IMG/VR virus record: IMGVR_UViG_3300017784_007549
Coordinates: 1 to 64,000 of that record
DNA: 64,000 bases
Origin: a virus
Reading direction: 5' to 3' (one strand)
Under the pieces are notes generated by a model. It did not search any database. It was not told where the DNA came from and saw only the letters and a program-made list of their open reading frames with translations. The stretch's first letter is position 1; every line of letters starts with the position of its first letter. Below are positions 1-64,000 of this stretch, piece by piece. The position numbers and the translations under genes were made by a program.

Positions 1-27
1 ATTTGTTATCTTTTATCTTATGTATAT

Positions 28-55
28 AGTTTACCACAATTCCTGCAAAAGTCAA
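28..55 (-). promoter_or_regulatory. sigma70-like promoter (TTGACT-N16-TAAACT, extended TG) for a gene beyond the left edge
   Basis: Reverse complement of 28-55; -35 at 50-55, -10 at 28-33. Confidence 0.6.
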
Positions 56-240
56 ATTATTTCTTCAATTTGTTTTTCGTTGATTATCATAGAGTTATGA
101 TGAGCAACTTCAACTTTGTGTTCATATTTCGAGAAACTTTCATCGAGTCTCTTTTGGGATTCTTCAACGGCTTTTTTGAGGTCAGCCGAAGCTTTGTCTA
201 AATTTCCGAGGAGGATTTCTAATTTTGTTTTTCTTTTCAT
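52..240 (-). CDS. Small helical hypothetical protein, paralog of 1229-1402
   Basis: 62-aa ORF; KLEILLGNLDKASA resembles KFETLLANLEKASA; promoter directly upstream. Confidence 0.7.
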   Translation of the reverse strand: MKRKTKLEILLGNLDKASADLKKAVEESQKRLDESFSKYEHKVEVAHHNSMIINEKQIEEII

Positions 241-246
241 ACCTAT

Positions 247-274
247 AATTTATCACATTTTAGAAATTTTGCAA
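247..274 (-). promoter_or_regulatory. sigma70-like leaderless promoter (TTGCAA-N16-TAAATT)
   Basis: -10 ends 6 nt before the ATG at 240. Confidence 0.6.
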
Positions 275-290
275 GATATTTCTTCATTTA

Positions 291-369
291 AATCTCGTTC
301 ACCATCAACGAGTTACAGCTGCAGACCCCGTGCCGTGCGTAACCCACTGATAGGTAGGCACTTACGCAC
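291..369. repeat. Two copies of a 25-bp imperfect palindrome (291-315, 340-364) joined by a GC-rich linker
   Basis: ctcgtt-N7-aacgag; gtgcgtaa (335-342) ... ttacgcac (362-369); third copy at 1456-1480. Confidence 0.65.
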
Positions 370-386
370 AGTAGTTTAACTTATCG

Positions 387-782
387 TTATAGCTTATAGA
401 ACTTATGATGCTGTATGACTGCTACTAGCTTAGTGTCCTTAGCCCACTTAGGCGAGACGCTGACAGCGTGGTAATGGTTAGCACCCTTGACGATGTCGGG
501 CATCTGCTTATGCAGAACAAGATCAGCGAGGTACAGAGCGTTCTTCCCTTGCGGTGTAGCTAGTAGCTTCTTCTTAGTAGCTTCACTCACGCCACTATTC
601 CAGAAGCTGAATTGTTTAGGTGCTAGGCAGACCTGTGAGGCTGTCTGCTTACGCTCTATCATCCGTGTCTGAATGACGCTAGCAACGCCAGCCATTCCTT
701 CGAATGTCTCGCCCCTAGCTTCGCCAAGTATTGTTAATGCTACTACGAGTAATTCTGCTGTCATACTATTAGTCCCTTCCAT
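387..782 (-). CDS. Cell wall hydrolase, SleB/Hydrolase_2-like
   Basis: TILGEARGE..G..VA.VI..R, QFS, GANHYH, PKWA and HKFY motifs. Confidence 0.85.
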   Translation of the reverse strand: MEGTNSMTAELLVVALTILGEARGETFEGMAGVASVIQTRMIERKQTASQVCLAPKQFSFWNSGVSEATKKKLLATPQGKNALYLADLVLHKQMPDIVKGANHYHAVSVSPKWAKDTKLVAVIQHHKFYKL

Positions 783-1188
783 TGCTTACTGCACCGCAGT
801 AGTCACTAGGTTTCTCTGCTGTGATCGTACCGAATCCGTAGGTATCGTTAGAGACAGAGACACGAAGGAATCGCCCATCAATGATGTTGTCGAATTGACC
901 TTGTGCCTTGATCTTCGCAAGGCTCATCAATCCACCCTTCATTCCCTTTGCGTTGATCTTGTTGCATAGGGAATGTAGAGCGATCTTAACGAGAGCGTGT
1001 AAGACTGCCTCGGGTTGAGCGTAGAAGTAGAACGCTTTGCCGTTGCCCATATCGTGCAACTGCCCATTGGTTGCACCCCAGTTGTATAGGGCATTGTGGA
1101 ACGAAGTGATGCGACCTTTGCCACCTTCCAAGAGGAAAGCGGTTGTATCGCCGAATGATTGTTTAGTGATGTTTAGTTGGTTTTTCAT
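769..1188 (-). CDS. Hypothetical protein; start revised from 1263 to ATG 1188
   Basis: ORF track; a TTGACA-N17-TAATAT promoter lies inside the 1189-1263 extension. Confidence 0.7.
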   Translation of the reverse strand: MKNQLNITKQSFGDTTAFLLEGGKGRITSFHNALYNWGATNGQLHDMGNGKAFYFYAQPEAVLHALVKIALHSLCNKINAKGMKGGLMSLAKIKAQGQFDNIIDGRFLRVSVSNDTYGFGTITAEKPSDYCGAVSNGRD

Positions 1189-1195
1189 AGTGGTT

Positions 1196-1224
1196 ATATT
1201 ATCCTTTTCGATTGGTTGTGTCAA
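1196..1224 (-). promoter_or_regulatory. Near-consensus sigma70 promoter TTGACA-N17-TAATAT
   Basis: -35 at 1219-1224, -10 at 1196-1201, ATG 7 nt downstream. Confidence 0.8.
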
Positions 1225-1228
1225 TGCC

Positions 1229-1402
1229 TTATTCGCAAGCGTGGCTGAGATCGCTAGGCTCATAGATCTTTAGCATCTCCTCACGCTTAGAGGAATACTG
1301 CTCAGAGACTTTAAGGAAAGACTCACAAGCCTTAGCGTGATTCGCAGAGGCTTTTTCAAGGTTAGCTAGCAGGGTTTCGAACTTACTTAATTTGTTTTTC
1401 AT
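1229..1402 (-). CDS. Small hypothetical protein, paralog of 52-240; start revised to ATG 1402
   Basis: MKNKLSKFETLLANLEKASA; promoter at 1411-1438. Confidence 0.65.
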   Translation of the reverse strand: MKNKLSKFETLLANLEKASANHAKACESFLKVSEQYSSKREEMLKIYEPSDLSHACE

Positions 1403-1410
1403 ATAAGAGT

Positions 1411-1480
1411 AGTCTATCATATTACAGGAAAGGTACAAGAGATATTTTCAAGTTAAATTTCATTGATAGTTAATGACTTA
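1411..1480 (-). promoter_or_regulatory. sigma70-like promoter (TTGTAC-N16-TAGACT) with upstream 25-bp palindrome
   Basis: Same architecture as 247-315; tcatt-N7-aatga at 1460-1476. Confidence 0.55.
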
Positions 1481-1749
1481 TGATTTATGCCTAATATTTT
1501 TTATAGATATACCCCCCCATTTTTAAAAACTTTGAGTAGCCTATATCTTGTAAATAGCCGTGGGGGGCTTAAACTCATTCTCCCCTATTATAATAATTGT
1601 TTATTCTATATCCTTATGTATACCCCCCCCTTTTTTCTAAATCTAATATAAAATCATTAGAATAGAATATATTTCAAAGTAAAAAAATCCACGGAGCTAT
1701 TTTTCTCATAAACCCTTTTCTTATATACCCTTATCTATTTGGCCGCTAT

Positions 1750-1755
1750 GTGTAA
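1750..1755 (+). promoter_or_regulatory. GTGTAA putative late-promoter motif
   Basis: 11 nt before ATG 1767; motif recurs before many genes. Confidence 0.6.
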
Positions 1756-1766
1756 ATATATTTAAT

Positions 1767-1994
1767 ATGAATAAAAATATAAAAACAACAACATTAATAT
1801 GTCTGGTCTTAGGTAGCCTGTTCTACCTCTTATCTAAAACAAAAACAACTGAACACCAACAAACTAGCGCCAAGGACACTGCTATACTTATTATTGATAA
1901 AAAACCCTTACCTTTACCCGCGCCCAAGCCTTTATATTTGTTACGCGCCCAAAAAAATTACCTTGAAGTAGGAGATAGTGTAAGTAAAAGGTGA
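1767..1994 (+). CDS. Small protein with an N-terminal membrane anchor
   Basis: Hydrophobic stretch LICLVLGSLFYLL; Pro-rich middle. Confidence 0.6.
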   Translation: MNKNIKTTTLICLVLGSLFYLLSKTKTTEHQQTSAKDTAILIIDKKPLPLPAPKPLYLLRAQKNYLEVGDSVSKR

Positions 1995-2980
1995 CCTTAT
2001 TTTCAGCATTATTAGGATTTAGTGCGATCTTCGTAGCCTCTTGTGGAGCATTTTTTTCTGTTAAAGGTATAGGTTTATTATTCTCTGGTAGTTTTTGGGC
2101 TACTATATTAATGGCTAGTAGTCTTGAGTTTGGTAAATTAATGACAACTAGCTTCTTGTACCGCTATTGGAATAAAATTAATAAATTATTAAAAATATAT
2201 TTAACTTGTGCCGTTTTAGTATTAATGGGTATAACTAGCCTTGGAGTCTTTGGTTTTCTTAGTCAAGCCTTTTATTCAACAAAAAGTAATTTAGATTCAA
2301 TACAATCAGAGCTTACTTTATTAGAGGACAAGAAGAGTTCATTAAACTCTCAAATAACTTCTAATAACGAAAGAGTTCAAACCTTGACCGATACCCGTAA
2401 AAATCAAGAGAATAATCTTACTAAAGTACTAGATCAGTCCACAACCACAACAGTAAACAAGTCTGGTGGTTTATTTGGCAAAGATACTCAAGAAAAAGTA
2501 ATAGATAAAAAATCAGTAGAATTAAAATCAAAAACATTAGAAGGTATGCAATCTAGTATATCTTCATTAGAATCTAATATAGAAAAAATTAATAATATTA
2601 ACAGCTCATTATTGATAGAAATTAATACTCTTGATAACTCTATTATCTCTTTAAATAAACAAATAACAAAATCAGATATTGGCACATATAAATTTATCGC
2701 CAAAGCTTTTAATGTGGACATTGAAACAGTAGTTAAATGGTTTATTTTATTTATAGTAGTGGTATTTGATCCATTAGCAATATCTCTTGTATTGGCCTAC
2801 AACATAGCTTCTAGTAGAAAACCAAACGAGACAATCGTAGAAAAGATAGTAGAAGTAGAAAAAATAATTGAAAAACCAGTAAATACAATAAAAAATATAT
2901 ATACCAATTATAAAAGAGGTACTAAAAAAATGCACAATCCAGATCTAGCAGACCCAAATTTAGAATGTAATTTAGACTAA
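1991..2980 (+). CDS. Membrane protein with three N-terminal TM segments, a long coiled coil and a C-terminal TM segment
   Basis: 329-aa ORF, hydropathy pattern; GTGTAA at 1978-1983. Confidence 0.75.
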   Translation: MTLFSALLGFSAIFVASCGAFFSVKGIGLLFSGSFWATILMASSLEFGKLMTTSFLYRYWNKINKLLKIYLTCAVLVLMGITSLGVFGFLSQAFYSTKSNLDSIQSELTLLEDKKSSLNSQITSNNERVQTLTDTRKNQENNLTKVLDQSTTTTVNKSGGLFGKDTQEKVIDKKSVELKSKTLEGMQSSISSLESNIEKINNINSSLLIEINTLDNSIISLNKQITKSDIGTYKFIAKAFNVDIETVVKWFILFIVVVFDPLAISLVLAYNIASSRKPNETIVEKIVEVEKIIEKPVNTIKNIYTNYKRGTKKMHNPDLADPNLECNLD

Positions 2981-3253
2981 AGAATAGCCTTTTTTAAAAT
3001 TTAAATTTAATTCAAAAGGATTTACGGGTTGCCTGTGATCAAACCTCTTAATAAAGCTTGCGCCAGATTTTGGCATTTTAGCCACAAACATTTTGTTGTC
3101 CATTCTTAATGTAACATGAGAAGGTAATACAGAGATGCTCATTAATTTACCTTTCATATTTCTTTTTATTGCTCTAGCTATTGCGCAATTTTGAGGATTA
3201 GCCATTTCCCCTTCAAATATATTTTGTTGTGTTATTTTTATAGTTTTATTCAT
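2972..3253 (-). CDS. Hypothetical protein
   Basis: 93-aa ORF coupled by an ATGA overlap to 3250-3888. Confidence 0.7.
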   Translation of the reverse strand: MNKTIKITQQNIFEGEMANPQNCAIARAIKRNMKGKLMSISVLPSHVTLRMDNKMFVAKMPKSGASFIKRFDHRQPVNPFELNLNFKKGYSLV

Positions 3254-3888
3254 TTTATTTCCTGTATTTTATAATCATAATTATCACTATCTTCAGTAAC
3301 CCATTTTGGGCTATTTTCAGAAGTATAAATATGAGAGTTTATTTTTCTTTGCAACAATAATTCATTTGTTTTTGTTGCGAAGCTTGGATCGAATACTTTG
3401 ATTCTATTATTAGGTTGTATTGCGAAATTACCATTGTCGAGTTTTATAACATGACCAGCTTTATGTTGATCTGGTTTTTGACTAAATCCAAAATTCAATT
3501 CATTATAATCGCTGTGCGCCCAATCAAAAGTAAATAAATAACGTCCAAGATACTCTTTTCCACTTCTGCCAGTATATTTTACGACTTTATTTTCTAATAA
3601 ATAAAAAGTTGTTACAGAAATGTGATAACTAAAACTATCCCAAAGTTCGAGTTCAGTTAATTCCATATCTGGTGCGTCTTCTTTAGAGCAAAAAGCGCTA
3701 ATAGGCGCATGCCACCAAATCCCACCATCTTCCATAAGGAAATTAAAAAGTGGGACTTGACTTGGCAAACTTGTGACACCAAAAATTAAACATTTATATT
3801 TTTTATCAAAGTTATCTTCTTGATTTCTTAAAAAATTTCCTCTAACATAGCATTCGATTGGAGGTATATTAGCGTTTAAGTAGGCCAC
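3250..3888 (-). CDS. Hypothetical phage protein (GTG start)
   Basis: 212-aa ORF; GTGTAA on the minus strand at 3900-3905. Confidence 0.8.
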   Translation of the reverse strand: MAYLNANIPPIECYVRGNFLRNQEDNFDKKYKCLIFGVTSLPSQVPLFNFLMEDGGIWWHAPISAFCSKEDAPDMELTELELWDSFSYHISVTTFYLLENKVVKYTGRSGKEYLGRYLFTFDWAHSDYNELNFGFSQKPDQHKAGHVIKLDNGNFAIQPNNRIKVFDPSFATKTNELLLQRKINSHIYTSENSPKWVTEDSDNYDYKIQEIK

Positions 3889-3899
3889 AGTTAATTTAT

Positions 3900-3926
3900 T
3901 TACACTTAATTTAAAATATGGTGTAA
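3900..3926. promoter_or_regulatory. Divergent pair of GTGTAA motifs
   Basis: ttacac 3900-3905 and gtgtaa 3921-3926, each facing a gene start. Confidence 0.7.
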
Positions 3927-3943
3927 ATCATTACGTAAACCTC

Positions 3944-4669
3944 ATGTCTAAAAAGCATAGAAAAGAACAAAAAGAGGATAAGTCACCAGTAGTTCCTCAA
4001 AGAGATAAAATTCAACAACCCTTGAATATTAGGGATCTCAATTGGACAGAAAATCAAAAGAAGTTCATTCAAACTCTGCAAGATAAATCTACTAAGATGA
4101 TGTTCTGTAAAGGCCCAGCAGGAACAGCTAAAAGTTTGTTAAGCGTTTATTGTGCTCTTCATGCAATTAATAATAAGAAGGTAGGAGAGATATTTTATAT
4201 TCGCAATCCTGTCGAAAGTAGCACCCACAACTTAGGATTTCTTAAAGGTGATCTTCATGAAAAACTAGATCCATATTTACAACCTTTAATGGATAAGCTA
4301 CATGAGCTTCTTCCAAAAGGTCAAGCAGAACTATTATTAAAGCAAGAGAGGGTGAAAGGGCTCCCACTAGGATTTTTAAGAGGTCTCAGTATTAATGCTA
4401 GCTATATTATATGTGACGAAGCGCAAAATTTAAGTATCCATGATCTTTTGTTAGTTAGTACAAGAATGGGTAAATTTAGTAAATTAATATTTATTGGAGA
4501 TATTCGTCAATCAGATATTAAGAACAGCGGTTTTGAAAGAGTATACCAGCTATTTGATGATGAAAAAAGTAAAAATAAAGGCATAATTACTTTTAAATTT
4601 GGCACAGATGATATTATGAGAAATGATATTTTAGCTTATATTATTGAAAAATTTGAAGAAGTACACTAA
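3944..4669 (+). CDS. phoH: PhoH-family ATPase
   Basis: GPAGTAKS Walker A, LGFLKG, FLRG, IICDEAQN, GDIRQSD. Confidence 0.92.
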   Translation: MSKKHRKEQKEDKSPVVPQRDKIQQPLNIRDLNWTENQKKFIQTLQDKSTKMMFCKGPAGTAKSLLSVYCALHAINNKKVGEIFYIRNPVESSTHNLGFLKGDLHEKLDPYLQPLMDKLHELLPKGQAELLLKQERVKGLPLGFLRGLSINASYIICDEAQNLSIHDLLLVSTRMGKFSKLIFIGDIRQSDIKNSGFERVYQLFDDEKSKNKGIITFKFGTDDIMRNDILAYIIEKFEEVH

Positions 4670-4676
4670 TTAAATA

Positions 4677-4705
4677 TTGAAATTTTAATTAATTTTAAGT
4701 ATAAT
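4677..4705 (+). promoter_or_regulatory. sigma70 promoter TTGAAA-N17-TATAAT
   Basis: ATG 4713 lies 7 nt after the -10. Confidence 0.8.
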
Positions 4706-4712
4706 TAGTATT

Positions 4713-5186
4713 ATGTTAAAATTATATTGTACAGAATGTGGTGGTCCAACTAGCTATTTAGATTCTAAACCAAAATTTTGCAGTTCATGCGGAATTTCTT
4801 TTGATAAGTTAGTTGTTAATAAAGTTTTGCTTCAAAAACCAACAGCAGATAAACCTGTTGCGCCAAAGAAAATTGTTTCAAAATTTCAAAGAGTAACAGA
4901 CGATGAAGATACAGACTCCGATTTTGATGATTCAGAATACGATATTAATGAAGTAAATCGTGTGCCATCAATTCATAAATTAGATGTCGAAATTGATCAA
5001 GAGTATCAAGATAAAAAAGTAAAAACTAAGATTGGAGATATTATTGGAAGCGCAACAAATCCATCAAGAAAAGAAAAGATCAAAGGCAAGCCAGTAACGA
5101 AAGCAGATCGTAAAAAATTCTTAGAGGATTTTAAAAGAGAAGCGGGTTCTATACGCCAATCTTCGCGAAAGCCCAAAGATGGATGA
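4713..5186 (+). CDS. Zinc-ribbon protein with an acidic middle
   Basis: CTECG...CSSCG at the N-terminus. Confidence 0.75.
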   Translation: MLKLYCTECGGPTSYLDSKPKFCSSCGISFDKLVVNKVLLQKPTADKPVAPKKIVSKFQRVTDDEDTDSDFDDSEYDINEVNRVPSIHKLDVEIDQEYQDKKVKTKIGDIIGSATNPSRKEKIKGKPVTKADRKKFLEDFKREAGSIRQSSRKPKDG

Positions 5187-5859
5187 AAAACCCACATATG
5201 AGAGTCTATTTGGTTTAATAAATTCCGAAATTATAAAAAGAAAAAATAAGTGGAATTTAACAGCAATTAATTGGATGGACTTTAGTGATGTATCGCAAAT
5301 CTTACGAATACATATCTATAAAAAATGGCATCTTTATGATCCTCAAAAACCTCTTGCTCCTTGGGTTAATAGAATTATAAGCAATCAAATTAAGAATTTA
5401 ATTAGAAATAATTATAGTAATTTTACACGCCCTTGTCTTAAATGTGCTGCAGCTGAAGGAGATTTTGGGTGCGCAATTTATTCAATACAATGTAAGACTT
5501 GTCCACTTTATGCAAATTGGGAAAAAAGCAAAAAGAACGCGCACGATACAAAATTAACTCTTAGTATAGAAAATCATCATCAAGAAATCAATGATTTGCA
5601 AATCAATAATTTTAATATGGAAAAATCAGCAAACAATATTCATACTAAAATGCAAAAAGTTTTAAAACCAATAGAATGGAAAGTATATCAGCATTTATAT
5701 ATAGAAGGTAAAGACGAGGAACAAACGGCGAAACTAATGGGATATAGAACTAGTGAAAAGAATAGAATCGCAGGGTATAAACAAATTAAAAATATTAAAA
5801 AGCTTATTATAATTAAAGTAAGAAAGCATCTTTATAATGGAGATATAGACATCAATTAA
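5179..5859 (+). CDS. sigma70/ECF-like sigma factor with a Cys-rich insertion; candidate late sigma
   Basis: Region-2-like DVSQ..RIHIYKKWHLYDPQKPLAPWVNRIISNQIKNLIR; region-4-like LKPIEWKVYQHLYIEGKDEEQTAKLMG. Confidence 0.7.
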   Translation: MDEKPTYESLFGLINSEIIKRKNKWNLTAINWMDFSDVSQILRIHIYKKWHLYDPQKPLAPWVNRIISNQIKNLIRNNYSNFTRPCLKCAAAEGDFGCAIYSIQCKTCPLYANWEKSKKNAHDTKLTLSIENHHQEINDLQINNFNMEKSANNIHTKMQKVLKPIEWKVYQHLYIEGKDEEQTAKLMGYRTSEKNRIAGYKQIKNIKKLIIIKVRKHLYNGDIDIN

Positions 5860-5860
5860 A

Positions 5861-6955
5861 ATGAGCGAAAATATTCCAGACCTAACAGAAGACCAAAAAT
5901 TAAAACTTCTTAATGAATGGAATAATCGTGTGGATAATCCACCGTCTTTAAATGACCTTGTCAAAATAGCTTTTAATAGAGAAGATTTGGACGGAAGAAG
6001 CAAAGAAGGCAAAGCTGTTAAAAATTTTCTCGCTTCCAGACAAATTAAACCTAAAAAAAGCTACGAATATCAAGCTAAGGGACTTTTGGAACTAACAGAC
6101 GATCAGAAAGAATACATTAGTAACAATTGTCATATGATGACAGGTTTAGAAATGGCTAGAGTTCTATTCAAAAATCAATCTTTAACAAATCTTTGCCAAG
6201 AGACAAGAAGCACTTTAGAGTATTTAAAAAACGTACCAAACAATATAAAATTCAACAACGATGCAAATGAAGATGCCTCGACAGAAGGATATCGTCCACC
6301 GAAAAGCGAAGAAAGAATGATTGTTAAAATAAACAAATATGTTTTAGATGGCATAGATAAAAATAAATTAACTCACAAGCATAAAAAAGAAATAAATTCA
6401 ATAATCAGCTACATGAATACTCATCGTTTTATTCATCAAATTAATATATACGACAATGAAAGCGATAGAGAGCTATTTGAAAGCAGCTTTGTAAGATATA
6501 CTTATGATAAAAGTGATTTATCTCAAGAAGAAGTTGATCAATATATAGTTTTATGCACAGAAGTTGTTATTTCTTCTAGTATCCAGCAAACAATCAATGT
6601 ACTGCAAAATCAAATAGAATTATCAATGCAAGAAGATGGTAAAATACCTATGGCCGTAGTAGAAGCAAGTAGCACAGCAAGAAAAGAATATAATGACTGC
6701 GTAAATCGCCAACAAAAATTAAATAACGATTTAAAAGTAAAACGCAGCGATAAATTAAGCAAGCAAATCAAAGATACGGCTTCTATAATAAATCTTGTAC
6801 AAATGTGGAAAGAAGAAGAGAGCAGAAGTAAACTTTTAAAAATGGCAGAAATAAGAAAAAAAAACATAGAAAAAGAAATAGATCGCTTATCTACAATGGA
6901 TGAAATAAAATGCAAGATTTTGGGCATATCTACAGATGAGATTTTAAATGGATGA
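5861..6955 (+). CDS. Hypothetical helical protein; possible small terminase by position
   Basis: 364-aa ORF with coiled-coil C-terminus, two genes upstream of TerL. Confidence 0.45.
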   Translation: MSENIPDLTEDQKLKLLNEWNNRVDNPPSLNDLVKIAFNREDLDGRSKEGKAVKNFLASRQIKPKKSYEYQAKGLLELTDDQKEYISNNCHMMTGLEMARVLFKNQSLTNLCQETRSTLEYLKNVPNNIKFNNDANEDASTEGYRPPKSEERMIVKINKYVLDGIDKNKLTHKHKKEINSIISYMNTHRFIHQINIYDNESDRELFESSFVRYTYDKSDLSQEEVDQYIVLCTEVVISSSIQQTINVLQNQIELSMQEDGKIPMAVVEASSTARKEYNDCVNRQQKLNNDLKVKRSDKLSKQIKDTASIINLVQMWKEEESRSKLLKMAEIRKKNIEKEIDRLSTMDEIKCKILGISTDEILNG

Positions 6956-7887
6956 GTGTTATATGTAAAATAGATGGTAAAGAATTCAAAGATGAAAAAA
7001 GTCTTCATTTTGCATTAAAAGGATATGGATTAAATAAAGTAAAATATTATCAAAAATATTTTGAACGTAGAGATTTATTAACAAATGAATTGATTAATTT
7101 TAAAACAAAAGAACAGTATTTAAATAGCGATTTTAATGATAAAAACAATATGAAGAAATGGCTTAAACAACAGCCAATCGATACAGCTAAAGAATATTGT
7201 AAAAATTTGTTAATTAAAAGAAAAGAACTTAAAAATTTAAAATACTCTCCTACGCAAATAGAGCTTAGAACAATAATGTCACCATCAATTATTTTTTATA
7301 ATAAAATATTTGGCAATTATTATAACTTATGCTCTTCTATTGCTTTAAAAAATAAATTTAATATTAATGTAGAAGTTAAAAATAATTTTAAAAATAAATT
7401 ATCACAAAAAGATATAATATATGTAGATACAAGAGAACAGAGTTGGTTGAAATTCAATATTCCTTTTGAAATTAAAACATTACCTTTTGGAGATTATTCC
7501 TGCTCAAATAATAACTGTAATTGCTATATAGAAAGAAAAAGTTTAAGTGATTTTATCAGTACACTTAGCGTTAAAAATTTTGACCGTTTTAAAAATGAAA
7601 TAGAAAAAGCTAAAAATAATAATTCATATATTATAGTTATGATAGAAGAAAAATTATCAAATGCATTAAGCTTTCAATATCTTCCACATATAAGTAAAAA
7701 AATAAAAGCTACCCCAGAATATATATTCCACAACGTTAGAGATTTACTGCAACAATATGACAATTTACAATTCTTATTTGTAGACGGTAGATCAGAAATG
7801 ATCAGAGTTATTGAAAATATTTTTGCTAGTGACTGTTTCTATAAGGATTTTGATCTTCAACTTGCATATGATACAAAAAATTTATGA
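6952..7887 (+). CDS. ERCC4/XPF-Mus81-type nuclease domain protein
   Basis: VDTREQ, LPFGDY and IERKSLSDF motifs. Confidence 0.85.
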   Translation: MSVICKIDGKEFKDEKSLHFALKGYGLNKVKYYQKYFERRDLLTNELINFKTKEQYLNSDFNDKNNMKKWLKQQPIDTAKEYCKNLLIKRKELKNLKYSPTQIELRTIMSPSIIFYNKIFGNYYNLCSSIALKNKFNINVEVKNNFKNKLSQKDIIYVDTREQSWLKFNIPFEIKTLPFGDYSCSNNNCNCYIERKSLSDFISTLSVKNFDRFKNEIEKAKNNNSYIIVMIEEKLSNALSFQYLPHISKKIKATPEYIFHNVRDLLQQYDNLQFLFVDGRSEMIRVIENIFASDCFYKDFDLQLAYDTKNL

Positions 7888-9728
7888 TATACTGCCCAGA
7901 TAAATATATAAAAGAAATAAAAGATGTTAACGCTGAACTATCGCAATTAAAAGGCTTTTTAAACGATAAAGAAGCTAAAATTACTCTTGCTAAATTTCTT
8001 AGAGCGAACATAGGATTTACCACAGAACTAATAAGTGGTGTAAAACTTGCCGCTTATCAAGAAATACATATTAAAGCTTTATTAAATAGAAATTTTAATT
8101 TATGCGTTTTTGGTAGAGGTTGTGGAAAAAGTTTTATAGCGGCGGTATTTTGTTTTCTTCAATGTGTATTTGAGCCTAATACAAAAATTCTTATAGCTGG
8201 ACCAACATTTAGAACTGCTAGATTTATTTTCAATAATCTAGAAAAAATTGTAAATAGTAAAGGCGCAGAATTATTATCGCAATGCTTTGGAGCAAAAACA
8301 AGAAGGAATGATCAATTCGAATGGGAGATAAATGGGGGCAGTATTGTAGCAATTCCATTGAATGGAGAAAAAATACGAGGATTTCGTGCGAATGTTCTTG
8401 TGCTAGACGAATTTCTTCTTTTACCAGAAGAAATAGTAAAAAATGTATTAATGCCATTTCTTGTAGCCCCACAAAATATTAAAGAGAGAATGGAGATTAG
8501 AGAAAGCGAAGATAAATTAATAGAGGAAGGATTAATGAAAGAAAGTGAAAGGATGGTTTTTGAAAATACAAGTAAAATGATAGCTCTTTCTTCAGCTAGT
8601 TATACTTTTGAAAATCTTTATAAAATATATAATGAATGGAGCGAAAGAATAACAGATAATGAAAAAAGTGAAGCAACATATTTTGTAAGTCAATTGAGTT
8701 ACGAAGCTCTTCCAGAAGAAATGATAGATAAAACTATTATCGAAGAAGCTCAAGCTGGTGGATCTAGTCATAGCAGTTTTCTTAGAGAATATTGTGCTAG
8801 ATTTACTGATGGAAGCGATAGCTACTTTAATGCGAAAAAAATGGAAGAATGTACGTTAAAAATAGGAGAAACTCCACATACTTTAATGAAAGGAAATGCT
8901 AATAAAAAATATATCTTAGGAATCGATCCCAATATGAGTGATAGTCCTAATGCAGATTATTTTGCGATGGCAGTTATGGAGCTTGATGAAGAGAAAAATC
9001 AAGGTACTCTAGTTCATACTTATGCAGGTCTTGGTAATTTAAAAAATCACGTTAATTATCTTTATTATATTTTAACTAATTTTAATATTGTATTTATGAT
9101 TCTTGATAATGCTGGTGCAGACACATTTTTATCTGCTTGTAATCAATCTACTTTATTTAAAAATAGCAAATTAGAAATTAAAACCTTAGATATAGATTCT
9201 GAACTAGAAGGTGTAGATTACGATTTAATGATTAAAAATGCTAAAAATAAATACAACTTAGAAGATAGAAGAATAGCTTTTAATCAAGTATTTACAAGTA
9301 ATTTCATTCGTAAAGCGAATGAATATTTACAGGCATGTATTGATTATAAAAGAGTATGGTTTGCAAGTAGAACAGCATCAGATGAAGCATCATTTAATCA
9401 AACAATAGGTTTAAATCTACCATTGGATTTAATGAAAGAAGACGATAAGAAGGATTGGACTATTTTAGATTTTATTGAAAATCAAGACGACTTTATTTAT
9501 CAGACGAAAAAACAATGCGTATTAATAGAACATTCTGCAACTAGTCGCGGGACACAAAGTTTTGATTTACCTCAACATTTGAAAAGAAGTGTATCAGCAA
9601 ATAAGGCCAGAAAAGACAATTATTCAGCATTTATGTTGGCGAATTGGGCAATAAAGTGCTATAATGATATGATGAACGTGCAAATCGTGCAAGCAGAAGC
9701 GACTTTTTCTCCTTTTATGATCAGATAA
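7884..9728 (+). CDS. terL: Terminase large subunit
   Basis: GRGCGKS Walker A, VLVLDE Walker B, LSSA motif III, ILGID nuclease motif, C-terminal KD.YSA. Confidence 0.92.
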   Translation: MIYCPDKYIKEIKDVNAELSQLKGFLNDKEAKITLAKFLRANIGFTTELISGVKLAAYQEIHIKALLNRNFNLCVFGRGCGKSFIAAVFCFLQCVFEPNTKILIAGPTFRTARFIFNNLEKIVNSKGAELLSQCFGAKTRRNDQFEWEINGGSIVAIPLNGEKIRGFRANVLVLDEFLLLPEEIVKNVLMPFLVAPQNIKERMEIRESEDKLIEEGLMKESERMVFENTSKMIALSSASYTFENLYKIYNEWSERITDNEKSEATYFVSQLSYEALPEEMIDKTIIEEAQAGGSSHSSFLREYCARFTDGSDSYFNAKKMEECTLKIGETPHTLMKGNANKKYILGIDPNMSDSPNADYFAMAVMELDEEKNQGTLVHTYAGLGNLKNHVNYLYYILTNFNIVFMILDNAGADTFLSACNQSTLFKNSKLEIKTLDIDSELEGVDYDLMIKNAKNKYNLEDRRIAFNQVFTSNFIRKANEYLQACIDYKRVWFASRTASDEASFNQTIGLNLPLDLMKEDDKKDWTILDFIENQDDFIYQTKKQCVLIEHSATSRGTQSFDLPQHLKRSVSANKARKDNYSAFMLANWAIKCYNDMMNVQIVQAEATFSPFMIR

Positions 9729-9729
9729 T

Positions 9730-9735
9730 GTGTAA
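9730..9735 (+). promoter_or_regulatory. GTGTAA putative late promoter
   Basis: Intergenic, 14 nt before the portal ATG. Confidence 0.7.
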
Positions 9736-9749
9736 TATTTAATAATAAA

Positions 9750-11681
9750 ATGGCTAAAAAACTTAAAAAAGAAGAAAAAATTGTGAAAAGTGAAGAAATC
9801 CAACCTTTGATGGTATCAGATGCTTCAACTTACGAAACAAAAGCTGCATCCTACAGATCAGAATCTGGAGATTCTTCTAATGCTCAAACTAGAAGAAACG
9901 CATCAGCAGATATTACTAGAACAGATAGATATAGAAATATTGATAGTGGTTTAATTCCATTTAGATATTCAACTGGTATATCCAATAGCTCTAATATGAA
10001 TGTGCGCGATGCGGTCATTTTATGTCAAAAATGCTATTATAACTTTGCAGTGTTTAGAAATACTATTGATTTAATGACAGAATTTTCTTGCAGTAATATT
10101 TATTTTAAAGGCGGAAGTCAAAAGAGTAGAGATTTCTTTAGTGCATGGTTAAAGAAAATAAATATATTTGATTTGCTTGATCAATTTTTCCGTGAATATT
10201 ATCGAAGTGGTAATGTATTTATTTATCGTTTTGATACAAAAATTAAACCAGAAGATGTTAATAGAATTACTCAAACCTTTGGATTATCTGCAAAAGCTGC
10301 TGATGTTATGTTACCAGCGAGATATAATATTATTAATCCTGCTGACGTTCAACTTGGCGGAACAATCAATTTCTCAGTAGGAAGATATTATAAAATTTTA
10401 ACAGACTATGAATTGGAAAGACTAAAAGCCCCAAAGACTCCAGAAGATAAAGAAGTATTAGAAAGCTTACCGCCAGAAACACAAAAGCTTATTACAAAAA
10501 CTAGAGTTGGTATTTTAACTTTACCATTAGATCGCGACAGACTTTGTGCGGTATTTTATAAGAAGCAAGATTACGAGCCATTTGCAGTTCCAATGGGATT
10601 TCCAGTTCTTGAAGATATTAACTGGAAAGCGGAAATGAAAAAGATGGATATGTCTATCGCTCGTACAATGCAACAAATAGTTTTATTAGTAACAATGGGA
10701 ACTGATCCAGATAAAGGTGGAGTTAACCAAAAGAATCTTGAAGCAATGCAAGGATTATTTACAAATCAAAGTATTGGCAGAGTTCTTATTGCAGATTATA
10801 CAACAAAAGCTCAATTTGTAATTCCAGATATTGGAAATCTTCTTGGTCCCGAAAAATATGAAGTTGTTGATAAAGATATTTTAATTGGTTTAAACAATAT
10901 TCTTATTGGAAATGATAAGTTTGCTAATGGAAGTATGAAGGTCCAAGTATTTATTGAAAGATTAAAACAATCTAGAGAAGCTTTCTTAAATAATTTCTTG
11001 TATCCAGAAATTAGAAGAATTAGCAGAGATCTTGGATTTAAAAATTACCCAACTCCATTCTTTGAAGATATTGATATTAAAGATGACGTACAATACTCTA
11101 GAATTTATACAAGACTAATGGAACTTGGAATTTTAACTCCAGAAGAAGGCATTGCAGCATTGGAATCTGGAAAACTTCCAGAAAAAGAAGAATCAATTGT
11201 TTCTCAAGAAAAATTTAGAGAATTAAAAGATCAAGGACTCTATCAACCACTTATTGGTGCAGCTAAAATGGGCGAAGCAGGAAGACCATCTGGATCAACT
11301 GGGATTCCTCAAACTACAAAAAATATTAGTCCAAAAGGTCAAGGGAAACAATCCAAGGCAGCGCTATTCGATATAGAAAAAATTAAAGATAATTTCGTAC
11401 TCGCTTCAAGGCTACAAGAAAAAGTAGAAGCATCATTAAGAGAAAAACATTCTCTTCGCAAACTTTCTAAACAACAAAAAGAAGTTGCGTTTGAAATAGT
11501 AAAAGTAATTGCTTCAAATGAAAATCCAGAGACTTGGGATTCTGTTATAAATGAATATGTAAAAAATCCTAAAGATAAAAATCCTGATAAAATTTCTGAT
11601 ATTCAAACTATCGCAGCAGAACATGGATTAGACAGTTACGTAGCAAGTATTCTTTATCATAGCAAAAAGATAGAGGCATAA
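9750..11681 (+). CDS. Portal protein
   Basis: Follows TerL; 643 aa; RNTIDLMTEF, EYYRSGNVFIYR portal-like pattern; GRPSG in the C-terminal part. Confidence 0.8.
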   Translation: MAKKLKKEEKIVKSEEIQPLMVSDASTYETKAASYRSESGDSSNAQTRRNASADITRTDRYRNIDSGLIPFRYSTGISNSSNMNVRDAVILCQKCYYNFAVFRNTIDLMTEFSCSNIYFKGGSQKSRDFFSAWLKKINIFDLLDQFFREYYRSGNVFIYRFDTKIKPEDVNRITQTFGLSAKAADVMLPARYNIINPADVQLGGTINFSVGRYYKILTDYELERLKAPKTPEDKEVLESLPPETQKLITKTRVGILTLPLDRDRLCAVFYKKQDYEPFAVPMGFPVLEDINWKAEMKKMDMSIARTMQQIVLLVTMGTDPDKGGVNQKNLEAMQGLFTNQSIGRVLIADYTTKAQFVIPDIGNLLGPEKYEVVDKDILIGLNNILIGNDKFANGSMKVQVFIERLKQSREAFLNNFLYPEIRRISRDLGFKNYPTPFFEDIDIKDDVQYSRIYTRLMELGILTPEEGIAALESGKLPEKEESIVSQEKFRELKDQGLYQPLIGAAKMGEAGRPSGSTGIPQTTKNISPKGQGKQSKAALFDIEKIKDNFVLASRLQEKVEASLREKHSLRKLSKQQKEVAFEIVKVIASNENPETWDSVINEYVKNPKDKNPDKISDIQTIAAEHGLDSYVASILYHSKKIEA

Positions 11682-11685
11682 AATT

Positions 11686-14265
11686 ATGGCTCAAAATCTT
11701 ATTAGAATAAAACAGATAGATCAAGCAGAATTATCAGGTTTTATTGCCAATAGCTTAAATACTGGTATTCCTCTTTTTATAAATATTACTGGTAATAATA
11801 TTGTTTATACTACTGGAAATCAAACTATTAGCGGGATTAAGACTTTTGCATCTCGTCCAACAGTAAATGGTACAGGAGTTTTATTAAGCGGTGAAGCTGC
11901 AAGTTTACCTAATACTGTAGTTTATACCACTGGATCTCAAAATATAAGTGGAATTAAAACTTTTAGAAATGATATATATTTCTCTAGTGGAATTTACCAT
12001 TCAAATAATAAATTTATATTAGATAACCAAAATATACTACTAAGCGGTAACGACAGAACAGGCACAATTGGAACATCCGTTCTTATTTCAGCTGGTCTCG
12101 CGACTCAACCCGGAACAATTGATTTAAAAGGAAATATTGCTTTAAATTATGGCATACGAAGCGGAACATTAGTATCAATATACAACACAGGATCAACATA
12201 TCCATTCATTAGAACTAGTCGAAATAATAAAATAATAATTGGTGCAGACTTACCTTTTGGTTTGGATCCGCAAGAAATGGTTTATGTAAAAGGAGATGTA
12301 TTCGCAAGTAATTTAGTTTATAATACTGGAGATCAGTTAATACAAAGCGATAAATTTTTTGAACATATCACAGATAGCTCTAGATTATTACCGCTTTTAA
12401 TAAAAGCTTCTGGAAATGCATCTGTAACAGAAGATGGTACTTCCTATCCTGTAAGTGGATATTATGCTTTTAATACAAATTTAAATCTTTATCAACAAAG
12501 TGAACCAGCAGGACCATTTTATATTTTCTTTTGTGATGAAAATAAATGCGTTTCAAATAAATACTCTTGGAGACTTACAACTTCTATAAGTGGCGGAAGA
12601 ACTTTGTATGATAATTATGCTGACTCGGTTCAAAATTACAAAGATCAGGTTTTTCCTAAAACCAGTTGGACACCGTTTTTTGGAGCAAATCCAATTAATT
12701 TTGAATACGCGGATTTATATAGTTTTAATTATACAGACTATGCAGCAGATTTAGCTTTTATTAAAGTTAAAAATAACAGAACTATAGATTTTTTAACCGA
12801 TGAAGGTTATAAAGCGGCAAGTCTTTCTAAAAGTAATCTTTTATTACAAAAAGTTTCTTTTGGAGAAAATGTTAATCTAACCTCTAATTCAGAAATAAGA
12901 TTTAATAATGATCAAGAATTAGCAGAAGAAATTATTTCCATAGGAACAAACGGCATAGATTTAACAAGCTTGAATATAAATCAAAAATCTAATTCATATT
13001 CATTTCATAACGATGACGCCACAGTATCTAATAAGTTTGTTCATGTTTTCAATGAAGTAAATACAACTGGGTATTTAAATGAAGTCGTTAATGGTCAATC
13101 ATTTTTAATAAAAAATTTAAGTAGTGGGAATATTAGAATAAGGCCAGTAGACATTTATAATTCTTATTATTCTGGTTTTACTGGATGGGGAAATAATGAT
13201 TATAAACAAATTAGTTTTAATAATCAAGATGATTTAGATCTTGATATATTAAAAGCTTACACAAAAGCTTCTTATAGTTTAATATTATTAGAAAATGGAA
13301 AAATAACTGGATTAGGTTATGATAGCGCAGGAGAAACATTTCTAGGACGAAAATTAACTGGAGTACTAGATCTAGCCTTAGGATATCAACATGCAATAGC
13401 TAAATTGAATATAAGTGGAAAAATTTCGGGATGGGGCCATGATTTTTATTATCAATCTTCTAAAGGCAATAATTTAACTGGAGTACTAAAAGTAGTAGCA
13501 GGAGATTATCATACTTTAGCTTTATTAAATAATGGTAAAATAACTGGTTGGGGTGCAAATAATTATGGACAAGTAGCAATAACGACAGGGTTTAATGATC
13601 GTTTTGGAGCTTTTACTGGAAATTGGAGTAGTTCTCCTTTGTTTAGCTTATCTAATGTTATAGATATTAGCGCTGGAAATAACTTTTCATTAGCATTATT
13701 AAGTGGGAATGGATATTCTGGATTTGTAACTGGTTGGGGAAATAATAGTTATCGACAACTTGCTTCTGGCCTTAATTTAACTGGCGTAACAAAAATTTCA
13801 GCTGGAACAAATTACGCTTTAGCTATTTTAAATAAAGATCAAAGAGTAACTGGATGGGGAAATAATTTTTATGGTCAAAATCTTTCTGGAAGAAATCTTA
13901 CCGGAGTTTCAAGTATTAGCGCTGGCCAATTTCATTCTTTAGCTATTATAAGTAAAGACCAAAGAGTAACTGGATGGGGTTATAACAATGATGGTCAAAC
14001 TCTTTCTGGACAAAATTTTACTGGAGTCAAACAAGTTAGTGCTGGAGATTTTCAAAGCGTAGCAGTATACTTTCCTAGAGAAAGCGAAAAAGCATTGAGG
14101 GGAAATGAAACTAAACCAAGTTCATCAAAATATTTGGCAACCGAAAAAATAGAAAATGATACAAAATTAATTCTTGCCCCAAAACAATCAGTAGAATTAT
14201 TGGGCGTAAAAAATTCGAGCTATACTGGCTGGATAGTATTGAACACAAGCGCAGGTGTAATATAA
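11686..14265 (+). CDS. Virion fibre/adhesin with RCC1-like beta-propeller repeats
   Basis: ISAG..H.LA....G.VTGWG.N.YGQ repeats; GNQTISGIKTF fibre repeats. Confidence 0.8.
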   Translation: MAQNLIRIKQIDQAELSGFIANSLNTGIPLFINITGNNIVYTTGNQTISGIKTFASRPTVNGTGVLLSGEAASLPNTVVYTTGSQNISGIKTFRNDIYFSSGIYHSNNKFILDNQNILLSGNDRTGTIGTSVLISAGLATQPGTIDLKGNIALNYGIRSGTLVSIYNTGSTYPFIRTSRNNKIIIGADLPFGLDPQEMVYVKGDVFASNLVYNTGDQLIQSDKFFEHITDSSRLLPLLIKASGNASVTEDGTSYPVSGYYAFNTNLNLYQQSEPAGPFYIFFCDENKCVSNKYSWRLTTSISGGRTLYDNYADSVQNYKDQVFPKTSWTPFFGANPINFEYADLYSFNYTDYAADLAFIKVKNNRTIDFLTDEGYKAASLSKSNLLLQKVSFGENVNLTSNSEIRFNNDQELAEEIISIGTNGIDLTSLNINQKSNSYSFHNDDATVSNKFVHVFNEVNTTGYLNEVVNGQSFLIKNLSSGNIRIRPVDIYNSYYSGFTGWGNNDYKQISFNNQDDLDLDILKAYTKASYSLILLENGKITGLGYDSAGETFLGRKLTGVLDLALGYQHAIAKLNISGKISGWGHDFYYQSSKGNNLTGVLKVVAGDYHTLALLNNGKITGWGANNYGQVAITTGFNDRFGAFTGNWSSSPLFSLSNVIDISAGNNFSLALLSGNGYSGFVTGWGNNSYRQLASGLNLTGVTKISAGTNYALAILNKDQRVTGWGNNFYGQNLSGRNLTGVSSISAGQFHSLAIISKDQRVTGWGYNNDGQTLSGQNFTGVKQVSAGDFQSVAVYFPRESEKALRGNETKPSSSKYLATEKIENDTKLILAPKQSVELLGVKNSSYTGWIVLNTSAGVI
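14255..14260 (+). promoter_or_regulatory. GTGTAA putative late promoter
   Basis: 8 nt before ATG 14269. Confidence 0.65.
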
Positions 14266-14268
14266 TTT

Positions 14269-17200
14269 ATGTCAATCTTAAATATTGTAGATTTAAATAA
14301 CAATCAAACAATAAGTGGAGTTAAAACTTTTGCTTCTCGCCCAAGAGTAAATGGCACTGGGGTTTTATTAAGTGGTGAAGTTGGAAATTTACCAAATACT
14401 GTAGTTTATACAACAGGAAATGAAATTATTTCTGGAATTAAAACATTTGCAGAAAACACAACATTTGGTGATACTATACAAGGAGACTTTTTAGTTATTT
14501 CTGGCAATAATTTTACAGTCTACGGAAGTGGTAACTTTACTAGTGGACTTTTTGTAAATGGGAATGCAGTGCTTACTGGAGTTAATTTAAGTTCATATGC
14601 AACAACAGTTAACCTTGCAAGCACAGGTTCGACTCTTGATACAAAAATTAATAATTTAAGTGGAGTTTCAGTATTAACATTTGGCAATCAAATTATTACT
14701 GGAAATAAAATATTTAATTCACTTAGAATAGAGCCATCTGGAAGAATATTTACCCTTGGTACTGGATTAAATATAAATAGTGAAAGTGGAATAGTTAGAA
14801 TTAATACTAATGTAACTTCTTCATTTGGAGCAGGATTTACATATGCTTTAACAACTGGAATGGATCCTAATAGACCATTAGATATTGAAGGACGAGGAAG
14901 ATTGGTTCATGGTTTAAGCCTAGATGCAGGAAGTAATAATTTTACTAATGCTTCAGATCATTTTCATTTATTTTTTTCCGCAGGACCTTCTAATCCCGGA
15001 TCATTTAATGGTGCATATTCAACGGCTACCAGTACAAATTACAAAAGCTATCAATTTTCTCCTACAACAAGACCAAATGGAAACGACAATCTAAGAGATT
15101 TAATTCATTTAACAACATTAGAAGCAAAAGGCGCAAATGATGAAGCATTTCCAACTTCTTCATTAACTGAATTATATTTAACAACAACTGGTACAGTAGT
15201 TACTACTCCTCCCGGAACTGGTTTAGTAGAATTAGCTTATGCAGTAAATAGCCAACCAACTTCTCAATACTTACATGCAACAGGAGACACGGTTTATTTA
15301 AGAGTATTTCCCGGCGTAGCAGGAATTGTTGCAAATACTTATAACGGAACAGTAGTAAGAAGAATTACTGGACTTGATCCAGCATATGGTTCAACAAATG
15401 TTTATAAAGTTGGAGTAGCTCTTGGTGCATTAAATTTTAATAATAATTTTGTTCCAGCTCAAAGAGGCACATCAACTCAAACAGACGCTTGGGCTTTGAG
15501 TAGAAATACAACATCAAGTGCTTTTACTGGCATTAGAAGAATAGAAAGAAACTCTTCCCAATATTTTGATCAATTTAATGTTTTTTATACAACACCAATT
15601 ACAGGTTATACTGGCGAAAGTGTTGTAGTCGACGTTTTCAATAGAAGTAGTGGTACTTTTATAGCTTCTGGGATTAATTTAACACAAGGAAGATATGATG
15701 GATATGTTTCAAGAGTTTTAAACAATACTGGATTAGAAATTACTCTTTCAGTAATGAATTTTGGATCTTTGGGTGGAGTTGGAAGACCCGGAAGCTTCCA
15801 TAATCCAGCTCTAACAACTGGAGTTGGCATTATAAGCTCAGAAGATCTTGTTACTGGAATGCAAATTCTTCGCGGATCATCAGATACTGTTCACAGAAAT
15901 TATTGGGCACATAATGTTTTTGCAGGATTTAGAAATCTTGATGCAAGAGATTTAAATGTTCCAGCAGGAGTTATTACTAGGGTTTCTGTTGGAGGACTAA
16001 ATAGAGTAGAGAGTGGATCAACTTCTGCTATAGGTTTCAATAATAAAGCTTATGGTTTTAATTCTCATGCTTATGGAGCTCACCAAGAAAATTATAATAG
16101 AGATAGCGTTAGAATTGGCGCAACAACTGGATCATATATTAATATAGTAAGTGGCAGAGTTGGAATTAATCTTCAATTTCCAACTGAAGGTTTACATATC
16201 AGTGGATCTAATTTAAAAGTAGAAAATGGCACTGGAATTTTTTCAAATGATGTTATTATTTCTGGTTCTCCAATTTTTGGATTACAAAGTATTGTAATAG
16301 GTTCTGCTAGTTCTATTCTTGGGGGAAGTGGCAATTATGTTACTGGTAGTTTTTCAACAATTGCAGGTGGAAGATTAAATGTTATAACTGGTAATGTAAA
16401 TTTTATTGGTGGTGGAAATACAAATAATCTTTCTGGACTAAATTCAATTATTGGAGGAGGATCTTTCAATAGAATAACTGGAGCATCTGTTACTATAGTT
16501 GGAGGAACTCGTAATCTTGCATGTGGTGGTGCATTTATTGGTGGAGGAGCTAATAATTCTGCGTTGGGCTTTTATTCAAATGCTGTTGGAGGAAGATGTA
16601 ATTCTGCAACTGGAAATTGTTCAATTGTTATTGGTGGATATAGAAATAGCGCAATAGGAGGAAATAGTATTGTTGCTGGAGGATTTTGTAATACTGCAAG
16701 TGGAAATTTTTCAGCAATCGTTGGCGGATGTAATAACTGCGCATGGGGAAATGTTTCATTTATTGGAGGTGGACAATATAATTGCACAATTGATAAAAAT
16801 ACAAGCATTGGAGGAGGATATTTTAATCTTGCATCTGGAGCTTATTCAAATGTCGGGGGTGGAACTTTTGTTGCTGCAGTAGGAATTGCTTCAGTTGTAG
16901 CGGGAGGAAATGCTAATCTCGTAAATGGAAATAATTCATCTATCGTTGGTGGATTTGCAAATGTAGTAAATGGAGACGCTTCATTTCTTGGGGGCGGATA
17001 TCGTAATATAGCATTTGGCGGGAGATCAGTAATTGGCGGAGGAATTTCAAATACTGGTTATTTTACTGGATCAGCAATTGTTGCCGGAGAAGGAAATATT
17101 GTTAGCGGAAGAAATAGTTTTATTGGTGGTGGATGTAGAAATCGTGCAACTGCGGATCAAGCAGTTGTTGGCGGTGGTTTAGGTAATTTTGCTACGGCAA

Positions 17201-19131
17201 CCTCTTCAATTGTAGTGGGCGGACAAGCTAATTGCGCAAGAGATACATCCGCAGCTATTTTAGGAGGAATTCTTAATATTGCGTCAGGACAAGGTTCAAC
17301 CGTAGTTGGAGGTACATCTAATAGAGTTTTTGCAAACTATTCAAATATCACAAATGGAACATGTAATACTATAAATAAAGAAGCAGCTCTTTCAACTATT
17401 GGCGGTGGATATTGTAATACTATTAAAAATGTTTATTCAGTTATTGGCGGAGGATCTTATAATATTGCATCAGGAAATCTTTCAACTATTGGCGGAGGAT
17501 ATAAAAATTGCGCAACAGCAGCTAATGCAACTATTGCCGGAGGAACTTATAATTGCGCAACAGCAGCTTGTTCAACTATTGGTGGAGGATATAAAAATTG
17601 TGCAACAGCAAACCATACAACTGTTGGTGGAGGAATTTATAATTGTGCAACAGCAATTTATTCAAATGTTGCCGGAGGAAATAGTAATATTGCAACAGGA
17701 CACTCTTCGACTGTTGGTGGAGGATATAGAAATTTTGCAATAGCAGAGCACTCAACTGTTGGTGGAGGAAAGTGTAATAAAGCAACAGCAAGCTACTCAA
17801 ATGTTGGCGGAGGAGTTTGTAATTGCGCACAAGGAAATTGTTCAAATATTGGCGGTGGATCTATAAACACCTCATTTGGCGAGAGCTCATTTATTGGAGG
17901 AGGATTTCAAAATACTGGTTATTCTACTGGGTCAGCAATCGTTGGTGGAACAAGAAATTTCGCTAGCGGAGCTTATAGTTTTATTGGTGGCGGATTGTAT
18001 AATCGTGCATTATCAAGTTGTTCAATTGTTGTTGGAGGAACTCGTAATATTGCATCAGGATTTCTTGCAAATGTTGGCGGAGGATATTGTAATATTGCAA
18101 TAGGAAATAGTACAACTATTGGCGGAGGAATTTGTAATTGCGCACAAGGAAATTGTTCAAATATTGTCGGAGGAAGAACTAATTTTACATCAGGAAATCT
18201 TTCAATTATTGGTGGAGGATGTGACAATATTGCAATAGGAACTGCTTCAACTATTGGCGGAGGAAGAAGTAATTCCGCATTAGGAAATAGTGCAACTATT
18301 GGCGGAGGATTTGTAAATTGTACATTATCAAATTGTACAACTGTTGCTGGAGGAAGATTTAATATTGCATCAGGAAATCTTTCAACTATTGGCGGAGGAG
18401 GTGGTAATTGCGCATTAGCAGCTAATGCAACTGTTGGCGGAGGATATCAAAATTGCGCATTAGGAATTAATGCAACTATTGGCGGAGGAAGAGCTAATTG
18501 CGCATTAGGAATTTATTCAACTGTTGGTGGAGGAGGTTATAATTGCTCATCAGGAACATATTCAATTATTGGCGGAGGAAGAAATAATTGTGCACTAGGA
18601 GATTATAGTTACATTATTGGAGGCAGATGTTCTACTGTAAGTGCTCTTCATAGTGGATCAGCAGTTCTTGGAGACGGTCAGTTTCGTGCTCATAATTCTT
18701 TTAGCGAGCATTCTTTAACGCTAGATTTCTTAAACGGAGTATATTTTGCAGGGGGAACTGTAAATGCAAGTACAATAGCAAGAATAAATCAATCTGGATT
18801 TAATCTTGTTAGTGGAAACTTTACTTACCCAGTATTTTCTAACGCTACAGGTTTTGTATTTACTCCAGATGCAAGTACTAGCACATTTTTTGATTATACA
18901 TTATCTGGTAATTCAACTCTTGATCAACCAATCAACATGAATAACGGACAATCTATAACTATATTCTTAACTCAAGATGCTACAGGAAATAGAAGCATGA
19001 GTTTCAATACTGGTTACTTATTTTCTAATGGCATTACTCCGTCATTGAACTTTTTACCAAGCAGCACAGATATTTTACAAGTTATAAGATTAAGAAATAA
19101 ATTATATTCTACATTCGCAAGTAATTATTAA
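14269..19131 (+). CDS. Long fibre protein with Gly/Cys-rich 15-aa beta-helix-like repeats
   Basis: 1620 aa; (S/A)TIGGGxxNCAxxxx repeats; C-terminal ..QDATGNR..SF..PS..TDIL fibre domain. Confidence 0.8.
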   Translation: MSILNIVDLNNNQTISGVKTFASRPRVNGTGVLLSGEVGNLPNTVVYTTGNEIISGIKTFAENTTFGDTIQGDFLVISGNNFTVYGSGNFTSGLFVNGNAVLTGVNLSSYATTVNLASTGSTLDTKINNLSGVSVLTFGNQIITGNKIFNSLRIEPSGRIFTLGTGLNINSESGIVRINTNVTSSFGAGFTYALTTGMDPNRPLDIEGRGRLVHGLSLDAGSNNFTNASDHFHLFFSAGPSNPGSFNGAYSTATSTNYKSYQFSPTTRPNGNDNLRDLIHLTTLEAKGANDEAFPTSSLTELYLTTTGTVVTTPPGTGLVELAYAVNSQPTSQYLHATGDTVYLRVFPGVAGIVANTYNGTVVRRITGLDPAYGSTNVYKVGVALGALNFNNNFVPAQRGTSTQTDAWALSRNTTSSAFTGIRRIERNSSQYFDQFNVFYTTPITGYTGESVVVDVFNRSSGTFIASGINLTQGRYDGYVSRVLNNTGLEITLSVMNFGSLGGVGRPGSFHNPALTTGVGIISSEDLVTGMQILRGSSDTVHRNYWAHNVFAGFRNLDARDLNVPAGVITRVSVGGLNRVESGSTSAIGFNNKAYGFNSHAYGAHQENYNRDSVRIGATTGSYINIVSGRVGINLQFPTEGLHISGSNLKVENGTGIFSNDVIISGSPIFGLQSIVIGSASSILGGSGNYVTGSFSTIAGGRLNVITGNVNFIGGGNTNNLSGLNSIIGGGSFNRITGASVTIVGGTRNLACGGAFIGGGANNSALGFYSNAVGGRCNSATGNCSIVIGGYRNSAIGGNSIVAGGFCNTASGNFSAIVGGCNNCAWGNVSFIGGGQYNCTIDKNTSIGGGYFNLASGAYSNVGGGTFVAAVGIASVVAGGNANLVNGNNSSIVGGFANVVNGDASFLGGGYRNIAFGGRSVIGGGISNTGYFTGSAIVAGEGNIVSGRNSFIGGGCRNRATADQAVVGGGLGNFATATSSIVVGGQANCARDTSAAILGGILNIASGQGSTVVGGTSNRVFANYSNITNGTCNTINKEAALSTIGGGYCNTIKNVYSVIGGGSYNIASGNLSTIGGGYKNCATAANATIAGGTYNCATAACSTIGGGYKNCATANHTTVGGGIYNCATAIYSNVAGGNSNIATGHSSTVGGGYRNFAIAEHSTVGGGKCNKATASYSNVGGGVCNCAQGNCSNIGGGSINTSFGESSFIGGGFQNTGYSTGSAIVGGTRNFASGAYSFIGGGLYNRALSSCSIVVGGTRNIASGFLANVGGGYCNIAIGNSTTIGGGICNCAQGNCSNIVGGRTNFTSGNLSIIGGGCDNIAIGTASTIGGGRSNSALGNSATIGGGFVNCTLSNCTTVAGGRFNIASGNLSTIGGGGGNCALAANATVGGGYQNCALGINATIGGGRANCALGIYSTVGGGGYNCSSGTYSIIGGGRNNCALGDYSYIIGGRCSTVSALHSGSAVLGDGQFRAHNSFSEHSLTLDFLNGVYFAGGTVNASTIARINQSGFNLVSGNFTYPVFSNATGFVFTPDASTSTFFDYTLSGNSTLDQPINMNNGQSITIFLTQDATGNRSMSFNTGYLFSNGITPSLNFLPSSTDILQVIRLRNKLYSTFASNY
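16300..18680 (+). repeat. 45-nt-period coding tandem repeat (approximate bounds)
   Basis: Repeated caactattggcggagga...aattgcgca units. Confidence 0.85.
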
Positions 19132-19133
19132 TT

Positions 19134-22100
19134 ATGAATTTTTATGTTAATGATACTGCAAAAATAACTAATTTTCCAGAAAGCGGAATAAATACTTTAC
19201 CATATTATACTGATGGTAGAACAAGCACAACCTCTAATTTTAGTAGAATTACTGTAGATGAAGATAATGTATACTATACTACTGCTAATCTTAGTTTTAG
19301 AACAAAAAATATAAATAATTTAGTAACTTTAGATTCAGATGGAAATATAATAAATCAATTAAAACCATATGTAGGAGGATTTTCCTTAAATTTAGCTTCA
19401 GAATCATTTAAAATAATTTACTCTGATAATACTTATCTTTACGCGTATATTGATAATTTACTTTTAAATAAAAGTAGTCAACAACAAACACTTCAAATTT
19501 ATCGTATTTTTAAAAGAAATTATACTATTGATCCAAATTTTTGTTTGACAATGCCTTCTGCAGGTGCAAGTAATATCCCCGTTAATAATTTAAAAATGTT
19601 TATTTATAATAATAAATATTATTTTACTACTCAAGGTATTGGTGTTATTAAAAACCCATATTTTTATAAAGATCAAAACTCAAGTTTAGGTTTATATATT
19701 ATAAAAAATAAACAATTAATTTCTAATTTTAAATTTAACCAATTAGGTTCAATCAATAAAATAAAATCATATAACGGACAAATATATTGCGCTACTCTCG
19801 CGGGAGGATCCGAGATTAATAAAATTCAATATCCTAAAATATTTAGATTAAATAATAAAAATCTTTTAGATCAATCTTTTTATCCATTTATAGATAGATA
19901 TAATAACACAAGTACAGCTGGGGCCGGCGCCACTGTATCTCAAGTTGCAGATTTTGCTTTTGTTAATGATGGAATATTTATTGGTGGAAATTTTCAAAGT
20001 GTAGGTGGAGATCCTTGCACAGGTTTAGCAAAAATTGATTATAGCGGTAATAGAATAACAGGTTTTAATGCAAATTTAGGTTTCTCAATTAGCACTACTA
20101 GTTTCACTAACATATTAGCCGTAGTATCTTCTGGTAGTGGAGTTTTTATTGGTGGTTTCCCACAAGTGTATTATAGTGGAGATACAACAAAAAATCGCTT
20201 ACTAAAACTTCATGACGATGGTACACTAAACGAAACATTTACAGGGTTTAGAGGCCTTGCTAGTAATAGTGTTGCAAATATGTTACTATCAGGAAATAGT
20301 TTGTATGTTGGTGGGTCAAATTTAAATAGTCCGTTAGGAATTTATGGAACAGGTGTTTTTAAATTAAATGCAAATGATGGATCTTTTGATCCAAATTTTA
20401 ACATTTCTATAAGTACTAGTACAGCTAATGATTTTAAAATTAGTGGAAATAGTTTATATGTAGCTACAAATACTCCACGGTTTTGGTATAATAATAATTC
20501 ACCACTAGGAGCGATTATAAGAACTGGTGTTATTAAAGTTAATGCTTCTAATGGAGAACCAGATCCAAATTTTCAAATTAATTTTAATGATGCCGGCGGT
20601 TTGAGCGTACAAGGTATGGCAATAAAAGGAAATGAATTACATATATGCGGTACTTTTACGGGTATAGAAAATAAACAAATCTATGGTTATGCAGTAGTAG
20701 ACACCACAGATGGAAAATTAATAGACACAAATAATTATTTTTATGATTCTGAAAATAATGTTAATTTAAGAGCTGTGGATTACGATACTGATAATTTAGT
20801 AATTGGTAGTGCAACTTCTAGTCAAAGATTACCATTTTATATTACAGGATATAATAGCGAATATAATTCAAGCGTACAAATTTATGATCAAAATTTTATT
20901 CCAGAAACTGGAATTAGTTCTCAAATTTTTTTAAATAGTAGAATCAGTACAAATTTTTCAAATACTGGCATTGTATTTTTAGCAAATAACACTGGACTAA
21001 TTTTATCTGGTAATGATGCAAATTATACTTTCGCATGCGCTTTAAATTTAGATAATTTAAATACAAATATTACAACTTTTTATCTTTCTGGAAGCCCACT
21101 TAGTACCATAAATACAATAGAAAAATATAATAATGATTATTTTTTTGGTGGTAGATTTACAAATCTTGGTTGCAAAGATTTTGCCACTGGAATTAATTAT
21201 TTAACAAAAACAAATTCAAGTGGCGTTATAGATAAGAATTTTAATCTCTTTCTTGCTGGAGAAGTTGGTATAACAAGAACTGCAGGCGTAACAGCTCTTA
21301 AAGTAGTTGGTGATAGTCTGTATGGTTGTGGAGCATTTACTGGTATTAGTGGAATTAGAAATTTCTTTAAATATAATTTAACTAGCGGATTTTTAGAAAC
21401 AGGTTTTAATTATTTATCTGATTATTGTTTTTTTCCTCAAGATATAGTCTCAGATAATAAAAATAACATATATGTGTCAGTTGTAAATAACTATTCATTT
21501 GATAGTGGAAATTTCTTTAAACTTAGTGATGGTTATATTCGAACATCTGGAACTATTTTAAAATTTAATAGTGGATCCTATAATATAGATCCAACATTTA
21601 CAAATAAACATTTTAATGCTGCTGGTAAGTACTTATATTTTGATGATAATAAAATTTATACCACATTGATTAGTCAAGGAAGGTCTGCTGGTTCAGATAT
21701 TTATAAAATTAACAGAAAAACTAGACAAATAGATTCATCTAACGTTTATATAAGTGGTGGACAAACTCAAACTGTATATGACATGTACAATGAAGGAAAT
21801 TATCTTTATATTGTTGGTTCATTTAGTGGAGTTAATAATACTGCAATTACAGGATTTTGCAGATTAAATAAAAGTAATCTAAGTGTTGACACATCATTTA
21901 ATTTTAATATAGGATCTGGAACTGCTGATGCATCACCTTACAAAATGGTTAAAAAAGATAATTACTTATACTGCATGGGAAATTTTGATAAAGTAAATAC
22001 TACTCCCATAACTGGATTAGCAAGATTTGATTTAACAAATGACACTTTTGATACAAGTTTTAAAATTGATTTTAGTGGAGCAGGATTAGGATTTCACTTT

Positions 22101-22778
22101 CATTTAGGCGCAGATTTTAGTGGAAATAATTTATATTTAGGTGGAAATAATCTAACAAGTTTTACTCCACCATTAAGTATTATAGATATACAAAATAAAC
22201 TTTTAAAATTTACTGGAATTGCTTTGGAGGCAAGCGCTAATAATGGTATTCTTACTTTAGAAAATGTTGGAAATGGTTTAATTGCTGGAACAACAGTTGG
22301 TGGCTCAAGATCTTCTAACAAATATTTACTTGTAAGAGCAAGAGGATTATTTCATCTTGGATATATATCAGGAGAGATAGATAATCCTTATACTTTTTGG
22401 GCAGGTAGCTCGACTACAGCAGTTCCTTATTTTAAATATCATCAATTATCTGACAGTATATTTACAACACAAACTTCTAATATAGGAAATAATAATAATG
22501 TCTTGGGAACTAGTCCCAATATAGTTACAGCTTACTTTATAATAGATAAAAATAAAAAATTTATTAAAAATAAATTTAACGTTGCACATGTCAGCGCCAT
22601 CTCATCACTCACAAATAATATTGTGCCATTTGTTTACAATAACGAATTATATATGGATTTTGCTACCACCCTTTTACCTAAAAAAGATTTTCCATATCAA
22701 AGATTTGTTACAAATATCACTCAAAGAAGTATTATTAAATTTAATGCGAACTTTGATAATTATGAGATTATTATTTAG
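19134..22778 (+). CDS. Beta-propeller repeat virion protein (delta-60-like repeats)
   Basis: IFIGGNF/YIVGSF...RL...G..D.SFN repeats. Confidence 0.7.
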   Translation: MNFYVNDTAKITNFPESGINTLPYYTDGRTSTTSNFSRITVDEDNVYYTTANLSFRTKNINNLVTLDSDGNIINQLKPYVGGFSLNLASESFKIIYSDNTYLYAYIDNLLLNKSSQQQTLQIYRIFKRNYTIDPNFCLTMPSAGASNIPVNNLKMFIYNNKYYFTTQGIGVIKNPYFYKDQNSSLGLYIIKNKQLISNFKFNQLGSINKIKSYNGQIYCATLAGGSEINKIQYPKIFRLNNKNLLDQSFYPFIDRYNNTSTAGAGATVSQVADFAFVNDGIFIGGNFQSVGGDPCTGLAKIDYSGNRITGFNANLGFSISTTSFTNILAVVSSGSGVFIGGFPQVYYSGDTTKNRLLKLHDDGTLNETFTGFRGLASNSVANMLLSGNSLYVGGSNLNSPLGIYGTGVFKLNANDGSFDPNFNISISTSTANDFKISGNSLYVATNTPRFWYNNNSPLGAIIRTGVIKVNASNGEPDPNFQINFNDAGGLSVQGMAIKGNELHICGTFTGIENKQIYGYAVVDTTDGKLIDTNNYFYDSENNVNLRAVDYDTDNLVIGSATSSQRLPFYITGYNSEYNSSVQIYDQNFIPETGISSQIFLNSRISTNFSNTGIVFLANNTGLILSGNDANYTFACALNLDNLNTNITTFYLSGSPLSTINTIEKYNNDYFFGGRFTNLGCKDFATGINYLTKTNSSGVIDKNFNLFLAGEVGITRTAGVTALKVVGDSLYGCGAFTGISGIRNFFKYNLTSGFLETGFNYLSDYCFFPQDIVSDNKNNIYVSVVNNYSFDSGNFFKLSDGYIRTSGTILKFNSGSYNIDPTFTNKHFNAAGKYLYFDDNKIYTTLISQGRSAGSDIYKINRKTRQIDSSNVYISGGQTQTVYDMYNEGNYLYIVGSFSGVNNTAITGFCRLNKSNLSVDTSFNFNIGSGTADASPYKMVKKDNYLYCMGNFDKVNTTPITGLARFDLTNDTFDTSFKIDFSGAGLGFHFHLGADFSGNNLYLGGNNLTSFTPPLSIIDIQNKLLKFTGIALEASANNGILTLENVGNGLIAGTTVGGSRSSNKYLLVRARGLFHLGYISGEIDNPYTFWAGSSTTAVPYFKYHQLSDSIFTTQTSNIGNNNNVLGTSPNIVTAYFIIDKNKKFIKNKFNVAHVSAISSLTNNIVPFVYNNELYMDFATTLLPKKDFPYQRFVTNITQRSIIKFNANFDNYEIII

Positions 22779-22840
22779 AAATATATTAATTTAAATATTA
22801 TAATATATAGTATTATCCAAATAAACACCACATAATTTTC

Positions 22841-22869
22841 TTGACTTTTCTAATATAAAATCTTATACT
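22841..22869 (+). promoter_or_regulatory. sigma70 promoter TTGACT-N17-TATACT
   Basis: ATG 22877 lies 7 nt after the -10. Confidence 0.8.
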
Positions 22870-22876
22870 ATATAAA

Positions 22877-23686
22877 ATGGATCAAAAAGAAATTTTTTTT
22901 ATTTCTGGTCTACCAAGATCAGGATCAACATTACTTTGCAATATTTTAGCTCAAAATCCTAATATCTTTGTAAGTAAGGCTACTAGCGGTTGTATTGAAA
23001 TATTATTTTCAATACGAAATCAATGGGATAGAATTGTAGAGCATCAAGCAGAGGGCATTGATAGAAATCAATTAAAAAAAGTTTTAAAAGCAGTATTAAA
23101 TTCTTATCATTTAACAGATAAAAATATAGTATTTGATAAAGGTCGCGGCTGGTTATCTGTGATAGAAACTCTTGAATTTGCACTAGATAAAAAAGCAAAA
23201 ATGATTTGCACAGTAAGAAATATCAATGAAATTCTTGCTTCTTTTGAAATGCTATGGCGCAATACAACAGGTCAAAGTCAATGGAATATAGAACAAAATA
23301 ATTATAATAAATCTCTTACAATAAAAGGCAGAGCAGAACTTTGGTCAGAAGCAGGACAACCTCTTGGAGATGCATTTAATAGACTCAAAGATGCAGTAGA
23401 CAGAGGATTCAAAGATAGATTATTTTTTATGGAATTTGATGATCTAACAAATAATCCAGAGCAAACGATGAGAAATATTTATGATTTTATTGGATTAGAA
23501 TATTATAATCATGATTTTAATAATGTAGTACAAATAACAAAAGAAGACGATGATAATATTCACCGAATCAAAGATCTTCACACAATACGATCTGTGGTAA
23601 AACCAGTACCACACAAAGCTTATGAAATACTTGGAAATGTTGCAAATCAATACTCTAATCTTGAATTTTGGCGCAATTTAAAATGA
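22877..23686 (+). CDS. PAPS-dependent sulfotransferase family protein
   Basis: FFISGLPRSGSTLL 5'-PSB loop; VRNINEILAS 3'-PB motif; FDDLTNNPEQTMRNIYDFIGL. Confidence 0.88.
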   Translation: MDQKEIFFISGLPRSGSTLLCNILAQNPNIFVSKATSGCIEILFSIRNQWDRIVEHQAEGIDRNQLKKVLKAVLNSYHLTDKNIVFDKGRGWLSVIETLEFALDKKAKMICTVRNINEILASFEMLWRNTTGQSQWNIEQNNYNKSLTIKGRAELWSEAGQPLGDAFNRLKDAVDRGFKDRLFFMEFDDLTNNPEQTMRNIYDFIGLEYYNHDFNNVVQITKEDDDNIHRIKDLHTIRSVVKPVPHKAYEILGNVANQYSNLEFWRNLK

Positions 23687-24555
23687 AAAATGTAGTGTTC
23701 TTTCTTCAAGGCGGAATAGGCAAACACATTGCATCAACAGCTGTTGCAGAATGTATAAAAAATAATTATCCAGACAGAGATTTAATTGTAGTGTGCCCTT
23801 ATCCAGAGGTTTTTCTTAATAATCCTTTTGTTCATAGAGTATATAGATCTAATACAGTTCAATACTTTTATAATGATTTTATTAAAGATAAAGATGTTAT
23901 TTATTTAGGGAATGAAGTTTATCAAAGTGACGAATATGTTGCAAAAAATAAACATTTAATTAATGCTTGGTGTGAAATGTTTAATTTAAAATATAATAAT
24001 GAACAGCCGAAATTATATATTAATCAAGCAGAAATTTATGATACTCAAACTAAATTTGCAAAAGAAAAGCCTATTTTAGTTATCCAACCTAATGGTGGAG
24101 TAGAAGGACAACCTAATAATAATTACAGTTGGTCAAGAGATCTACCACCTTTTCTCACAGAAAAATTAGTAAAAAAATTAAGTAACAAATATTATATTTA
24201 TCATCTTTGTAGACCAAATCAATTAAAATTTGAAGGTGCAGAGCAAGTGTCTTTGCCTTGGAGAGAAAGCTTTGCCTTATTAGCATTATCCACAGCTAGA
24301 TTATTAATTGACTCTTATTCACAACACGCTGCTGCTGCTTTAGGATTGTCATCTGTAGTTTGTTGGATTGGTACGAAACCAGATAAATTAGGTTATAATT
24401 TACATAAAAATATATTAGCAAAAGATAGCGCAAAAGCGTTTTATCATCCAATAGATGGTATTGTATCAGAGCAAGAGTTTATTGGATTATCTCATCAGTG
24501 CAATATAGATTTAATTAAAGCTTTTGATGAAAGCACGATATTAAGTTATTTTTGA
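23683..24555 (+). CDS. Glycosyltransferase, GT-B fold, GT9/heptosyltransferase-like; start revised to ATG 23683
   Basis: GGIGKHI, VVCPYPEVFLNNPFV, IDSYSQHAAAALGL..VV.W; ATGA overlap with the sulfotransferase. Confidence 0.8.
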   Translation: MKNVVFFLQGGIGKHIASTAVAECIKNNYPDRDLIVVCPYPEVFLNNPFVHRVYRSNTVQYFYNDFIKDKDVIYLGNEVYQSDEYVAKNKHLINAWCEMFNLKYNNEQPKLYINQAEIYDTQTKFAKEKPILVIQPNGGVEGQPNNNYSWSRDLPPFLTEKLVKKLSNKYYIYHLCRPNQLKFEGAEQVSLPWRESFALLALSTARLLIDSYSQHAAAALGLSSVVCWIGTKPDKLGYNLHKNILAKDSAKAFYHPIDGIVSEQEFIGLSHQCNIDLIKAFDESTILSYF

Positions 24556-24583
24556 TATATAATATATTAGATCATATAATATA

Positions 24584-24589
24584 GTGTAA
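24584..24589 (+). promoter_or_regulatory. GTGTAA putative late promoter of the lysis cassette
   Basis: 6 nt before ATG 24596. Confidence 0.65.
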
Positions 24590-24595
24590 TATCTT

Positions 24596-24880
24596 ATGAG
24601 AATTATGCTATCTAAAATATTTGGCCCAAATTGGAGATCTAGCTCATCTGGAATAGCCACAGTTGTAGCAGTTTGTACAGCAATAGCAATTCACTCTGAT
24701 CCTTCGTTGGTAGCATTTCTTCCAGATAATGCAGAAGTTTATATAACAGGAATTTCAAAATTAATTGCAGTTGTTTCTGGTATTGTTTTTGCATTAACAG
24801 TAAAAGATGCAGCGGTTACTGGTGGAACAGTAGCTCAAACAAGTGAAGCAAAAGATAGAACACATGGAGAAAAAGTATGA
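24596..24880 (+). CDS. Putative holin
   Basis: 94 aa, two TM segments, charged tail, first gene of the lysis cluster. Confidence 0.6.
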   Translation: MRIMLSKIFGPNWRSSSSGIATVVAVCTAIAIHSDPSLVAFLPDNAEVYITGISKLIAVVSGIVFALTVKDAAVTGGTVAQTSEAKDRTHGEKV

Positions 24881-25326
24881 ATAAATTAAAATTAGCCGCA
24901 GTTGCTCTTTTGAGCGTATTTCTTGGTGCTTGCGCCACAACCAATACTGGAAAAGTTGATGTTGCAACAAGCGTTGAAAATACTCTTCCTTATGTAAAGC
25001 CAGCAGTTGTATTAGCCTGTACAGTTGTTCTTGATCAAGCTGTTTCTGGTAACGATAGAATTGAAAAAGCCAAAATGATTAATCATGTTGCTGCTATCGT
25101 AGAAACATTAACAGTTGGAACTACCCCAACTCCAGAGCAACTTCAAAAAGCTCTTAATGATTATCTTCCAGCAGAAAAAACTCATTGGGCAAATTATGTT
25201 ACTGTAATCAAAGATCTTTATGCTCAACAATTTGCTAGACTAGATGGAAATGGTGCTCTTGCAGTAAAGGTACTTAACGCTATTGCATCTGGATGTAAAG
25301 ATGCCACAGCAAGTTACGTAGAATAA
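24877..25326 (+). CDS. Lipoprotein in the lysis cluster
   Basis: Signal peptide II ending in the LGAC lipobox. Confidence 0.75.
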   Translation: MNKLKLAAVALLSVFLGACATTNTGKVDVATSVENTLPYVKPAVVLACTVVLDQAVSGNDRIEKAKMINHVAAIVETLTVGTTPTPEQLQKALNDYLPAEKTHWANYVTVIKDLYAQQFARLDGNGALAVKVLNAIASGCKDATASYVE

Positions 25327-25328
25327 TC

Positions 25329-25529
25329 ATGCCAACTGGAATATTAACAGCACTACTTTCAGCAGTATCTGGAATATTCGCAGCAATTAATAACGTATTC
25401 GGCGCTAAGAATACAAAAGAAATGAAAGAGCGCCAAGAAGCTCAAAAAGAAGTTGATCATCAAAGTGGAATCGAAAATGCAGTAAAGGAAAAAGACCTTG
25501 AACAAGCTCGCAAGCATATTAGTTCTTAA
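25329..25529 (+). CDS. Putative inner-membrane spanin-like protein
   Basis: N-terminal hydrophobic helix plus charged helical tail; overlaps the next lipoprotein gene. Confidence 0.55.
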   Translation: MPTGILTALLSAVSGIFAAINNVFGAKNTKEMKERQEAQKEVDHQSGIENAVKEKDLEQARKHISS

Positions 25530-25914
25530 CTTTTTTCTTGTTGGATGTGCTACTGTGACACCAAATAAAATACAAGATGACAAATCATCTTATGACGCAA
25601 CCACACCAAAACAATATGATAAAGACAATGGTGGATTAATTTCTTTCATTGGCGATGATGCTCTCATCACGCGTCAGGCGCGCGAGCGATATAATAATTT
25701 AATTAAAATGTATAGAATCAAATTCAAAAAAGAAAAAGCAATTGATCTAGTTGAAGATTCTGGAGTTAAGCCTTATAAGGATAATTTTGGTAATGAATTA
25801 TTTCTTATTAGTAGTGAGCATCTTGTTTATTTTGGTGTTATGAACTCTTGGCTTAAAGAAAAAGTATCTCAAGATAATATTGTAGATAAAGTTATAGATA
25901 AAGTTAATAATTAA
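25498..25914 (+). CDS. Lipoprotein, putative outer spanin
   Basis: LVGC lipobox; overlapping arrangement typical of Rz/Rz1-like pairs. Confidence 0.6.
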   Translation: MNKLASILVLNFFLVGCATVTPNKIQDDKSSYDATTPKQYDKDNGGLISFIGDDALITRQARERYNNLIKMYRIKFKKEKAIDLVEDSGVKPYKDNFGNELFLISSEHLVYFGVMNSWLKEKVSQDNIVDKVIDKVNN

Positions 25915-25916
25915 AA

Positions 25917-26543
25917 ATGCTCTCAAAAAAATCCTTAGATCTTATTCTTGAATTTGAAGTTGGCGGTGGCGAAAACTATTATAATAAATTTTTAAAAAAT
26001 CCAGCTTGGCCAGAAGGTCAAAGTGGAGTTACAATTGGTGTGGGTTATGATTTGGGCTATGTAAATAAAGCTGAATTTAGCGAAGACTGGAAAGATCTTC
26101 CTAAAGAAACTTTTGATAGATTATATAAAGTTGTTGGTATCAAAGGATACAATGCGAAAAATCTTATTAGAGGATTAAAAGATATAACTATTCCTTGGGA
26201 TCTTGCGCTAAAAGTATTTAATAATAAAACAGTAACTAAATTCTATAATTTAACGCGCCAAACTTTCCCGAATTTTGATAATCTTCCAGAAGATGCAAAA
26301 GGTGGATTAGTTAGTCTTGTATTTAATAGAGGAAATGCATTAGAAGGTGATCGTCGTCGCGAAATGAAATTAATACGAGATGGTATGAAATTAGTAACTA
26401 CTTTTGATCAAAAAGCATTAACTTTTATAGCTAATCAAATAAGAAATATGAAAAGAATATGGATTGGTGGAAGCATAGAAAAAGGAATGAGTCGCAGACG
26501 AGATGCAGAAGCTAAATTAATAGAACAATCTTTAAACGTGTAA
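25917..26543 (+). CDS. Endolysin, lysozyme-like (pesticin C-terminal/GH24-like)
   Basis: ILEFE...SGVTIGVGYDLG; LVSLVFNRG; GMSRRRDAEA. Confidence 0.85.
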   Translation: MLSKKSLDLILEFEVGGGENYYNKFLKNPAWPEGQSGVTIGVGYDLGYVNKAEFSEDWKDLPKETFDRLYKVVGIKGYNAKNLIRGLKDITIPWDLALKVFNNKTVTKFYNLTRQTFPNFDNLPEDAKGGLVSLVFNRGNALEGDRRREMKLIRDGMKLVTTFDQKALTFIANQIRNMKRIWIGGSIEKGMSRRRDAEAKLIEQSLNV

Positions 26544-26551
26544 TATTTATT

Positions 26552-26701
26552 ATGAAAAAACTAATATTAATATTGCCGTTGTTTTTATTAATATCTTGCT
26601 CTGAACCAAATTTAGATAGTAGAGAATTACCAACTAAATACCCAGAAACACCCACTATGGGATCAGCAGATGATATCAGTAAAGAGCTTTATAAAAAATA
26701 A
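26552..26701 (+). CDS. 49-aa lipoprotein not in the ORF track (MKKLILILPLFLLISC...)
   Basis: Translated by hand; LISC lipobox; GTGTAA at 26538-26543. Confidence 0.75.
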   Translation: MKKLILILPLFLLISCSEPNLDSRELPTKYPETPTMGSADDISKELYKK

Positions 26702-26750
26702 TTAAAATTAATTAAAAATATCTCTTCTGTACGTGTATATTATATATAAG

Positions 26751-27335
26751 ATGAATTATAATTCTGAACAATATGGCTTTGAATTAAATGCCGAAAGAAA
26801 AGGACCAAAATCTGCAGCTCAAACTCCAGCAAAACCATCTGAAAGACGCAAAGGATCATCTCGCAATAAACCCGGCAGCGCAGGAACAAAAACTGATAAA
26901 GGCATTGAATATTCTAAGAAAGTAATCGAAGCTCTTAAAAATAAAGTTAAAGAACACAATAGTAAAAATAAAAAGAAAGTAACTTTAGGTCAATTAAAAA
27001 AAGTATATCGTCGTGGCGCAGGCGCATTTTCTTCTTCTCATAGACCGGGAATGACTCGGGGTGGCTGGGCTATGGCACGTGTAAATATGTTTTTAAAAAT
27101 GGTGCGTGGTGGCAAAGTAAAAGATTCTTATAAAAAAGCTGATAGTGATATTACAAGAGCTTCAATTTCTGACTATGAAGTAGAAGTTAATTTTGAACCA
27201 GACGATGAAGATTTTGCTCAAGCAGAAGAAGATATTAAAAATTATAAATTAGAAGACTTTGATTTTTTATCTGCTGACGAATTATATCTAGATGATGAAG
27301 AAGATGGTGTAATATACGGTTTAGATAATATTTAA
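26751..27335 (+). CDS. Basic/acidic protein with a DUF5824-like motif; start revised to ATG 26751
   Basis: LKKVYRRGAGAF..SHRPG...WAMARVN.FL; GTGTAT at 26733 is the promoter variant rather than a start. Confidence 0.65.
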   Translation: MNYNSEQYGFELNAERKGPKSAAQTPAKPSERRKGSSRNKPGSAGTKTDKGIEYSKKVIEALKNKVKEHNSKNKKKVTLGQLKKVYRRGAGAFSSSHRPGMTRGGWAMARVNMFLKMVRGGKVKDSYKKADSDITRASISDYEVEVNFEPDDEDFAQAEEDIKNYKLEDFDFLSADELYLDDEEDGVIYGLDNI

Positions 27336-27338
27336 ATT

Positions 27339-28916
27339 ATGAAAAAACAAAAATATCAATTTGAATCAATTTTTGCAAATATTAAAATTCGCCCAGTAGT
27401 TAGTGAAGAAAAAGATAAATACTTATCAGTTGCTTCACTCGATAAATTAAGAAAATTTTTACCAGAGATTAATACAGAAGATAATATCGATCTTCTTCCT
27501 GTAGCTTTTGATGCCTGTGTTGTTAATAGAGTTAATAAAAATGGCGATGTTATTGATGGTGAAACTGCTGCTAAAATTGCTAAAAATTTCGTTAATAAGC
27601 CAATTAATATTGAGCATAACCGCAAACAAGTTATTGGTTGCATCTTATCTGCTAGTTTTAGTAAATTTGGAAGTAATGAAAGTCTAGAAGAAGCTGATGT
27701 TAAATCTATAAAAACCCCATTTAATATTACTCTTGGTGGAGTTATCTGGAAAGTAGTTGATAAAGATTTAGCAGATCAAATTGAAGAGTCTAATGATCCA
27801 ACAAGTAATAATTATATGAGTATTTCAGCTAGTTGGGAACTTGGCTTTAATGATTATAATGTTGTGGTATTAGATAATGGCGAAAAGAATATTGAAAATG
27901 GCACGATCGTATCTGATGCTAACCAAATAGAAAAGATTAAAGATAACCTAAGAGGATTTGGTGGAAATGGTAAATTAGGTGATAAATCAGTATATAGACA
28001 AGTTTTCGGTAAAGTTGTTCCTCTAGGCGTTGGATTTACGTTAAATCCAGCTGCCGATGTTCAAGGTGTCGCAACACCTCCAGAAGAAGCTATTAAAATT
28101 GAATTAAAAACCAATAAAAGCTCTGAAGAAATTGAATTAAAAGAGGAGAAAAAAGTCGAAACTGTTGAAGAATCAGTTTCAGCTTCAGAAAATAATATTT
28201 CCCAAGAGGAAAGTTTAGATGTAAAAAAAGAGAGGATATATATGAAAATAACCAAAATTGAAGATATAACAGACAGTCTCCTTAAAGAAGTAACAGCCAG
28301 CTCTATTGTTGACTTTGTTGCTGAGGAGCTTAAAAAAGCTAATGAGAGTTTCTTGGCAGAAAAATCTGCTCAAGAAAATGAACTCAAAGCTGCTAACGAG
28401 AAAATTGCTACAGTAACTGCTGAACATGATGCAGTTAAAAAACAAGTTGAAGAACTTGGTCAAAAACTAGCAACTATCGAAGCCGAAAAAGAAGCAAAAG
28501 CAAAAGAAGAAGCATTTAATGTAAGAATGGCGTCTTTTGATGAAGAATTTGATCTCAGCGATGAAGATCGTAAAGTTCTTGCTTCTGACTTAAAAGATTT
28601 AACTGAAGAAACTTTCTCTGCTTATAAGAACAAAATGTCTGTTCTTATGAAAGAAAAGAATAAAGCCATGAAAAAAGAAAAAATGGATAAAAAGATGAAA
28701 GATCGTTCAGATGCACAAGAAGTTAAAGCTTCTGAAGAAGCCGCACAACAAGTTGCGCAAGAAATTTCTACAACCCAAGATGTTGTCGAACAAGCTGTTG
28801 ATAATGGATCAAAAGCTTCAATTGAAATTCCAAATTCCGCCCCTGCCAGTCAGCCAAGCGTAAAAGAAAAGTACGCAGCAGCTTTCGGGTTAGATGGATT
28901 TGAATTAACTAAATAA
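27339..28916 (+). CDS. Prohead protease fused to a C-terminal scaffold
   Basis: NKNGD, PINIEH, SASWE, GFTLNPAA protease pattern; Glu/Lys-rich coiled-coil C-half; upstream of the capsid genes. Confidence 0.8.
   Translation: MKKQKYQFESIFANIKIRPVVSEEKDKYLSVASLDKLRKFLPEINTEDNIDLLPVAFDACVVNRVNKNGDVIDGETAAKIAKNFVNKPINIEHNRKQVIGCILSASFSKFGSNESLEEADVKSIKTPFNITLGGVIWKVVDKDLADQIEESNDPTSNNYMSISASWELGFNDYNVVVLDNGEKNIENGTIVSDANQIEKIKDNLRGFGGNGKLGDKSVYRQVFGKVVPLGVGFTLNPAADVQGVATPPEEAIKIELKTNKSSEEIELKEEKKVETVEESVSASENNISQEESLDVKKERIYMKITKIEDITDSLLKEVTASSIVDFVAEELKKANESFLAEKSAQENELKAANEKIATVTAEHDAVKKQVEELGQKLATIEAEKEAKAKEEAFNVRMASFDEEFDLSDEDRKVLASDLKDLTEETFSAYKNKMSVLMKEKNKAMKKEKMDKKMKDRSDAQEVKASEEAAQQVAQEISTTQDVVEQAVDNGSKASIEIPNSAPASQPSVKEKYAAAFGLDGFELTK
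28242..28916 (+). CDS. Possible nested scaffold protein from an internal in-frame start
   Basis: GAGG SD-like sequence plus atatat before the in-frame ATG (Met302). Confidence 0.5.
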   Translation: MKITKIEDITDSLLKEVTASSIVDFVAEELKKANESFLAEKSAQENELKAANEKIATVTAEHDAVKKQVEELGQKLATIEAEKEAKAKEEAFNVRMASFDEEFDLSDEDRKVLASDLKDLTEETFSAYKNKMSVLMKEKNKAMKKEKMDKKMKDRSDAQEVKASEEAAQQVAQEISTTQDVVEQAVDNGSKASIEIPNSAPASQPSVKEKYAAAFGLDGFELTK

Positions 28917-28932
28917 ACAAGGAGATAATCAT

Positions 28933-29511
28933 ATGGCACATATACTAAAACCATTCAGAGATTACAGCGAGCACGAAGTGCTTAACCTTTTTGCATTCAG
29001 CGGAACCGCTGAAAGCGCTGCCGTTATGGCAACAAGAGGAGCAGCTGTTAAAATATCTGCTGAAGGATTCACAACTGGACCATCAAATTCCAGTGCAAAT
29101 CAACCAACCGACTTTTTAGGCGATGTTGGTGCTGCATTCCCACTATCTAATTCACAAAGATTCGGCGTAAGACCAAAAGTAACTCTAGCTACTTCTGGTG
29201 ACGTTCTTGGGCTAACCCTCATGGATGTTCGCGAACTTGACGAAAATGGTGAGAAACTAATTTTTAACCCCCGTAAAGCTGCTGAAATGAACGTAGTTGT
29301 TTCTGGACAAGCCGTACCAGTTCTAACTCGTGGCGTAGTACTTTATAGTGGTTCTGCAATCACAAATGCAACAGCCGGTCAATTTGCAGTAGTCAGTGGA
29401 ACAGCTGGTGATCTAGCTAACACATCTACTCTAAGAACTAACGAAGTTGCAGTTGGCAAATTCCTTGGTAACGCAGTATCTAATACCGCATTGCTAAAGA
29501 TCATGCTCTAA
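28933..29511 (+). CDS. Capsid decoration/cement protein (putative)
   Basis: Between scaffold and MCP; beta-rich; GQAVPVLTRG; GGAG SD. Confidence 0.6.
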   Translation: MAHILKPFRDYSEHEVLNLFAFSGTAESAAVMATRGAAVKISAEGFTTGPSNSSANQPTDFLGDVGAAFPLSNSQRFGVRPKVTLATSGDVLGLTLMDVRELDENGEKLIFNPRKAAEMNVVVSGQAVPVLTRGVVLYSGSAITNATAGQFAVVSGTAGDLANTSTLRTNEVAVGKFLGNAVSNTALLKIML

Positions 29512-29534
29512 TTTAGTAAAGGAAAAAACTTAAC

Positions 29535-30602
29535 ATGAAATTAAAACTTAAAAACACAGCAGAGCAAATCGAACTTGTAAAAGCTATGGGTAGCCGCGAT
29601 AACGCAGTTGCCGCAGAAGCCAACCAAGCTTTCGCAGCTTTTCTAGGACCAGTCGTAGCCAAGGTTCTAATGCAAGCCGCAACAGCATCTGCAATCTATA
29701 CTGATCTTCCTTACGACGAAGATGATCGTCCTTCTATCCCACTCGACTTATGGTTTGATGGTGGAGAAGGTTATACAACCACATGGAGTCAAAACGTAGC
29801 TGGTGGTCTTCCAACCTCAACAGTTGAAGGATTCTCAGAAATGAAAGTTGCAACCTATCGTTTAGATAGCGCTGTTAGTTTCCTAAAACGTTATGCTCGT
29901 CGTGGTCGTCTTGATGTAGTAAGCAAAGCTGTAGAGCGTATGTCCAATGAAGTTCTCGTAAAACAAGAACGTAATGCTTGGGCAGTAGTTCTTAAAACAC
30001 TTGCCGATAGTGCTAACGTACTAAATCCCGGTGCAGGCACCACATTTACATTAGACAATCTAAATCGTCTAATGACACAAGTTAAAAGAATCAATAGATC
30101 TTATGCTGGTGGCACAACCACTGATGCATACGGTCTAACAGATATTTTCGTTAGCCCCGAGGTTAAAGAAGATATCCGTGCTTTTGCTTATCAACCAGTT
30201 AGCGTCACAACTGGCGCTAACACATTGCCAACAGTACTAACGAATCTACCAGAAGGTGTTCGTGAAGACATTTATCGCAATGCTGGAACCCAAGAGATTT
30301 ATGGAGTTTCTATCCATGATCTTATCGAATTAGGAGCAACTCAAAAATATAACTCACTCTTTAAAGAGTTTTATGCTGGTACCTTCACTTCTAGCTCAGA
30401 CGAAATAATTGTAGGCTTGGATCTAACCAAGGATGCATTTGTTCGCCCAGTAGCTCGTCAAGCAGAATCCGGTGGTACATTCACCGCTCTTCCAGATGAT
30501 CAATTCGCATCTAGATCAGAAAAAATCGGATTCTACGGATTCCTAGAAGAAGGACGCGCTTGCGTTGATGCTCGTGCAGTTCATGGTTTAGTACTTCGCT
30601 AA
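29535..30602 (+). CDS. Major capsid protein
   Basis: 355 aa; position; high-expression-type codon usage; C-terminal IGFYGFLEEGRACVD; followed by a terminator. Confidence 0.8.
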   Translation: MKLKLKNTAEQIELVKAMGSRDNAVAAEANQAFAAFLGPVVAKVLMQAATASAIYTDLPYDEDDRPSIPLDLWFDGGEGYTTTWSQNVAGGLPTSTVEGFSEMKVATYRLDSAVSFLKRYARRGRLDVVSKAVERMSNEVLVKQERNAWAVVLKTLADSANVLNPGAGTTFTLDNLNRLMTQVKRINRSYAGGTTTDAYGLTDIFVSPEVKEDIRAFAYQPVSVTTGANTLPTVLTNLPEGVREDIYRNAGTQEIYGVSIHDLIELGATQKYNSLFKEFYAGTFTSSSDEIIVGLDLTKDAFVRPVARQAESGGTFTALPDDQFASRSEKIGFYGFLEEGRACVDARAVHGLVLR

Positions 30603-30624
30603 TAGACGATAATACTATCTAATT

Positions 30625-30666
30625 AGAAAGCCCACGGATTAATAGTCCGTGGGTTTTCTTTTTTTT
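30625..30666 (+). terminator. Rho-independent terminator
   Basis: agaaagcccacgga-loop-tccgtgggttttc followed by a T-tract. Confidence 0.9.
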
Positions 30667-30694
30667 AGACATCTTTATAGTTTTATTATATAAT
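30666..30694 (+). promoter_or_regulatory. sigma70-like promoter TAGACA-N17-TATAAT
   Basis: Directly after the terminator; AGGAG SD follows. Confidence 0.6.
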
Positions 30695-30719
30695 CTATTA
30701 AATAGGAGAATAACATATT

Positions 30720-31064
30720 ATGGCACGTAAAAAATCAGCATTAGATAATCTTAGCCAAACTCATGGTAAAGTAGAAAATCGTAAAGTTACATTGGATCAA
30801 ATTTGGGGAGATGATGGTAAAAGAAAGTATGGAACTCTTGATCCGGTTGAATATGATTCTTATCTCAAAGGATTAATTAAGAGCGACCTTCAAGCTCATG
30901 CAATTAAAATTGGATTAATTCCAGTTGATGATCGTCAAACTCTTGTAAAAAGATTAAAGCAAGAATTTCTTAAATACTCTGCTCAGTATCAAGTTATACC
31001 AGACTCAAAGCGTAACAAGCCAGTATCAAAAACTGCGCAAGATATTCTTTCAGAAGGAAGATAA
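30720..31064 (+). CDS. Basic hypothetical protein
   Basis: 114-aa ORF with SD. Confidence 0.75.
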   Translation: MARKKSALDNLSQTHGKVENRKVTLDQIWGDDGKRKYGTLDPVEYDSYLKGLIKSDLQAHAIKIGLIPVDDRQTLVKRLKQEFLKYSAQYQVIPDSKRNKPVSKTAQDILSEGR

Positions 31065-31112
31065 AATTTAAAAATTAATTCGCTATAAAAGTGTAGCCGT
31101 GTAATATTTTAT

Positions 31113-31457
31113 ATGGCTACATATTATAACATTAGTGGAATTCAAGGCGACTACATACAATTAACTCTTAATATTAAAAATGCTGCTGGTTCAGCAATTA
31201 ATTTAAGTGGTTATGAAGTTCGCGGTCAAGTAAAAGCAAGTTATGGTTCTGATGTAATTATTTTAGATTTACAACCAGCTGTAACAAGTAATATTTCTGG
31301 CACAATAAATATCAATATTCCTTCAACAGGAAGTGCCGCTACTCCAGTTAATGAATATGTTTATGATATAGAAAGATATCCTTCGGGAAATATATCAGGA
31401 AACAGCATTAAGCTATTAATGGGAAAATTTTCAATCCTACCAGAAGTAACGAGATAA
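31113..31457 (+). CDS. Small beta-sandwich virion protein; fibre adaptor-like
   Basis: QGD..L.L..K...G..INLSGY...GQVK..Y...YVYDIE pattern; GTGTAA at 31099. Confidence 0.65.
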   Translation: MATYYNISGIQGDYIQLTLNIKNAAGSAINLSGYEVRGQVKASYGSDVIILDLQPAVTSNISGTININIPSTGSAATPVNEYVYDIERYPSGNISGNSIKLLMGKFSILPEVTR

Positions 31458-31461
31458 TTCT

Positions 31462-34371
31462 ATGGCAGACATAATCGTTGATGTAAGTTTGCCTAATCCA
31501 ATTACTACAGATGTAGTATCTCCAACGCAAGATTTAAATGCTAATATTTATGTTCCCGGTCCTCAAGGACCAGCTGGGCCACAAGGTGTAATAGGCCCAT
31601 CTGGAGCTAGAGGGGCACCAAATATAGTAAATTCACTTAGCGGAGAAAATATTACTATAACTGGCGCGGATGGTAATATAGTTTACACTACTGGACTTAA
31701 TACAATTTTTATATCTGGTAATAGTGGATATTTTCAATCAGCAGTAAACTCATTAACAACTAATTTAAATTTAACTGGCGCTAATTTAAATACTTCAATA
31801 CTTTCTTTAAGTGGATTATTTACTGGATATACTGGTAACTTAGATAATAATTACGCTACAGATGCTCAATTACAAAGCACAGGAAGTAATCTTTATACTT
31901 TATTAACTAATTTTAGTGGAGATTTAGATGCAACTTACGCAACAGATTTACAATTATTTAATACTGGTAATACATTAGATCAAAAAATAAATTCACTTAG
32001 CGGCTATTCAGCTTCTTATATAAATCTTGGTAGTACAGGTTCAACTTTAGATATCAAAATTAATAATTTAAGTGGTAACTTAACTGCTAATTATGCTACG
32101 ATTATTAATTTAGCTTCGACTGGAAATACTTTAGATACCAAGATAAATTCTTTAAGTGGTTCGAGCGCATCTGCAATTAACCTAGCAAATACTGGATCAA
32201 CTCTTGATAGTAAAATTAATTCACTAAGTGGTTCAAGCGCATCCATATCAAATCTTTTTACAACTGGTTCAACATTAGATTCTAAAATAAATGCTTTAAG
32301 CGGATATTCAGCATCCGCTGTTAATCTTGCAAGCACAGGTTCAAATCTATATACATTAATAACAAATTTCTCTGGAAATCTTGACACAGATTTTGCATCT
32401 CAAGCAGAACTTAATTCTTTAAGTGGTTACGTTAATTCACAAGACACATCAATTTCAAATAATTTAACTTCAACAGGTTCAACTCTTGATAGTAAAATAA
32501 ATAGTCTTAGCGGTTATTCTGCTTCAGCAGTTAATTTAACTTCTACTGGAATTACATTAATTAATAATTTATTTAATACAGGTTCTAATTTAAATACAAA
32601 GATTGATAATTTGAGTGGTTATGTTAATACTCAAGATGCATCTATATCTAATAATTTAAATACTACAGGAAGTACATTAGATTTAAAAATCAATTCACTC
32701 AGTGGTTGGTCTGCATCAGCCGCTAATCTCGCTTCTACTGGATCTAATTTAACTAATAGTATTATTTCTTTAAGTGGTTTGTTCACAGGATTTACTGGAG
32801 CTTTAGATGCTATATTTGCAACTGATCTTCAATTATATAACACTGGTAGCACTTTAGATAACAAGATAAATTCACTTAGCGGCAGTTCAGTTTTACTTTA
32901 TGGAGATCAAAGCATTGGTGGAGTTAAAACTTTTAGAGATAATGTTTATATTAATAATCTTTTTGTTACTGGAACAGAAACGATTGTTAGTACTAATAAT
33001 TTTAATGTTCAGAGTCCTTATATTCTATTGAATCTTACTGGTGGAGCAGTTGATGGTGGAATTTTCTTTGTTACTGGAGCAGGATTAACTGGAATAAACA
33101 ATAGTGGTCCAATTATTGGTTTTGATCATAGTAATAAATTTAAATTTGGAGTTAGTACCAGAAATAGTGACCTTTCAACTTTACCTGATATAGCATCAGT
33201 TCAAGATATTACTACTTATAGCGGTTTTGTTGATGGCACGTACTCAACCATAATAAATCTTGCTTCAACTGGAAGCACACTATCTACAAATCTAGCTAGT
33301 ACAGGTTCAACTCTCCAAACAAATATAAATAACTTAAGTAATACCTATGCTACCATCACAAATCTCGCTTCTACTGGAAGCACGTTAGTTACTAATCTTG
33401 CAAGTACTGGATCTACTCTTGATACAAAAATAAATACCTTAAGTGGATATGTTACTGGAACGAACTCAACATTTACCACGAATCTAGCTTCTACTGGTTC
33501 TACTTTAAATACAAGAATCAACAATCTCAGTGGCTATATAAATTCTTCAGCGAGTAATATTGTTTTTACAACTGGCAATCAAACTATCTCTGGAGTCAAA
33601 AGTTTTGCTCAAGATACAGTATTTGGCGACTCGGCACAAGGCGACTTTTTAGTTATTTCTGGTAATCAATTTACAATTTATGGAAGCGGTAATTTTACTA
33701 GTGGGCTTTTTGTTAATGGAAGTCCAGTACTTACTGGATCTTCAACTTTGTATGCAACAACAGTTAACCTTGCAAGCACAGGTTCGACTCTTGATACAAA
33801 AATTAATAATTTAAGTGGAGTTTCAGTTTTAAGATTTGGTGATCAAACAATATCTGGAATTAAAACTTTCATAGGAAACCATAATATTAGTGGCAATTTA
33901 AATGTAACAGGAAATTCAAGTATAAGAGGCTCTCTTGATGTTACGGGGTTAGTTGTTTCTGGATTAGGCACGCCTTTTATTTTAAAGTCTCCTAATAATC
34001 AAAATTCAGTATTTTTTGAACCTACTCAAAATGGAAATGCTGGAGCTTTATTTTCTAATTATGTTTATTCTTCTAATATAGGTAGTCGAGGAGATGATAA
34101 TTTTGATTTTTATTATGGTGGAGGAGGAACAAGAAGTGTTAGATTTATAGGTGGTGGAGCAACAAATAGAGTTTTATTAGATTCAAATGGCAACTTTGGT
34201 ATTGGCAGTGGTATATCTTCTGTGCCGAGTAGATTTTATGTTAGTGGAGATAGCATATTACAAGGAAATTTAACAGTTAGCGGGAATGTTAATATTAGTG
34301 GTAATTATGATATTTACTCCCAAATAGAGAACTCAAAAAAATTAGCAATAGCATATGCTATAGCCCTATAA
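31462..34371 (+). CDS. Fibre protein with a short collagen segment and NLASTGSTLDxKINxLSG repeats
   Basis: GPQGPAGPQG; about 20 helical repeats; C-terminal LAIAYAIAL. Confidence 0.8.
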   Translation: MADIIVDVSLPNPITTDVVSPTQDLNANIYVPGPQGPAGPQGVIGPSGARGAPNIVNSLSGENITITGADGNIVYTTGLNTIFISGNSGYFQSAVNSLTTNLNLTGANLNTSILSLSGLFTGYTGNLDNNYATDAQLQSTGSNLYTLLTNFSGDLDATYATDLQLFNTGNTLDQKINSLSGYSASYINLGSTGSTLDIKINNLSGNLTANYATIINLASTGNTLDTKINSLSGSSASAINLANTGSTLDSKINSLSGSSASISNLFTTGSTLDSKINALSGYSASAVNLASTGSNLYTLITNFSGNLDTDFASQAELNSLSGYVNSQDTSISNNLTSTGSTLDSKINSLSGYSASAVNLTSTGITLINNLFNTGSNLNTKIDNLSGYVNTQDASISNNLNTTGSTLDLKINSLSGWSASAANLASTGSNLTNSIISLSGLFTGFTGALDAIFATDLQLYNTGSTLDNKINSLSGSSVLLYGDQSIGGVKTFRDNVYINNLFVTGTETIVSTNNFNVQSPYILLNLTGGAVDGGIFFVTGAGLTGINNSGPIIGFDHSNKFKFGVSTRNSDLSTLPDIASVQDITTYSGFVDGTYSTIINLASTGSTLSTNLASTGSTLQTNINNLSNTYATITNLASTGSTLVTNLASTGSTLDTKINTLSGYVTGTNSTFTTNLASTGSTLNTRINNLSGYINSSASNIVFTTGNQTISGVKSFAQDTVFGDSAQGDFLVISGNQFTIYGSGNFTSGLFVNGSPVLTGSSTLYATTVNLASTGSTLDTKINNLSGVSVLRFGDQTISGIKTFIGNHNISGNLNVTGNSSIRGSLDVTGLVVSGLGTPFILKSPNNQNSVFFEPTQNGNAGALFSNYVYSSNIGSRGDDNFDFYYGGGGTRSVRFIGGGATNRVLLDSNGNFGIGSGISSVPSRFYVSGDSILQGNLTVSGNVNISGNYDIYSQIENSKKLAIAYAIAL

Positions 34372-34400
34372 TATAAAAGGTGTAATCTATTTAAATATAT

Positions 34401-35264
34401 ATGAAAAAACTAATACCATCAGGATATCAATTTTTAGCAAGTAGCAGAATCGTTAATTTTCCACCATCTCTTTATGGACCTCAAAATCCAGTAGCCCTTG
34501 AAAACCTATTATTGATTACCAATGTAAGCAAAGGACAAATAATATACAATTTTGCAGATTCAACAACTACTGGAGCAGTTAATTCAACTAGCGGATTTTT
34601 ATTGGGTTTTAATACAACCTCAATGGCTAATACTGATAGGTTACAAATATTTTATGATGTGCCAAGTGAAGAGTATGATTTTGCTAGTGGATATTTGACT
34701 GGATATATAACTGGATCTGGAACTAGCACAGGATTATTTTCACCACCAGTTCCAGCTGAATTTTTAGGAGTTGGAGGACGAGCAGTTGATGTAGCTTCTG
34801 GATTTTTCCCTCAATATGGCAGAGGTGCAAATGCAATATTAAATATTGATTCTCAAGGTGGTGGAGCACTAACTCTTCAAGCAGATCTTGATAAAGATAT
34901 TGATAGTGTCACAGCATTTCCTGCGGTTGGTGGTTACGCTAGTAATTATTCTATTCAAACTGGTGTTGGATCAATACTCAGCGGCAATAATAGTAGACTT
35001 GGTTGGGGTATTACTAATTATGGCACAGGAAATATTTATCTTAAATTTGGCGCAGGAGCAACAGTAACAACTGGCGTTAGTTTTGGGGTAACTGGTGCTA
35101 TTATAACTGGCAGTAGTTTTAATTTAATATTAAAAGGTGGAAATACTGAATTTGATAATAATGGCGGAAGCTTTATTGATTTTACCCCAAAGTATAATGG
35201 CCCAGTTAGCGTTGCTCAATATCCTAATGTTAATATTAAATATATTTCTTGGGAACTAGTTTAA
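34401..35264 (+). CDS. Virion structural protein
   Basis: LLLITNV...IIYNFAD N-terminal domain; GTGTAA at 34380. Confidence 0.65.
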   Translation: MKKLIPSGYQFLASSRIVNFPPSLYGPQNPVALENLLLITNVSKGQIIYNFADSTTTGAVNSTSGFLLGFNTTSMANTDRLQIFYDVPSEEYDFASGYLTGYITGSGTSTGLFSPPVPAEFLGVGGRAVDVASGFFPQYGRGANAILNIDSQGGGALTLQADLDKDIDSVTAFPAVGGYASNYSIQTGVGSILSGNNSRLGWGITNYGTGNIYLKFGAGATVTTGVSFGVTGAIITGSSFNLILKGGNTEFDNNGGSFIDFTPKYNGPVSVAQYPNVNIKYISWELV

Positions 35265-36088
35265 TGTATAAAAGATACTATGATATTGATGTTGATGCAA
35301 AAGCTTACGCAAACAGAATCGTAAAAGCTGGCGGAAGAATTCCGCCTGATATAGGTAGTGTTAGTGATTTCATTAGAAAGTTAAAACAAAACAATTTGTG
35401 GAATTCCCTTTCTGAAGCTTGGTTTTTTAGAAGCGTTCATAATATTGGATCTGGAACTATTGTATATCCTTTAAAAGATATTAATAATATTGGTACAATA
35501 GTGAATGGTCCAACTTGGAGTCAAGCTGGAATAATATTTGACGGATTAGATGATTATATCATTTGCAATTCTAATCAAAATTGGAAAAAATTAGTTGCTC
35601 AAAAAAATATAAGTGTTTTTGCTATAGGGACTTGTCCAACTAGTGGAGGTCGTGGAAATTTTATTACAGCATCTATCGCTTCTCCATTATATAGATTTAT
35701 TTGGTTAAATCCAAGAACAAGTTTTGGTGGGGAGTTTTGGTACGGATCTGGAACAGATGGATCTTATTCAATTGGCAGCGATAATACAAACACAGGTTTT
35801 AATATGTGGAATAGCACTGGTGGAGTAGGAAAAAGAACGATTGGCTATAGAAATGCTACGTCAATAGCTAGTAACGGAGCAGCATCAGCAGGAGATACAA
35901 GTCAAGGATACGAACAAATGCCTGATAATACTGTATCAAGTAATTTAACGTTTGGAAGAAGTGCGGGAGGCCTCCAAGGCACTTTTTCTCATTGTTTTAT
36001 TTTTAATGATTATCTTTCAGCAACAGATGTAACCACAGTTTACAATATAGCTAAAAGCACAATATCAAGAGGTTTAAATTTACCATGA
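35264..36088 (+). CDS. LamG/ConA-like lectin paralog 1; start revised to ATG 35264
   Basis: GTIVNGPTW..GIIFDGLDDYI; IFN..LS..DV..VYN; TAATG overlap. Confidence 0.7.
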   Translation: MYKRYYDIDVDAKAYANRIVKAGGRIPPDIGSVSDFIRKLKQNNLWNSLSEAWFFRSVHNIGSGTIVYPLKDINNIGTIVNGPTWSQAGIIFDGLDDYIICNSNQNWKKLVAQKNISVFAIGTCPTSGGRGNFITASIASPLYRFIWLNPRTSFGGEFWYGSGTDGSYSIGSDNTNTGFNMWNSTGGVGKRTIGYRNATSIASNGAASAGDTSQGYEQMPDNTVSSNLTFGRSAGGLQGTFSHCFIFNDYLSATDVTTVYNIAKSTISRGLNLP

Positions 36089-36885
36089 GATTTTACGATC
36101 TTGATATTGATGTTAAAAATTATGCAAAGCGCATAGTTGACGCTGGATATAAATGTCCAGCTGATATTAATAGTGTTGGTGATTTTGTAAAAGGATTAAA
36201 GATTTTAAATTTATGGGAAGAAATTATATTTTGGCCATTTAGATCATCTCAAAATGCTGGAAGTGGCACAAAGGCTTATAATTTAGGAACAATGGGAATA
36301 TATGATGGCACTTTAACCAATGGTCCAATTTGGCAAGCAAATGGAATATTTTTAGCAGATGCTACAACTCAACATATTGCTACCAATTATATTCCAGCAA
36401 TAAATGAAGATGCAAATATATTTTCTGTTGTAGAATGTAATGGTGGTGGCGCACAATTTAATGTTATCTGTTCAACAAGAAATGCAGGTCCGAATGGAGG
36501 TTTTACTTTTGCTCAAAGATGGAACTTAGGAGATAATTTTGTTGGTGTTTCATGGGTTTCAAGTGGAACATGGACAGAAAATACTCAAACAGGTTTTTCT
36601 AATGGGTCTTTTCATTCTGCAAATCTAAGATTGACTTACAATACATCACCAAAAACAAAATCAATTAGCGTCGATGGAAACTCTGAAGCTTCTCCAATAA
36701 GTGATTCTTCTTCAACTTCATTGATAGGTGCTCCATTGGTGATTGGAGGCGAAACAATATCTAGTTCAAGGGCTTTATCGGGACAAATTGCATTTTTAGC
36801 ATACTTTAGAAGAAGGAACATTAATACAAATATTCTTCATAATCTCTATAAATCCACTCTTGGTAAAGGGCTTGGTTTACCATGA
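36085..36885 (+). CDS. LamG/ConA-like lectin paralog 2
   Basis: Shared N-terminus and LYKSTLGKGLGLP end. Confidence 0.7.
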   Translation: MRFYDLDIDVKNYAKRIVDAGYKCPADINSVGDFVKGLKILNLWEEIIFWPFRSSQNAGSGTKAYNLGTMGIYDGTLTNGPIWQANGIFLADATTQHIATNYIPAINEDANIFSVVECNGGGAQFNVICSTRNAGPNGGFTFAQRWNLGDNFVGVSWVSSGTWTENTQTGFSNGSFHSANLRLTYNTSPKTKSISVDGNSEASPISDSSSTSLIGAPLVIGGETISSSRALSGQIAFLAYFRRRNINTNILHNLYKSTLGKGLGLP

Positions 36886-37682
36886 AATATTATAAACTAG
36901 ACAGAGACACAAAAGCCTATCTTAAAAGAATGGCCGTTGATGGAATTAAAACTCCAGCTGATATTTATTCTGTTAATGATTTTATTGTTGGATTAAAGGA
37001 TTTAAATTTACAAGACTTTACTGAAGCTTATTTTTACTCTAATTTACATAATGCTGGATCTGGAACAGTTTATAGTTTTAGAAATAATTTAAACAATGGA
37101 ACTATTGCTGGCACTCACAACAGAAGAACAGACGGAATAGAACTAACCAATGGATCAAGTAGCGTTATAAACACAAACTTTTTAATGCCTTTTGCGCCAT
37201 GTACTTTTATATGTATATTTAGATCTCCTGCGCAAGTTAATGTAATAGCTCCTACGGTTTTTTATACAGCAGGGGCTAGTACTAATGGAAATCAATTTGC
37301 TATATTGAGCACTAGTTTATCAGATAGTAGATTGAGTTATGTCGCCTACGGAAAAAATTGGACAGGTACTATTTCCGCTAATCAAACAGCAGCTAATGCT
37401 AAAAATTTAAGATTTAATTTTGCATCTTTTGTGATGCCAGATAAAAGAGGTCCGTTAAGATATGCTTTTAATAATGCTTTTCTTACAGGAAGTTCATATG
37501 CTACAGTAGATGATGGTTTTAATACAACTAGAGCGTTTTATAGAATAAAAGGTAATGAGTCGCCAAGTAGTCCAATTCTTCATTCTGCTCTTTTTTTTGA
37601 TAGAAACCTTTCTGATGCAGAAGTTACAAGTATTTATAATTTAATTAAAGTTACTAGCGGAAAGATGTTAAACATACCATGA
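36882..37682 (+). CDS. LamG/ConA-like lectin paralog 3
   Basis: Shared N-terminus; FFDRNLSDAEVTSIYN. Confidence 0.7.
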   Translation: MKYYKLDRDTKAYLKRMAVDGIKTPADIYSVNDFIVGLKDLNLQDFTEAYFYSNLHNAGSGTVYSFRNNLNNGTIAGTHNRRTDGIELTNGSSSVINTNFLMPFAPCTFICIFRSPAQVNVIAPTVFYTAGASTNGNQFAILSTSLSDSRLSYVAYGKNWTGTISANQTAANAKNLRFNFASFVMPDKRGPLRYAFNNAFLTGSSYATVDDGFNTTRAFYRIKGNESPSSPILHSALFFDRNLSDAEVTSIYNLIKVTSGKMLNIP

Positions 37683-38521
37683 GATTTTATCAACTAGACA
37701 ACGATACAAAAAAATACATAAAGCGCCTTAATTATAACGGCATTAAAACTCCAACTGATATAACTTCGGTAGATCAATTTATTAGAGGATTAAAAGATCT
37801 TGGAATATATGGCAATATGATAGAAGCTTGGTTTTTTAGAAAAAATCATAACGCAGGAAGTGGTAATATTGTTTATGCTTTTAGAGATAGTTTTAATAAT
37901 GGTACAATCAATAATATTTCAACTGCAAGTTGGAATGACAGAGGATTAGTATGCACAGCAAACGCCACAACTTCTCTTTCTAATTATGTATCTTGTAATC
38001 TAAGATCCAATTTACTTGAAACATGTAGTCTATTTTCTATATTCATGAGCACTCCTGCTGGTATGGAAAATTTTACAAGTGGTTATCCTTATGTTAGTAG
38101 TCTAAGTGTTAATAGTTATCCTAATAATAGTATTTCAATTCTTGGAATAAGTAATAGTGGAACTAGTTGGGGTGTGGAATCAAAAAGCAGCTTCACAAGC
38201 AATATTTCAGGCAATACTCTTTTTAAAATAGTAAAAGGATCTTTTACCTCTTCTACAATATTAGCAGAAAGCAGAAATTCTTCTTCAACTCTTACGTCAG
38301 CTTCTACATCTAATACTAGCACTCCAAGAACAGTATCTTATGATCGTATTATATTTGGTGGTAGATGGAGTTCTGGATCTATTCAATCAAACAATGGATC
38401 TTTTGGAGTAAGTTTTCAAGGCACTCATATTTTTCATTGTTTTTTTAATATTAATGTTGATTTTACAAGTTTTGAAAGTTTATTTAAAAGTACAATTGGT
38501 AAAGGAATAGCTCTACCATGA
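37679..38521 (+). CDS. LamG/ConA-like lectin paralog 4
   Basis: Shared N-terminus; FKSTIGKGIALP end. Confidence 0.7.
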   Translation: MRFYQLDNDTKKYIKRLNYNGIKTPTDITSVDQFIRGLKDLGIYGNMIEAWFFRKNHNAGSGNIVYAFRDSFNNGTINNISTASWNDRGLVCTANATTSLSNYVSCNLRSNLLETCSLFSIFMSTPAGMENFTSGYPYVSSLSVNSYPNNSISILGISNSGTSWGVESKSSFTSNISGNTLFKIVKGSFTSSTILAESRNSSSTLTSASTSNTSTPRTVSYDRIIFGGRWSSGSIQSNNGSFGVSFQGTHIFHCFFNINVDFTSFESLFKSTIGKGIALP

Positions 38522-39300
38522 TAACTAATAGAACATATGGAATGGATGCTGATGTTATAACTTATAACGCAAGAATAGTAGCTGGCGGCAACCAAAGTCT
38601 AAGCATGCAAAGCTTAAGACAATTAAATCAATTTGTAATTTCAATTAAAAAAATGAAACTTTGGCATAATATGGTATGCTGGCCATTAAGAGCCAATCAA
38701 AACGCTGGAACTGGAACTACTGCGTACAGTTTGGGTGGGTTGGGGACTTACAATGGGACGCTAACAAATGGCCCAACTTGGGAGACCAATGGAGTTTTTT
38801 TTAATCGTCTAGCAGCTACACATATATCTGCAACTCGACCAATTGGGACTGCGGCATCCTCGGCTTACTCAATTTTTAGTGTTCACGTTAATTTTGTGGA
38901 AGATTCAGAATATCGAGCATTATGGATTGGCAGGGATGCAAGCAACGACAGAATGTTTTTTCGCACAATAGGTGACGCATTTTCGGCGAGTAACAACGGG
39001 CCGGCCGCACCTTCAGGTGTTGATGGTAATCATAGCACAGTTTTGGTGTCGGGAGCGGGCGATACACCAAAGAATATTTTAGCCTACAAGGACGGGGCTA
39101 TTTCTGGAACTGTAAGCGGAAATGTAACTGGAACAAATACTATCTATCTTATTGGTGGAGACGGTACTCTTAGCACACGCTCTTTTGGTTTTCCAATCGC
39201 ATTTAATGGTGCATTTAATCTTGCTCTTTCCGCGGTTGACGTTTTGCAAATTCACACCCTCTATAAAACTACCCTTGGCCAAGATTTAGGTTTACCATAA
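38518..39300 (+). CDS. LamG/ConA-like lectin paralog 5 with a GC-rich core
   Basis: Shared termini; LYKTTLGQDLGLP end. Confidence 0.7.
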   Translation: MITNRTYGMDADVITYNARIVAGGNQSLSMQSLRQLNQFVISIKKMKLWHNMVCWPLRANQNAGTGTTAYSLGGLGTYNGTLTNGPTWETNGVFFNRLAATHISATRPIGTAASSAYSIFSVHVNFVEDSEYRALWIGRDASNDRMFFRTIGDAFSASNNGPAAPSGVDGNHSTVLVSGAGDTPKNILAYKDGAISGTVSGNVTGTNTIYLIGGDGTLSTRSFGFPIAFNGAFNLALSAVDVLQIHTLYKTTLGQDLGLP

Positions 39301-39325
39301 TAAAAAAGTGTAATAAAAAATATAT

Positions 39326-39643
39326 ATGATATCAAACAATCCAGTCTCCACAGTTATCGCTAATACATTTGGTCTTCAAGGATCAACAGTAATATCTAGT
39401 AATTTTAGTGGACTTTCTCCTGCTACTCTTGTTTCAGGTCTATTAAATAGAGAAGTTTTAACAGTATTTAATGAAGGCGCTGGAAATTTGCATATTTCAG
39501 CTGGAGGAACATGTACCACAGGGATTTATCAAGTGCGCTTATCTGCAGGAGATTACTGGGAATGTCCAGAGAATCAAACTACTCTTATTCATACAGCCGT
39601 ATTTGCAACAACTGGTACTGCTAGGGTAACTCAAGTCAACTAG
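39326..39643 (+). CDS. Small beta-rich virion protein
   Basis: GTGTAA at 39308; resembles the C-terminal domain of 34401-35264. Confidence 0.65.
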   Translation: MISNNPVSTVIANTFGLQGSTVISSNFSGLSPATLVSGLLNREVLTVFNEGAGNLHISAGGTCTTGIYQVRLSAGDYWECPENQTTLIHTAVFATTGTARVTQVN

Positions 39644-39652
39644 GAGTAAATA

Positions 39653-40330
39653 ATGCCTCTTACAAAAGCTACACTTTCAGTTCCTCCTCTTAATGCATCA
39701 ACAACATTTAGAAGATTCGCTGCGGTTTCTGGAGTTACAACACAACTTATTTATTATTATACATTATTCGCGCCACCAGCTTCAAATTCTGGTTTAATTA
39801 TGCCAAACTGGATAAGTACAGAAATCGGGGGAACTTGGACTGGTAATATTAGTATAGATGTGCTCATGACTGCTTCGGCTGGAGCTGGAGCTACAGTAAA
39901 AATGAGAGGCAACCAAGGGGTAACCACAACTGGCGGAGGAATTACCGCTAGTAATGGTCCTTATTTTATAGCTTGGTCTGGTGGAATAACGCTAGCCCAA
40001 GACGATGTAATTGTCGGCAATGTTACTGGGGCGAGTGGGAAAGTTTTCAAAAGTGGCGCTGGTCTTACTGATACTTGGCTATACGATTTATCTGGAAACT
40101 TATTCTCGACAGCAGATACTAATTTTACAGTAAATGGGGTTTCTTCTGGAGCAGCTATTACTAATACTGCCTTTGGCGCAAGTCCAGCGGTAGGAATTTA
40201 TTTTACACCAGCTCCAGCTAATCTTGCTGACAAGAACGCTGGTTTTTATTCGCCATTTATTTTCAATAAAGGTAGAACAATGGACGCAACCTCAATTGTT
40301 CAATTCTCCTATTCTGGATTTGCAGTTTAA
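39653..40330 (+). CDS. Gly/Thr/Ala-rich virion protein
   Basis: 225-aa ORF with AGGAG SD. Confidence 0.65.
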   Translation: MPLTKATLSVPPLNASTTFRRFAAVSGVTTQLIYYYTLFAPPASNSGLIMPNWISTEIGGTWTGNISIDVLMTASAGAGATVKMRGNQGVTTTGGGITASNGPYFIAWSGGITLAQDDVIVGNVTGASGKVFKSGAGLTDTWLYDLSGNLFSTADTNFTVNGVSSGAAITNTAFGASPAVGIYFTPAPANLADKNAGFYSPFIFNKGRTMDATSIVQFSYSGFAV

Positions 40331-40445
40331 TTGAGTTAATATTTTAATAATTATATATTTATTCTAACACAGTTACTCTTATTTTCTACTATTATTGGTT
40401 AATATATTTTTTAATTTAATATTTATATAGTGTAATATCTATTAT

Positions 40446-41087
40446 ATGACCAATAAAATTGTAGATATATCAGATGAAATTTATCGCGAATTAGGCGAGC
40501 CAAGTGATATTAGCATCCCTAGCATAGCTTTTTGGCTAAGAACGAATTTGGGCAAATTAAACATTTTAATTAATAAAAGATACACCATAAATACTCTAGA
40601 CCTAGAAGTAGATGCTATCAGTCCAGAAACATTCACAATAATAGAAAAATCAATCCTTAAGAAAATGTATAATATACATTATTATGATAGACAGATTATT
40701 AAATTAATAGGAAAATCTAGTGCTTTAAATTTAATCAATCAAGATACTTCTTCTAGTGGAGAAAACGCTACAACTGGGTCAGCTAACTCTGATAGTCTAG
40801 AAATTTCAGAAAATGGATTCTCATATAAGAAAACTAATAGCGAAAGCACAAGTCAAATTTATAAAAGAGCAACAGATGCTATTAAAGCAAATACTCAATT
40901 TGTAAGGCAGTTAGGTTTAAATTTTGTTGAACTTAAAAAGCAAGAAGTTTCAGAATTAAAAATGTTAACTCAAAGTTATAATTTAAATGAAGTTAGTCCA
41001 TTGCAAATTGCTGGAGACGATACTATTGTAGCTAATGATAGACCTTATACTTATAATTCATTTGTAAGAAATATAGAAAATTTATAA
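40446..41087 (+). CDS. Putative head-tail adaptor/neck protein
   Basis: First gene of the neck-tail block; GTGTAA at 40430. Confidence 0.5.
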   Translation: MTNKIVDISDEIYRELGEPSDISIPSIAFWLRTNLGKLNILINKRYTINTLDLEVDAISPETFTIIEKSILKKMYNIHYYDRQIIKLIGKSSALNLINQDTSSSGENATTGSANSDSLEISENGFSYKKTNSESTSQIYKRATDAIKANTQFVRQLGLNFVELKKQEVSELKMLTQSYNLNEVSPLQIAGDDTIVANDRPYTYNSFVRNIENL

Positions 41088-41091
41088 AACT

Positions 41092-41535
41092 ATGGCATCT
41101 TTAATAAGTGCAGCAGAAATTAATAATTATCATAACGCCATAAATGATCATTTTGACACATTTAAAAGACAAATTACAGTTCATAAAGAACCCATAAAAA
41201 ATATAACTCAAAAGACTACAAATCAATTGCTAGGTTATCAAGAAGATTCTAATATTGTAGATTATACATATATTCCTCGTAATGAATCTTTTGATGCCAT
41301 TATAAGTTACGATGTTAAAGCAGAAAATTTACTGTTAGATAACGAATTGAAATTAAAATTTCCAAATCAATTAGTAGAAATAAAAGTTAAACAATTAGCA
41401 AGAGACTATATCAATAATGATGCAACAGAAAAAATAACATTTGATAATAAAAATTTTAATCTTGTAAGCTCAGATGTTATCAAAAATTATCAAGGACTTG
41501 TGTATTACGCATTTTATTTAAAGGAAACAAGATAA
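41092..41535 (+). CDS. Putative head-closure protein
   Basis: Size, beta-rich composition and position. Confidence 0.45.
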   Translation: MASLISAAEINNYHNAINDHFDTFKRQITVHKEPIKNITQKTTNQLLGYQEDSNIVDYTYIPRNESFDAIISYDVKAENLLLDNELKLKFPNQLVEIKVKQLARDYINNDATEKITFDNKNFNLVSSDVIKNYQGLVYYAFYLKETR

Positions 41536-42092
41536 TGGGCAAAGTAAATTTTAATGTTAAAAATGCCATAGAAGAAATTGAAGCATTTCAAGAAAAAGTA
41601 GAAGAAGTTGCCTATGAAAAATATCAAGATGGCAAAGAAAAGTTTTTAGATGATTTTGAAAATCATCCAGTCACTCAAGAAATAGAAGCTGGAGGAGGGG
41701 CATCAAATTCTTCAAATACTTTAAATGGAGTTGGCAATTTATTTAGTTATATTGGTTTTTATCAAAATCAAAATCCAATATCAGATCTTAAAAAAATATT
41801 AAATGAAAATTTTAGTTTCAAAAAAAAGGGTAAAAATGTATTTGTAATAAAATACCCAGATTTAGAAAAAATTAAATCTCAAACTCCTATGCCTTGGGAA
41901 GGCGGAAGAAGCTGGGTTATTGGAATAGAAAGAGGTATATCTGGTTTTGGATATTATTTGTATAAAAAATTCAACGAAGGCAGATCAAAAGAAGGTATTC
42001 AAACTCAAAATAAAGTTAGAAGCTCTTCTTTTAAAAAAGTAAGATATATGTCAGAAATTATAAACAATTTTGTAAAGAATATAAATAAATGA
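41535..42092 (+). CDS. Putative tail completion/neck protein
   Basis: Position; TAATG coupling. Confidence 0.45.
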   Translation: MGKVNFNVKNAIEEIEAFQEKVEEVAYEKYQDGKEKFLDDFENHPVTQEIEAGGGASNSSNTLNGVGNLFSYIGFYQNQNPISDLKKILNENFSFKKKGKNVFVIKYPDLEKIKSQTPMPWEGGRSWVIGIERGISGFGYYLYKKFNEGRSKEGIQTQNKVRSSSFKKVRYMSEIINNFVKNINK

Positions 42093-42928
42093 AAGCGCAA
42101 TTAGATAATGTTTTAATGTCTAGTATGATAATGTGGATGGATAATACTATACTTAAAAGAGGCGAAGCTTTTCAAAATTACAATAGTCAATTTTATCCTA
42201 TTACAAATATTTATAATGGATTTTATAGTTATGGATTACCATTTAAACAAGTAGTTAATGATAGCTCTATTAGTGGTGCTAATTTATTATCTGGAGTTTA
42301 TGTTAATAATTCATTTATTACAATTGGCCAAAGTGGATTAACTGGGATTAGTCCTTATCAAGGTCAAGCATATTTTACTGAAAGTCAAGCTGGCAAAACA
42401 ATTAGTGGTACTTATGCTGTAAAAGATTTTAATATATATTTAACAAATCAATCAGAAGAAGAACTATTATTTGAAACAGAATATAGGACTAAACCAAAAA
42501 CTACTCAAAATCCAACAGGACTAGCTATTGAAGCTATAACTTATCCTTGCATATTCCTTAAAAATAACGGCGGTACTAATGAACCATTTGCCTTTGGAGG
42601 CCAAGATCAGACTATGATGGAAGTTAGGGCTGTAGTTTTAGCTGATAATATGTTTAATTTAGATGCTGTTTGTAGTCTGTTAAAAGATACAGCTAGAAAA
42701 TATGTACCATTAATTAATAATAGCCCATTTAATACTTTTGGAGCATTAAATAGCGGATATTATAACTATAATAGTTTAACAGCAGGAATTGATGTATCTA
42801 ATGACGCTTTTTATATCACAGAAGTTAATATTAGCAAAATATTTGCTAATTTAAATACAAAAAATACCCAAGTATTTCCAGCCTTTGTAGACTTTACTTT
42901 AAGTAATATACGCTATCCAAGGTGTTAA
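42089..42928 (+). CDS. Putative tail terminator protein
   Basis: YPCIFLK...EPFAFGG pattern; directly before the tail tube gene. Confidence 0.5.
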   Translation: MKAQLDNVLMSSMIMWMDNTILKRGEAFQNYNSQFYPITNIYNGFYSYGLPFKQVVNDSSISGANLLSGVYVNNSFITIGQSGLTGISPYQGQAYFTESQAGKTISGTYAVKDFNIYLTNQSEEELLFETEYRTKPKTTQNPTGLAIEAITYPCIFLKNNGGTNEPFAFGGQDQTMMEVRAVVLADNMFNLDAVCSLLKDTARKYVPLINNSPFNTFGALNSGYYNYNSLTAGIDVSNDAFYITEVNISKIFANLNTKNTQVFPAFVDFTLSNIRYPRC

Positions 42929-42994
42929 AAACAACTTCTCTTGATATGAGATTAACTGTAATAAAAGACAAGACTTCAAAGGAGAAATAAAAAT

Positions 42995-44077
42995 ATGCCA
43001 AGAAAAAGAGTAATTTATCAAAGTGAAGCGCTTTTCGTAGGAGCTACAGGAGCCGCAACACCAACACAACTTCACAGAGTTCAAAACGCAAATTATGGTT
43101 TCGATATCACAAGAACAGACGTTAATCAATACGGACAATTAGCCGCAATTGATCGCGTTATCGTTGAACAACCAACAGTAAGTTTAGATTTTAGTTATTA
43201 TGCTAGTTCTGGTCAGAATGAACAAGCTTTGGGTTTCTTTTTAGGAACTACAAAAGGTGCTTTGGCTGATATCCTTTCTGGTGGAAGAGATATTAATAAT
43301 TATTATATTTATGTTTCTCCAGAAGGCTCAGATGCAAATATTGATACAAGTGCAACAGGCTTAAATGGATCTCAAGGTCGAGTAATTGGTATTGGTAATG
43401 GTGGTTTAACATCTTATTCAATCGAAGCTGCAGTTGGAGGTTTCCCAACTGTATCAGTTGCCGCCGAAGGATTGAATATGAAATTCTATGGAGCAACAAC
43501 AGGTTTTACACCTGATGTAAACCCTACTGATGGTTCTGCAAATAGCGCAAGCACATTCGCAATTCCATTGCCGAACACAGGAGTTGGATACACTGCACTT
43601 CGCCCCGGAGATATCTTGTTAAATATTTCTGGTCTTGGCGTAAATGCAAGTGATTTAAAAATTCAAAACTTCTCACTATCAACTGATATTGGTCGTGATT
43701 CAATTCAAAAATTGGGAAGCAAGTTTGCTTTCTCAAGAGAAATTACATTCCCAGTTGTAGTCTCAGCTAGTGTAGAAGCTATTATCGGTGATATCGGTGG
43801 AACTGATAATATTGGTAATGCTTTAACAGACCTTAGTTGTAACGACGGAAGTAGCTACAATCTAACATTTAACCTTGGTGCTCCAAGTAATAATTGTGAT
43901 ACTAGCTATACTCCATATGCATTACAATATACCTTAAAAGGTGCTAAATTAGATTCACAATCATTTAGCTCTGCAATCGGTGATAATAAATCCGTAACAT
44001 TGGGTTTCAGTGCTCAAATCGGTGGACCTAGTGATCTAAATAAAGGATTATTTATTGCTAATAACTTGGCAAGTTAA
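42995..44077 (+). CDS. Major tail (tube) protein
   Basis: 360 aa, Ser/Gly/Thr-rich; GGAG SD; followed by a strong terminator; upstream of chaperones and TMP. Confidence 0.7.
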   Translation: MPRKRVIYQSEALFVGATGAATPTQLHRVQNANYGFDITRTDVNQYGQLAAIDRVIVEQPTVSLDFSYYASSGQNEQALGFFLGTTKGALADILSGGRDINNYYIYVSPEGSDANIDTSATGLNGSQGRVIGIGNGGLTSYSIEAAVGGFPTVSVAAEGLNMKFYGATTGFTPDVNPTDGSANSASTFAIPLPNTGVGYTALRPGDILLNISGLGVNASDLKIQNFSLSTDIGRDSIQKLGSKFAFSREITFPVVVSASVEAIIGDIGGTDNIGNALTDLSCNDGSSYNLTFNLGAPSNNCDTSYTPYALQYTLKGAKLDSQSFSSAIGDNKSVTLGFSAQIGGPSDLNKGLFIANNLAS

Positions 44078-44105
44078 TATCTTAAAATAAAATTTAAATA
44101 TTACT

Positions 44106-44130
44106 AAGACCCCGCGAAAGCGGGGTTTTT
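44106..44130 (+). terminator. Rho-independent terminator
   Basis: aagaccccgc-gaaa-gcggggttttt. Confidence 0.9.
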
Positions 44131-44172
44131 AGTGTAAAGATAGATAAGGCACAAGGAAAAGATTAAAGGCTT

Positions 44173-44460
44173 ATGGAAACAGATCCTAAACTTAAGGAAT
44201 TTCTATTATTTCAAGTACATAGAAATATTACCTCTCTTTATAAGAGATATCTTAATTTAATAGAAGATATCCAAGAAGAGCATATTAATATGCTTAATAA
44301 ATTGAATAGTAAAATAGACCAAGAGACATTAAAAAATGTTGATTATTTTGATGATAATAAGTATAATTATTTAAGGAAAAAAATATTAGATTTAGGAAAT
44401 GAAACATCAAGAGATATAATCAAAAATTTTGAACTTTTAAGTATAGAAATAAAAAAATGA
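44173..44460 (+). CDS. Hypothetical protein
   Basis: 95-aa ORF; GTGTAA at 44132. Confidence 0.7.
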   Translation: METDPKLKEFLLFQVHRNITSLYKRYLNLIEDIQEEHINMLNKLNSKIDQETLKNVDYFDDNKYNYLRKKILDLGNETSRDIIKNFELLSIEIKK

Positions 44461-44714
44461 AAACTAAATTAGTATTTAATTATCCTATTGAGGAAACTTT
44501 ATCAGCCGTATTGTCTATGCAAACTATACAAAGGACTCTTGAGAAAGAGTTTAAGATTAAATATTTTAATTTTGAATCTTTTATCAAAAGCAAGTCGTTG
44601 CAATATATAAAGACTTGGGATTTAGAAAAGCAAAATAAATTTATTAGGACAATTGGTGGAGTTAAGAACTTTAATAAAACTAAAGACTTTTTGAAATCTA
44701 AGAGTTTGCTATAA
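44457..44714 (+). CDS. Hypothetical basic protein
   Basis: 85-aa ORF with ATGA overlap. Confidence 0.6.
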   Translation: MKTKLVFNYPIEETLSAVLSMQTIQRTLEKEFKIKYFNFESFIKSKSLQYIKTWDLEKQNKFIRTIGGVKNFNKTKDFLKSKSLL

Positions 44715-44723
44715 GGAGAAAAA

Positions 44724-45512
44724 ATGAAATGGCTACATGAATTTGCAGTAAATGACGAAAAAGAAGTCGAACAAATTGAAAGTTCAATTGACGTTCAAGG
44801 TAATGAAGTCAAGACCACCAAAAAAGTTAAAAAAATTGTTCAACTTAAATTTAAGATACGAAAACCAACAAGAAAATTATTCGATGAAGCAGAGTTATTT
44901 TATGGTATCAAATTATCAGAAGGAATTAAAGCTGGTCTATTGACAAAAGCTCTTCTTGCTAAAAGATATCAAAATGATGGTGGAGCTATGAGTGAACCAG
45001 AAAAAGACAAGTATACTCAACTTTATGTTGACCTTTATTCTAAAGAAGCAGAGTTCCAAAAAGTATCACTTAATTTAGAGAATGTTTCCCCAGAAGATAA
45101 AGCCTCAAAGGTCGCTAGTTTATTGGGTGAACTTATTGAAATCCGTAATCAACTACAAACTTTAGAATTCTCTCAAATAGCATTATTTGATCAAACCGCA
45201 GAGAATAGAGCAAGAAATCAATGCATTATGTGGTGGGTTTTGAATCTTGGTTACATTGAAGATCAAGAAATAAATGATTTTTCTCCAGTGTTTAAGGGCA
45301 AAACATTTGAAGAAAAACTTGATCATTATGATTCTTTAGAAGAGTCTGGTGGTTTATTTTGGAATGAAGTATTTAAAAAATTAGCTTATTTTATAAGTTT
45401 CTGGTATATGGGTAAAATATCTTCTCAAGAAGACTTTCTTAAAGCAGAGCAATTTTATATACCAACTCAAAAAGAACTAGAAGAAGACGCAAAAGTAAGT
45501 GACGCTAAATAA
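44724..45512 (+). CDS. Putative tail assembly chaperone
   Basis: Between tube and TMP genes; AGGAG SD; helical and acidic. Confidence 0.5.
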   Translation: MKWLHEFAVNDEKEVEQIESSIDVQGNEVKTTKKVKKIVQLKFKIRKPTRKLFDEAELFYGIKLSEGIKAGLLTKALLAKRYQNDGGAMSEPEKDKYTQLYVDLYSKEAEFQKVSLNLENVSPEDKASKVASLLGELIEIRNQLQTLEFSQIALFDQTAENRARNQCIMWWVLNLGYIEDQEINDFSPVFKGKTFEEKLDHYDSLEESGGLFWNEVFKKLAYFISFWYMGKISSQEDFLKAEQFYIPTQKELEEDAKVSDAK

Positions 45513-46500
45513 TGAATATAGATTTTTAAGAAAATTATATAAAGATATTCTTTTAGGATATTCTTATGTAGCTTCTGAAAAAATTTATATCAAACATCCA
45601 TATGAAGTGGATCTTGGATCAATAGAAGATCTTTACATTCAACATTTTAATGAAGCTAAAATTCGTGGGCTTGCAGACGAAAAAGATAAAATAAAAGAAT
45701 TATGCGAAGCTGAATTGTGGACTGAAGAAAAAGAAAAAAAGATAGTTTCGAATAAAAAAGAAATTTCCAACTTAAGAGATACAATTAGAAAACTTTTCAT
45801 TAAAAGTCAAGTTAATTCAGTAAATAATAAAATTAAAAGCATAGAACAAGAATGCCAAACTATAGAAAAAGAAAGAGAAGAACTTATTGGTATAACAGCT
45901 GAAAAATACGCTAATAAAAGATCAAATGAAATGATTATCTATAGATCAATATTTAAAGATGAAAATTTAAAAGAAAATCTATTCACAGAAGAAACTTTTG
46001 ATGAGCTTGATAGTAATGAACTTAAAAAATATATCATGATATATAACACAATCACAGAATACTTTAACCAAAAGAACATTAAGAAAATAGCTGCATTACC
46101 ATTCTTTTTAAATACAATATTCTTAACAGAAGATAATATATATACGTTCTATGGTAAACCTATAGTAAGTTTGTCTACATTTCAATTAGATTTATTTTCT
46201 AATGCTAGAATTTATAAAAATATATTATCAAAAGGTGTTGCTCCGCTTGAAGAATACTATCAGAATCTTGATGATCTTATTAATTGGTATGAACTTAATA
46301 AGAACATAGGTAGTGCTTCAGAAGTTAAGCATAGAACTAAAAATACAGATGGCGCAACCTACATTGGCGCTTCTAGAGACGAAATTAAGACAATTAATCA
46401 ATTTGATAGTAAAGATGAAATAGTAGATATATCAAAAGAAGCAGAAAAACAAGGTGGTGAACTTAGCATGCAAGATATAATAAAATTACATGGATTATAA
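45499..46500 (+). CDS. Putative tail assembly chaperone II/hypothetical protein
   Basis: 333-aa ORF directly upstream of the TMP gene. Confidence 0.5.
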   Translation: MTLNNEYRFLRKLYKDILLGYSYVASEKIYIKHPYEVDLGSIEDLYIQHFNEAKIRGLADEKDKIKELCEAELWTEEKEKKIVSNKKEISNLRDTIRKLFIKSQVNSVNNKIKSIEQECQTIEKEREELIGITAEKYANKRSNEMIIYRSIFKDENLKENLFTEETFDELDSNELKKYIMIYNTITEYFNQKNIKKIAALPFFLNTIFLTEDNIYTFYGKPIVSLSTFQLDLFSNARIYKNILSKGVAPLEEYYQNLDDLINWYELNKNIGSASEVKHRTKNTDGATYIGASRDEIKTINQFDSKDEIVDISKEAEKQGGELSMQDIIKLHGL

Positions 46501-46547
46501 CTATAATAACTATAATAATTAAAAATATCGTGTAATATTATTATAGT

Positions 46548-49500
46548 ATGGCACAAGGGAATAATCAATTACAGGTTAATGTAGTAGCTAATGTAAGGGC
46601 CGCTCAAGCTGCCATTAATAAATTAGCGGCTAAACCAGTTAATTTGACCATTAATCCTAAAGGATTTAGTCAGCCTTTAGGAAAAATACAAGGGCAATTA
46701 GGTGAATTTGAAAAATCGTTAGAAGCGTCTAACGCTCGTGTTATTGCGTTCGGAGCCTCTGCTAGCGCCATTTACGCTGTTCAAAAAGCCTTTTCAGAGA
46801 GCGTTAAGTCTGCTATTGAAGTAGAAAAAGCTCTGAAAGATATTAACGTTATATTAAATTTAACAGATCAAAGCTTGGGTCAGTTTGGAACAAGTCTTTT
46901 TGATATTGCTAAAAATACAGGTAATACATTTTCAGCAGTTGCCATAGCCGCTACAGAATTATCTCGTCAAGGTTTAGGAGTTAATGAAACTTTAAAAAGA
47001 ACTCAAGATGCTCTTATATTAACTCGTCTTTCTGGATTAGGTGCGGCTGAATCTGTAGAAGCAATTACAGCTACTCTTAATGGTTTCCAAAAAGCAGCTT
47101 TATCATCTACAGATGTTATCAATAAATTAGCCGCAGTTGATGCCAATTTTGCTGTTAGCTCTGGTGATTTAGCTGAAGCTATTAAAAGAGTTGGTAGTAG
47201 CGCAGAAGATGCAGGAGTTAGCTTTGATGAACTTCTTGCTATTGTAACTTCTGCTCAACAAATTACTGCGCGAGGTGGTTCAGTTATTGGTAATAGCTTT
47301 AAAACAATTTTTACAAGACTACAAAGACCAAAAGTTTTAGAAGATTTACAACAATTAGGAATTGAAACTCAAACTGCAGAAGGCAACACAAAGCCTTTAA
47401 TCCAAATTTTAAGTGATCTCGCAAAAACATTTGATGTTTTGAACGATAGTCAAAGAGCAGCTATTGCAGAACAAGTCGGTGGTGTTTTCCAAATTAATAT
47501 TTTAAAAGCTGCGTTAGGAGATTTAAACAAAGAATATTCGGTTTTTTCTAATGCTTTGAAAACTTCTACTGGTGCAACTGACGAAGCTATAAGAAGAAAT
47601 GAAGCTTTAAATACAACTCTTGCATCATTAATAAATAAAACTCTAGCTAATTTAACTGCAGCTGGGGCAAAAATTGGTGAATTAAGTCTTGCTCCAGCCT
47701 TAAAAAAAGTTTTTGGTGGATTGAATACTGTATTAGAAAGTTTTGGAAGTGGCGATAGTGAAGATTTTGGTTCTAAAATTGGAGAAGGTTTACTTAAAGG
47801 CATAGGAAACTTTTTAAGTGGTCCGGGTATTATTATTGCAACAAAAGCTTTATTTAGTATTTTTGAAAGATTAACTGTATTCTCAGCAGATGCAGTTAAA
47901 ACTCTTTTAGGGTTAAATGTGCAAGCAACTCAGCAAGCTCAAATTCAACAACAAATAAATACTTTATTAAGTCAAAATCCATCAATTATAGCTCAAATTG
48001 TCAGTGGACAAACTACCTTACAAGATATACAAGATAATATTTTGAATACAATTAAAGCTCAAACTCTTGCGATGGAACAACAAGTAACCTTATCAAAAGC
48101 TTTAGCTACATCATTAAGTGCAGCTGGAGTTTCTATTGGTGCTTCTGGAGCAACTAAAGGGAGATTGCAAGCTAAAGCTGGTGGATACATGCCAAATGCA
48201 TTCAAGCAAGAAGAAGCTAGTGCCATGAATTTGGGCGCAGTAAACCCAAAAGCTCAATTTTCAAAAGGTACAATTGGTGGCAAAAAATTTATTAAAAATA
48301 ATAAAGAAATTGAAATTCCTAATTTTGGTAAAAATGGAGATTCAGCAGTTATTCCAATGTATGGATCAGTTGGTGATAAAAGACAAAAAGAACTTTATGA
48401 TAAATTAAAGTTTTTGGGATTTGTGCCAAATTTTGCGCAATTAGAAGATATTGAATTAAAAGGATATCAAAAGAAGGTTGGTGTTTTATTAGGAACTGGC
48501 GGATCTGGTCTTGTAGATTATACAGAACCTGCTTCACAAATTCCTGCACTTAAAGGACAACCTGAATTCAAAGGTAAAAGAATTGTACTTAAAGGTATTC
48601 CTACAAAAGGAGCTTTTCCATTACCAGAAGAAGGAATACAAGGAGCAGAAAAACAATTTGATTCAGTTTTATCCCCATTACTTCGTGATGGTTTGCAAAG
48701 TTTTTCTGAAGCAGTTGGTAAAACAATTCTTGGCAGAAATCCGCAACAAAAACCTAAAGGTGGAGATGTTTATTCTGCATTACAACAAGGAACAAAAGGT
48801 GATATATTTGAATCTGCTGTTCGAGGCGCATTAACAGAAGGGAATTTAGCTGGAGGAGCTGGTCAAGGAGCATTTGACTTTAATCCAAAATCTCCCGCTC
48901 AAAAAGCATTAGTAGATTTTTTTGGTATGGGATTAGGGCCAGATGCTAGAATTGAAAGTAAAATTGGCGCGCAAGCAGCAGAAAATATTCCATCTAAAGT
49001 TATTAGAACATTTACAAACGCATACGCAAATTTAGGAATTACAAAAGAAACAGGAAAAAGAAGTAGCAAAAAACCCGGATTTGGAGCAAAACCTGCCAGA
49101 TTTCAAAATGTATCTGATGGTTTTATTCCTAATTTTTCTAGTGTCAAAGATGCAATGGAAACGGAAAAAAAGATGGGTGGAAGTCCTGCGCTTGATTTCC
49201 AAGAAGGAGTTGGATTATACGTTAGAGATAGAAACACTCAATCTAATTTCTCTGCAGTTAAAAGAGATCATCCAGAAGGTATTAATCAAGCAATAGAAAA
49301 TTCTAGAAAAGCACAAGAAAATCTTGCTAGAGGATTTATCCCTAATTTTGCTTCAACTGCAAGTAGCAATATTGCGAGTAATTCTTCAAATGCTGGAATG
49401 GACGTTCTAAAAAAAGTTTTTTCTGATAAAGAATTACCAAAAGGAATACAAAAATTTAAACAAAATATATTTTTAACTTCATTTGCTTTTTCAACTTTGC

Positions 49501-51824
49501 AAGGGTTAGTAGAATCTTTTAATAAAGATGGAAAAAGTGCATTTGGAAATATTCTTTCTGGCGTATCGCAAGGAGCGTCAACATTTACTTCTCTTGCTGG
49601 AGTTATCCCCGGCCAAGTAGGTTTAATTGTTGGAGCAGTAGCTGGCTTAACTCAAGCTATAGATTCTGTAGCTACAAGCTTTTTAAATGCAGATATTGAA
49701 GAAATAATAAAACAAAGCGCGCAAACTAGTGAAGATTTCAGTAAATTAAGTGATGCAAGTCAAAAATATGCCGTAGCTTTTCAAAAATTACAAGAGATAT
49801 ATAAAAGTAATTCTTCTTATAAAGAAGTTGATAAAGCTGAAAGAGACTTATACGAATCTTTACAAAATATTCCACAAGAATTTAGAAACTTATTTGCTTC
49901 GGCAAGAACTTTAACAGAAGTCCAAGATTTAATATCAAAATCACTTTCAGAAAAAGGAAAAGAAAAAGAAGGCGGAGAATTGGCAAAATTTTTAGGACAA
50001 TCAGTTATTCAAAATAGAGGATCTCCAGTTGGAAGACTTTTAAATTTCGGATCAGCTGGTGGGGCTGAAAAAAATGCAATTTATAGTGGTAAAAAAGGAA
50101 TGAGTTTAGCTACGGAAACCGCGGGACAAATTACGAATAAATTAAGTAGTAAATTTTTAGATGATTTTGAAAATGGATTAATAGATACAACTCAAAGTGG
50201 TTATAATTTTATTAAAATGTTAAAACAATATGGAATTGACGCTCAATCAGCTAGTATATTAACAGGTATATTAGACGACAGTTTACAGGATGGCGAAGGA
50301 ACTACAAAATTATTAGCAAATGCATTATATGAAGAATCTGCAGCGAGAGTACAAGCTATAAAAAAATATAAACAAGGACAAAAAACTAGAGAAGAAGCTC
50401 AGGCAATTGAAGCAGAAGAAGTGAAAATAAAAAGACGTTTAACTGCAGAAACAGAAAATGCTGCGGCTATTTCAGAAATGTATTCAAATGCTCTTCATAG
50501 AACAGCATTACAAGAAAAGAAATTAATTGATATTAGAAGATCGTCTCAATCAGAAATTATTGCTGAAGCTTCTAGATCCAGATTACAAACTGCACAACCG
50601 TTCCTTAGTGAAACAAGTATGGCAAGAGGTCAATATCAAAACGAAGCATTCCAAAGAAAATCTAATTTTCAAACAAAGCAATCGGATATTATGTCTTCTG
50701 CTATTGAACAAATTAGTACTAATTTATCTGAATCTATACAAGGAGAAATAAATAAATTAAGAAGTGAAAATGCACCAAATTCTAAAATTCAAAAATTACA
50801 AAAAAGAAAAGGCGAAATAGCCAATATAGTTCGTCAAGGAGAAAGTCCAGCGCAGATAAGCCAAGCTTTAGAACAATTAGGTCAAGAATTAGCTTTAGAT
50901 GATCAAGCTATTTTAGCTCAAAAAGCAAATGAAATCCTAGCGAACATACAAAATGATCAGCAAAATGCTTTAGTTGAATATCAAAAAGGAAATAATATAG
51001 CACAAGAACAGTTAAGAAATCAATTAATACAAATTCAAGATCAACAAAGATTAAAAGTTGCAGGTGGCGTACAAGGATTTTTAGATCCAAATTCATTCCA
51101 AACTACTTTTGATAATTTTACAAAAAATTTAAATCTATATCGCGAAGAAGGATCAAGATCAGTAATTGCAAGAGGAAGAGGAGCCGCTGGATTACTTTCA
51201 AATACTTTAGATTTTGCAGGAGGAGGATTGCCAATAGGAACTGGTGGAGAATTAGAAGCTTTAAGATCAGAAGCTATTCTTGGAAGAACAGTAGACATAA
51301 GAAATCAATCAAGAGCACTTGGCGCAGATGCTCCGATAGGATTAAGACCAGTATTTAGAGATATCTCTGCAAATGCTAGCGAAATTGCAGCTAAACAAAT
51401 CGACAATTTAATTAAAGATCAAAACATTGGAGATAACGTAGATAAAATAGCCACAACATTACAACAAATTCAAACATCATTAACTCCAAATCTTGGTCCG
51501 ACTAATAATGCAACTCAAAGCTTTGTAAATCAAAGAAATTCAGCTGCAACTAATGTAGCCTCTGCACTACAACCTCTAAAAGGTTCTGTAGATTTAAATA
51601 TACCAAATAATCTTTTAGCTTTGAACGTAAATGGTAAAATATCAGTAGAAGGAGGAAACGTAGAAGTAACATTATCTCCAGATTCTGATCTTACAGCATT
51701 AGTTACTCCAATTATTAATAATTTCATGAATACAGCTAAACAAGATATTAAAAATGAATTTAATAATAGAATATTAAAACTCAGAGAAGAGGCAGGACTA
51801 AGGAGGGAAGCAACAGCAGTATAA
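46548..51824 (+). CDS. Tape measure protein (TP901-like core) with internal G[FY][IMV]PN[FA] repeats
   Basis: 1758 aa, Ala/Leu/Gln-rich helical; ELSRQG, DLAEAIKR.GS.A..AGVSFDEL, GNSFKTIFTRL; GTGTAA at 46530. Confidence 0.9.
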   Translation: MAQGNNQLQVNVVANVRAAQAAINKLAAKPVNLTINPKGFSQPLGKIQGQLGEFEKSLEASNARVIAFGASASAIYAVQKAFSESVKSAIEVEKALKDINVILNLTDQSLGQFGTSLFDIAKNTGNTFSAVAIAATELSRQGLGVNETLKRTQDALILTRLSGLGAAESVEAITATLNGFQKAALSSTDVINKLAAVDANFAVSSGDLAEAIKRVGSSAEDAGVSFDELLAIVTSAQQITARGGSVIGNSFKTIFTRLQRPKVLEDLQQLGIETQTAEGNTKPLIQILSDLAKTFDVLNDSQRAAIAEQVGGVFQINILKAALGDLNKEYSVFSNALKTSTGATDEAIRRNEALNTTLASLINKTLANLTAAGAKIGELSLAPALKKVFGGLNTVLESFGSGDSEDFGSKIGEGLLKGIGNFLSGPGIIIATKALFSIFERLTVFSADAVKTLLGLNVQATQQAQIQQQINTLLSQNPSIIAQIVSGQTTLQDIQDNILNTIKAQTLAMEQQVTLSKALATSLSAAGVSIGASGATKGRLQAKAGGYMPNAFKQEEASAMNLGAVNPKAQFSKGTIGGKKFIKNNKEIEIPNFGKNGDSAVIPMYGSVGDKRQKELYDKLKFLGFVPNFAQLEDIELKGYQKKVGVLLGTGGSGLVDYTEPASQIPALKGQPEFKGKRIVLKGIPTKGAFPLPEEGIQGAEKQFDSVLSPLLRDGLQSFSEAVGKTILGRNPQQKPKGGDVYSALQQGTKGDIFESAVRGALTEGNLAGGAGQGAFDFNPKSPAQKALVDFFGMGLGPDARIESKIGAQAAENIPSKVIRTFTNAYANLGITKETGKRSSKKPGFGAKPARFQNVSDGFIPNFSSVKDAMETEKKMGGSPALDFQEGVGLYVRDRNTQSNFSAVKRDHPEGINQAIENSRKAQENLARGFIPNFASTASSNIASNSSNAGMDVLKKVFSDKELPKGIQKFKQNIFLTSFAFSTLQGLVESFNKDGKSAFGNILSGVSQGASTFTSLAGVIPGQVGLIVGAVAGLTQAIDSVATSFLNADIEEIIKQSAQTSEDFSKLSDASQKYAVAFQKLQEIYKSNSSYKEVDKAERDLYESLQNIPQEFRNLFASARTLTEVQDLISKSLSEKGKEKEGGELAKFLGQSVIQNRGSPVGRLLNFGSAGGAEKNAIYSGKKGMSLATETAGQITNKLSSKFLDDFENGLIDTTQSGYNFIKMLKQYGIDAQSASILTGILDDSLQDGEGTTKLLANALYEESAARVQAIKKYKQGQKTREEAQAIEAEEVKIKRRLTAETENAAAISEMYSNALHRTALQEKKLIDIRRSSQSEIIAEASRSRLQTAQPFLSETSMARGQYQNEAFQRKSNFQTKQSDIMSSAIEQISTNLSESIQGEINKLRSENAPNSKIQKLQKRKGEIANIVRQGESPAQISQALEQLGQELALDDQAILAQKANEILANIQNDQQNALVEYQKGNNIAQEQLRNQLIQIQDQQRLKVAGGVQGFLDPNSFQTTFDNFTKNLNLYREEGSRSVIARGRGAAGLLSNTLDFAGGGLPIGTGGELEALRSEAILGRTVDIRNQSRALGADAPIGLRPVFRDISANASEIAAKQIDNLIKDQNIGDNVDKIATTLQQIQTSLTPNLGPTNNATQSFVNQRNSAATNVASALQPLKGSVDLNIPNNLLALNVNGKISVEGGNVEVTLSPDSDLTALVTPIINNFMNTAKQDIKNEFNNRILKLREEAGLRREATAV

Positions 51825-51855
51825 AATAAACAAGGGATAAGGAATATAAAGGAAT

Positions 51856-53499
51856 ATGGCATATAATTTTACAGACGCAACACTTCTTGGTTACCAAGTA
51901 AATAAAAATTACTTGGGCGAAGGCGTTTTTGCGCTTAGTACAATAAAAAACATTTCTATAGAGGGCATTCTTGATAATAGATTAACCAATTCAGATTCAG
52001 AAGGTGTTAAAGAAAATTTTCAAAAGATATCAGGATTTTTAACTGGTATTGTAAATGCGTATGATGCAGTTATCGTAAATGGTTATAATTTAGGAACAGG
52101 CAAAGTTAACAACTTATCTTTTCCAGACCAAAACCCAATAAGGCTTGGATCATATAAATATGATATAGAAATTGTTGAAAATTCAGACTTTTCTAATATA
52201 CAAACTGGAGATATTTATGGAACTTTTCTTTCTGGAGTAAATGATAAAATTTTAGCATTAGATGAAACTTTAAATTTTGATAATACCGCAAATGGAGACT
52301 ATTCATATAACCACGATCTTAATATTCAATACTATGATACTGGATCTGATTTATTTACTAAATCTAAAAATTTCGCTAATTCTGTTTATAATGATTCTTT
52401 GAAGTTAGGTTTGATTGGTCCATTTTCTGGATTTTATGATGTATTAAAAACAAAGAAAAACTATTTTTCTGAAACGTACGATTTAATAAGTAAACGATGT
52501 GGATTCTCCAAGAAAATTTTAATTAATAAAAATTACAATAATAACTATACAACCACTTTAAATCATACTATTACTTTGGACGCTAATGGAAAAATTTCAG
52601 TAACAGAACAAGGAGTAATTAAAGGTTTAGACAATACCTTAAACTATACAGCAGATAATTATTTTAATACAGAACTAGCAAATTCATATAATAGATGCCA
52701 AGACGTATTTAATGTTTATGTTGAAAAATATGGATTAGGAGCAAAAGATTCATTATTTAATCAACCATTTAATCTTGGAAAAACTTCTGATTGGTTTAAT
52801 AATTCTTTAGAATATAGCGTTAGTTATGTTAATGATCCAGCTTTTGAAGGAAACGTAATCAATACTTACAATATAACAATAAACAAAGACGTACAAGAGA
52901 TTGGAGTTTATACTGAACAAGGCGAAATAATTCAAGTTGGACAAGTCGGAGATATTACAGGACTTAATTTAATTAAAACAAAATATCAAGCCGCAAAAAC
53001 TAGAGCATCTACAAATTATCCAACTTATAAATTAAGAAATAGTTCATTTAGCGCCGGTACCTTAAATTCAAATTCTACTTCAACCTATAACAATAATTTC
53101 TCTTATTCAATAGAAAAAACAAATGATAATTCTATCTTAGAAGGTGATCCTTATTATAAAAGTTTATCTATGAAAATAGATGATCAAAACCCAACTAATA
53201 TGTATAAAGAATATATCATTGCAAATAAAAATCCAAAAAATGTATTATTCTTATTTGGCAATCAAGTAGAAATTGGCAATAGATCCGTTAATATAAATGG
53301 CACTCTTGTAAGATCAACTAATAACTCTTGGAGTACGCCAATAACTTTTCCATTAGCTGATCTTAAAAGCAAAAGTATATCTGGCGCATTAAATCTTATA
53401 TCAAATGATGCTTATATTGATAATATAAACTATAGTTATGATTCAGATAATAATTTTTCATTTAATCTATCAATCAAATATTTAGATAAGGTGGTATAA
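51856..53499 (+). CDS. Tail tip/distal tail protein (putative)
   Basis: Follows the TMP gene; beta-rich; appears paralogous to the next gene. Confidence 0.55.
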   Translation: MAYNFTDATLLGYQVNKNYLGEGVFALSTIKNISIEGILDNRLTNSDSEGVKENFQKISGFLTGIVNAYDAVIVNGYNLGTGKVNNLSFPDQNPIRLGSYKYDIEIVENSDFSNIQTGDIYGTFLSGVNDKILALDETLNFDNTANGDYSYNHDLNIQYYDTGSDLFTKSKNFANSVYNDSLKLGLIGPFSGFYDVLKTKKNYFSETYDLISKRCGFSKKILINKNYNNNYTTTLNHTITLDANGKISVTEQGVIKGLDNTLNYTADNYFNTELANSYNRCQDVFNVYVEKYGLGAKDSLFNQPFNLGKTSDWFNNSLEYSVSYVNDPAFEGNVINTYNITINKDVQEIGVYTEQGEIIQVGQVGDITGLNLIKTKYQAAKTRASTNYPTYKLRNSSFSAGTLNSNSTSTYNNNFSYSIEKTNDNSILEGDPYYKSLSMKIDDQNPTNMYKEYIIANKNPKNVLFLFGNQVEIGNRSVNINGTLVRSTNNSWSTPITFPLADLKSKSISGALNLISNDAYIDNINYSYDSDNNFSFNLSIKYLDKVV

Positions 53500-53500
53500 A

Positions 53501-55117
53501 ATGGCTGATACAATTATAAAATATAATAATAAAACAATACCATTTCCAACGCCACTAGTTACGTTAGAAAGAGAAAATCTTTACTATAATCAATACTGGG
53601 GAAATTCTGATAAAATTGTTTTAAATGGACAAATTAGTGGCACAAAAAATTGTTCTCCATTTGCTTCAATAACGAGTGGTCAAACTGGACTGTTAGGCAT
53701 ATTTAATCAAAATTTTGGAACTTTTGAAATATATGAAGATGCACAAAAAATTTATGAAAATAGTGGCATCATAGTAAGATCTATAAATTTTAATGAATCT
53801 ACTTATGCAGGATTAATAGATTATACAATAGAATTAAATTCAACTAGACCTAGTGGCGATATTATTGATCCAAGTAATGAATATAGTTTTACTGAAAATG
53901 AAAATAAAACAGTATCTTTATCTCATAATGTTTCCGCTAAAGGAATCAACACAAATTTAAATCCAAGCAAATCTAATGCAATAAATAATGCTATATCTTT
54001 TGTTAGATCTAATACTGGGCTAGCAAATGTTCCAACTACTAAATTTATATCTGGAGCAAGCAATAAATTTTATTTACAGAATTTTTCTGAATCAATAGAT
54101 AGATTGAATAATGTCTATTCTGTTCAAGAAACCTATCTTAGCAATCTTTTAAATACAGGATCATCTGGTAGTTTAACTTATACTTCCGATATAACATCTG
54201 GCGCAGATTCTAATATAGTTCAAATCAATTTACGTGGACAATATAAAGGCCAAAAGAACGGTAATATAAATGATTTAAGAAATAGTTTAAATGTAACTGG
54301 ACTATTATCTGGAATCTATTCTGGTTATTATAATCCAACCCCAATTCAGTATAATGTAACAGAAAATACTGGCGAAAATTTAATTAATTTTGATTATTCT
54401 TTTGATAATTTAAACCTTCCTAATCCATACTTTAAATATGATGCAAATATATCTAGAGATGAAATTCAACAACTTTACAATATTCAAGTAAGAGGAGATA
54501 TTATAGCAAGAGGCAATAGGGCTTATAGATATTTCTTATCAACGGGAAATTTAATCAATTTAACTGGTCAATTATTAAGTGTCGCTAGTGGTATTTTAAC
54601 TGGATTTAAAGACTTTAATAGTGATGCAGTGCCTTCTAATTTGAGATTATTAAATGTAAGTATTGATCAAAATCCTAATAACGGCACAGTTTCAGCAAAT
54701 GCATCGTATGATGATAGATTTATGCCTACTGGTAATTTTGTTGATGCTACTTATAATGTGTCAGTAGAAGCGCCTCATTGGTATATGAATAATCAACCAA
54801 CTTGCAATATTAAGGGTTATCACATAATAAATGATTTTGATATTACGACTTTACCTAAATTAAATATTAATACTACATTTAAAGCTAAAGATATCAAAGG
54901 AACAAGCACTGAATCTGGTTTAAAGCAGTTAGCCTCAACTCTTACAAATAATCTTGTTCCAACTAATTATAATTATAATACTCAATTAAAAGCTACTGAA
55001 TCGTATAATAAAAAATATAATAATATGACCTCATTAAGCGAAATATCTTATAAATTAGACAAAATAGATATTTCTAATGAAAATTCTTTACTACCAAAAT
55101 TCAATACTATAACTTAA
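53501..55117 (+). CDS. Tail tip/hub protein (putative)
   Basis: Position; similarity to the previous gene. Confidence 0.55.
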   Translation: MADTIIKYNNKTIPFPTPLVTLERENLYYNQYWGNSDKIVLNGQISGTKNCSPFASITSGQTGLLGIFNQNFGTFEIYEDAQKIYENSGIIVRSINFNESTYAGLIDYTIELNSTRPSGDIIDPSNEYSFTENENKTVSLSHNVSAKGINTNLNPSKSNAINNAISFVRSNTGLANVPTTKFISGASNKFYLQNFSESIDRLNNVYSVQETYLSNLLNTGSSGSLTYTSDITSGADSNIVQINLRGQYKGQKNGNINDLRNSLNVTGLLSGIYSGYYNPTPIQYNVTENTGENLINFDYSFDNLNLPNPYFKYDANISRDEIQQLYNIQVRGDIIARGNRAYRYFLSTGNLINLTGQLLSVASGILTGFKDFNSDAVPSNLRLLNVSIDQNPNNGTVSANASYDDRFMPTGNFVDATYNVSVEAPHWYMNNQPTCNIKGYHIINDFDITTLPKLNINTTFKAKDIKGTSTESGLKQLASTLTNNLVPTNYNYNTQLKATESYNKKYNNMTSLSEISYKLDKIDISNENSLLPKFNTIT

Positions 55118-55118
55118 T

Positions 55119-56927
55119 ATGAAATTAGAATTTATAACAGGATATTTAAGCGATAACCAAAGAAATACAGGTTCATTAGAAATTTATTATGATTTTAGTG
55201 GAATATCTGGTTTTTTCGTTCCTAATAGGTTATATGGAAATCAAACTCAATTTAATAAAATAGGGGGTGGATTTACTGCCAATAGTGAGTATCATCCCGG
55301 AATTTTCGTATCATGTTACCAACAAAGTGGGTTTACTGGCTCTGGAATTTTCGAAGGAACAAATAACCTCAAAGTACTAAATCAACTGAGTGGAAATAAT
55401 TTGAGTTTGTTTTATAATTTTGGTGCATTAAATTGTAATAAAAATTTTTCAATAGGACCAAAACAAATAAATATACCAACTGGTCAAATTCAAGTTTTAA
55501 GTTATATTGAATCTGCTAGTTCGAACAATAATCCTTTTGAAATGATCTTGGGTTTAAATGACGCTTATAAATTAACATTAGAATTTTCTGGCAAAATTAA
55601 TAATAGTTCTGTTGAAAATTATAAGTTAACAAACGTCAGCGAATTATCTTTTCAAAATGTTGGAACCCTAAGATTAAATGATAAAAATGTAGAGTTCACA
55701 TATTTTGATATAATTGAAGATGAGATTTATAATAAAATTTTAAATTTAACTGGATCATATTTTAATCAAGATAAAAATATTTATATAGGGAATATACCTA
55801 CTGGAAAATATAGAAATGGATATACTGGATTTATTGGAATTGTAGATGATTTTGTTGCATTTGATGAATATTTTGATGCTAATTTTTGCGCAGGGCTTTC
55901 AAGACTCTTTGTGAAAACTGGAAATAGAGTTGAAACATTAAATTTAACTGGAGTTAAATATAATATAATACAAAGTGGTTTTTTAAATCCAACTGGCATC
56001 TTAGGAACAGGAATTACTGGATATCAAATTGTAGCTTCTAATGAAATTATAAATTCTAGTTGTGGAGATAATTGCATTGTTTATGTTAAATCTGGAATAA
56101 CAGGATTAATTACTGGAGAAAAAATAGAATATCGTGTTGTTGGACAAGAAGAATATACAACAATACAAAAACAAATAAAATACAATTTATATGATCAAGA
56201 TTATGCTGCAAGATTTACAAAAGATTATATAGTATTCACGCCTCAATTAGATAGTAAAGATGTATTTAATATTCAATTATATAAAGATGTTGATACTAAA
56301 GTAGAAGTACCAGATTACGCTATTTTAAGTAAAAATTATTTAACACAAGATACTTTGACGGATAGAAATCTATTAATATTTTTCAATGGAGTAAATATTT
56401 CTTCTGGTAGTTATCAAATAATTGGAAGTGATACAAGATTTATTATAAATAATTATGATAAAGACTCTAAAGATTTTGTATCTTATAGTTTATCTAGTTT
56501 TTCAGATATAGAAAATTATCTTTTTAATTTTGATGATAATGATCCTGCGGTTGGAAATTACATTCTTATAACTAATCTAAATAATAAAAAATATGATGTA
56601 TTCTTAAATGGTCAAAAATTAGTATCTGGACTTAATTATATAAATTCTGGAATAAATAATTCTTTATATTTGAATAAAAATTTACCAGATGGGACATTAT
56701 ATATTACTCAAGACAATTTTGATTATGAAGTAACTGGTTCAAATTTAAAATTATATCATTCTACCGAAAATTATAATAATGAAAGAATTTGGCTAAATGG
56801 CATTTTCCAAAACAAAAATGAAAATTACTTATTAACTTCTTGTATTAATGCTATGCTTCAAGCCACTGGTGATATTGAAGCTAAAGATGAAAGTATATTC
56901 AATAATGAATACTATAGATTTATTTAA
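55119..56927 (+). CDS. Tail tip protein with a LamG-like N-terminal region
   Basis: LEIYYDFSG...IYIGN...GFIGIVDDF; VFLNGQKL repeats. Confidence 0.5.
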   Translation: MKLEFITGYLSDNQRNTGSLEIYYDFSGISGFFVPNRLYGNQTQFNKIGGGFTANSEYHPGIFVSCYQQSGFTGSGIFEGTNNLKVLNQLSGNNLSLFYNFGALNCNKNFSIGPKQINIPTGQIQVLSYIESASSNNNPFEMILGLNDAYKLTLEFSGKINNSSVENYKLTNVSELSFQNVGTLRLNDKNVEFTYFDIIEDEIYNKILNLTGSYFNQDKNIYIGNIPTGKYRNGYTGFIGIVDDFVAFDEYFDANFCAGLSRLFVKTGNRVETLNLTGVKYNIIQSGFLNPTGILGTGITGYQIVASNEIINSSCGDNCIVYVKSGITGLITGEKIEYRVVGQEEYTTIQKQIKYNLYDQDYAARFTKDYIVFTPQLDSKDVFNIQLYKDVDTKVEVPDYAILSKNYLTQDTLTDRNLLIFFNGVNISSGSYQIIGSDTRFIINNYDKDSKDFVSYSLSSFSDIENYLFNFDDNDPAVGNYILITNLNNKKYDVFLNGQKLVSGLNYINSGINNSLYLNKNLPDGTLYITQDNFDYEVTGSNLKLYHSTENYNNERIWLNGIFQNKNENYLLTSCINAMLQATGDIEAKDESIFNNEYYRFI

Positions 56928-56963
56928 TAGTGTAAATATAGATAGGTATAAGGAGCAAGGTTC

Positions 56964-59264
56964 ATGCCAATAAGATCTATTGAAAAGATTAAGATAGGTA
57001 ATTACCCAGATGGTAAGTTCGCAAATGGATATATATACTCTGCTCAAATTAGTCAAGGATATAGCGAAAACTCTAATAAATTAACAATTGATATCGTTTA
57101 TGAACAAAATGCAAATATCGTATTACCTGATAAAAATTTAACTACTTCTTATAGAGTCCAATTTGGAGATATTGTTTTTCCTCAAATGTATTTTATTGCT
57201 CATTCTAAAAGCGTAGGGGTAAATGAAGAAACAATTACTTGTACTTTTTCGGATAATTCAGTTTTACTTGATAGATATTTTGTTGGACTTACAAATAGAC
57301 ATTATAGAATTGGAGAAAATAATGGGGCATTTAATGTAAGTGTAATTTGTGCTAATTGTGATAATACAATAGGAATAAGAAATGGAAATGTTTTTAGAGC
57401 CGTAGCAAGTTCTCCTAATCTTTTAGTAAATAATCTTTTAGTTGTTGGCGATGAAGAGTTTGTTGATCAAGCTTGTGATGTGCCAGATGTTAAATATAAC
57501 TTTACAAGCCTTCTTGCTACGATGGCAAAAATACCTAATTTTTCTTTTAAAAATTTTACGGATATAAATCCAAATTATAGAACTTCTTATACAGGAACTC
57601 TCAGGGAAGTTTTATCTAATTGGTGCTCTGATTTTGGTTTTAGTTTTTATTGGGATTTTATAAGTAATAGTTTAATTTGTATCGATCTTAGAGATCCAAT
57701 AGATTTAACTCCTGTTTCAAATTTTATAACAGAAAATTTTAATCAAGCAAATTCAATCTCAAATTTACCTGTATCAAATTATTCTGAGCAAGAAAGTTTA
57801 GAGGGTACATACCAACAAGATAATATTGATTTTGTTTTAAAACCTTCTAGGACGAAAGAAAGACAATTTGTAGATTTTTTTCCAATAACATACAATTGTT
57901 TAACTGTAGAAAATGCCTTTTCAAATGATTATTTTAATTATGGAAGTGCTTTTAGAATTGGTTGTGTTTTAGCAAAATATAATCAACAAGCAAGAACCTT
58001 GTATCATTTACAAGGTAATAGATATGGGCTTGTTGGTTTTAATTTAGTATACAATGGTATAGAAACTTATGTTTTGCAAAATGTTTTAAAAAACATAAAT
58101 GAATTTTATTATTCTGGTGGTCCAACGAGAATAATATTAGGAATTTATAATCAAAGTGTCGATCTAGCAAATGGAGATCGAGAGGCTGCGATTGCTAGTA
58201 ATTTTATAGGAAAATATTATTATAATGCAAACTATGTAAAATGGAAAGACTTATATTGCGATAATAATGCTAGACTAACCTTATCAACAACAGTTGTGCC
58301 AGATCCAGACTGTACTAGTCCTCTTCCTTGGAAAGAATATGGCGGAACATATGTTCCTCCCGGAGTAGGAGTTAATTGTTTACACACTAGAGGAGGGGCT
58401 GCTTACTCAGAAAGTAATGTTGAGGGTTTTAATATGGATAATATAGGACCAATATTTACTAATATTGAAGGAGAATTGGCTGACCAAGTATACAATGCTC
58501 TTTTAACTATAAATCGATTTGACCCAAAACCAGATAGATATAGAGGTTTAACAATTATTGCTTATAAACCTTTATTATCAGTAAGTTCTACTAATAATAA
58601 TTATAATTCTGCAGAAGAAGGTTTTATACCAGCTCAATATGAATCTAATCAGATTTTTGGATGTTCAACTGTTTGCGAAAAAGATGCTGGATCTGAAATT
58701 TGCAGTAGAGTTTGCACAAGACTATCTACTCCAAATTATGGTTTAGTTAGTAAACTATCTGGTGGAATATTCGTAACGAATTTATTTAATAATTCAAATA
58801 TGAGTATAGTTTTTCCATCTGAACAAAGTTATTTAGGTTATATAAAAGCCGAAGGAACTCTATATTATACAGAAAAGGGAATTAAGGCGATGAATCTTAC
58901 TAGTAATACTAATTTTAAAGTAGATCCAAATGCGATGGCTTATTCAATTAATCTAAATGATATAACCACAGAAGAACCATCTGTAGGAACTTTAAATATT
59001 AAAACAATTGATCAAAATAGTAATGAACTAAGTATTGTGCAGAAAAATTCTAGAAAGAATATTTCTTTAAAAATAATTGGAATGAATTATGGTAATCTCA
59101 ATAGTTATCTTAATCCTCAATCTGGTTTGACTAGTTTGAATGTTTATTTAAATGATAATGGCGTATTTACAGATTTAAATTTTGAAAATAGACCTGCTCA
59201 AAAATCAAAAGCTGAAGTAGTTATGCAAAAGATTGGGCCACAAAAAATAAGGGTTATAAAATAA
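56964..59264 (+). CDS. Cys-rich tail tip/central hub protein (putative)
   Basis: 766 aa; GTLREVLSNWCSDFGFSFYWD hub-like segment; GTGTAA at 56930. Confidence 0.5.
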   Translation: MPIRSIEKIKIGNYPDGKFANGYIYSAQISQGYSENSNKLTIDIVYEQNANIVLPDKNLTTSYRVQFGDIVFPQMYFIAHSKSVGVNEETITCTFSDNSVLLDRYFVGLTNRHYRIGENNGAFNVSVICANCDNTIGIRNGNVFRAVASSPNLLVNNLLVVGDEEFVDQACDVPDVKYNFTSLLATMAKIPNFSFKNFTDINPNYRTSYTGTLREVLSNWCSDFGFSFYWDFISNSLICIDLRDPIDLTPVSNFITENFNQANSISNLPVSNYSEQESLEGTYQQDNIDFVLKPSRTKERQFVDFFPITYNCLTVENAFSNDYFNYGSAFRIGCVLAKYNQQARTLYHLQGNRYGLVGFNLVYNGIETYVLQNVLKNINEFYYSGGPTRIILGIYNQSVDLANGDREAAIASNFIGKYYYNANYVKWKDLYCDNNARLTLSTTVVPDPDCTSPLPWKEYGGTYVPPGVGVNCLHTRGGAAYSESNVEGFNMDNIGPIFTNIEGELADQVYNALLTINRFDPKPDRYRGLTIIAYKPLLSVSSTNNNYNSAEEGFIPAQYESNQIFGCSTVCEKDAGSEICSRVCTRLSTPNYGLVSKLSGGIFVTNLFNNSNMSIVFPSEQSYLGYIKAEGTLYYTEKGIKAMNLTSNTNFKVDPNAMAYSINLNDITTEEPSVGTLNIKTIDQNSNELSIVQKNSRKNISLKIIGMNYGNLNSYLNPQSGLTSLNVYLNDNGVFTDLNFENRPAQKSKAEVVMQKIGPQKIRVIK

Positions 59265-59265
59265 T

Positions 59266-62049
59266 ATGATTTTTAGTGGAAATAATTATTTATCATTAAG
59301 TTACCAAACTGGTTTATCTTTTAATGTAGATGTAGCAGTAGATAATTTAAATGGTAATTGTAACTTAGGTTTTAGTGGACAAAATAAAAATTTAAATTTT
59401 AAATTTGATCAGGGCAAAATTTTTGATCCAGAAAATAGACTAGTTTATTTTTACGAAGCAAATGAAAATATTAATATATCTGGAGATATTTCTCCCAATA
59501 AATATTCCTATTATATAAATAATGATCCTATTTGTTTGAATGGAAATAAAACTTCTTATACGATAAGTGGATATTATGTTAATACATCAAATTGTAGCGC
59601 TGATTCAAAAGTGATAATTCAAGGAGCAAGGCCAACCTATAGTTTAAATTTAAGTCCAATTTTTTATATAACTGGAATAAATTATCTTACTGGATCTATA
59701 AATAATGGTAATAATTTAAATTTTCAAATATATAGTGGTTCTGTTTCAATTCCAGAAGGCTTTACTATTCAAAATATATCAAATTTTGTAACCAACACGG
59801 GTTATTTTCAAATTAACCACTATCCAATTACTAGTGGTCAGTTAGAAGACGAAAGACTATATGAAGTACAATTAAATCTTTTTACAAATTTTGGAGAAGT
59901 TACTGAGAATTTTACAACGACAGGTTCTTATTCAGGTTATGTTAATGTTAATTTGGATGTGTCCAATATATCAGATTTTTTTACAAGAACTGGAATTCAA
60001 ACTGGCCTTGGAAACTTTAAAGATAATAATTTTTCTACAACTTTTAGTATTATAAGTGGAAGTTTAAGGTCTGCTCCAACAGAATTAAATAAATATCTAC
60101 ATGTAAAATTAGAATATAGTGGTGGAAATACTGGTAATTTTAATTATAATATTTTTGCAACTGGATATAGAAATGATACTATAACTGGATTTATAAGTGG
60201 TACAGGATTTTTATCTAAACGAATTAGTTTTGCTGGAACTGGATATGATGATATTTCTGGCATTTCTAGAACAGGATTTATAACTGGAGTAATAGGGAAT
60301 TCATTTGCTATTAACGGGTCAACTAATCAAAATGTTAATATAATATATTCTGGTTATATAAATGATTATCTTGTTACTACAGCTTCTAGAATAACGATAA
60401 GTGGTGCAGCAATAAATGGAGAATTAAATTACTATAGCTATTTATATATAAATGAGTATAATGATACAGTCAATATCAGTGGAAATGATTTAAGAACTGG
60501 TGATTTTTTTGGATCTTCTGTTGCAGGAACTTTAGGCCAATTAGTTATAATTGGTAGTCCGGGGTCTGATCTTAATACATATAGAGATGCAGGTAGTATA
60601 TACATTTTCACTGGTTCAAATACAGGGCTTTCTCAAGTAGCTAAAATAACTGGAGATAATTTACGTACTGGAGATGGATTTGGCTCAAGTTTAGCCGCAA
60701 GTACTAATGGAAATATTATTTACGTTGGAGCAACTGGTAAAAAAATCAACGGAATAAATTCAGTTACTGGTGGGGCAGTTTTTATATTTACTGGAAATTA
60801 TTTGATAAATTCATGGGTACAAGATATGATGCTAACTGGAAGTGACGCAAGCGGAATAGATTTATTTGGATATTCAGTAGCCAATAATATAACAAATAAT
60901 ATTTTAAGCGTAGGTGCGCCAAATAAAAAAATAGGAAACTCTTCTTCTGCTGGTGCTGCTTACCTTTTTACTGGAAACGGAATAGATTTTTGGTCACAAT
61001 GGTCTGGAAAAATCACTGGTCAAGATACGGCTGCTGGAGATAGTTTTGGTTTTTCAACAAAAATTTCTGATAATGGACAGAATATCTTCGTAGGTGCACC
61101 AAATGATACTCTAGGATCATATACAAATGCTGGAGCAGTTTATATTTTTACTGGCAATGCAATAGATTTTTGGGCCCAATCATTAAAAATAACAGGATCA
61201 AGATTAAATACTAATCATGGATTTGGACATTCAATATCTATAAATTCGAACGGAAGAATTATTGCTATAGGCGCAACTGGAAGCAATTTAGCTTCAGGAA
61301 ATGTTTATGTATTCACTGGAAATGGTACAAATTTGTGGAGAGAAAGTCAAATATTAACTGGAAGTGATTTAAATTCTAATGCTCAATTTGGGTATTCAAT
61401 TAAAATGAATCCAGATGCGACGAAACTTTTAGTTGGCGCAGTTAATAGAACTGTGGGAGGAAGTACATCGGCGGGAAGTATTTATGTATTTACTGGTCAA
61501 AATGGTTTTTGGATTCAAGATAGATTAATCACAGGAAATTTAATTCAAAATAATAAAAAATTAGGATATTCATTAGATTTCTTTAATAATGAATCTTCGA
61601 TAATTGCTGGAATACCGCTTTATGATAACAATACTTATGCAGACTGTGGATTAGTAAAAAGATTCGATTACTTACAACTTTCTGGTTTTATAGAAAAAAT
61701 TATAGCCACAGGAAATATATCTTCAACTAATTCCTATTTAGCTACTGGAAATATTACTGGAAATTCATATAAAAGAATTTTTACAGAAGCATTTAATTTA
61801 CTTACTGGTTTTTATATAAGCGGCAATCCAACTGGATTGGTAGATTTTTCAGCTAATAATTATATACAAAATGGATATTATGTGAGAAGTGGAATAATAA
61901 ATACTGGAATTAATAATATTTTTATTCAAGTTAAAACTAAAAATTATCCTGATATTAATGTATTGACGGGAAAATTAACTATTAGTGGTTATACTTTAGA
62001 TAATAAAAGTAATAACATTGATATACAATATATAACAGGAGCAAGGTAA
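59266..62049 (+). CDS. Tail protein with an FG-GAP-like beta-propeller
   Basis: Repeated FG.S......VGAP....AGAVYIFTG units. Confidence 0.8.
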   Translation: MIFSGNNYLSLSYQTGLSFNVDVAVDNLNGNCNLGFSGQNKNLNFKFDQGKIFDPENRLVYFYEANENINISGDISPNKYSYYINNDPICLNGNKTSYTISGYYVNTSNCSADSKVIIQGARPTYSLNLSPIFYITGINYLTGSINNGNNLNFQIYSGSVSIPEGFTIQNISNFVTNTGYFQINHYPITSGQLEDERLYEVQLNLFTNFGEVTENFTTTGSYSGYVNVNLDVSNISDFFTRTGIQTGLGNFKDNNFSTTFSIISGSLRSAPTELNKYLHVKLEYSGGNTGNFNYNIFATGYRNDTITGFISGTGFLSKRISFAGTGYDDISGISRTGFITGVIGNSFAINGSTNQNVNIIYSGYINDYLVTTASRITISGAAINGELNYYSYLYINEYNDTVNISGNDLRTGDFFGSSVAGTLGQLVIIGSPGSDLNTYRDAGSIYIFTGSNTGLSQVAKITGDNLRTGDGFGSSLAASTNGNIIYVGATGKKINGINSVTGGAVFIFTGNYLINSWVQDMMLTGSDASGIDLFGYSVANNITNNILSVGAPNKKIGNSSSAGAAYLFTGNGIDFWSQWSGKITGQDTAAGDSFGFSTKISDNGQNIFVGAPNDTLGSYTNAGAVYIFTGNAIDFWAQSLKITGSRLNTNHGFGHSISINSNGRIIAIGATGSNLASGNVYVFTGNGTNLWRESQILTGSDLNSNAQFGYSIKMNPDATKLLVGAVNRTVGGSTSAGSIYVFTGQNGFWIQDRLITGNLIQNNKKLGYSLDFFNNESSIIAGIPLYDNNTYADCGLVKRFDYLQLSGFIEKIIATGNISSTNSYLATGNITGNSYKRIFTEAFNLLTGFYISGNPTGLVDFSANNYIQNGYYVRSGIINTGINNIFIQVKTKNYPDINVLTGKLTISGYTLDNKSNNIDIQYITGAR

Positions 62050-62055
62050 TAATTT

Positions 62056-62661
62056 ATGGCAATGAAATTCATGCAGGACTATGGCAATAATCTTCCAGAT
62101 TGGGCTTATTACTATGTAGACAATTTCGACTTTGGGCATTTAGAATTTGGTGGAAACTATAGCGTAGAAAAATTTGTAGATTTTCTAGTCCAAACTAGTA
62201 TTACTCCATATGTACAATTATATTTATATCAAAATGGTTTGATCGTTCAGCCTCAAGATGGTAGTGAATTTAGTTTTCATTTATTATATTCAATTGACTA
62301 TGTAAATCTAAATATAGGAAGAGATGTTTCTCATATTGCGAATATATATTCCGACGGTTTATCTAGTAGATTTATGGCTGCTAACACAGATTTAACATTT
62401 GTTTCATCTTTATCGTCTTCTCTTTATAATGCTGGTCTGGACATTTATACTCGAAATTATGGAATTTTTGCTGAAGCTAATTTAAACGAAGCTTATATAG
62501 GAGTTCAAAAAGGTAATGGTGAAGCTCTTATATATTTAGATACAGTTAATATACCATCAACTGCTGGTAATAAAGAAATAGTTATTAGAGAAATAGAAGT
62601 CTGCTCTGATGGGGTAAAAAAGAAAATGCTTATTTTAGCTAGTCAACCTTATAGCTTCTAA
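62056..62661 (+). CDS. Tail-associated protein
   Basis: Last plus-strand gene of the block; C-terminal REIEVC..G.KKKMLILASQPY. Confidence 0.55.
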   Translation: MAMKFMQDYGNNLPDWAYYYVDNFDFGHLEFGGNYSVEKFVDFLVQTSITPYVQLYLYQNGLIVQPQDGSEFSFHLLYSIDYVNLNIGRDVSHIANIYSDGLSSRFMAANTDLTFVSSLSSSLYNAGLDIYTRNYGIFAEANLNEAYIGVQKGNGEALIYLDTVNIPSTAGNKEIVIREIEVCSDGVKKKMLILASQPYSF

Positions 62662-62843
62662 AGTTTTTTTAAAGTTTTTGGATTAAAAATTTCTAAAATT
62701 CTATTAAACTCTGGAACTTCCAGTCCTTTTAATTCTGCTCTGCTTAGAAATTTGAATATTAAATCCAAATCTTTTTTAGAAATAATTAATTCAAATTTAT
62801 CTGACGGAAGTATATTGTTTATATTAAATTGCTCTTGGTTCAT
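62658..62843 (-). CDS. Small hypothetical protein
   Basis: 61 aa, ATGA-coupled to the upstream minus-strand gene. Confidence 0.55.
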   Translation of the reverse strand: MNQEQFNINNILPSDKFELIISKKDLDLIFKFLSRAELKGLEVPEFNRILEIFNPKTLKKL

Positions 62844-63640
62844 GTTTTTTTGATCCTTTCAATTAATTCAAATATTTTGCTCTTAGGAATATCTAAGATA
62901 CTATTTAAATTTTCAGCATTTTCAAATTTTTCTTTAATTAATTTTTTCTTTAATTGATCAAAGTTAATATTCTTATCTTTCATTATTTTTTCAAGAACCG
63001 CTTGAGGAGAAGTTGGGTTATCATTAATGCTTGATGCTTGATCTAATAATTTTACATCTCCAAGCTCTTCTTGAGATACAATATTAATTTTCAAGAAGTT
63101 TCTTACACATCTAACGAAAGCTCGATTTTCAGCAATAGCAGCTAAAAAGAATCTAGCGAAACTCTTTGTGTTATTTACTGTAGCATCGGCAAGAGATTCA
63201 AAGACAATCTCCTTACCGCCAGTTTCATAATTTGGCAACCAAGTAATCTTACAGCTTGTTGCAAAATAACTTTCAGAAGCTGCTACAACTTTATATTCAA
63301 CACTTGTATATCCACGAATTTGGGCAAGCTCTTTGATTCCGCCTAAGAGAATAAGTAAATCTTTATCTTGGAGTTTTGAAACATCTGTTTCTTGAGTCTT
63401 TTGTCTATTTGGCACTAGATGCTCAGTCTTTACCATTTTGCGCCAATTAATTGTTCCGTCATCATTAAATACATAATTAAGGCTCTTGTCTTCAATAAGA
63501 CCATATTGGTTTCTTGTTATTAAATTGGGAGGAACTACTTGAGGAGTTCCTGTTTTCTGTTCTGAAAGGACAATAGCTTCAAACAATTCCGAACTACCAA
63601 TTGAGATTGTATTTTCTTCTGATTTTATTTTAGGACTCAT
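62840..63640 (-). CDS. Hypothetical protein; possible Rad52/Sak-like single-strand annealing protein
   Basis: AIAENRAFVRCVRNFLKINIVSQEE resembles the AE.RA..R....L.I....EE motif. Confidence 0.5.
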   Translation of the reverse strand: MSPKIKSEENTISIGSSELFEAIVLSEQKTGTPQVVPPNLITRNQYGLIEDKSLNYVFNDDGTINWRKMVKTEHLVPNRQKTQETDVSKLQDKDLLILLGGIKELAQIRGYTSVEYKVVAASESYFATSCKITWLPNYETGGKEIVFESLADATVNNTKSFARFFLAAIAENRAFVRCVRNFLKINIVSQEELGDVKLLDQASSINDNPTSPQAVLEKIMKDKNINFDQLKKKLIKEKFENAENLNSILDIPKSKIFELIERIKKT

Positions 63641-63646
63641 ATAAAG

Positions 63647-63675
63647 ATGATACCACTTATTATATCATTGGTCAA
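63647..63675 (-). promoter_or_regulatory. sigma70 promoter TTGACC-N17-TATCAT, leaderless
   Basis: -10 ends 6 nt before ATG 63640. Confidence 0.75.
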
Positions 63676-64000
63676 GGTTAAAAATATAAAGATTATTTAA
63701 TTCTTTGCTTAATTCTGAATCGTTAAGGTATTTATTAGACATATCTTTTGTTTGCCATTGATATTTGCTATTGAATTGACCTTCGGAAGATATTAAGATT
63801 CGCGAAGATTTAAAGTATGTATTATTACTTATTTCAATTTTATCAGTTGGGTCATCTCGTTTTACAATAAGACCATAATCCATATAATGCAATTTAAATT
63901 GATTTAACTCTTCTTCCGAGAGATAAGATATAAAAGCCGCATTAATAGTATTTATTTTTAATGTCTTTGCAAAAGATGCATCATTATCTTTTTCAACAAT
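63665..64000 (-). CDS. Hypothetical protein truncated by the window end
   Basis: Frame stays open from 63892 to 64000 (IVEKDNDASFAKTL...). Confidence 0.7.
   Translation of the reverse strand: MVEKDNDASFAKTLKINTINAAFISYLSEEELNQFKLHYMDYGLIVKRDDPTDKIEISNNTYFKSSRILISSEGQFNSKYQWQTKDMSNKYLNDSELSKELNNLYIFNLDQ

Follow-up and report, generated by a model that had tools for sequence, protein, structure and literature searches.

Certain tail-tip, baseplate and fibre proteins of an uncultured aquatic phage and its relatives, forming a defined subset that has stayed stable in evolution, have serine or threonine directly before about half of their glycines. This excess of Thr-Gly (TG) and Ser-Gly (SG) dipeptides, together termed [ST]G, is real, conserved and lineage-specific. 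Our preferred reading, to which we assign a probability of roughly 0.4, is that [ST]G sites are O-glycosylation acceptor sites of a phage-encoded enzyme. Coordinates are those of the window, meaning the whole stretch of 64,000 nucleotides that was analysed, unless genome positions are given.

Expected dipeptide counts were derived for each protein as the mean of shuffles that preserve its composition, and the pool consisted, unselected, of every plus-strand protein in 11686-62049 (n = 36). Among the 400 dipeptides, TG ranks first (215 observed versus 121.5 expected) and SG second (227 versus 146.6), and NG is the most depleted (96 versus 151.2), with DG low as well. Asp and Asn before glycine are depleted to an observed/expected ratio (O/E) of about 0.5, and nearly every other residue is depleted at this position too. 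The enriched element spans two residues and mostly follows Ile, Leu or Phe; the extended motif [ST]-G-x-[ST] was not seen in this phage, where position +3 carries no enrichment. At the nucleotide level, the hexamer ACNGGN occurs 148 times in frame (ACT-GGA being the preferred codon pair for TG, 63/148), twice out of frame and nine times on the opposite strand. Because the hexamer is nearly confined to the reading frame, the signal acts on protein and not on DNA.

The FG-GAP propeller protein (59266-62049, plus strand; 927 aa; Pfam FG-GAP_2 1e-44) is matched by PF14312 over six stretches with 150.4 bits, against a 23-bit cut-off, and carries 61 [ST]G sites. TG occurs 40 times (shuffle mean 9.9, z 10.7), SG 21 times (11.4, z 3.1) and GT four times (9.9), exactly the counts made by hand in an earlier, sequence-only reading of this DNA, whose argument that composition alone is insufficient also survives the comparison with shuffled sequences. 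The directionality proposed there stands for TG and fails for SG, given that GS is also frequent in this protein (18 versus 11.6). Each FG-GAP blade contributes about two TG, and other proteins contain repeats as well, which inflates the z-scores, but proteins and segments lacking repeats are enriched too, including residues 1-400 (TG 14 versus 3.5) and 801-927 (8 versus 1.3) of the FG-GAP protein. An AF2 model gives four-stranded blades (pLDDT 76-95) in which the propeller sites lie where strands three and four of a blade end. In the confidently modelled part, the C-terminal end of a strand holds 16 of 27 [ST]G sites versus 12 of 64 other Ser/Thr residues, and [ST]G is thus predicted mostly to cap beta-strand C-termini there. 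About half of the sites in this protein fall in parts for which AF2 yields no monomer fold (pLDDT <50).

Several further virion proteins exhibit the same signature. The fibre/baseplate protein at 11686-14265 (plus strand; Pfam RCC1_2 3e-33, BppL_N 7e-11) combines BppL_N-type N-terminal motifs with an RCC1 propeller carrying TGWG in each blade, and both propeller models pass their gathering scores (PF13540, RCC1_2, 113.2 bits; PF00415, RCC1, 26.5 bits); its shuffles expect 6.4 TG and 9.0 SG where 23 (z 7.5) and 19 are found. A fibre with a collagen-like start (31462-34371, plus strand), recognised from its repeats and dipeptide counts, contains about 12 copies of a repeat of about 24 residues, each with one TG and one SG (TG 35 versus 13.4, z 6.4; SG 34 versus 16.1 overall). 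The repeat motifs quoted in the sequence-only reading were all found, as ITGWG, NLTGV, YIFTG, KITG and NLASTGSTL...KINSLSG. A virion structural protein (34401-35264, plus strand; PHROG 5838) has nine TG versus 3.4 expected. Two tail-tip proteins picked out by their dipeptide counts lack repeats. Homologues of the one at 53501-55117 (plus strand; TG 9 versus 3.0, SG 11 versus 3.3) occur in G008 and G009, which are distant relatives. The other (55119-56927, plus strand) has no Pfam family; in it, 42% of threonines directly precede glycine (TG 16 versus 3.1, z 8.0), and homologues at 25-29% identity are also rich (19 versus 7.4 and 17 versus 5.2). A moderate excess is found in the large fibre-cluster protein at 19134-22778 (plus strand; Pfam DUF5122 beta-propeller repeat), with SG 21 versus 10.1 (z 4.0) and TG 16 versus 9.5. 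When the TG-rich proteins were compared by BLAST, similarity was detected only among the N-terminal modules of the proteins at 11686, 14269 and 31462. Enrichment of one dipeptide in proteins of a single virion among which no similarity could be detected suggests a common external influence and not common descent.

In five proteins, 49-63% of glycines follow Ser or Thr, versus 8-10% in the tape measure protein and in the tail-tip protein at 56964-59264 (plus strand). The latter lies between two TG-rich genes and is TG-poor (TG 1 versus 3.1, SG 3 versus 4.4), as are its homologues in G008, G009 and G007 (5 versus 6.0, 0 versus 3.2 and 1 versus 3.1). The glycine-rich fibre at 14269-19131 (plus strand), which shares its N-terminal module with the 11686 and 31462 proteins, serves as an internal contrast because it has no TG excess (31 versus 25.9); its NG count is nonetheless low (12 versus 30.6). 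Within the structural module, the signature is likewise absent from five paralogues at 35249-39300 and from the capsid candidate (29535-30602; TG 1 versus 2.3). The internal tape measure protein (46548-51824, plus strand; twelve tape-measure PHROGs), a negative control, has six TG versus 8.4, and the large terminase (7884-9728, plus strand; Pfam Terminase_6N), a non-virion control, has none, both as the sequence-only reading had noticed. Proteins rich in Thr and Gly elsewhere in the genome are unenriched (TG 8 versus 11.6 and 8 versus 14.1). The earlier description of TG and SG as saturating unrelated folds therefore fits about six to eight proteins and does not extend beyond them, and its 'virion coat' is too broad a term, TG being scarce in the capsid candidate and in several proteins of the structural module.

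Homologues of the same folds in cells and in another marine phage lack the signature. Thirteen phage orthologues of the FG-GAP protein have TG O/E values of 3-5, versus 0.83 in 103 other, mostly cellular-type FG-GAP_2 homologues, where SG is about equal to GS. RCC1 homologues separate similarly: a 'TGWG' class of 61 proteins, to which the 11686 protein belongs, has a TG value of 3.17 and is enriched outside the propeller too (NG 0.58, DG 0.55), whereas 59 cellular-type proteins have TG 0.72 and DG 2.52. Inheritance of the signature from the fold was rejected on these 103 and 59 homologues. The Thr of TGWG takes the place of Val, Ile or Ala in cellular RCC1 homologues, and its position may be buried. 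The NLTGV motif of the RCC1 repeats is present as described earlier, but its hydroxyl residue is less telling, cellular homologues already having Ser or Thr there (LSNV, LTNV, LSGV). No TG or SG excess was found in the fibres and baseplate of T4 or in the tail proteins, including an RCC1 protein, of the cultured marine Marinobacter phage PS6, and NG and DG are normal or high in the T4 fibres and PS6 tails. On the evidence of these two phages, the signature was rejected as a property common to phage fibres or to marine virions at large. The comparison of homologous domains suggested by the sequence-only reading thus came out in its favour, cellular and other-phage homologues lacking the excess.

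Among more closely related phages, the glycosyltransferase pair described below and the signature are both present in four of four family members in which the region is covered. We found no relative lacking both the enzymes and the signature, and hence no informative negative for covariation; viral-contig scans with P0217 and P0153 found nothing. Fibres on sister-lineage fragments that are 20-24% complete (such contigs are 11-24% complete overall) are TG-rich, with neither a GT9 nor a sulfotransferase gene on the contig. Carriers of GT9-like genes in other lineages have a mild TG excess (HTVC111P fibre, 22 versus 12.5; AG-345-L05, 46 versus 26.2).

Substitutions suggest that selection acts jointly on the hydroxyl residue and the glycine. 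At 39% identity, TG threonines are kept as Ser or Thr in 74% of cases, versus 27% for other threonines. Changes to the other hydroxyl residue account for 51% (Thr) and 41% (Ser), versus 19% and 17% elsewhere, and few changes lead to Val, Ile or Ala. The glycine is nearly invariant, and the commonest non-hydroxyl replacement is Asn. Losses of sites affect both residues in 69 instances, only the hydroxyl residue in 27 and only the glycine in 19. The number of sites stays at 56-62 although about one third have turned over, and the protein-by-protein pattern holds at 25-30% identity in relatives with different GC content.

The phage-encoded enzymes presumed by the sequence-only reading can be pointed to at three places. 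Directly after three fibre genes, a sulfotransferase gene (22877-23686, plus strand; Pfam Sulfotransfer_3 5e-20, Sulfotransfer_1 1e-14) overlaps, and is translationally coupled to, a gene for a GT9-like GT-B glycosyltransferase (23668-24555, plus strand). The latter, assigned from its homologues and by AF2 and Foldseek, is a candidate protein O-glycosyltransferase. It has 714 homologues, and although the protein itself falls below the PF01075 cut-off in a family-model search, PF01075 is matched by five of 39 homologues (best E 1.3e-6). Its AF2 model (pLDDT 92.9) matches GT9 3tov, WaaF 1psw and WaaC best (E 4e-11 to 5e-8), followed by TibC (4rb4/4rap). A conserved N-terminal Gly-Asp catalytic base is a feature of GT9 enzymes; at the N-terminal position that may correspond to it, the family of the phage protein shows an almost unvaried G-G-x-G-K. 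In Pelagibacter phage HTVC111P, a homologue of this type also follows a tail fibre gene.

A second set of genes adjoins the tail-tip module on the minus strand. It begins with a gene for a conserved 266-aa protein (62840-63640, minus strand), which forms a trio by synteny with two downstream glycosyltransferases and is 57-95% identical in G007, G008 and G009, where the gene order is kept; it has no Pfam or PDB match. Next is a GT9 glycosyltransferase (PF01075 4.7e-11, 42.9 bits, cut-off 22) of which the C-terminal end lies in the window (63665-64000, minus strand), the gene running to genome position 64804. After it comes a virus-only GT4-type glycosyltransferase of 645 aa (genome 64795-66732) with a conserved CxxC-x14-CxxC finger. 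The pair, in which PF00534 is matched at 6e-7, is kept beside the tail-tip module in the same three relatives and falls into atlas clusters that are 97-100% viral. Searches of PDB sequences with the 266-aa, 379-aa and 645-aa proteins found nothing.

The third place is a sugar-nucleotide and glycosyltransferase island at genome 77.7-96.5 kb, which encodes a GDP-mannose dehydratase, epimerases, DegT, acetyl- and methyltransferases, GT1, GT2, GT61 and DUF5672 proteins, none with a predicted transmembrane segment. The GT61 protein (genome 95434-96510) scores 56.5 bits with PF04577 versus a cut-off of 27; it has seven close homologues, and neither the sequence nor a profile of it could be matched to a solved structure. 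A role of the sugar genes in DNA hypermodification is unsupported, there being no gene of the thymidylate-synthase/hydroxymethylase family in the 109 kb of this record (72% complete). Rather than modifying virion proteins, the sugar genes could act on host envelope glycans.

If the sites are glycosylated, the hydroxyl of [ST]G would be the acceptor for a soluble cytoplasmic O-glycosyltransferase encoded by the phage, whose recognition of strand-turn-strand motifs would precede or accompany the assembly of the tail. Candidate initiators are the family-conserved GT9 and the virus-only 645-aa glycosyltransferase, whose genes converge on the tail-tip module, and also the sulfotransferase/GT9-like operon that follows the first fibre cluster. 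The island would supply or extend the glycan, and the proposed effect is a shielding or tuning of receptor-binding proteins. More tentatively, hydrophobic-[Ser/Thr]-Gly at strand ends might constitute a minimal sequon, used by the GT9-type enzyme and the Cys4-finger glycosyltransferase, with sulfation and extension by the products of the approximately 20-kb island, so that, across a large clade of aquatic phages, the tail proteins that bind receptors would be coated with a virus-made and possibly sulfated glycan. Unlike enrichment, conservation and synteny, the attachment of a sugar, the responsible enzyme, the identity of the sugar and its effect are all matters that we infer. The attachment sequon of the sequence-only reading is favoured by the enrichment, the homologues, the strand-end position and the enzymes, and is weakened by the fact that a purely structural strand-cap motif accounts for most of the same data. 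That reading is, overall, partly supported; its analogy with Ser-Gly glycosaminoglycan attachment adds nothing.

Nearly as likely as O-glycosylation is an unmodified structural habit, whereby this lineage prefers hydrophobic-[ST]-Gly for closing a beta-strand and entering either a tight turn or, in trimeric shafts, a corner. The hydroxyl would cap the backbone, the glycine would take the turn conformation, and the sugar genes would serve, for example, host-glycan remodelling. A turn would equally show the almost invariant glycine and the strand-end position. Asn as the leading non-hydroxyl replacement is expected if Asn and Ser/Thr are equal as turn caps, the RCC1 'L-[ST]-x-V' position has Ser or Thr as the norm in cells, and sites at pLDDT <50, about half of the total, are what intertwined trimeric shafts would yield. 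The lack of the signature in the capsid candidate, the 14269 and 56964 proteins and the five paralogues, together with the merely mild excess in GT9-like carriers of other lineages, also speaks against O-glycosylation, as do the possibly buried position of the Thr in TGWG and the TG-rich fibres of a sister lineage whose contigs, 20-24% complete, carry neither enzyme gene. Yet homologous propellers from cells and from another marine phage fold without the motif, and T4 fibres do without it. Asp and Asn are common turn-capping residues, but their depletion before glycine indicates that they are not interchangeable with Ser and Thr here. Nor would a turn requirement readily explain why Thr is seldom replaced by Val or Ile, or why the dipeptide is enriched in proteins of one virion that have no detectable mutual similarity.

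Avoidance of chemical ageing is an improbable explanation. Succinimide forms most readily at Asn-Gly and Asp-Gly, and these dipeptides might be selected against in long-lived extracellular tail proteins, with SG and TG as stable turn formers in their place. The strong depletion of NG and low DG, both in the pooled range and in the 61 TGWG-class proteins, would fit, as would the low NG of the 14269 fibre with its lack of TG excess. However, NG and DG are normal or high in PS6 tails, T4 fibres and the other FG-GAP and RCC1 homologues, and ageing leaves unexplained both the preference for Thr over Ser and the depletion of nearly all other residues before glycine. We consider another modification of the hydroxyl, such as phosphorylation or O-sulfation by one of the phage sulfotransferases, more improbable still. 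It would account for the conserved hydroxyl and for a sulfotransferase coupled to a GT9-like gene directly behind fibre genes; the pairing of a sulfotransferase with a glycosyltransferase, however, suggests a sulfated sugar and argues against direct O-sulfation, as does the only NCBIfam match of the enzyme, the sugar-sulfating nodulation protein NoeE, which is weak (E 2e-5, far below the family cut-off). Dense sulfation of Ser/Thr is not known to us from any bacterium or phage. Finally, an artefact of composition, of repeat copies taken as independent (those of the FG-GAP blades and of the 31462 fibre) or of a DNA motif favouring ACT-GGA was tested and rejected, since enrichment over composition-preserving shuffles persists in non-repeat proteins and segments, Thr- and Gly-rich controls are unenriched, and hardly any copies of the hexamer lie in another frame or on the opposite strand.

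If O-glycosylation is correct, tailed phages would have a general protein O-glycosylation code that can be read from sequence and acts on proteins that decide host range, and the 'orphan' glycan gene clusters of aquatic phages would gain a function. The fraction of glycines that follow Ser or Thr would be a simple index for predicting decorated virion proteins, and new soluble enzymes for glycoengineering folded beta-proteins would be at hand. If the sites are unglycosylated, a strong convergent dipeptide rule across dissimilar proteins of one virion remains; fold requirements, base composition, T4 and cellular homologues do not explain it, and a structural or chemical explanation is needed.

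No sequon of this kind was found described in the literature searched, and parallels exist with several known systems. Like giant viruses and marine phages with glycan clusters, this phage has its own sugar-nucleotide pathway and many glycosyltransferases. In chloroviruses and mimiviruses such genes glycosylate capsid or fibril proteins, and the clusters of marine phages are usually read as remodelling the host surface. According to the account of Freeman et al. (2023) given in PMC12619734, mycobacteriophages use their own glycosyltransferases to decorate their own virion proteins in the host cytoplasm, with glycans at the C-termini of capsid and tail-tube subunits. As far as that account goes, the present phage differs in that its capsid candidate is TG-poor and its candidate sites are spread across tail-tip and fibre proteins at strand ends.

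The eukaryotic enzyme EOGT, a member of GT61, has the acceptor consensus C5-X-X-G-(Y/F/L)-(T/S)-G, located on a beta-hairpin within a folded domain (PMC5388531), and its local (Y/F/L)-(T/S)-G motif equals the hydrophobic-[TS]-G of the phage, whose GT61 protein passes the Pfam threshold. EOGT acts in the ER on disulfide-framed EGF domains, with the acceptor between Cys5 and Cys6, whereas the phage sites lack a cysteine frame. An N-R-R UDP-binding constellation with a catalytic His characterises GT61/EOGT-like enzymes (PMC13123520). An attempt to link the phage GT61 protein to EOGT failed, with seven close homologues, no PDB match and no alignment to EOGT or POMGNT2, and the GT61 family also holds enzymes that act on polysaccharides.

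In the AAH/TibC systems (AIDA-I, TibA, Ag43), the gene for a soluble cytoplasmic GT-B enzyme of GT9 type lies beside that of an all-beta substrate, which receives dense O-glycosylation on Ser. Their donor is ADP-heptose, and the heptose is placed on Ser of the substrate encoded beside the enzyme. The modified Ser residues lie in beta-helix turns, including one mapped N-S-G-G site (PMC4358343). The substrates are autotransporters in these systems and virion proteins in the phage, and TibC modifies only Ser, whereas the phage sites are mostly Thr, which also counts against O-glycosylation. TibC has an N-terminal beta-barrel, a beta-hairpin thumb and, inserted into its catalytic domain, a Cys4 iron-finger by which it recognises its substrate; the 23668 protein (295 aa) has neither an N-terminal barrel or extra domain nor a CxxC motif, and its matches to LPS heptosyltransferases are better than those to TibC. 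The GT9 at 63665 also lacks CxxC, the Cys4 finger occurring only in the separate 645-aa GT4-type protein. As to likenesses, the structural matches found for the 23668 protein include TibC, a Cys4 finger is present in a phage glycosyltransferase, and the phage GT9-like genes adjoin genes for all-beta proteins that carry [ST]G about every 15 residues.

The excess of Thr-Gly (TG) and Ser-Gly (SG) dipeptides in tail proteins of the window is real. Expected counts were obtained from composition-preserving shuffles of each protein, and the hand counts offered by the sequence-only reading for the FG-GAP protein (59266-62049, plus strand, 927 amino acids) proved exact, with 40 TG, 21 SG and 4 GT compared with 9.9, 11.4 and 9.9 expected. 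The TG excess thus survives correction for composition, and five more window proteins have TG z-scores of 3.3 to 8.0. The proposed directionality holds for TG but not for SG in the FG-GAP protein (GS 18 versus 11.6). To avoid post hoc choice, all 36 plus-strand proteins within 11686-62049 were pooled without selection. Among 400 dipeptides, TG and SG rank first and second by over-representation (215 versus 121.5 and 227 versus 146.6), with NG showing the strongest depletion (96 versus 151.2). Ser or Thr precedes 49-63% of glycines in five proteins, versus 8-10% in two others, the tape measure and the tail-tip protein at 56964, and Gly follows half of all Thr residues in the FG-GAP protein. Repeats multiply some of these [ST]G positions, yet non-repeat parts are equally enriched, both in the FG-GAP protein (residues 1-400 and 801-927) and in the 55119 tail-tip protein, which has no repeats.

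The signal acts on the protein level, because ACNGGN in the same genes is almost confined to the reading frame (148 in frame, 2 out of frame and 9 on the opposite strand). Two T- and G-rich proteins of the genome's other arm have no TG enrichment. A mild codon-pair preference was observed in the seven TG-rich window genes, where ACT encodes 72% of TG Thr residues versus 52% of all Thr residues and ACT-GGA accounts for 63 of the 148 TG pairs.

The window covers the opening 64 kb of a virus record of 109,312 bp (GC ~30%, estimated completeness 72%). On the plus strand, genes for PhoH, a sigma factor, an ERCC4 nuclease and the large terminase are followed by three large fibre-like genes (11686-22778), a sulfotransferase, head-region genes, further fibre genes, the 1758-amino-acid tape measure (46548-51824) and a tail-tip module (51856-62661). 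This tail gene order suggests a long-tailed phage; its nearest cultured-phage terminases share just 25% identity with the large terminase. On the minus strand, DNA polymerase III alpha is seemingly split (genome 67300-71491) into an 871-amino-acid catalytic/finger/HhH gene and a 248-amino-acid PHP gene, the two separated by a gene for an RNase T-type exonuclease.

As had been noticed by eye, the terminase lacks TG and the tape measure is poor in it (6 versus 8.4). The suggested modified virion coat was too broad, as several structural-module proteins lack the signature: the capsid candidate (29535-30602), the 14269 fibre and the 56964 tail-tip protein, and all five tandem paralogues at 35249-39300. 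These paralogues (260-280 amino acids) have a common N-terminal region of ~100 residues and divergent middles. The 56964-59264 protein (TG 1 versus 3.1) is flanked by two TG-rich genes, its homologues in three relatives are also TG-poor, and neither Pfam nor PHROG has a family for it; it could be an enzyme or a buried component. The 14269-19131 fibre (1620 amino acids, 17% Gly, GG 90 versus 47) carries an odd excess of Asn-Cys (19 versus 3.8) and Cys-Ala (12 versus 2.7) and weakly matches an antifreeze beta-roll, which suggests a Cys-containing solenoid repeat. The 31462-34371 fibre opens with a brief collagen-like stretch of Gly-X-Y (residues ~33-55, GPQGPAGPQGVIGPSGARGAP). A ~24-residue unit is then repeated ~12 times, and the spacing of its Leu and Ile residues resembles that of a coiled coil broken by TG and SG. 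A reverse bias occurs in a 674-amino-acid protein adjoining the FG-GAP orthologue of one related genome (G007:C1:18840-20864, minus strand; GT 25 versus 9.4, TG and SG zero), in the window paralogue 38518-39300 (GT 8 versus 2.9) and at genome 102653-104719. These proteins may contain Gly-Thr-X collagen-like or other repeats.

The signature is not imposed by the folds. Among 120 FG-GAP homologues, TG reaches 3-5 times expectation in all 13 phage orthologues (~927 amino acids, 39-94% identity), whereas 103 other FG-GAP_2 proteins have a TG observed/expected ratio of 0.83 (median 0.70) and equal SG and GS. RCC1 homologues, to which the fibre or baseplate protein at 11686 belongs, split into 61 proteins with TGWG in nearly all blades and 59 with the usual VAWG or VGWG. 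The former have ratios of 3.17 for TG, 1.71 for SG, 0.66 for GT, 0.58 for NG and 0.55 for DG, and are enriched beyond the propeller too (TG 399 versus 155); the latter lack the excess (TG 0.72, DG 2.52). No excess was found in T4, whether in its long and short fibres or in its baseplate proteins. The same is true of Marinobacter phage PS6, a cultured marine phage whose tail module includes an RCC1 protein and has normal NG and DG. By BLAST, most of the window's TG-rich proteins are unrelated to each other.

At the sites of FG-GAP orthologues, substitutions favour exchange between hydroxyl residues. The site Gly is almost invariant and Thr exchanges chiefly with Ser; at 39% identity, 74% of TG Thr residues are kept as Ser or Thr versus 27% of other Thr residues. 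At this distance about 40 of 61 sites are common, with ~20 lost and ~20 gained, and the total is held at 56-62. When site residues change, 51% of Thr and 41% of Ser become the other hydroxyl residue, compared with 19% and 17% elsewhere. Asn is the commonest non-hydroxyl replacement, and Val, Ile and Ala are rare. Joint loss of both residues is usual (69 cases, versus 27 for the hydroxyl only and 19 for Gly only). In distant relatives of different base composition (G008, 39.6% GC; G009, 37.3% GC), proteins resembling the 55119 protein and the FG-GAP N-terminus stay rich (for example, TG 19 versus 7.4 and SG 25 versus 9.1), and the 56964-like protein stays TG-poor (5 versus 6.0; 0 versus 3.2). 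The pattern therefore belongs to particular proteins and is stable among homologues with identities as low as 25-30%.

When the FG-GAP protein was modelled with AlphaFold2, the propeller came out confident (pLDDT 76-95) and residues 120-346 and 816-927 poor, as would fit trimeric parts that intertwine. Of the 27 sites in confident regions, 16 are no more than two residues away from the C-terminal end of a strand, compared with 12 of 64 other Ser/Thr residues. Each blade carries two recurrent TG pairs at the ends of its third and fourth strands, presumably the outer ones. Ile, Leu or Phe precedes the [ST]G pair about twice as often as expected. A longer motif, [ST]-G-x-[ST], is absent, as position +3 shows no enrichment.

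Candidate enzymes are encoded near the fibre genes. The gene at 23668-24555, which follows the sulfotransferase gene (22877-23686), has no sequence match of its own in Pfam, NCBIfam or PDB. However, 5 of 39 among its 714 homologues match GT9, its profile best matches the heptosyltransferase WaaF in PDB, and its model (pLDDT 92.9) is nearest to the GT9 structures 3tov, 1psw and WaaC, followed by the protein heptosyltransferase TibC; we therefore call it GT9-like. Marine phages carry homologues, and in Pelagibacter phage HTVC111P (MN698245.1 24562-27878) the tail fibre gene ends on the very base with which the homologue begins (gp52/gp53). The fibre-to-GT9-like gene order thus recurs in an unrelated small pelagiphage. 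Just beyond the tail-tip module, a minus-strand trio comprises a conserved 266-amino-acid gene, an adjoining GT9 glycosyltransferase (PF01075, 42.9 bits) and a 645-amino-acid GT4-type glycosyltransferase (genome 64795-66732) whose clusters are 97-100% viral. The trio holds the same location in three relatives at 30-96% identity. The 645-amino-acid enzyme has a CxxC-x14-CxxC finger (Cys275, 278, 293 and 296) just ahead of its GT-B C-terminal lobe, fully conserved across three relatives at 51-96% identity. A sugar island beyond the window includes confirmed GDP-mannose dehydratase, epimerases, two DegT aminotransferases, a hexapeptide acetyltransferase, an FkbM methyltransferase, DUF5672, and GT1-, GT2- and GT61-family glycosyltransferases, with no membrane segment predicted in any of its proteins.

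A common external influence on the hydroxyl is favoured because one dipeptide converges across proteins without detectable similarity in one virion, because substitutions are hydroxyl-specific and because Asp and Asn are depleted before Gly. Combined with soluble glycosyltransferases at both fibre modules, this evidence leads us to favour, tentatively and with a probability of roughly 0.4, the reading that [ST]G pairs are O-glycosylation acceptor sites.

It is also quite possible, if short of even odds, that [ST]G is an unmodified structural habit, since capping a strand and then placing a Gly in the turn makes a good structural unit too. Several observations count against acceptor sites: Asn leads the other replacements, the TGWG Thr stands where cellular homologues have a hydrophobic residue, and the capsid candidate shows no enrichment. 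Among phages of other lineages that carry the GT9-like gene, the excess is only mild (22 versus 12.5 TG in the HTVC111P fibre). No relative that had lost both enzyme and signature was found; the sister-lineage contigs examined are fragments. Avoidance of labile Asn-Gly and Asp-Gly pairs, to which the depletion of NG and DG would also be pertinent, is an improbable source of the excess. Another modification on the site hydroxyl, which the hydroxyl-specific exchanges would accommodate, is less probable still. An artefact is hardly credible given the shuffles, the enrichment of non-repeat parts and the frame dependence.

This analysis contributes fold-controlled comparisons in two propeller families, a substitution analysis showing hydroxyl specificity and coupled loss, confirmation of the GT9-like fold, a conserved pair of GT9 and Cys4-finger glycosyltransferases adjoining the tail-tip module, and a motif link to EOGT. 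The literature searched contained no account of phage tail proteins with a Ser/Thr-Gly signature. In mycobacteriophages, capsid and tail-tube subunits are described as glycosylated at their C-termini (Freeman et al. 2023, as cited in PMC12619734). Regarding O-glycosylation acceptor sites, TibC and AAH are GT9-type enzymes whose genes adjoin those of their substrates and which densely heptosylate Ser in beta-helix turns (PMC4358343). Mapped sites in TibA include N-S-G-G, with Thr unmodified (PMC4358343); TibC accepts Ser alone, whereas Thr dominates in the phage, a difference that counts against acceptor sites. The Cys4 finger of the 645-amino-acid glycosyltransferase recalls the Cys4 iron-finger with which TibC holds its protein substrate. 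The consensus of EOGT (GT61) is C5-X-X-G-(Y/F/L)-(T/S)-G-X2-3-C6 (PMC5388531; PMC13123520), and its acceptor has the same local motif as the phage sites, within a hairpin of a folded domain.
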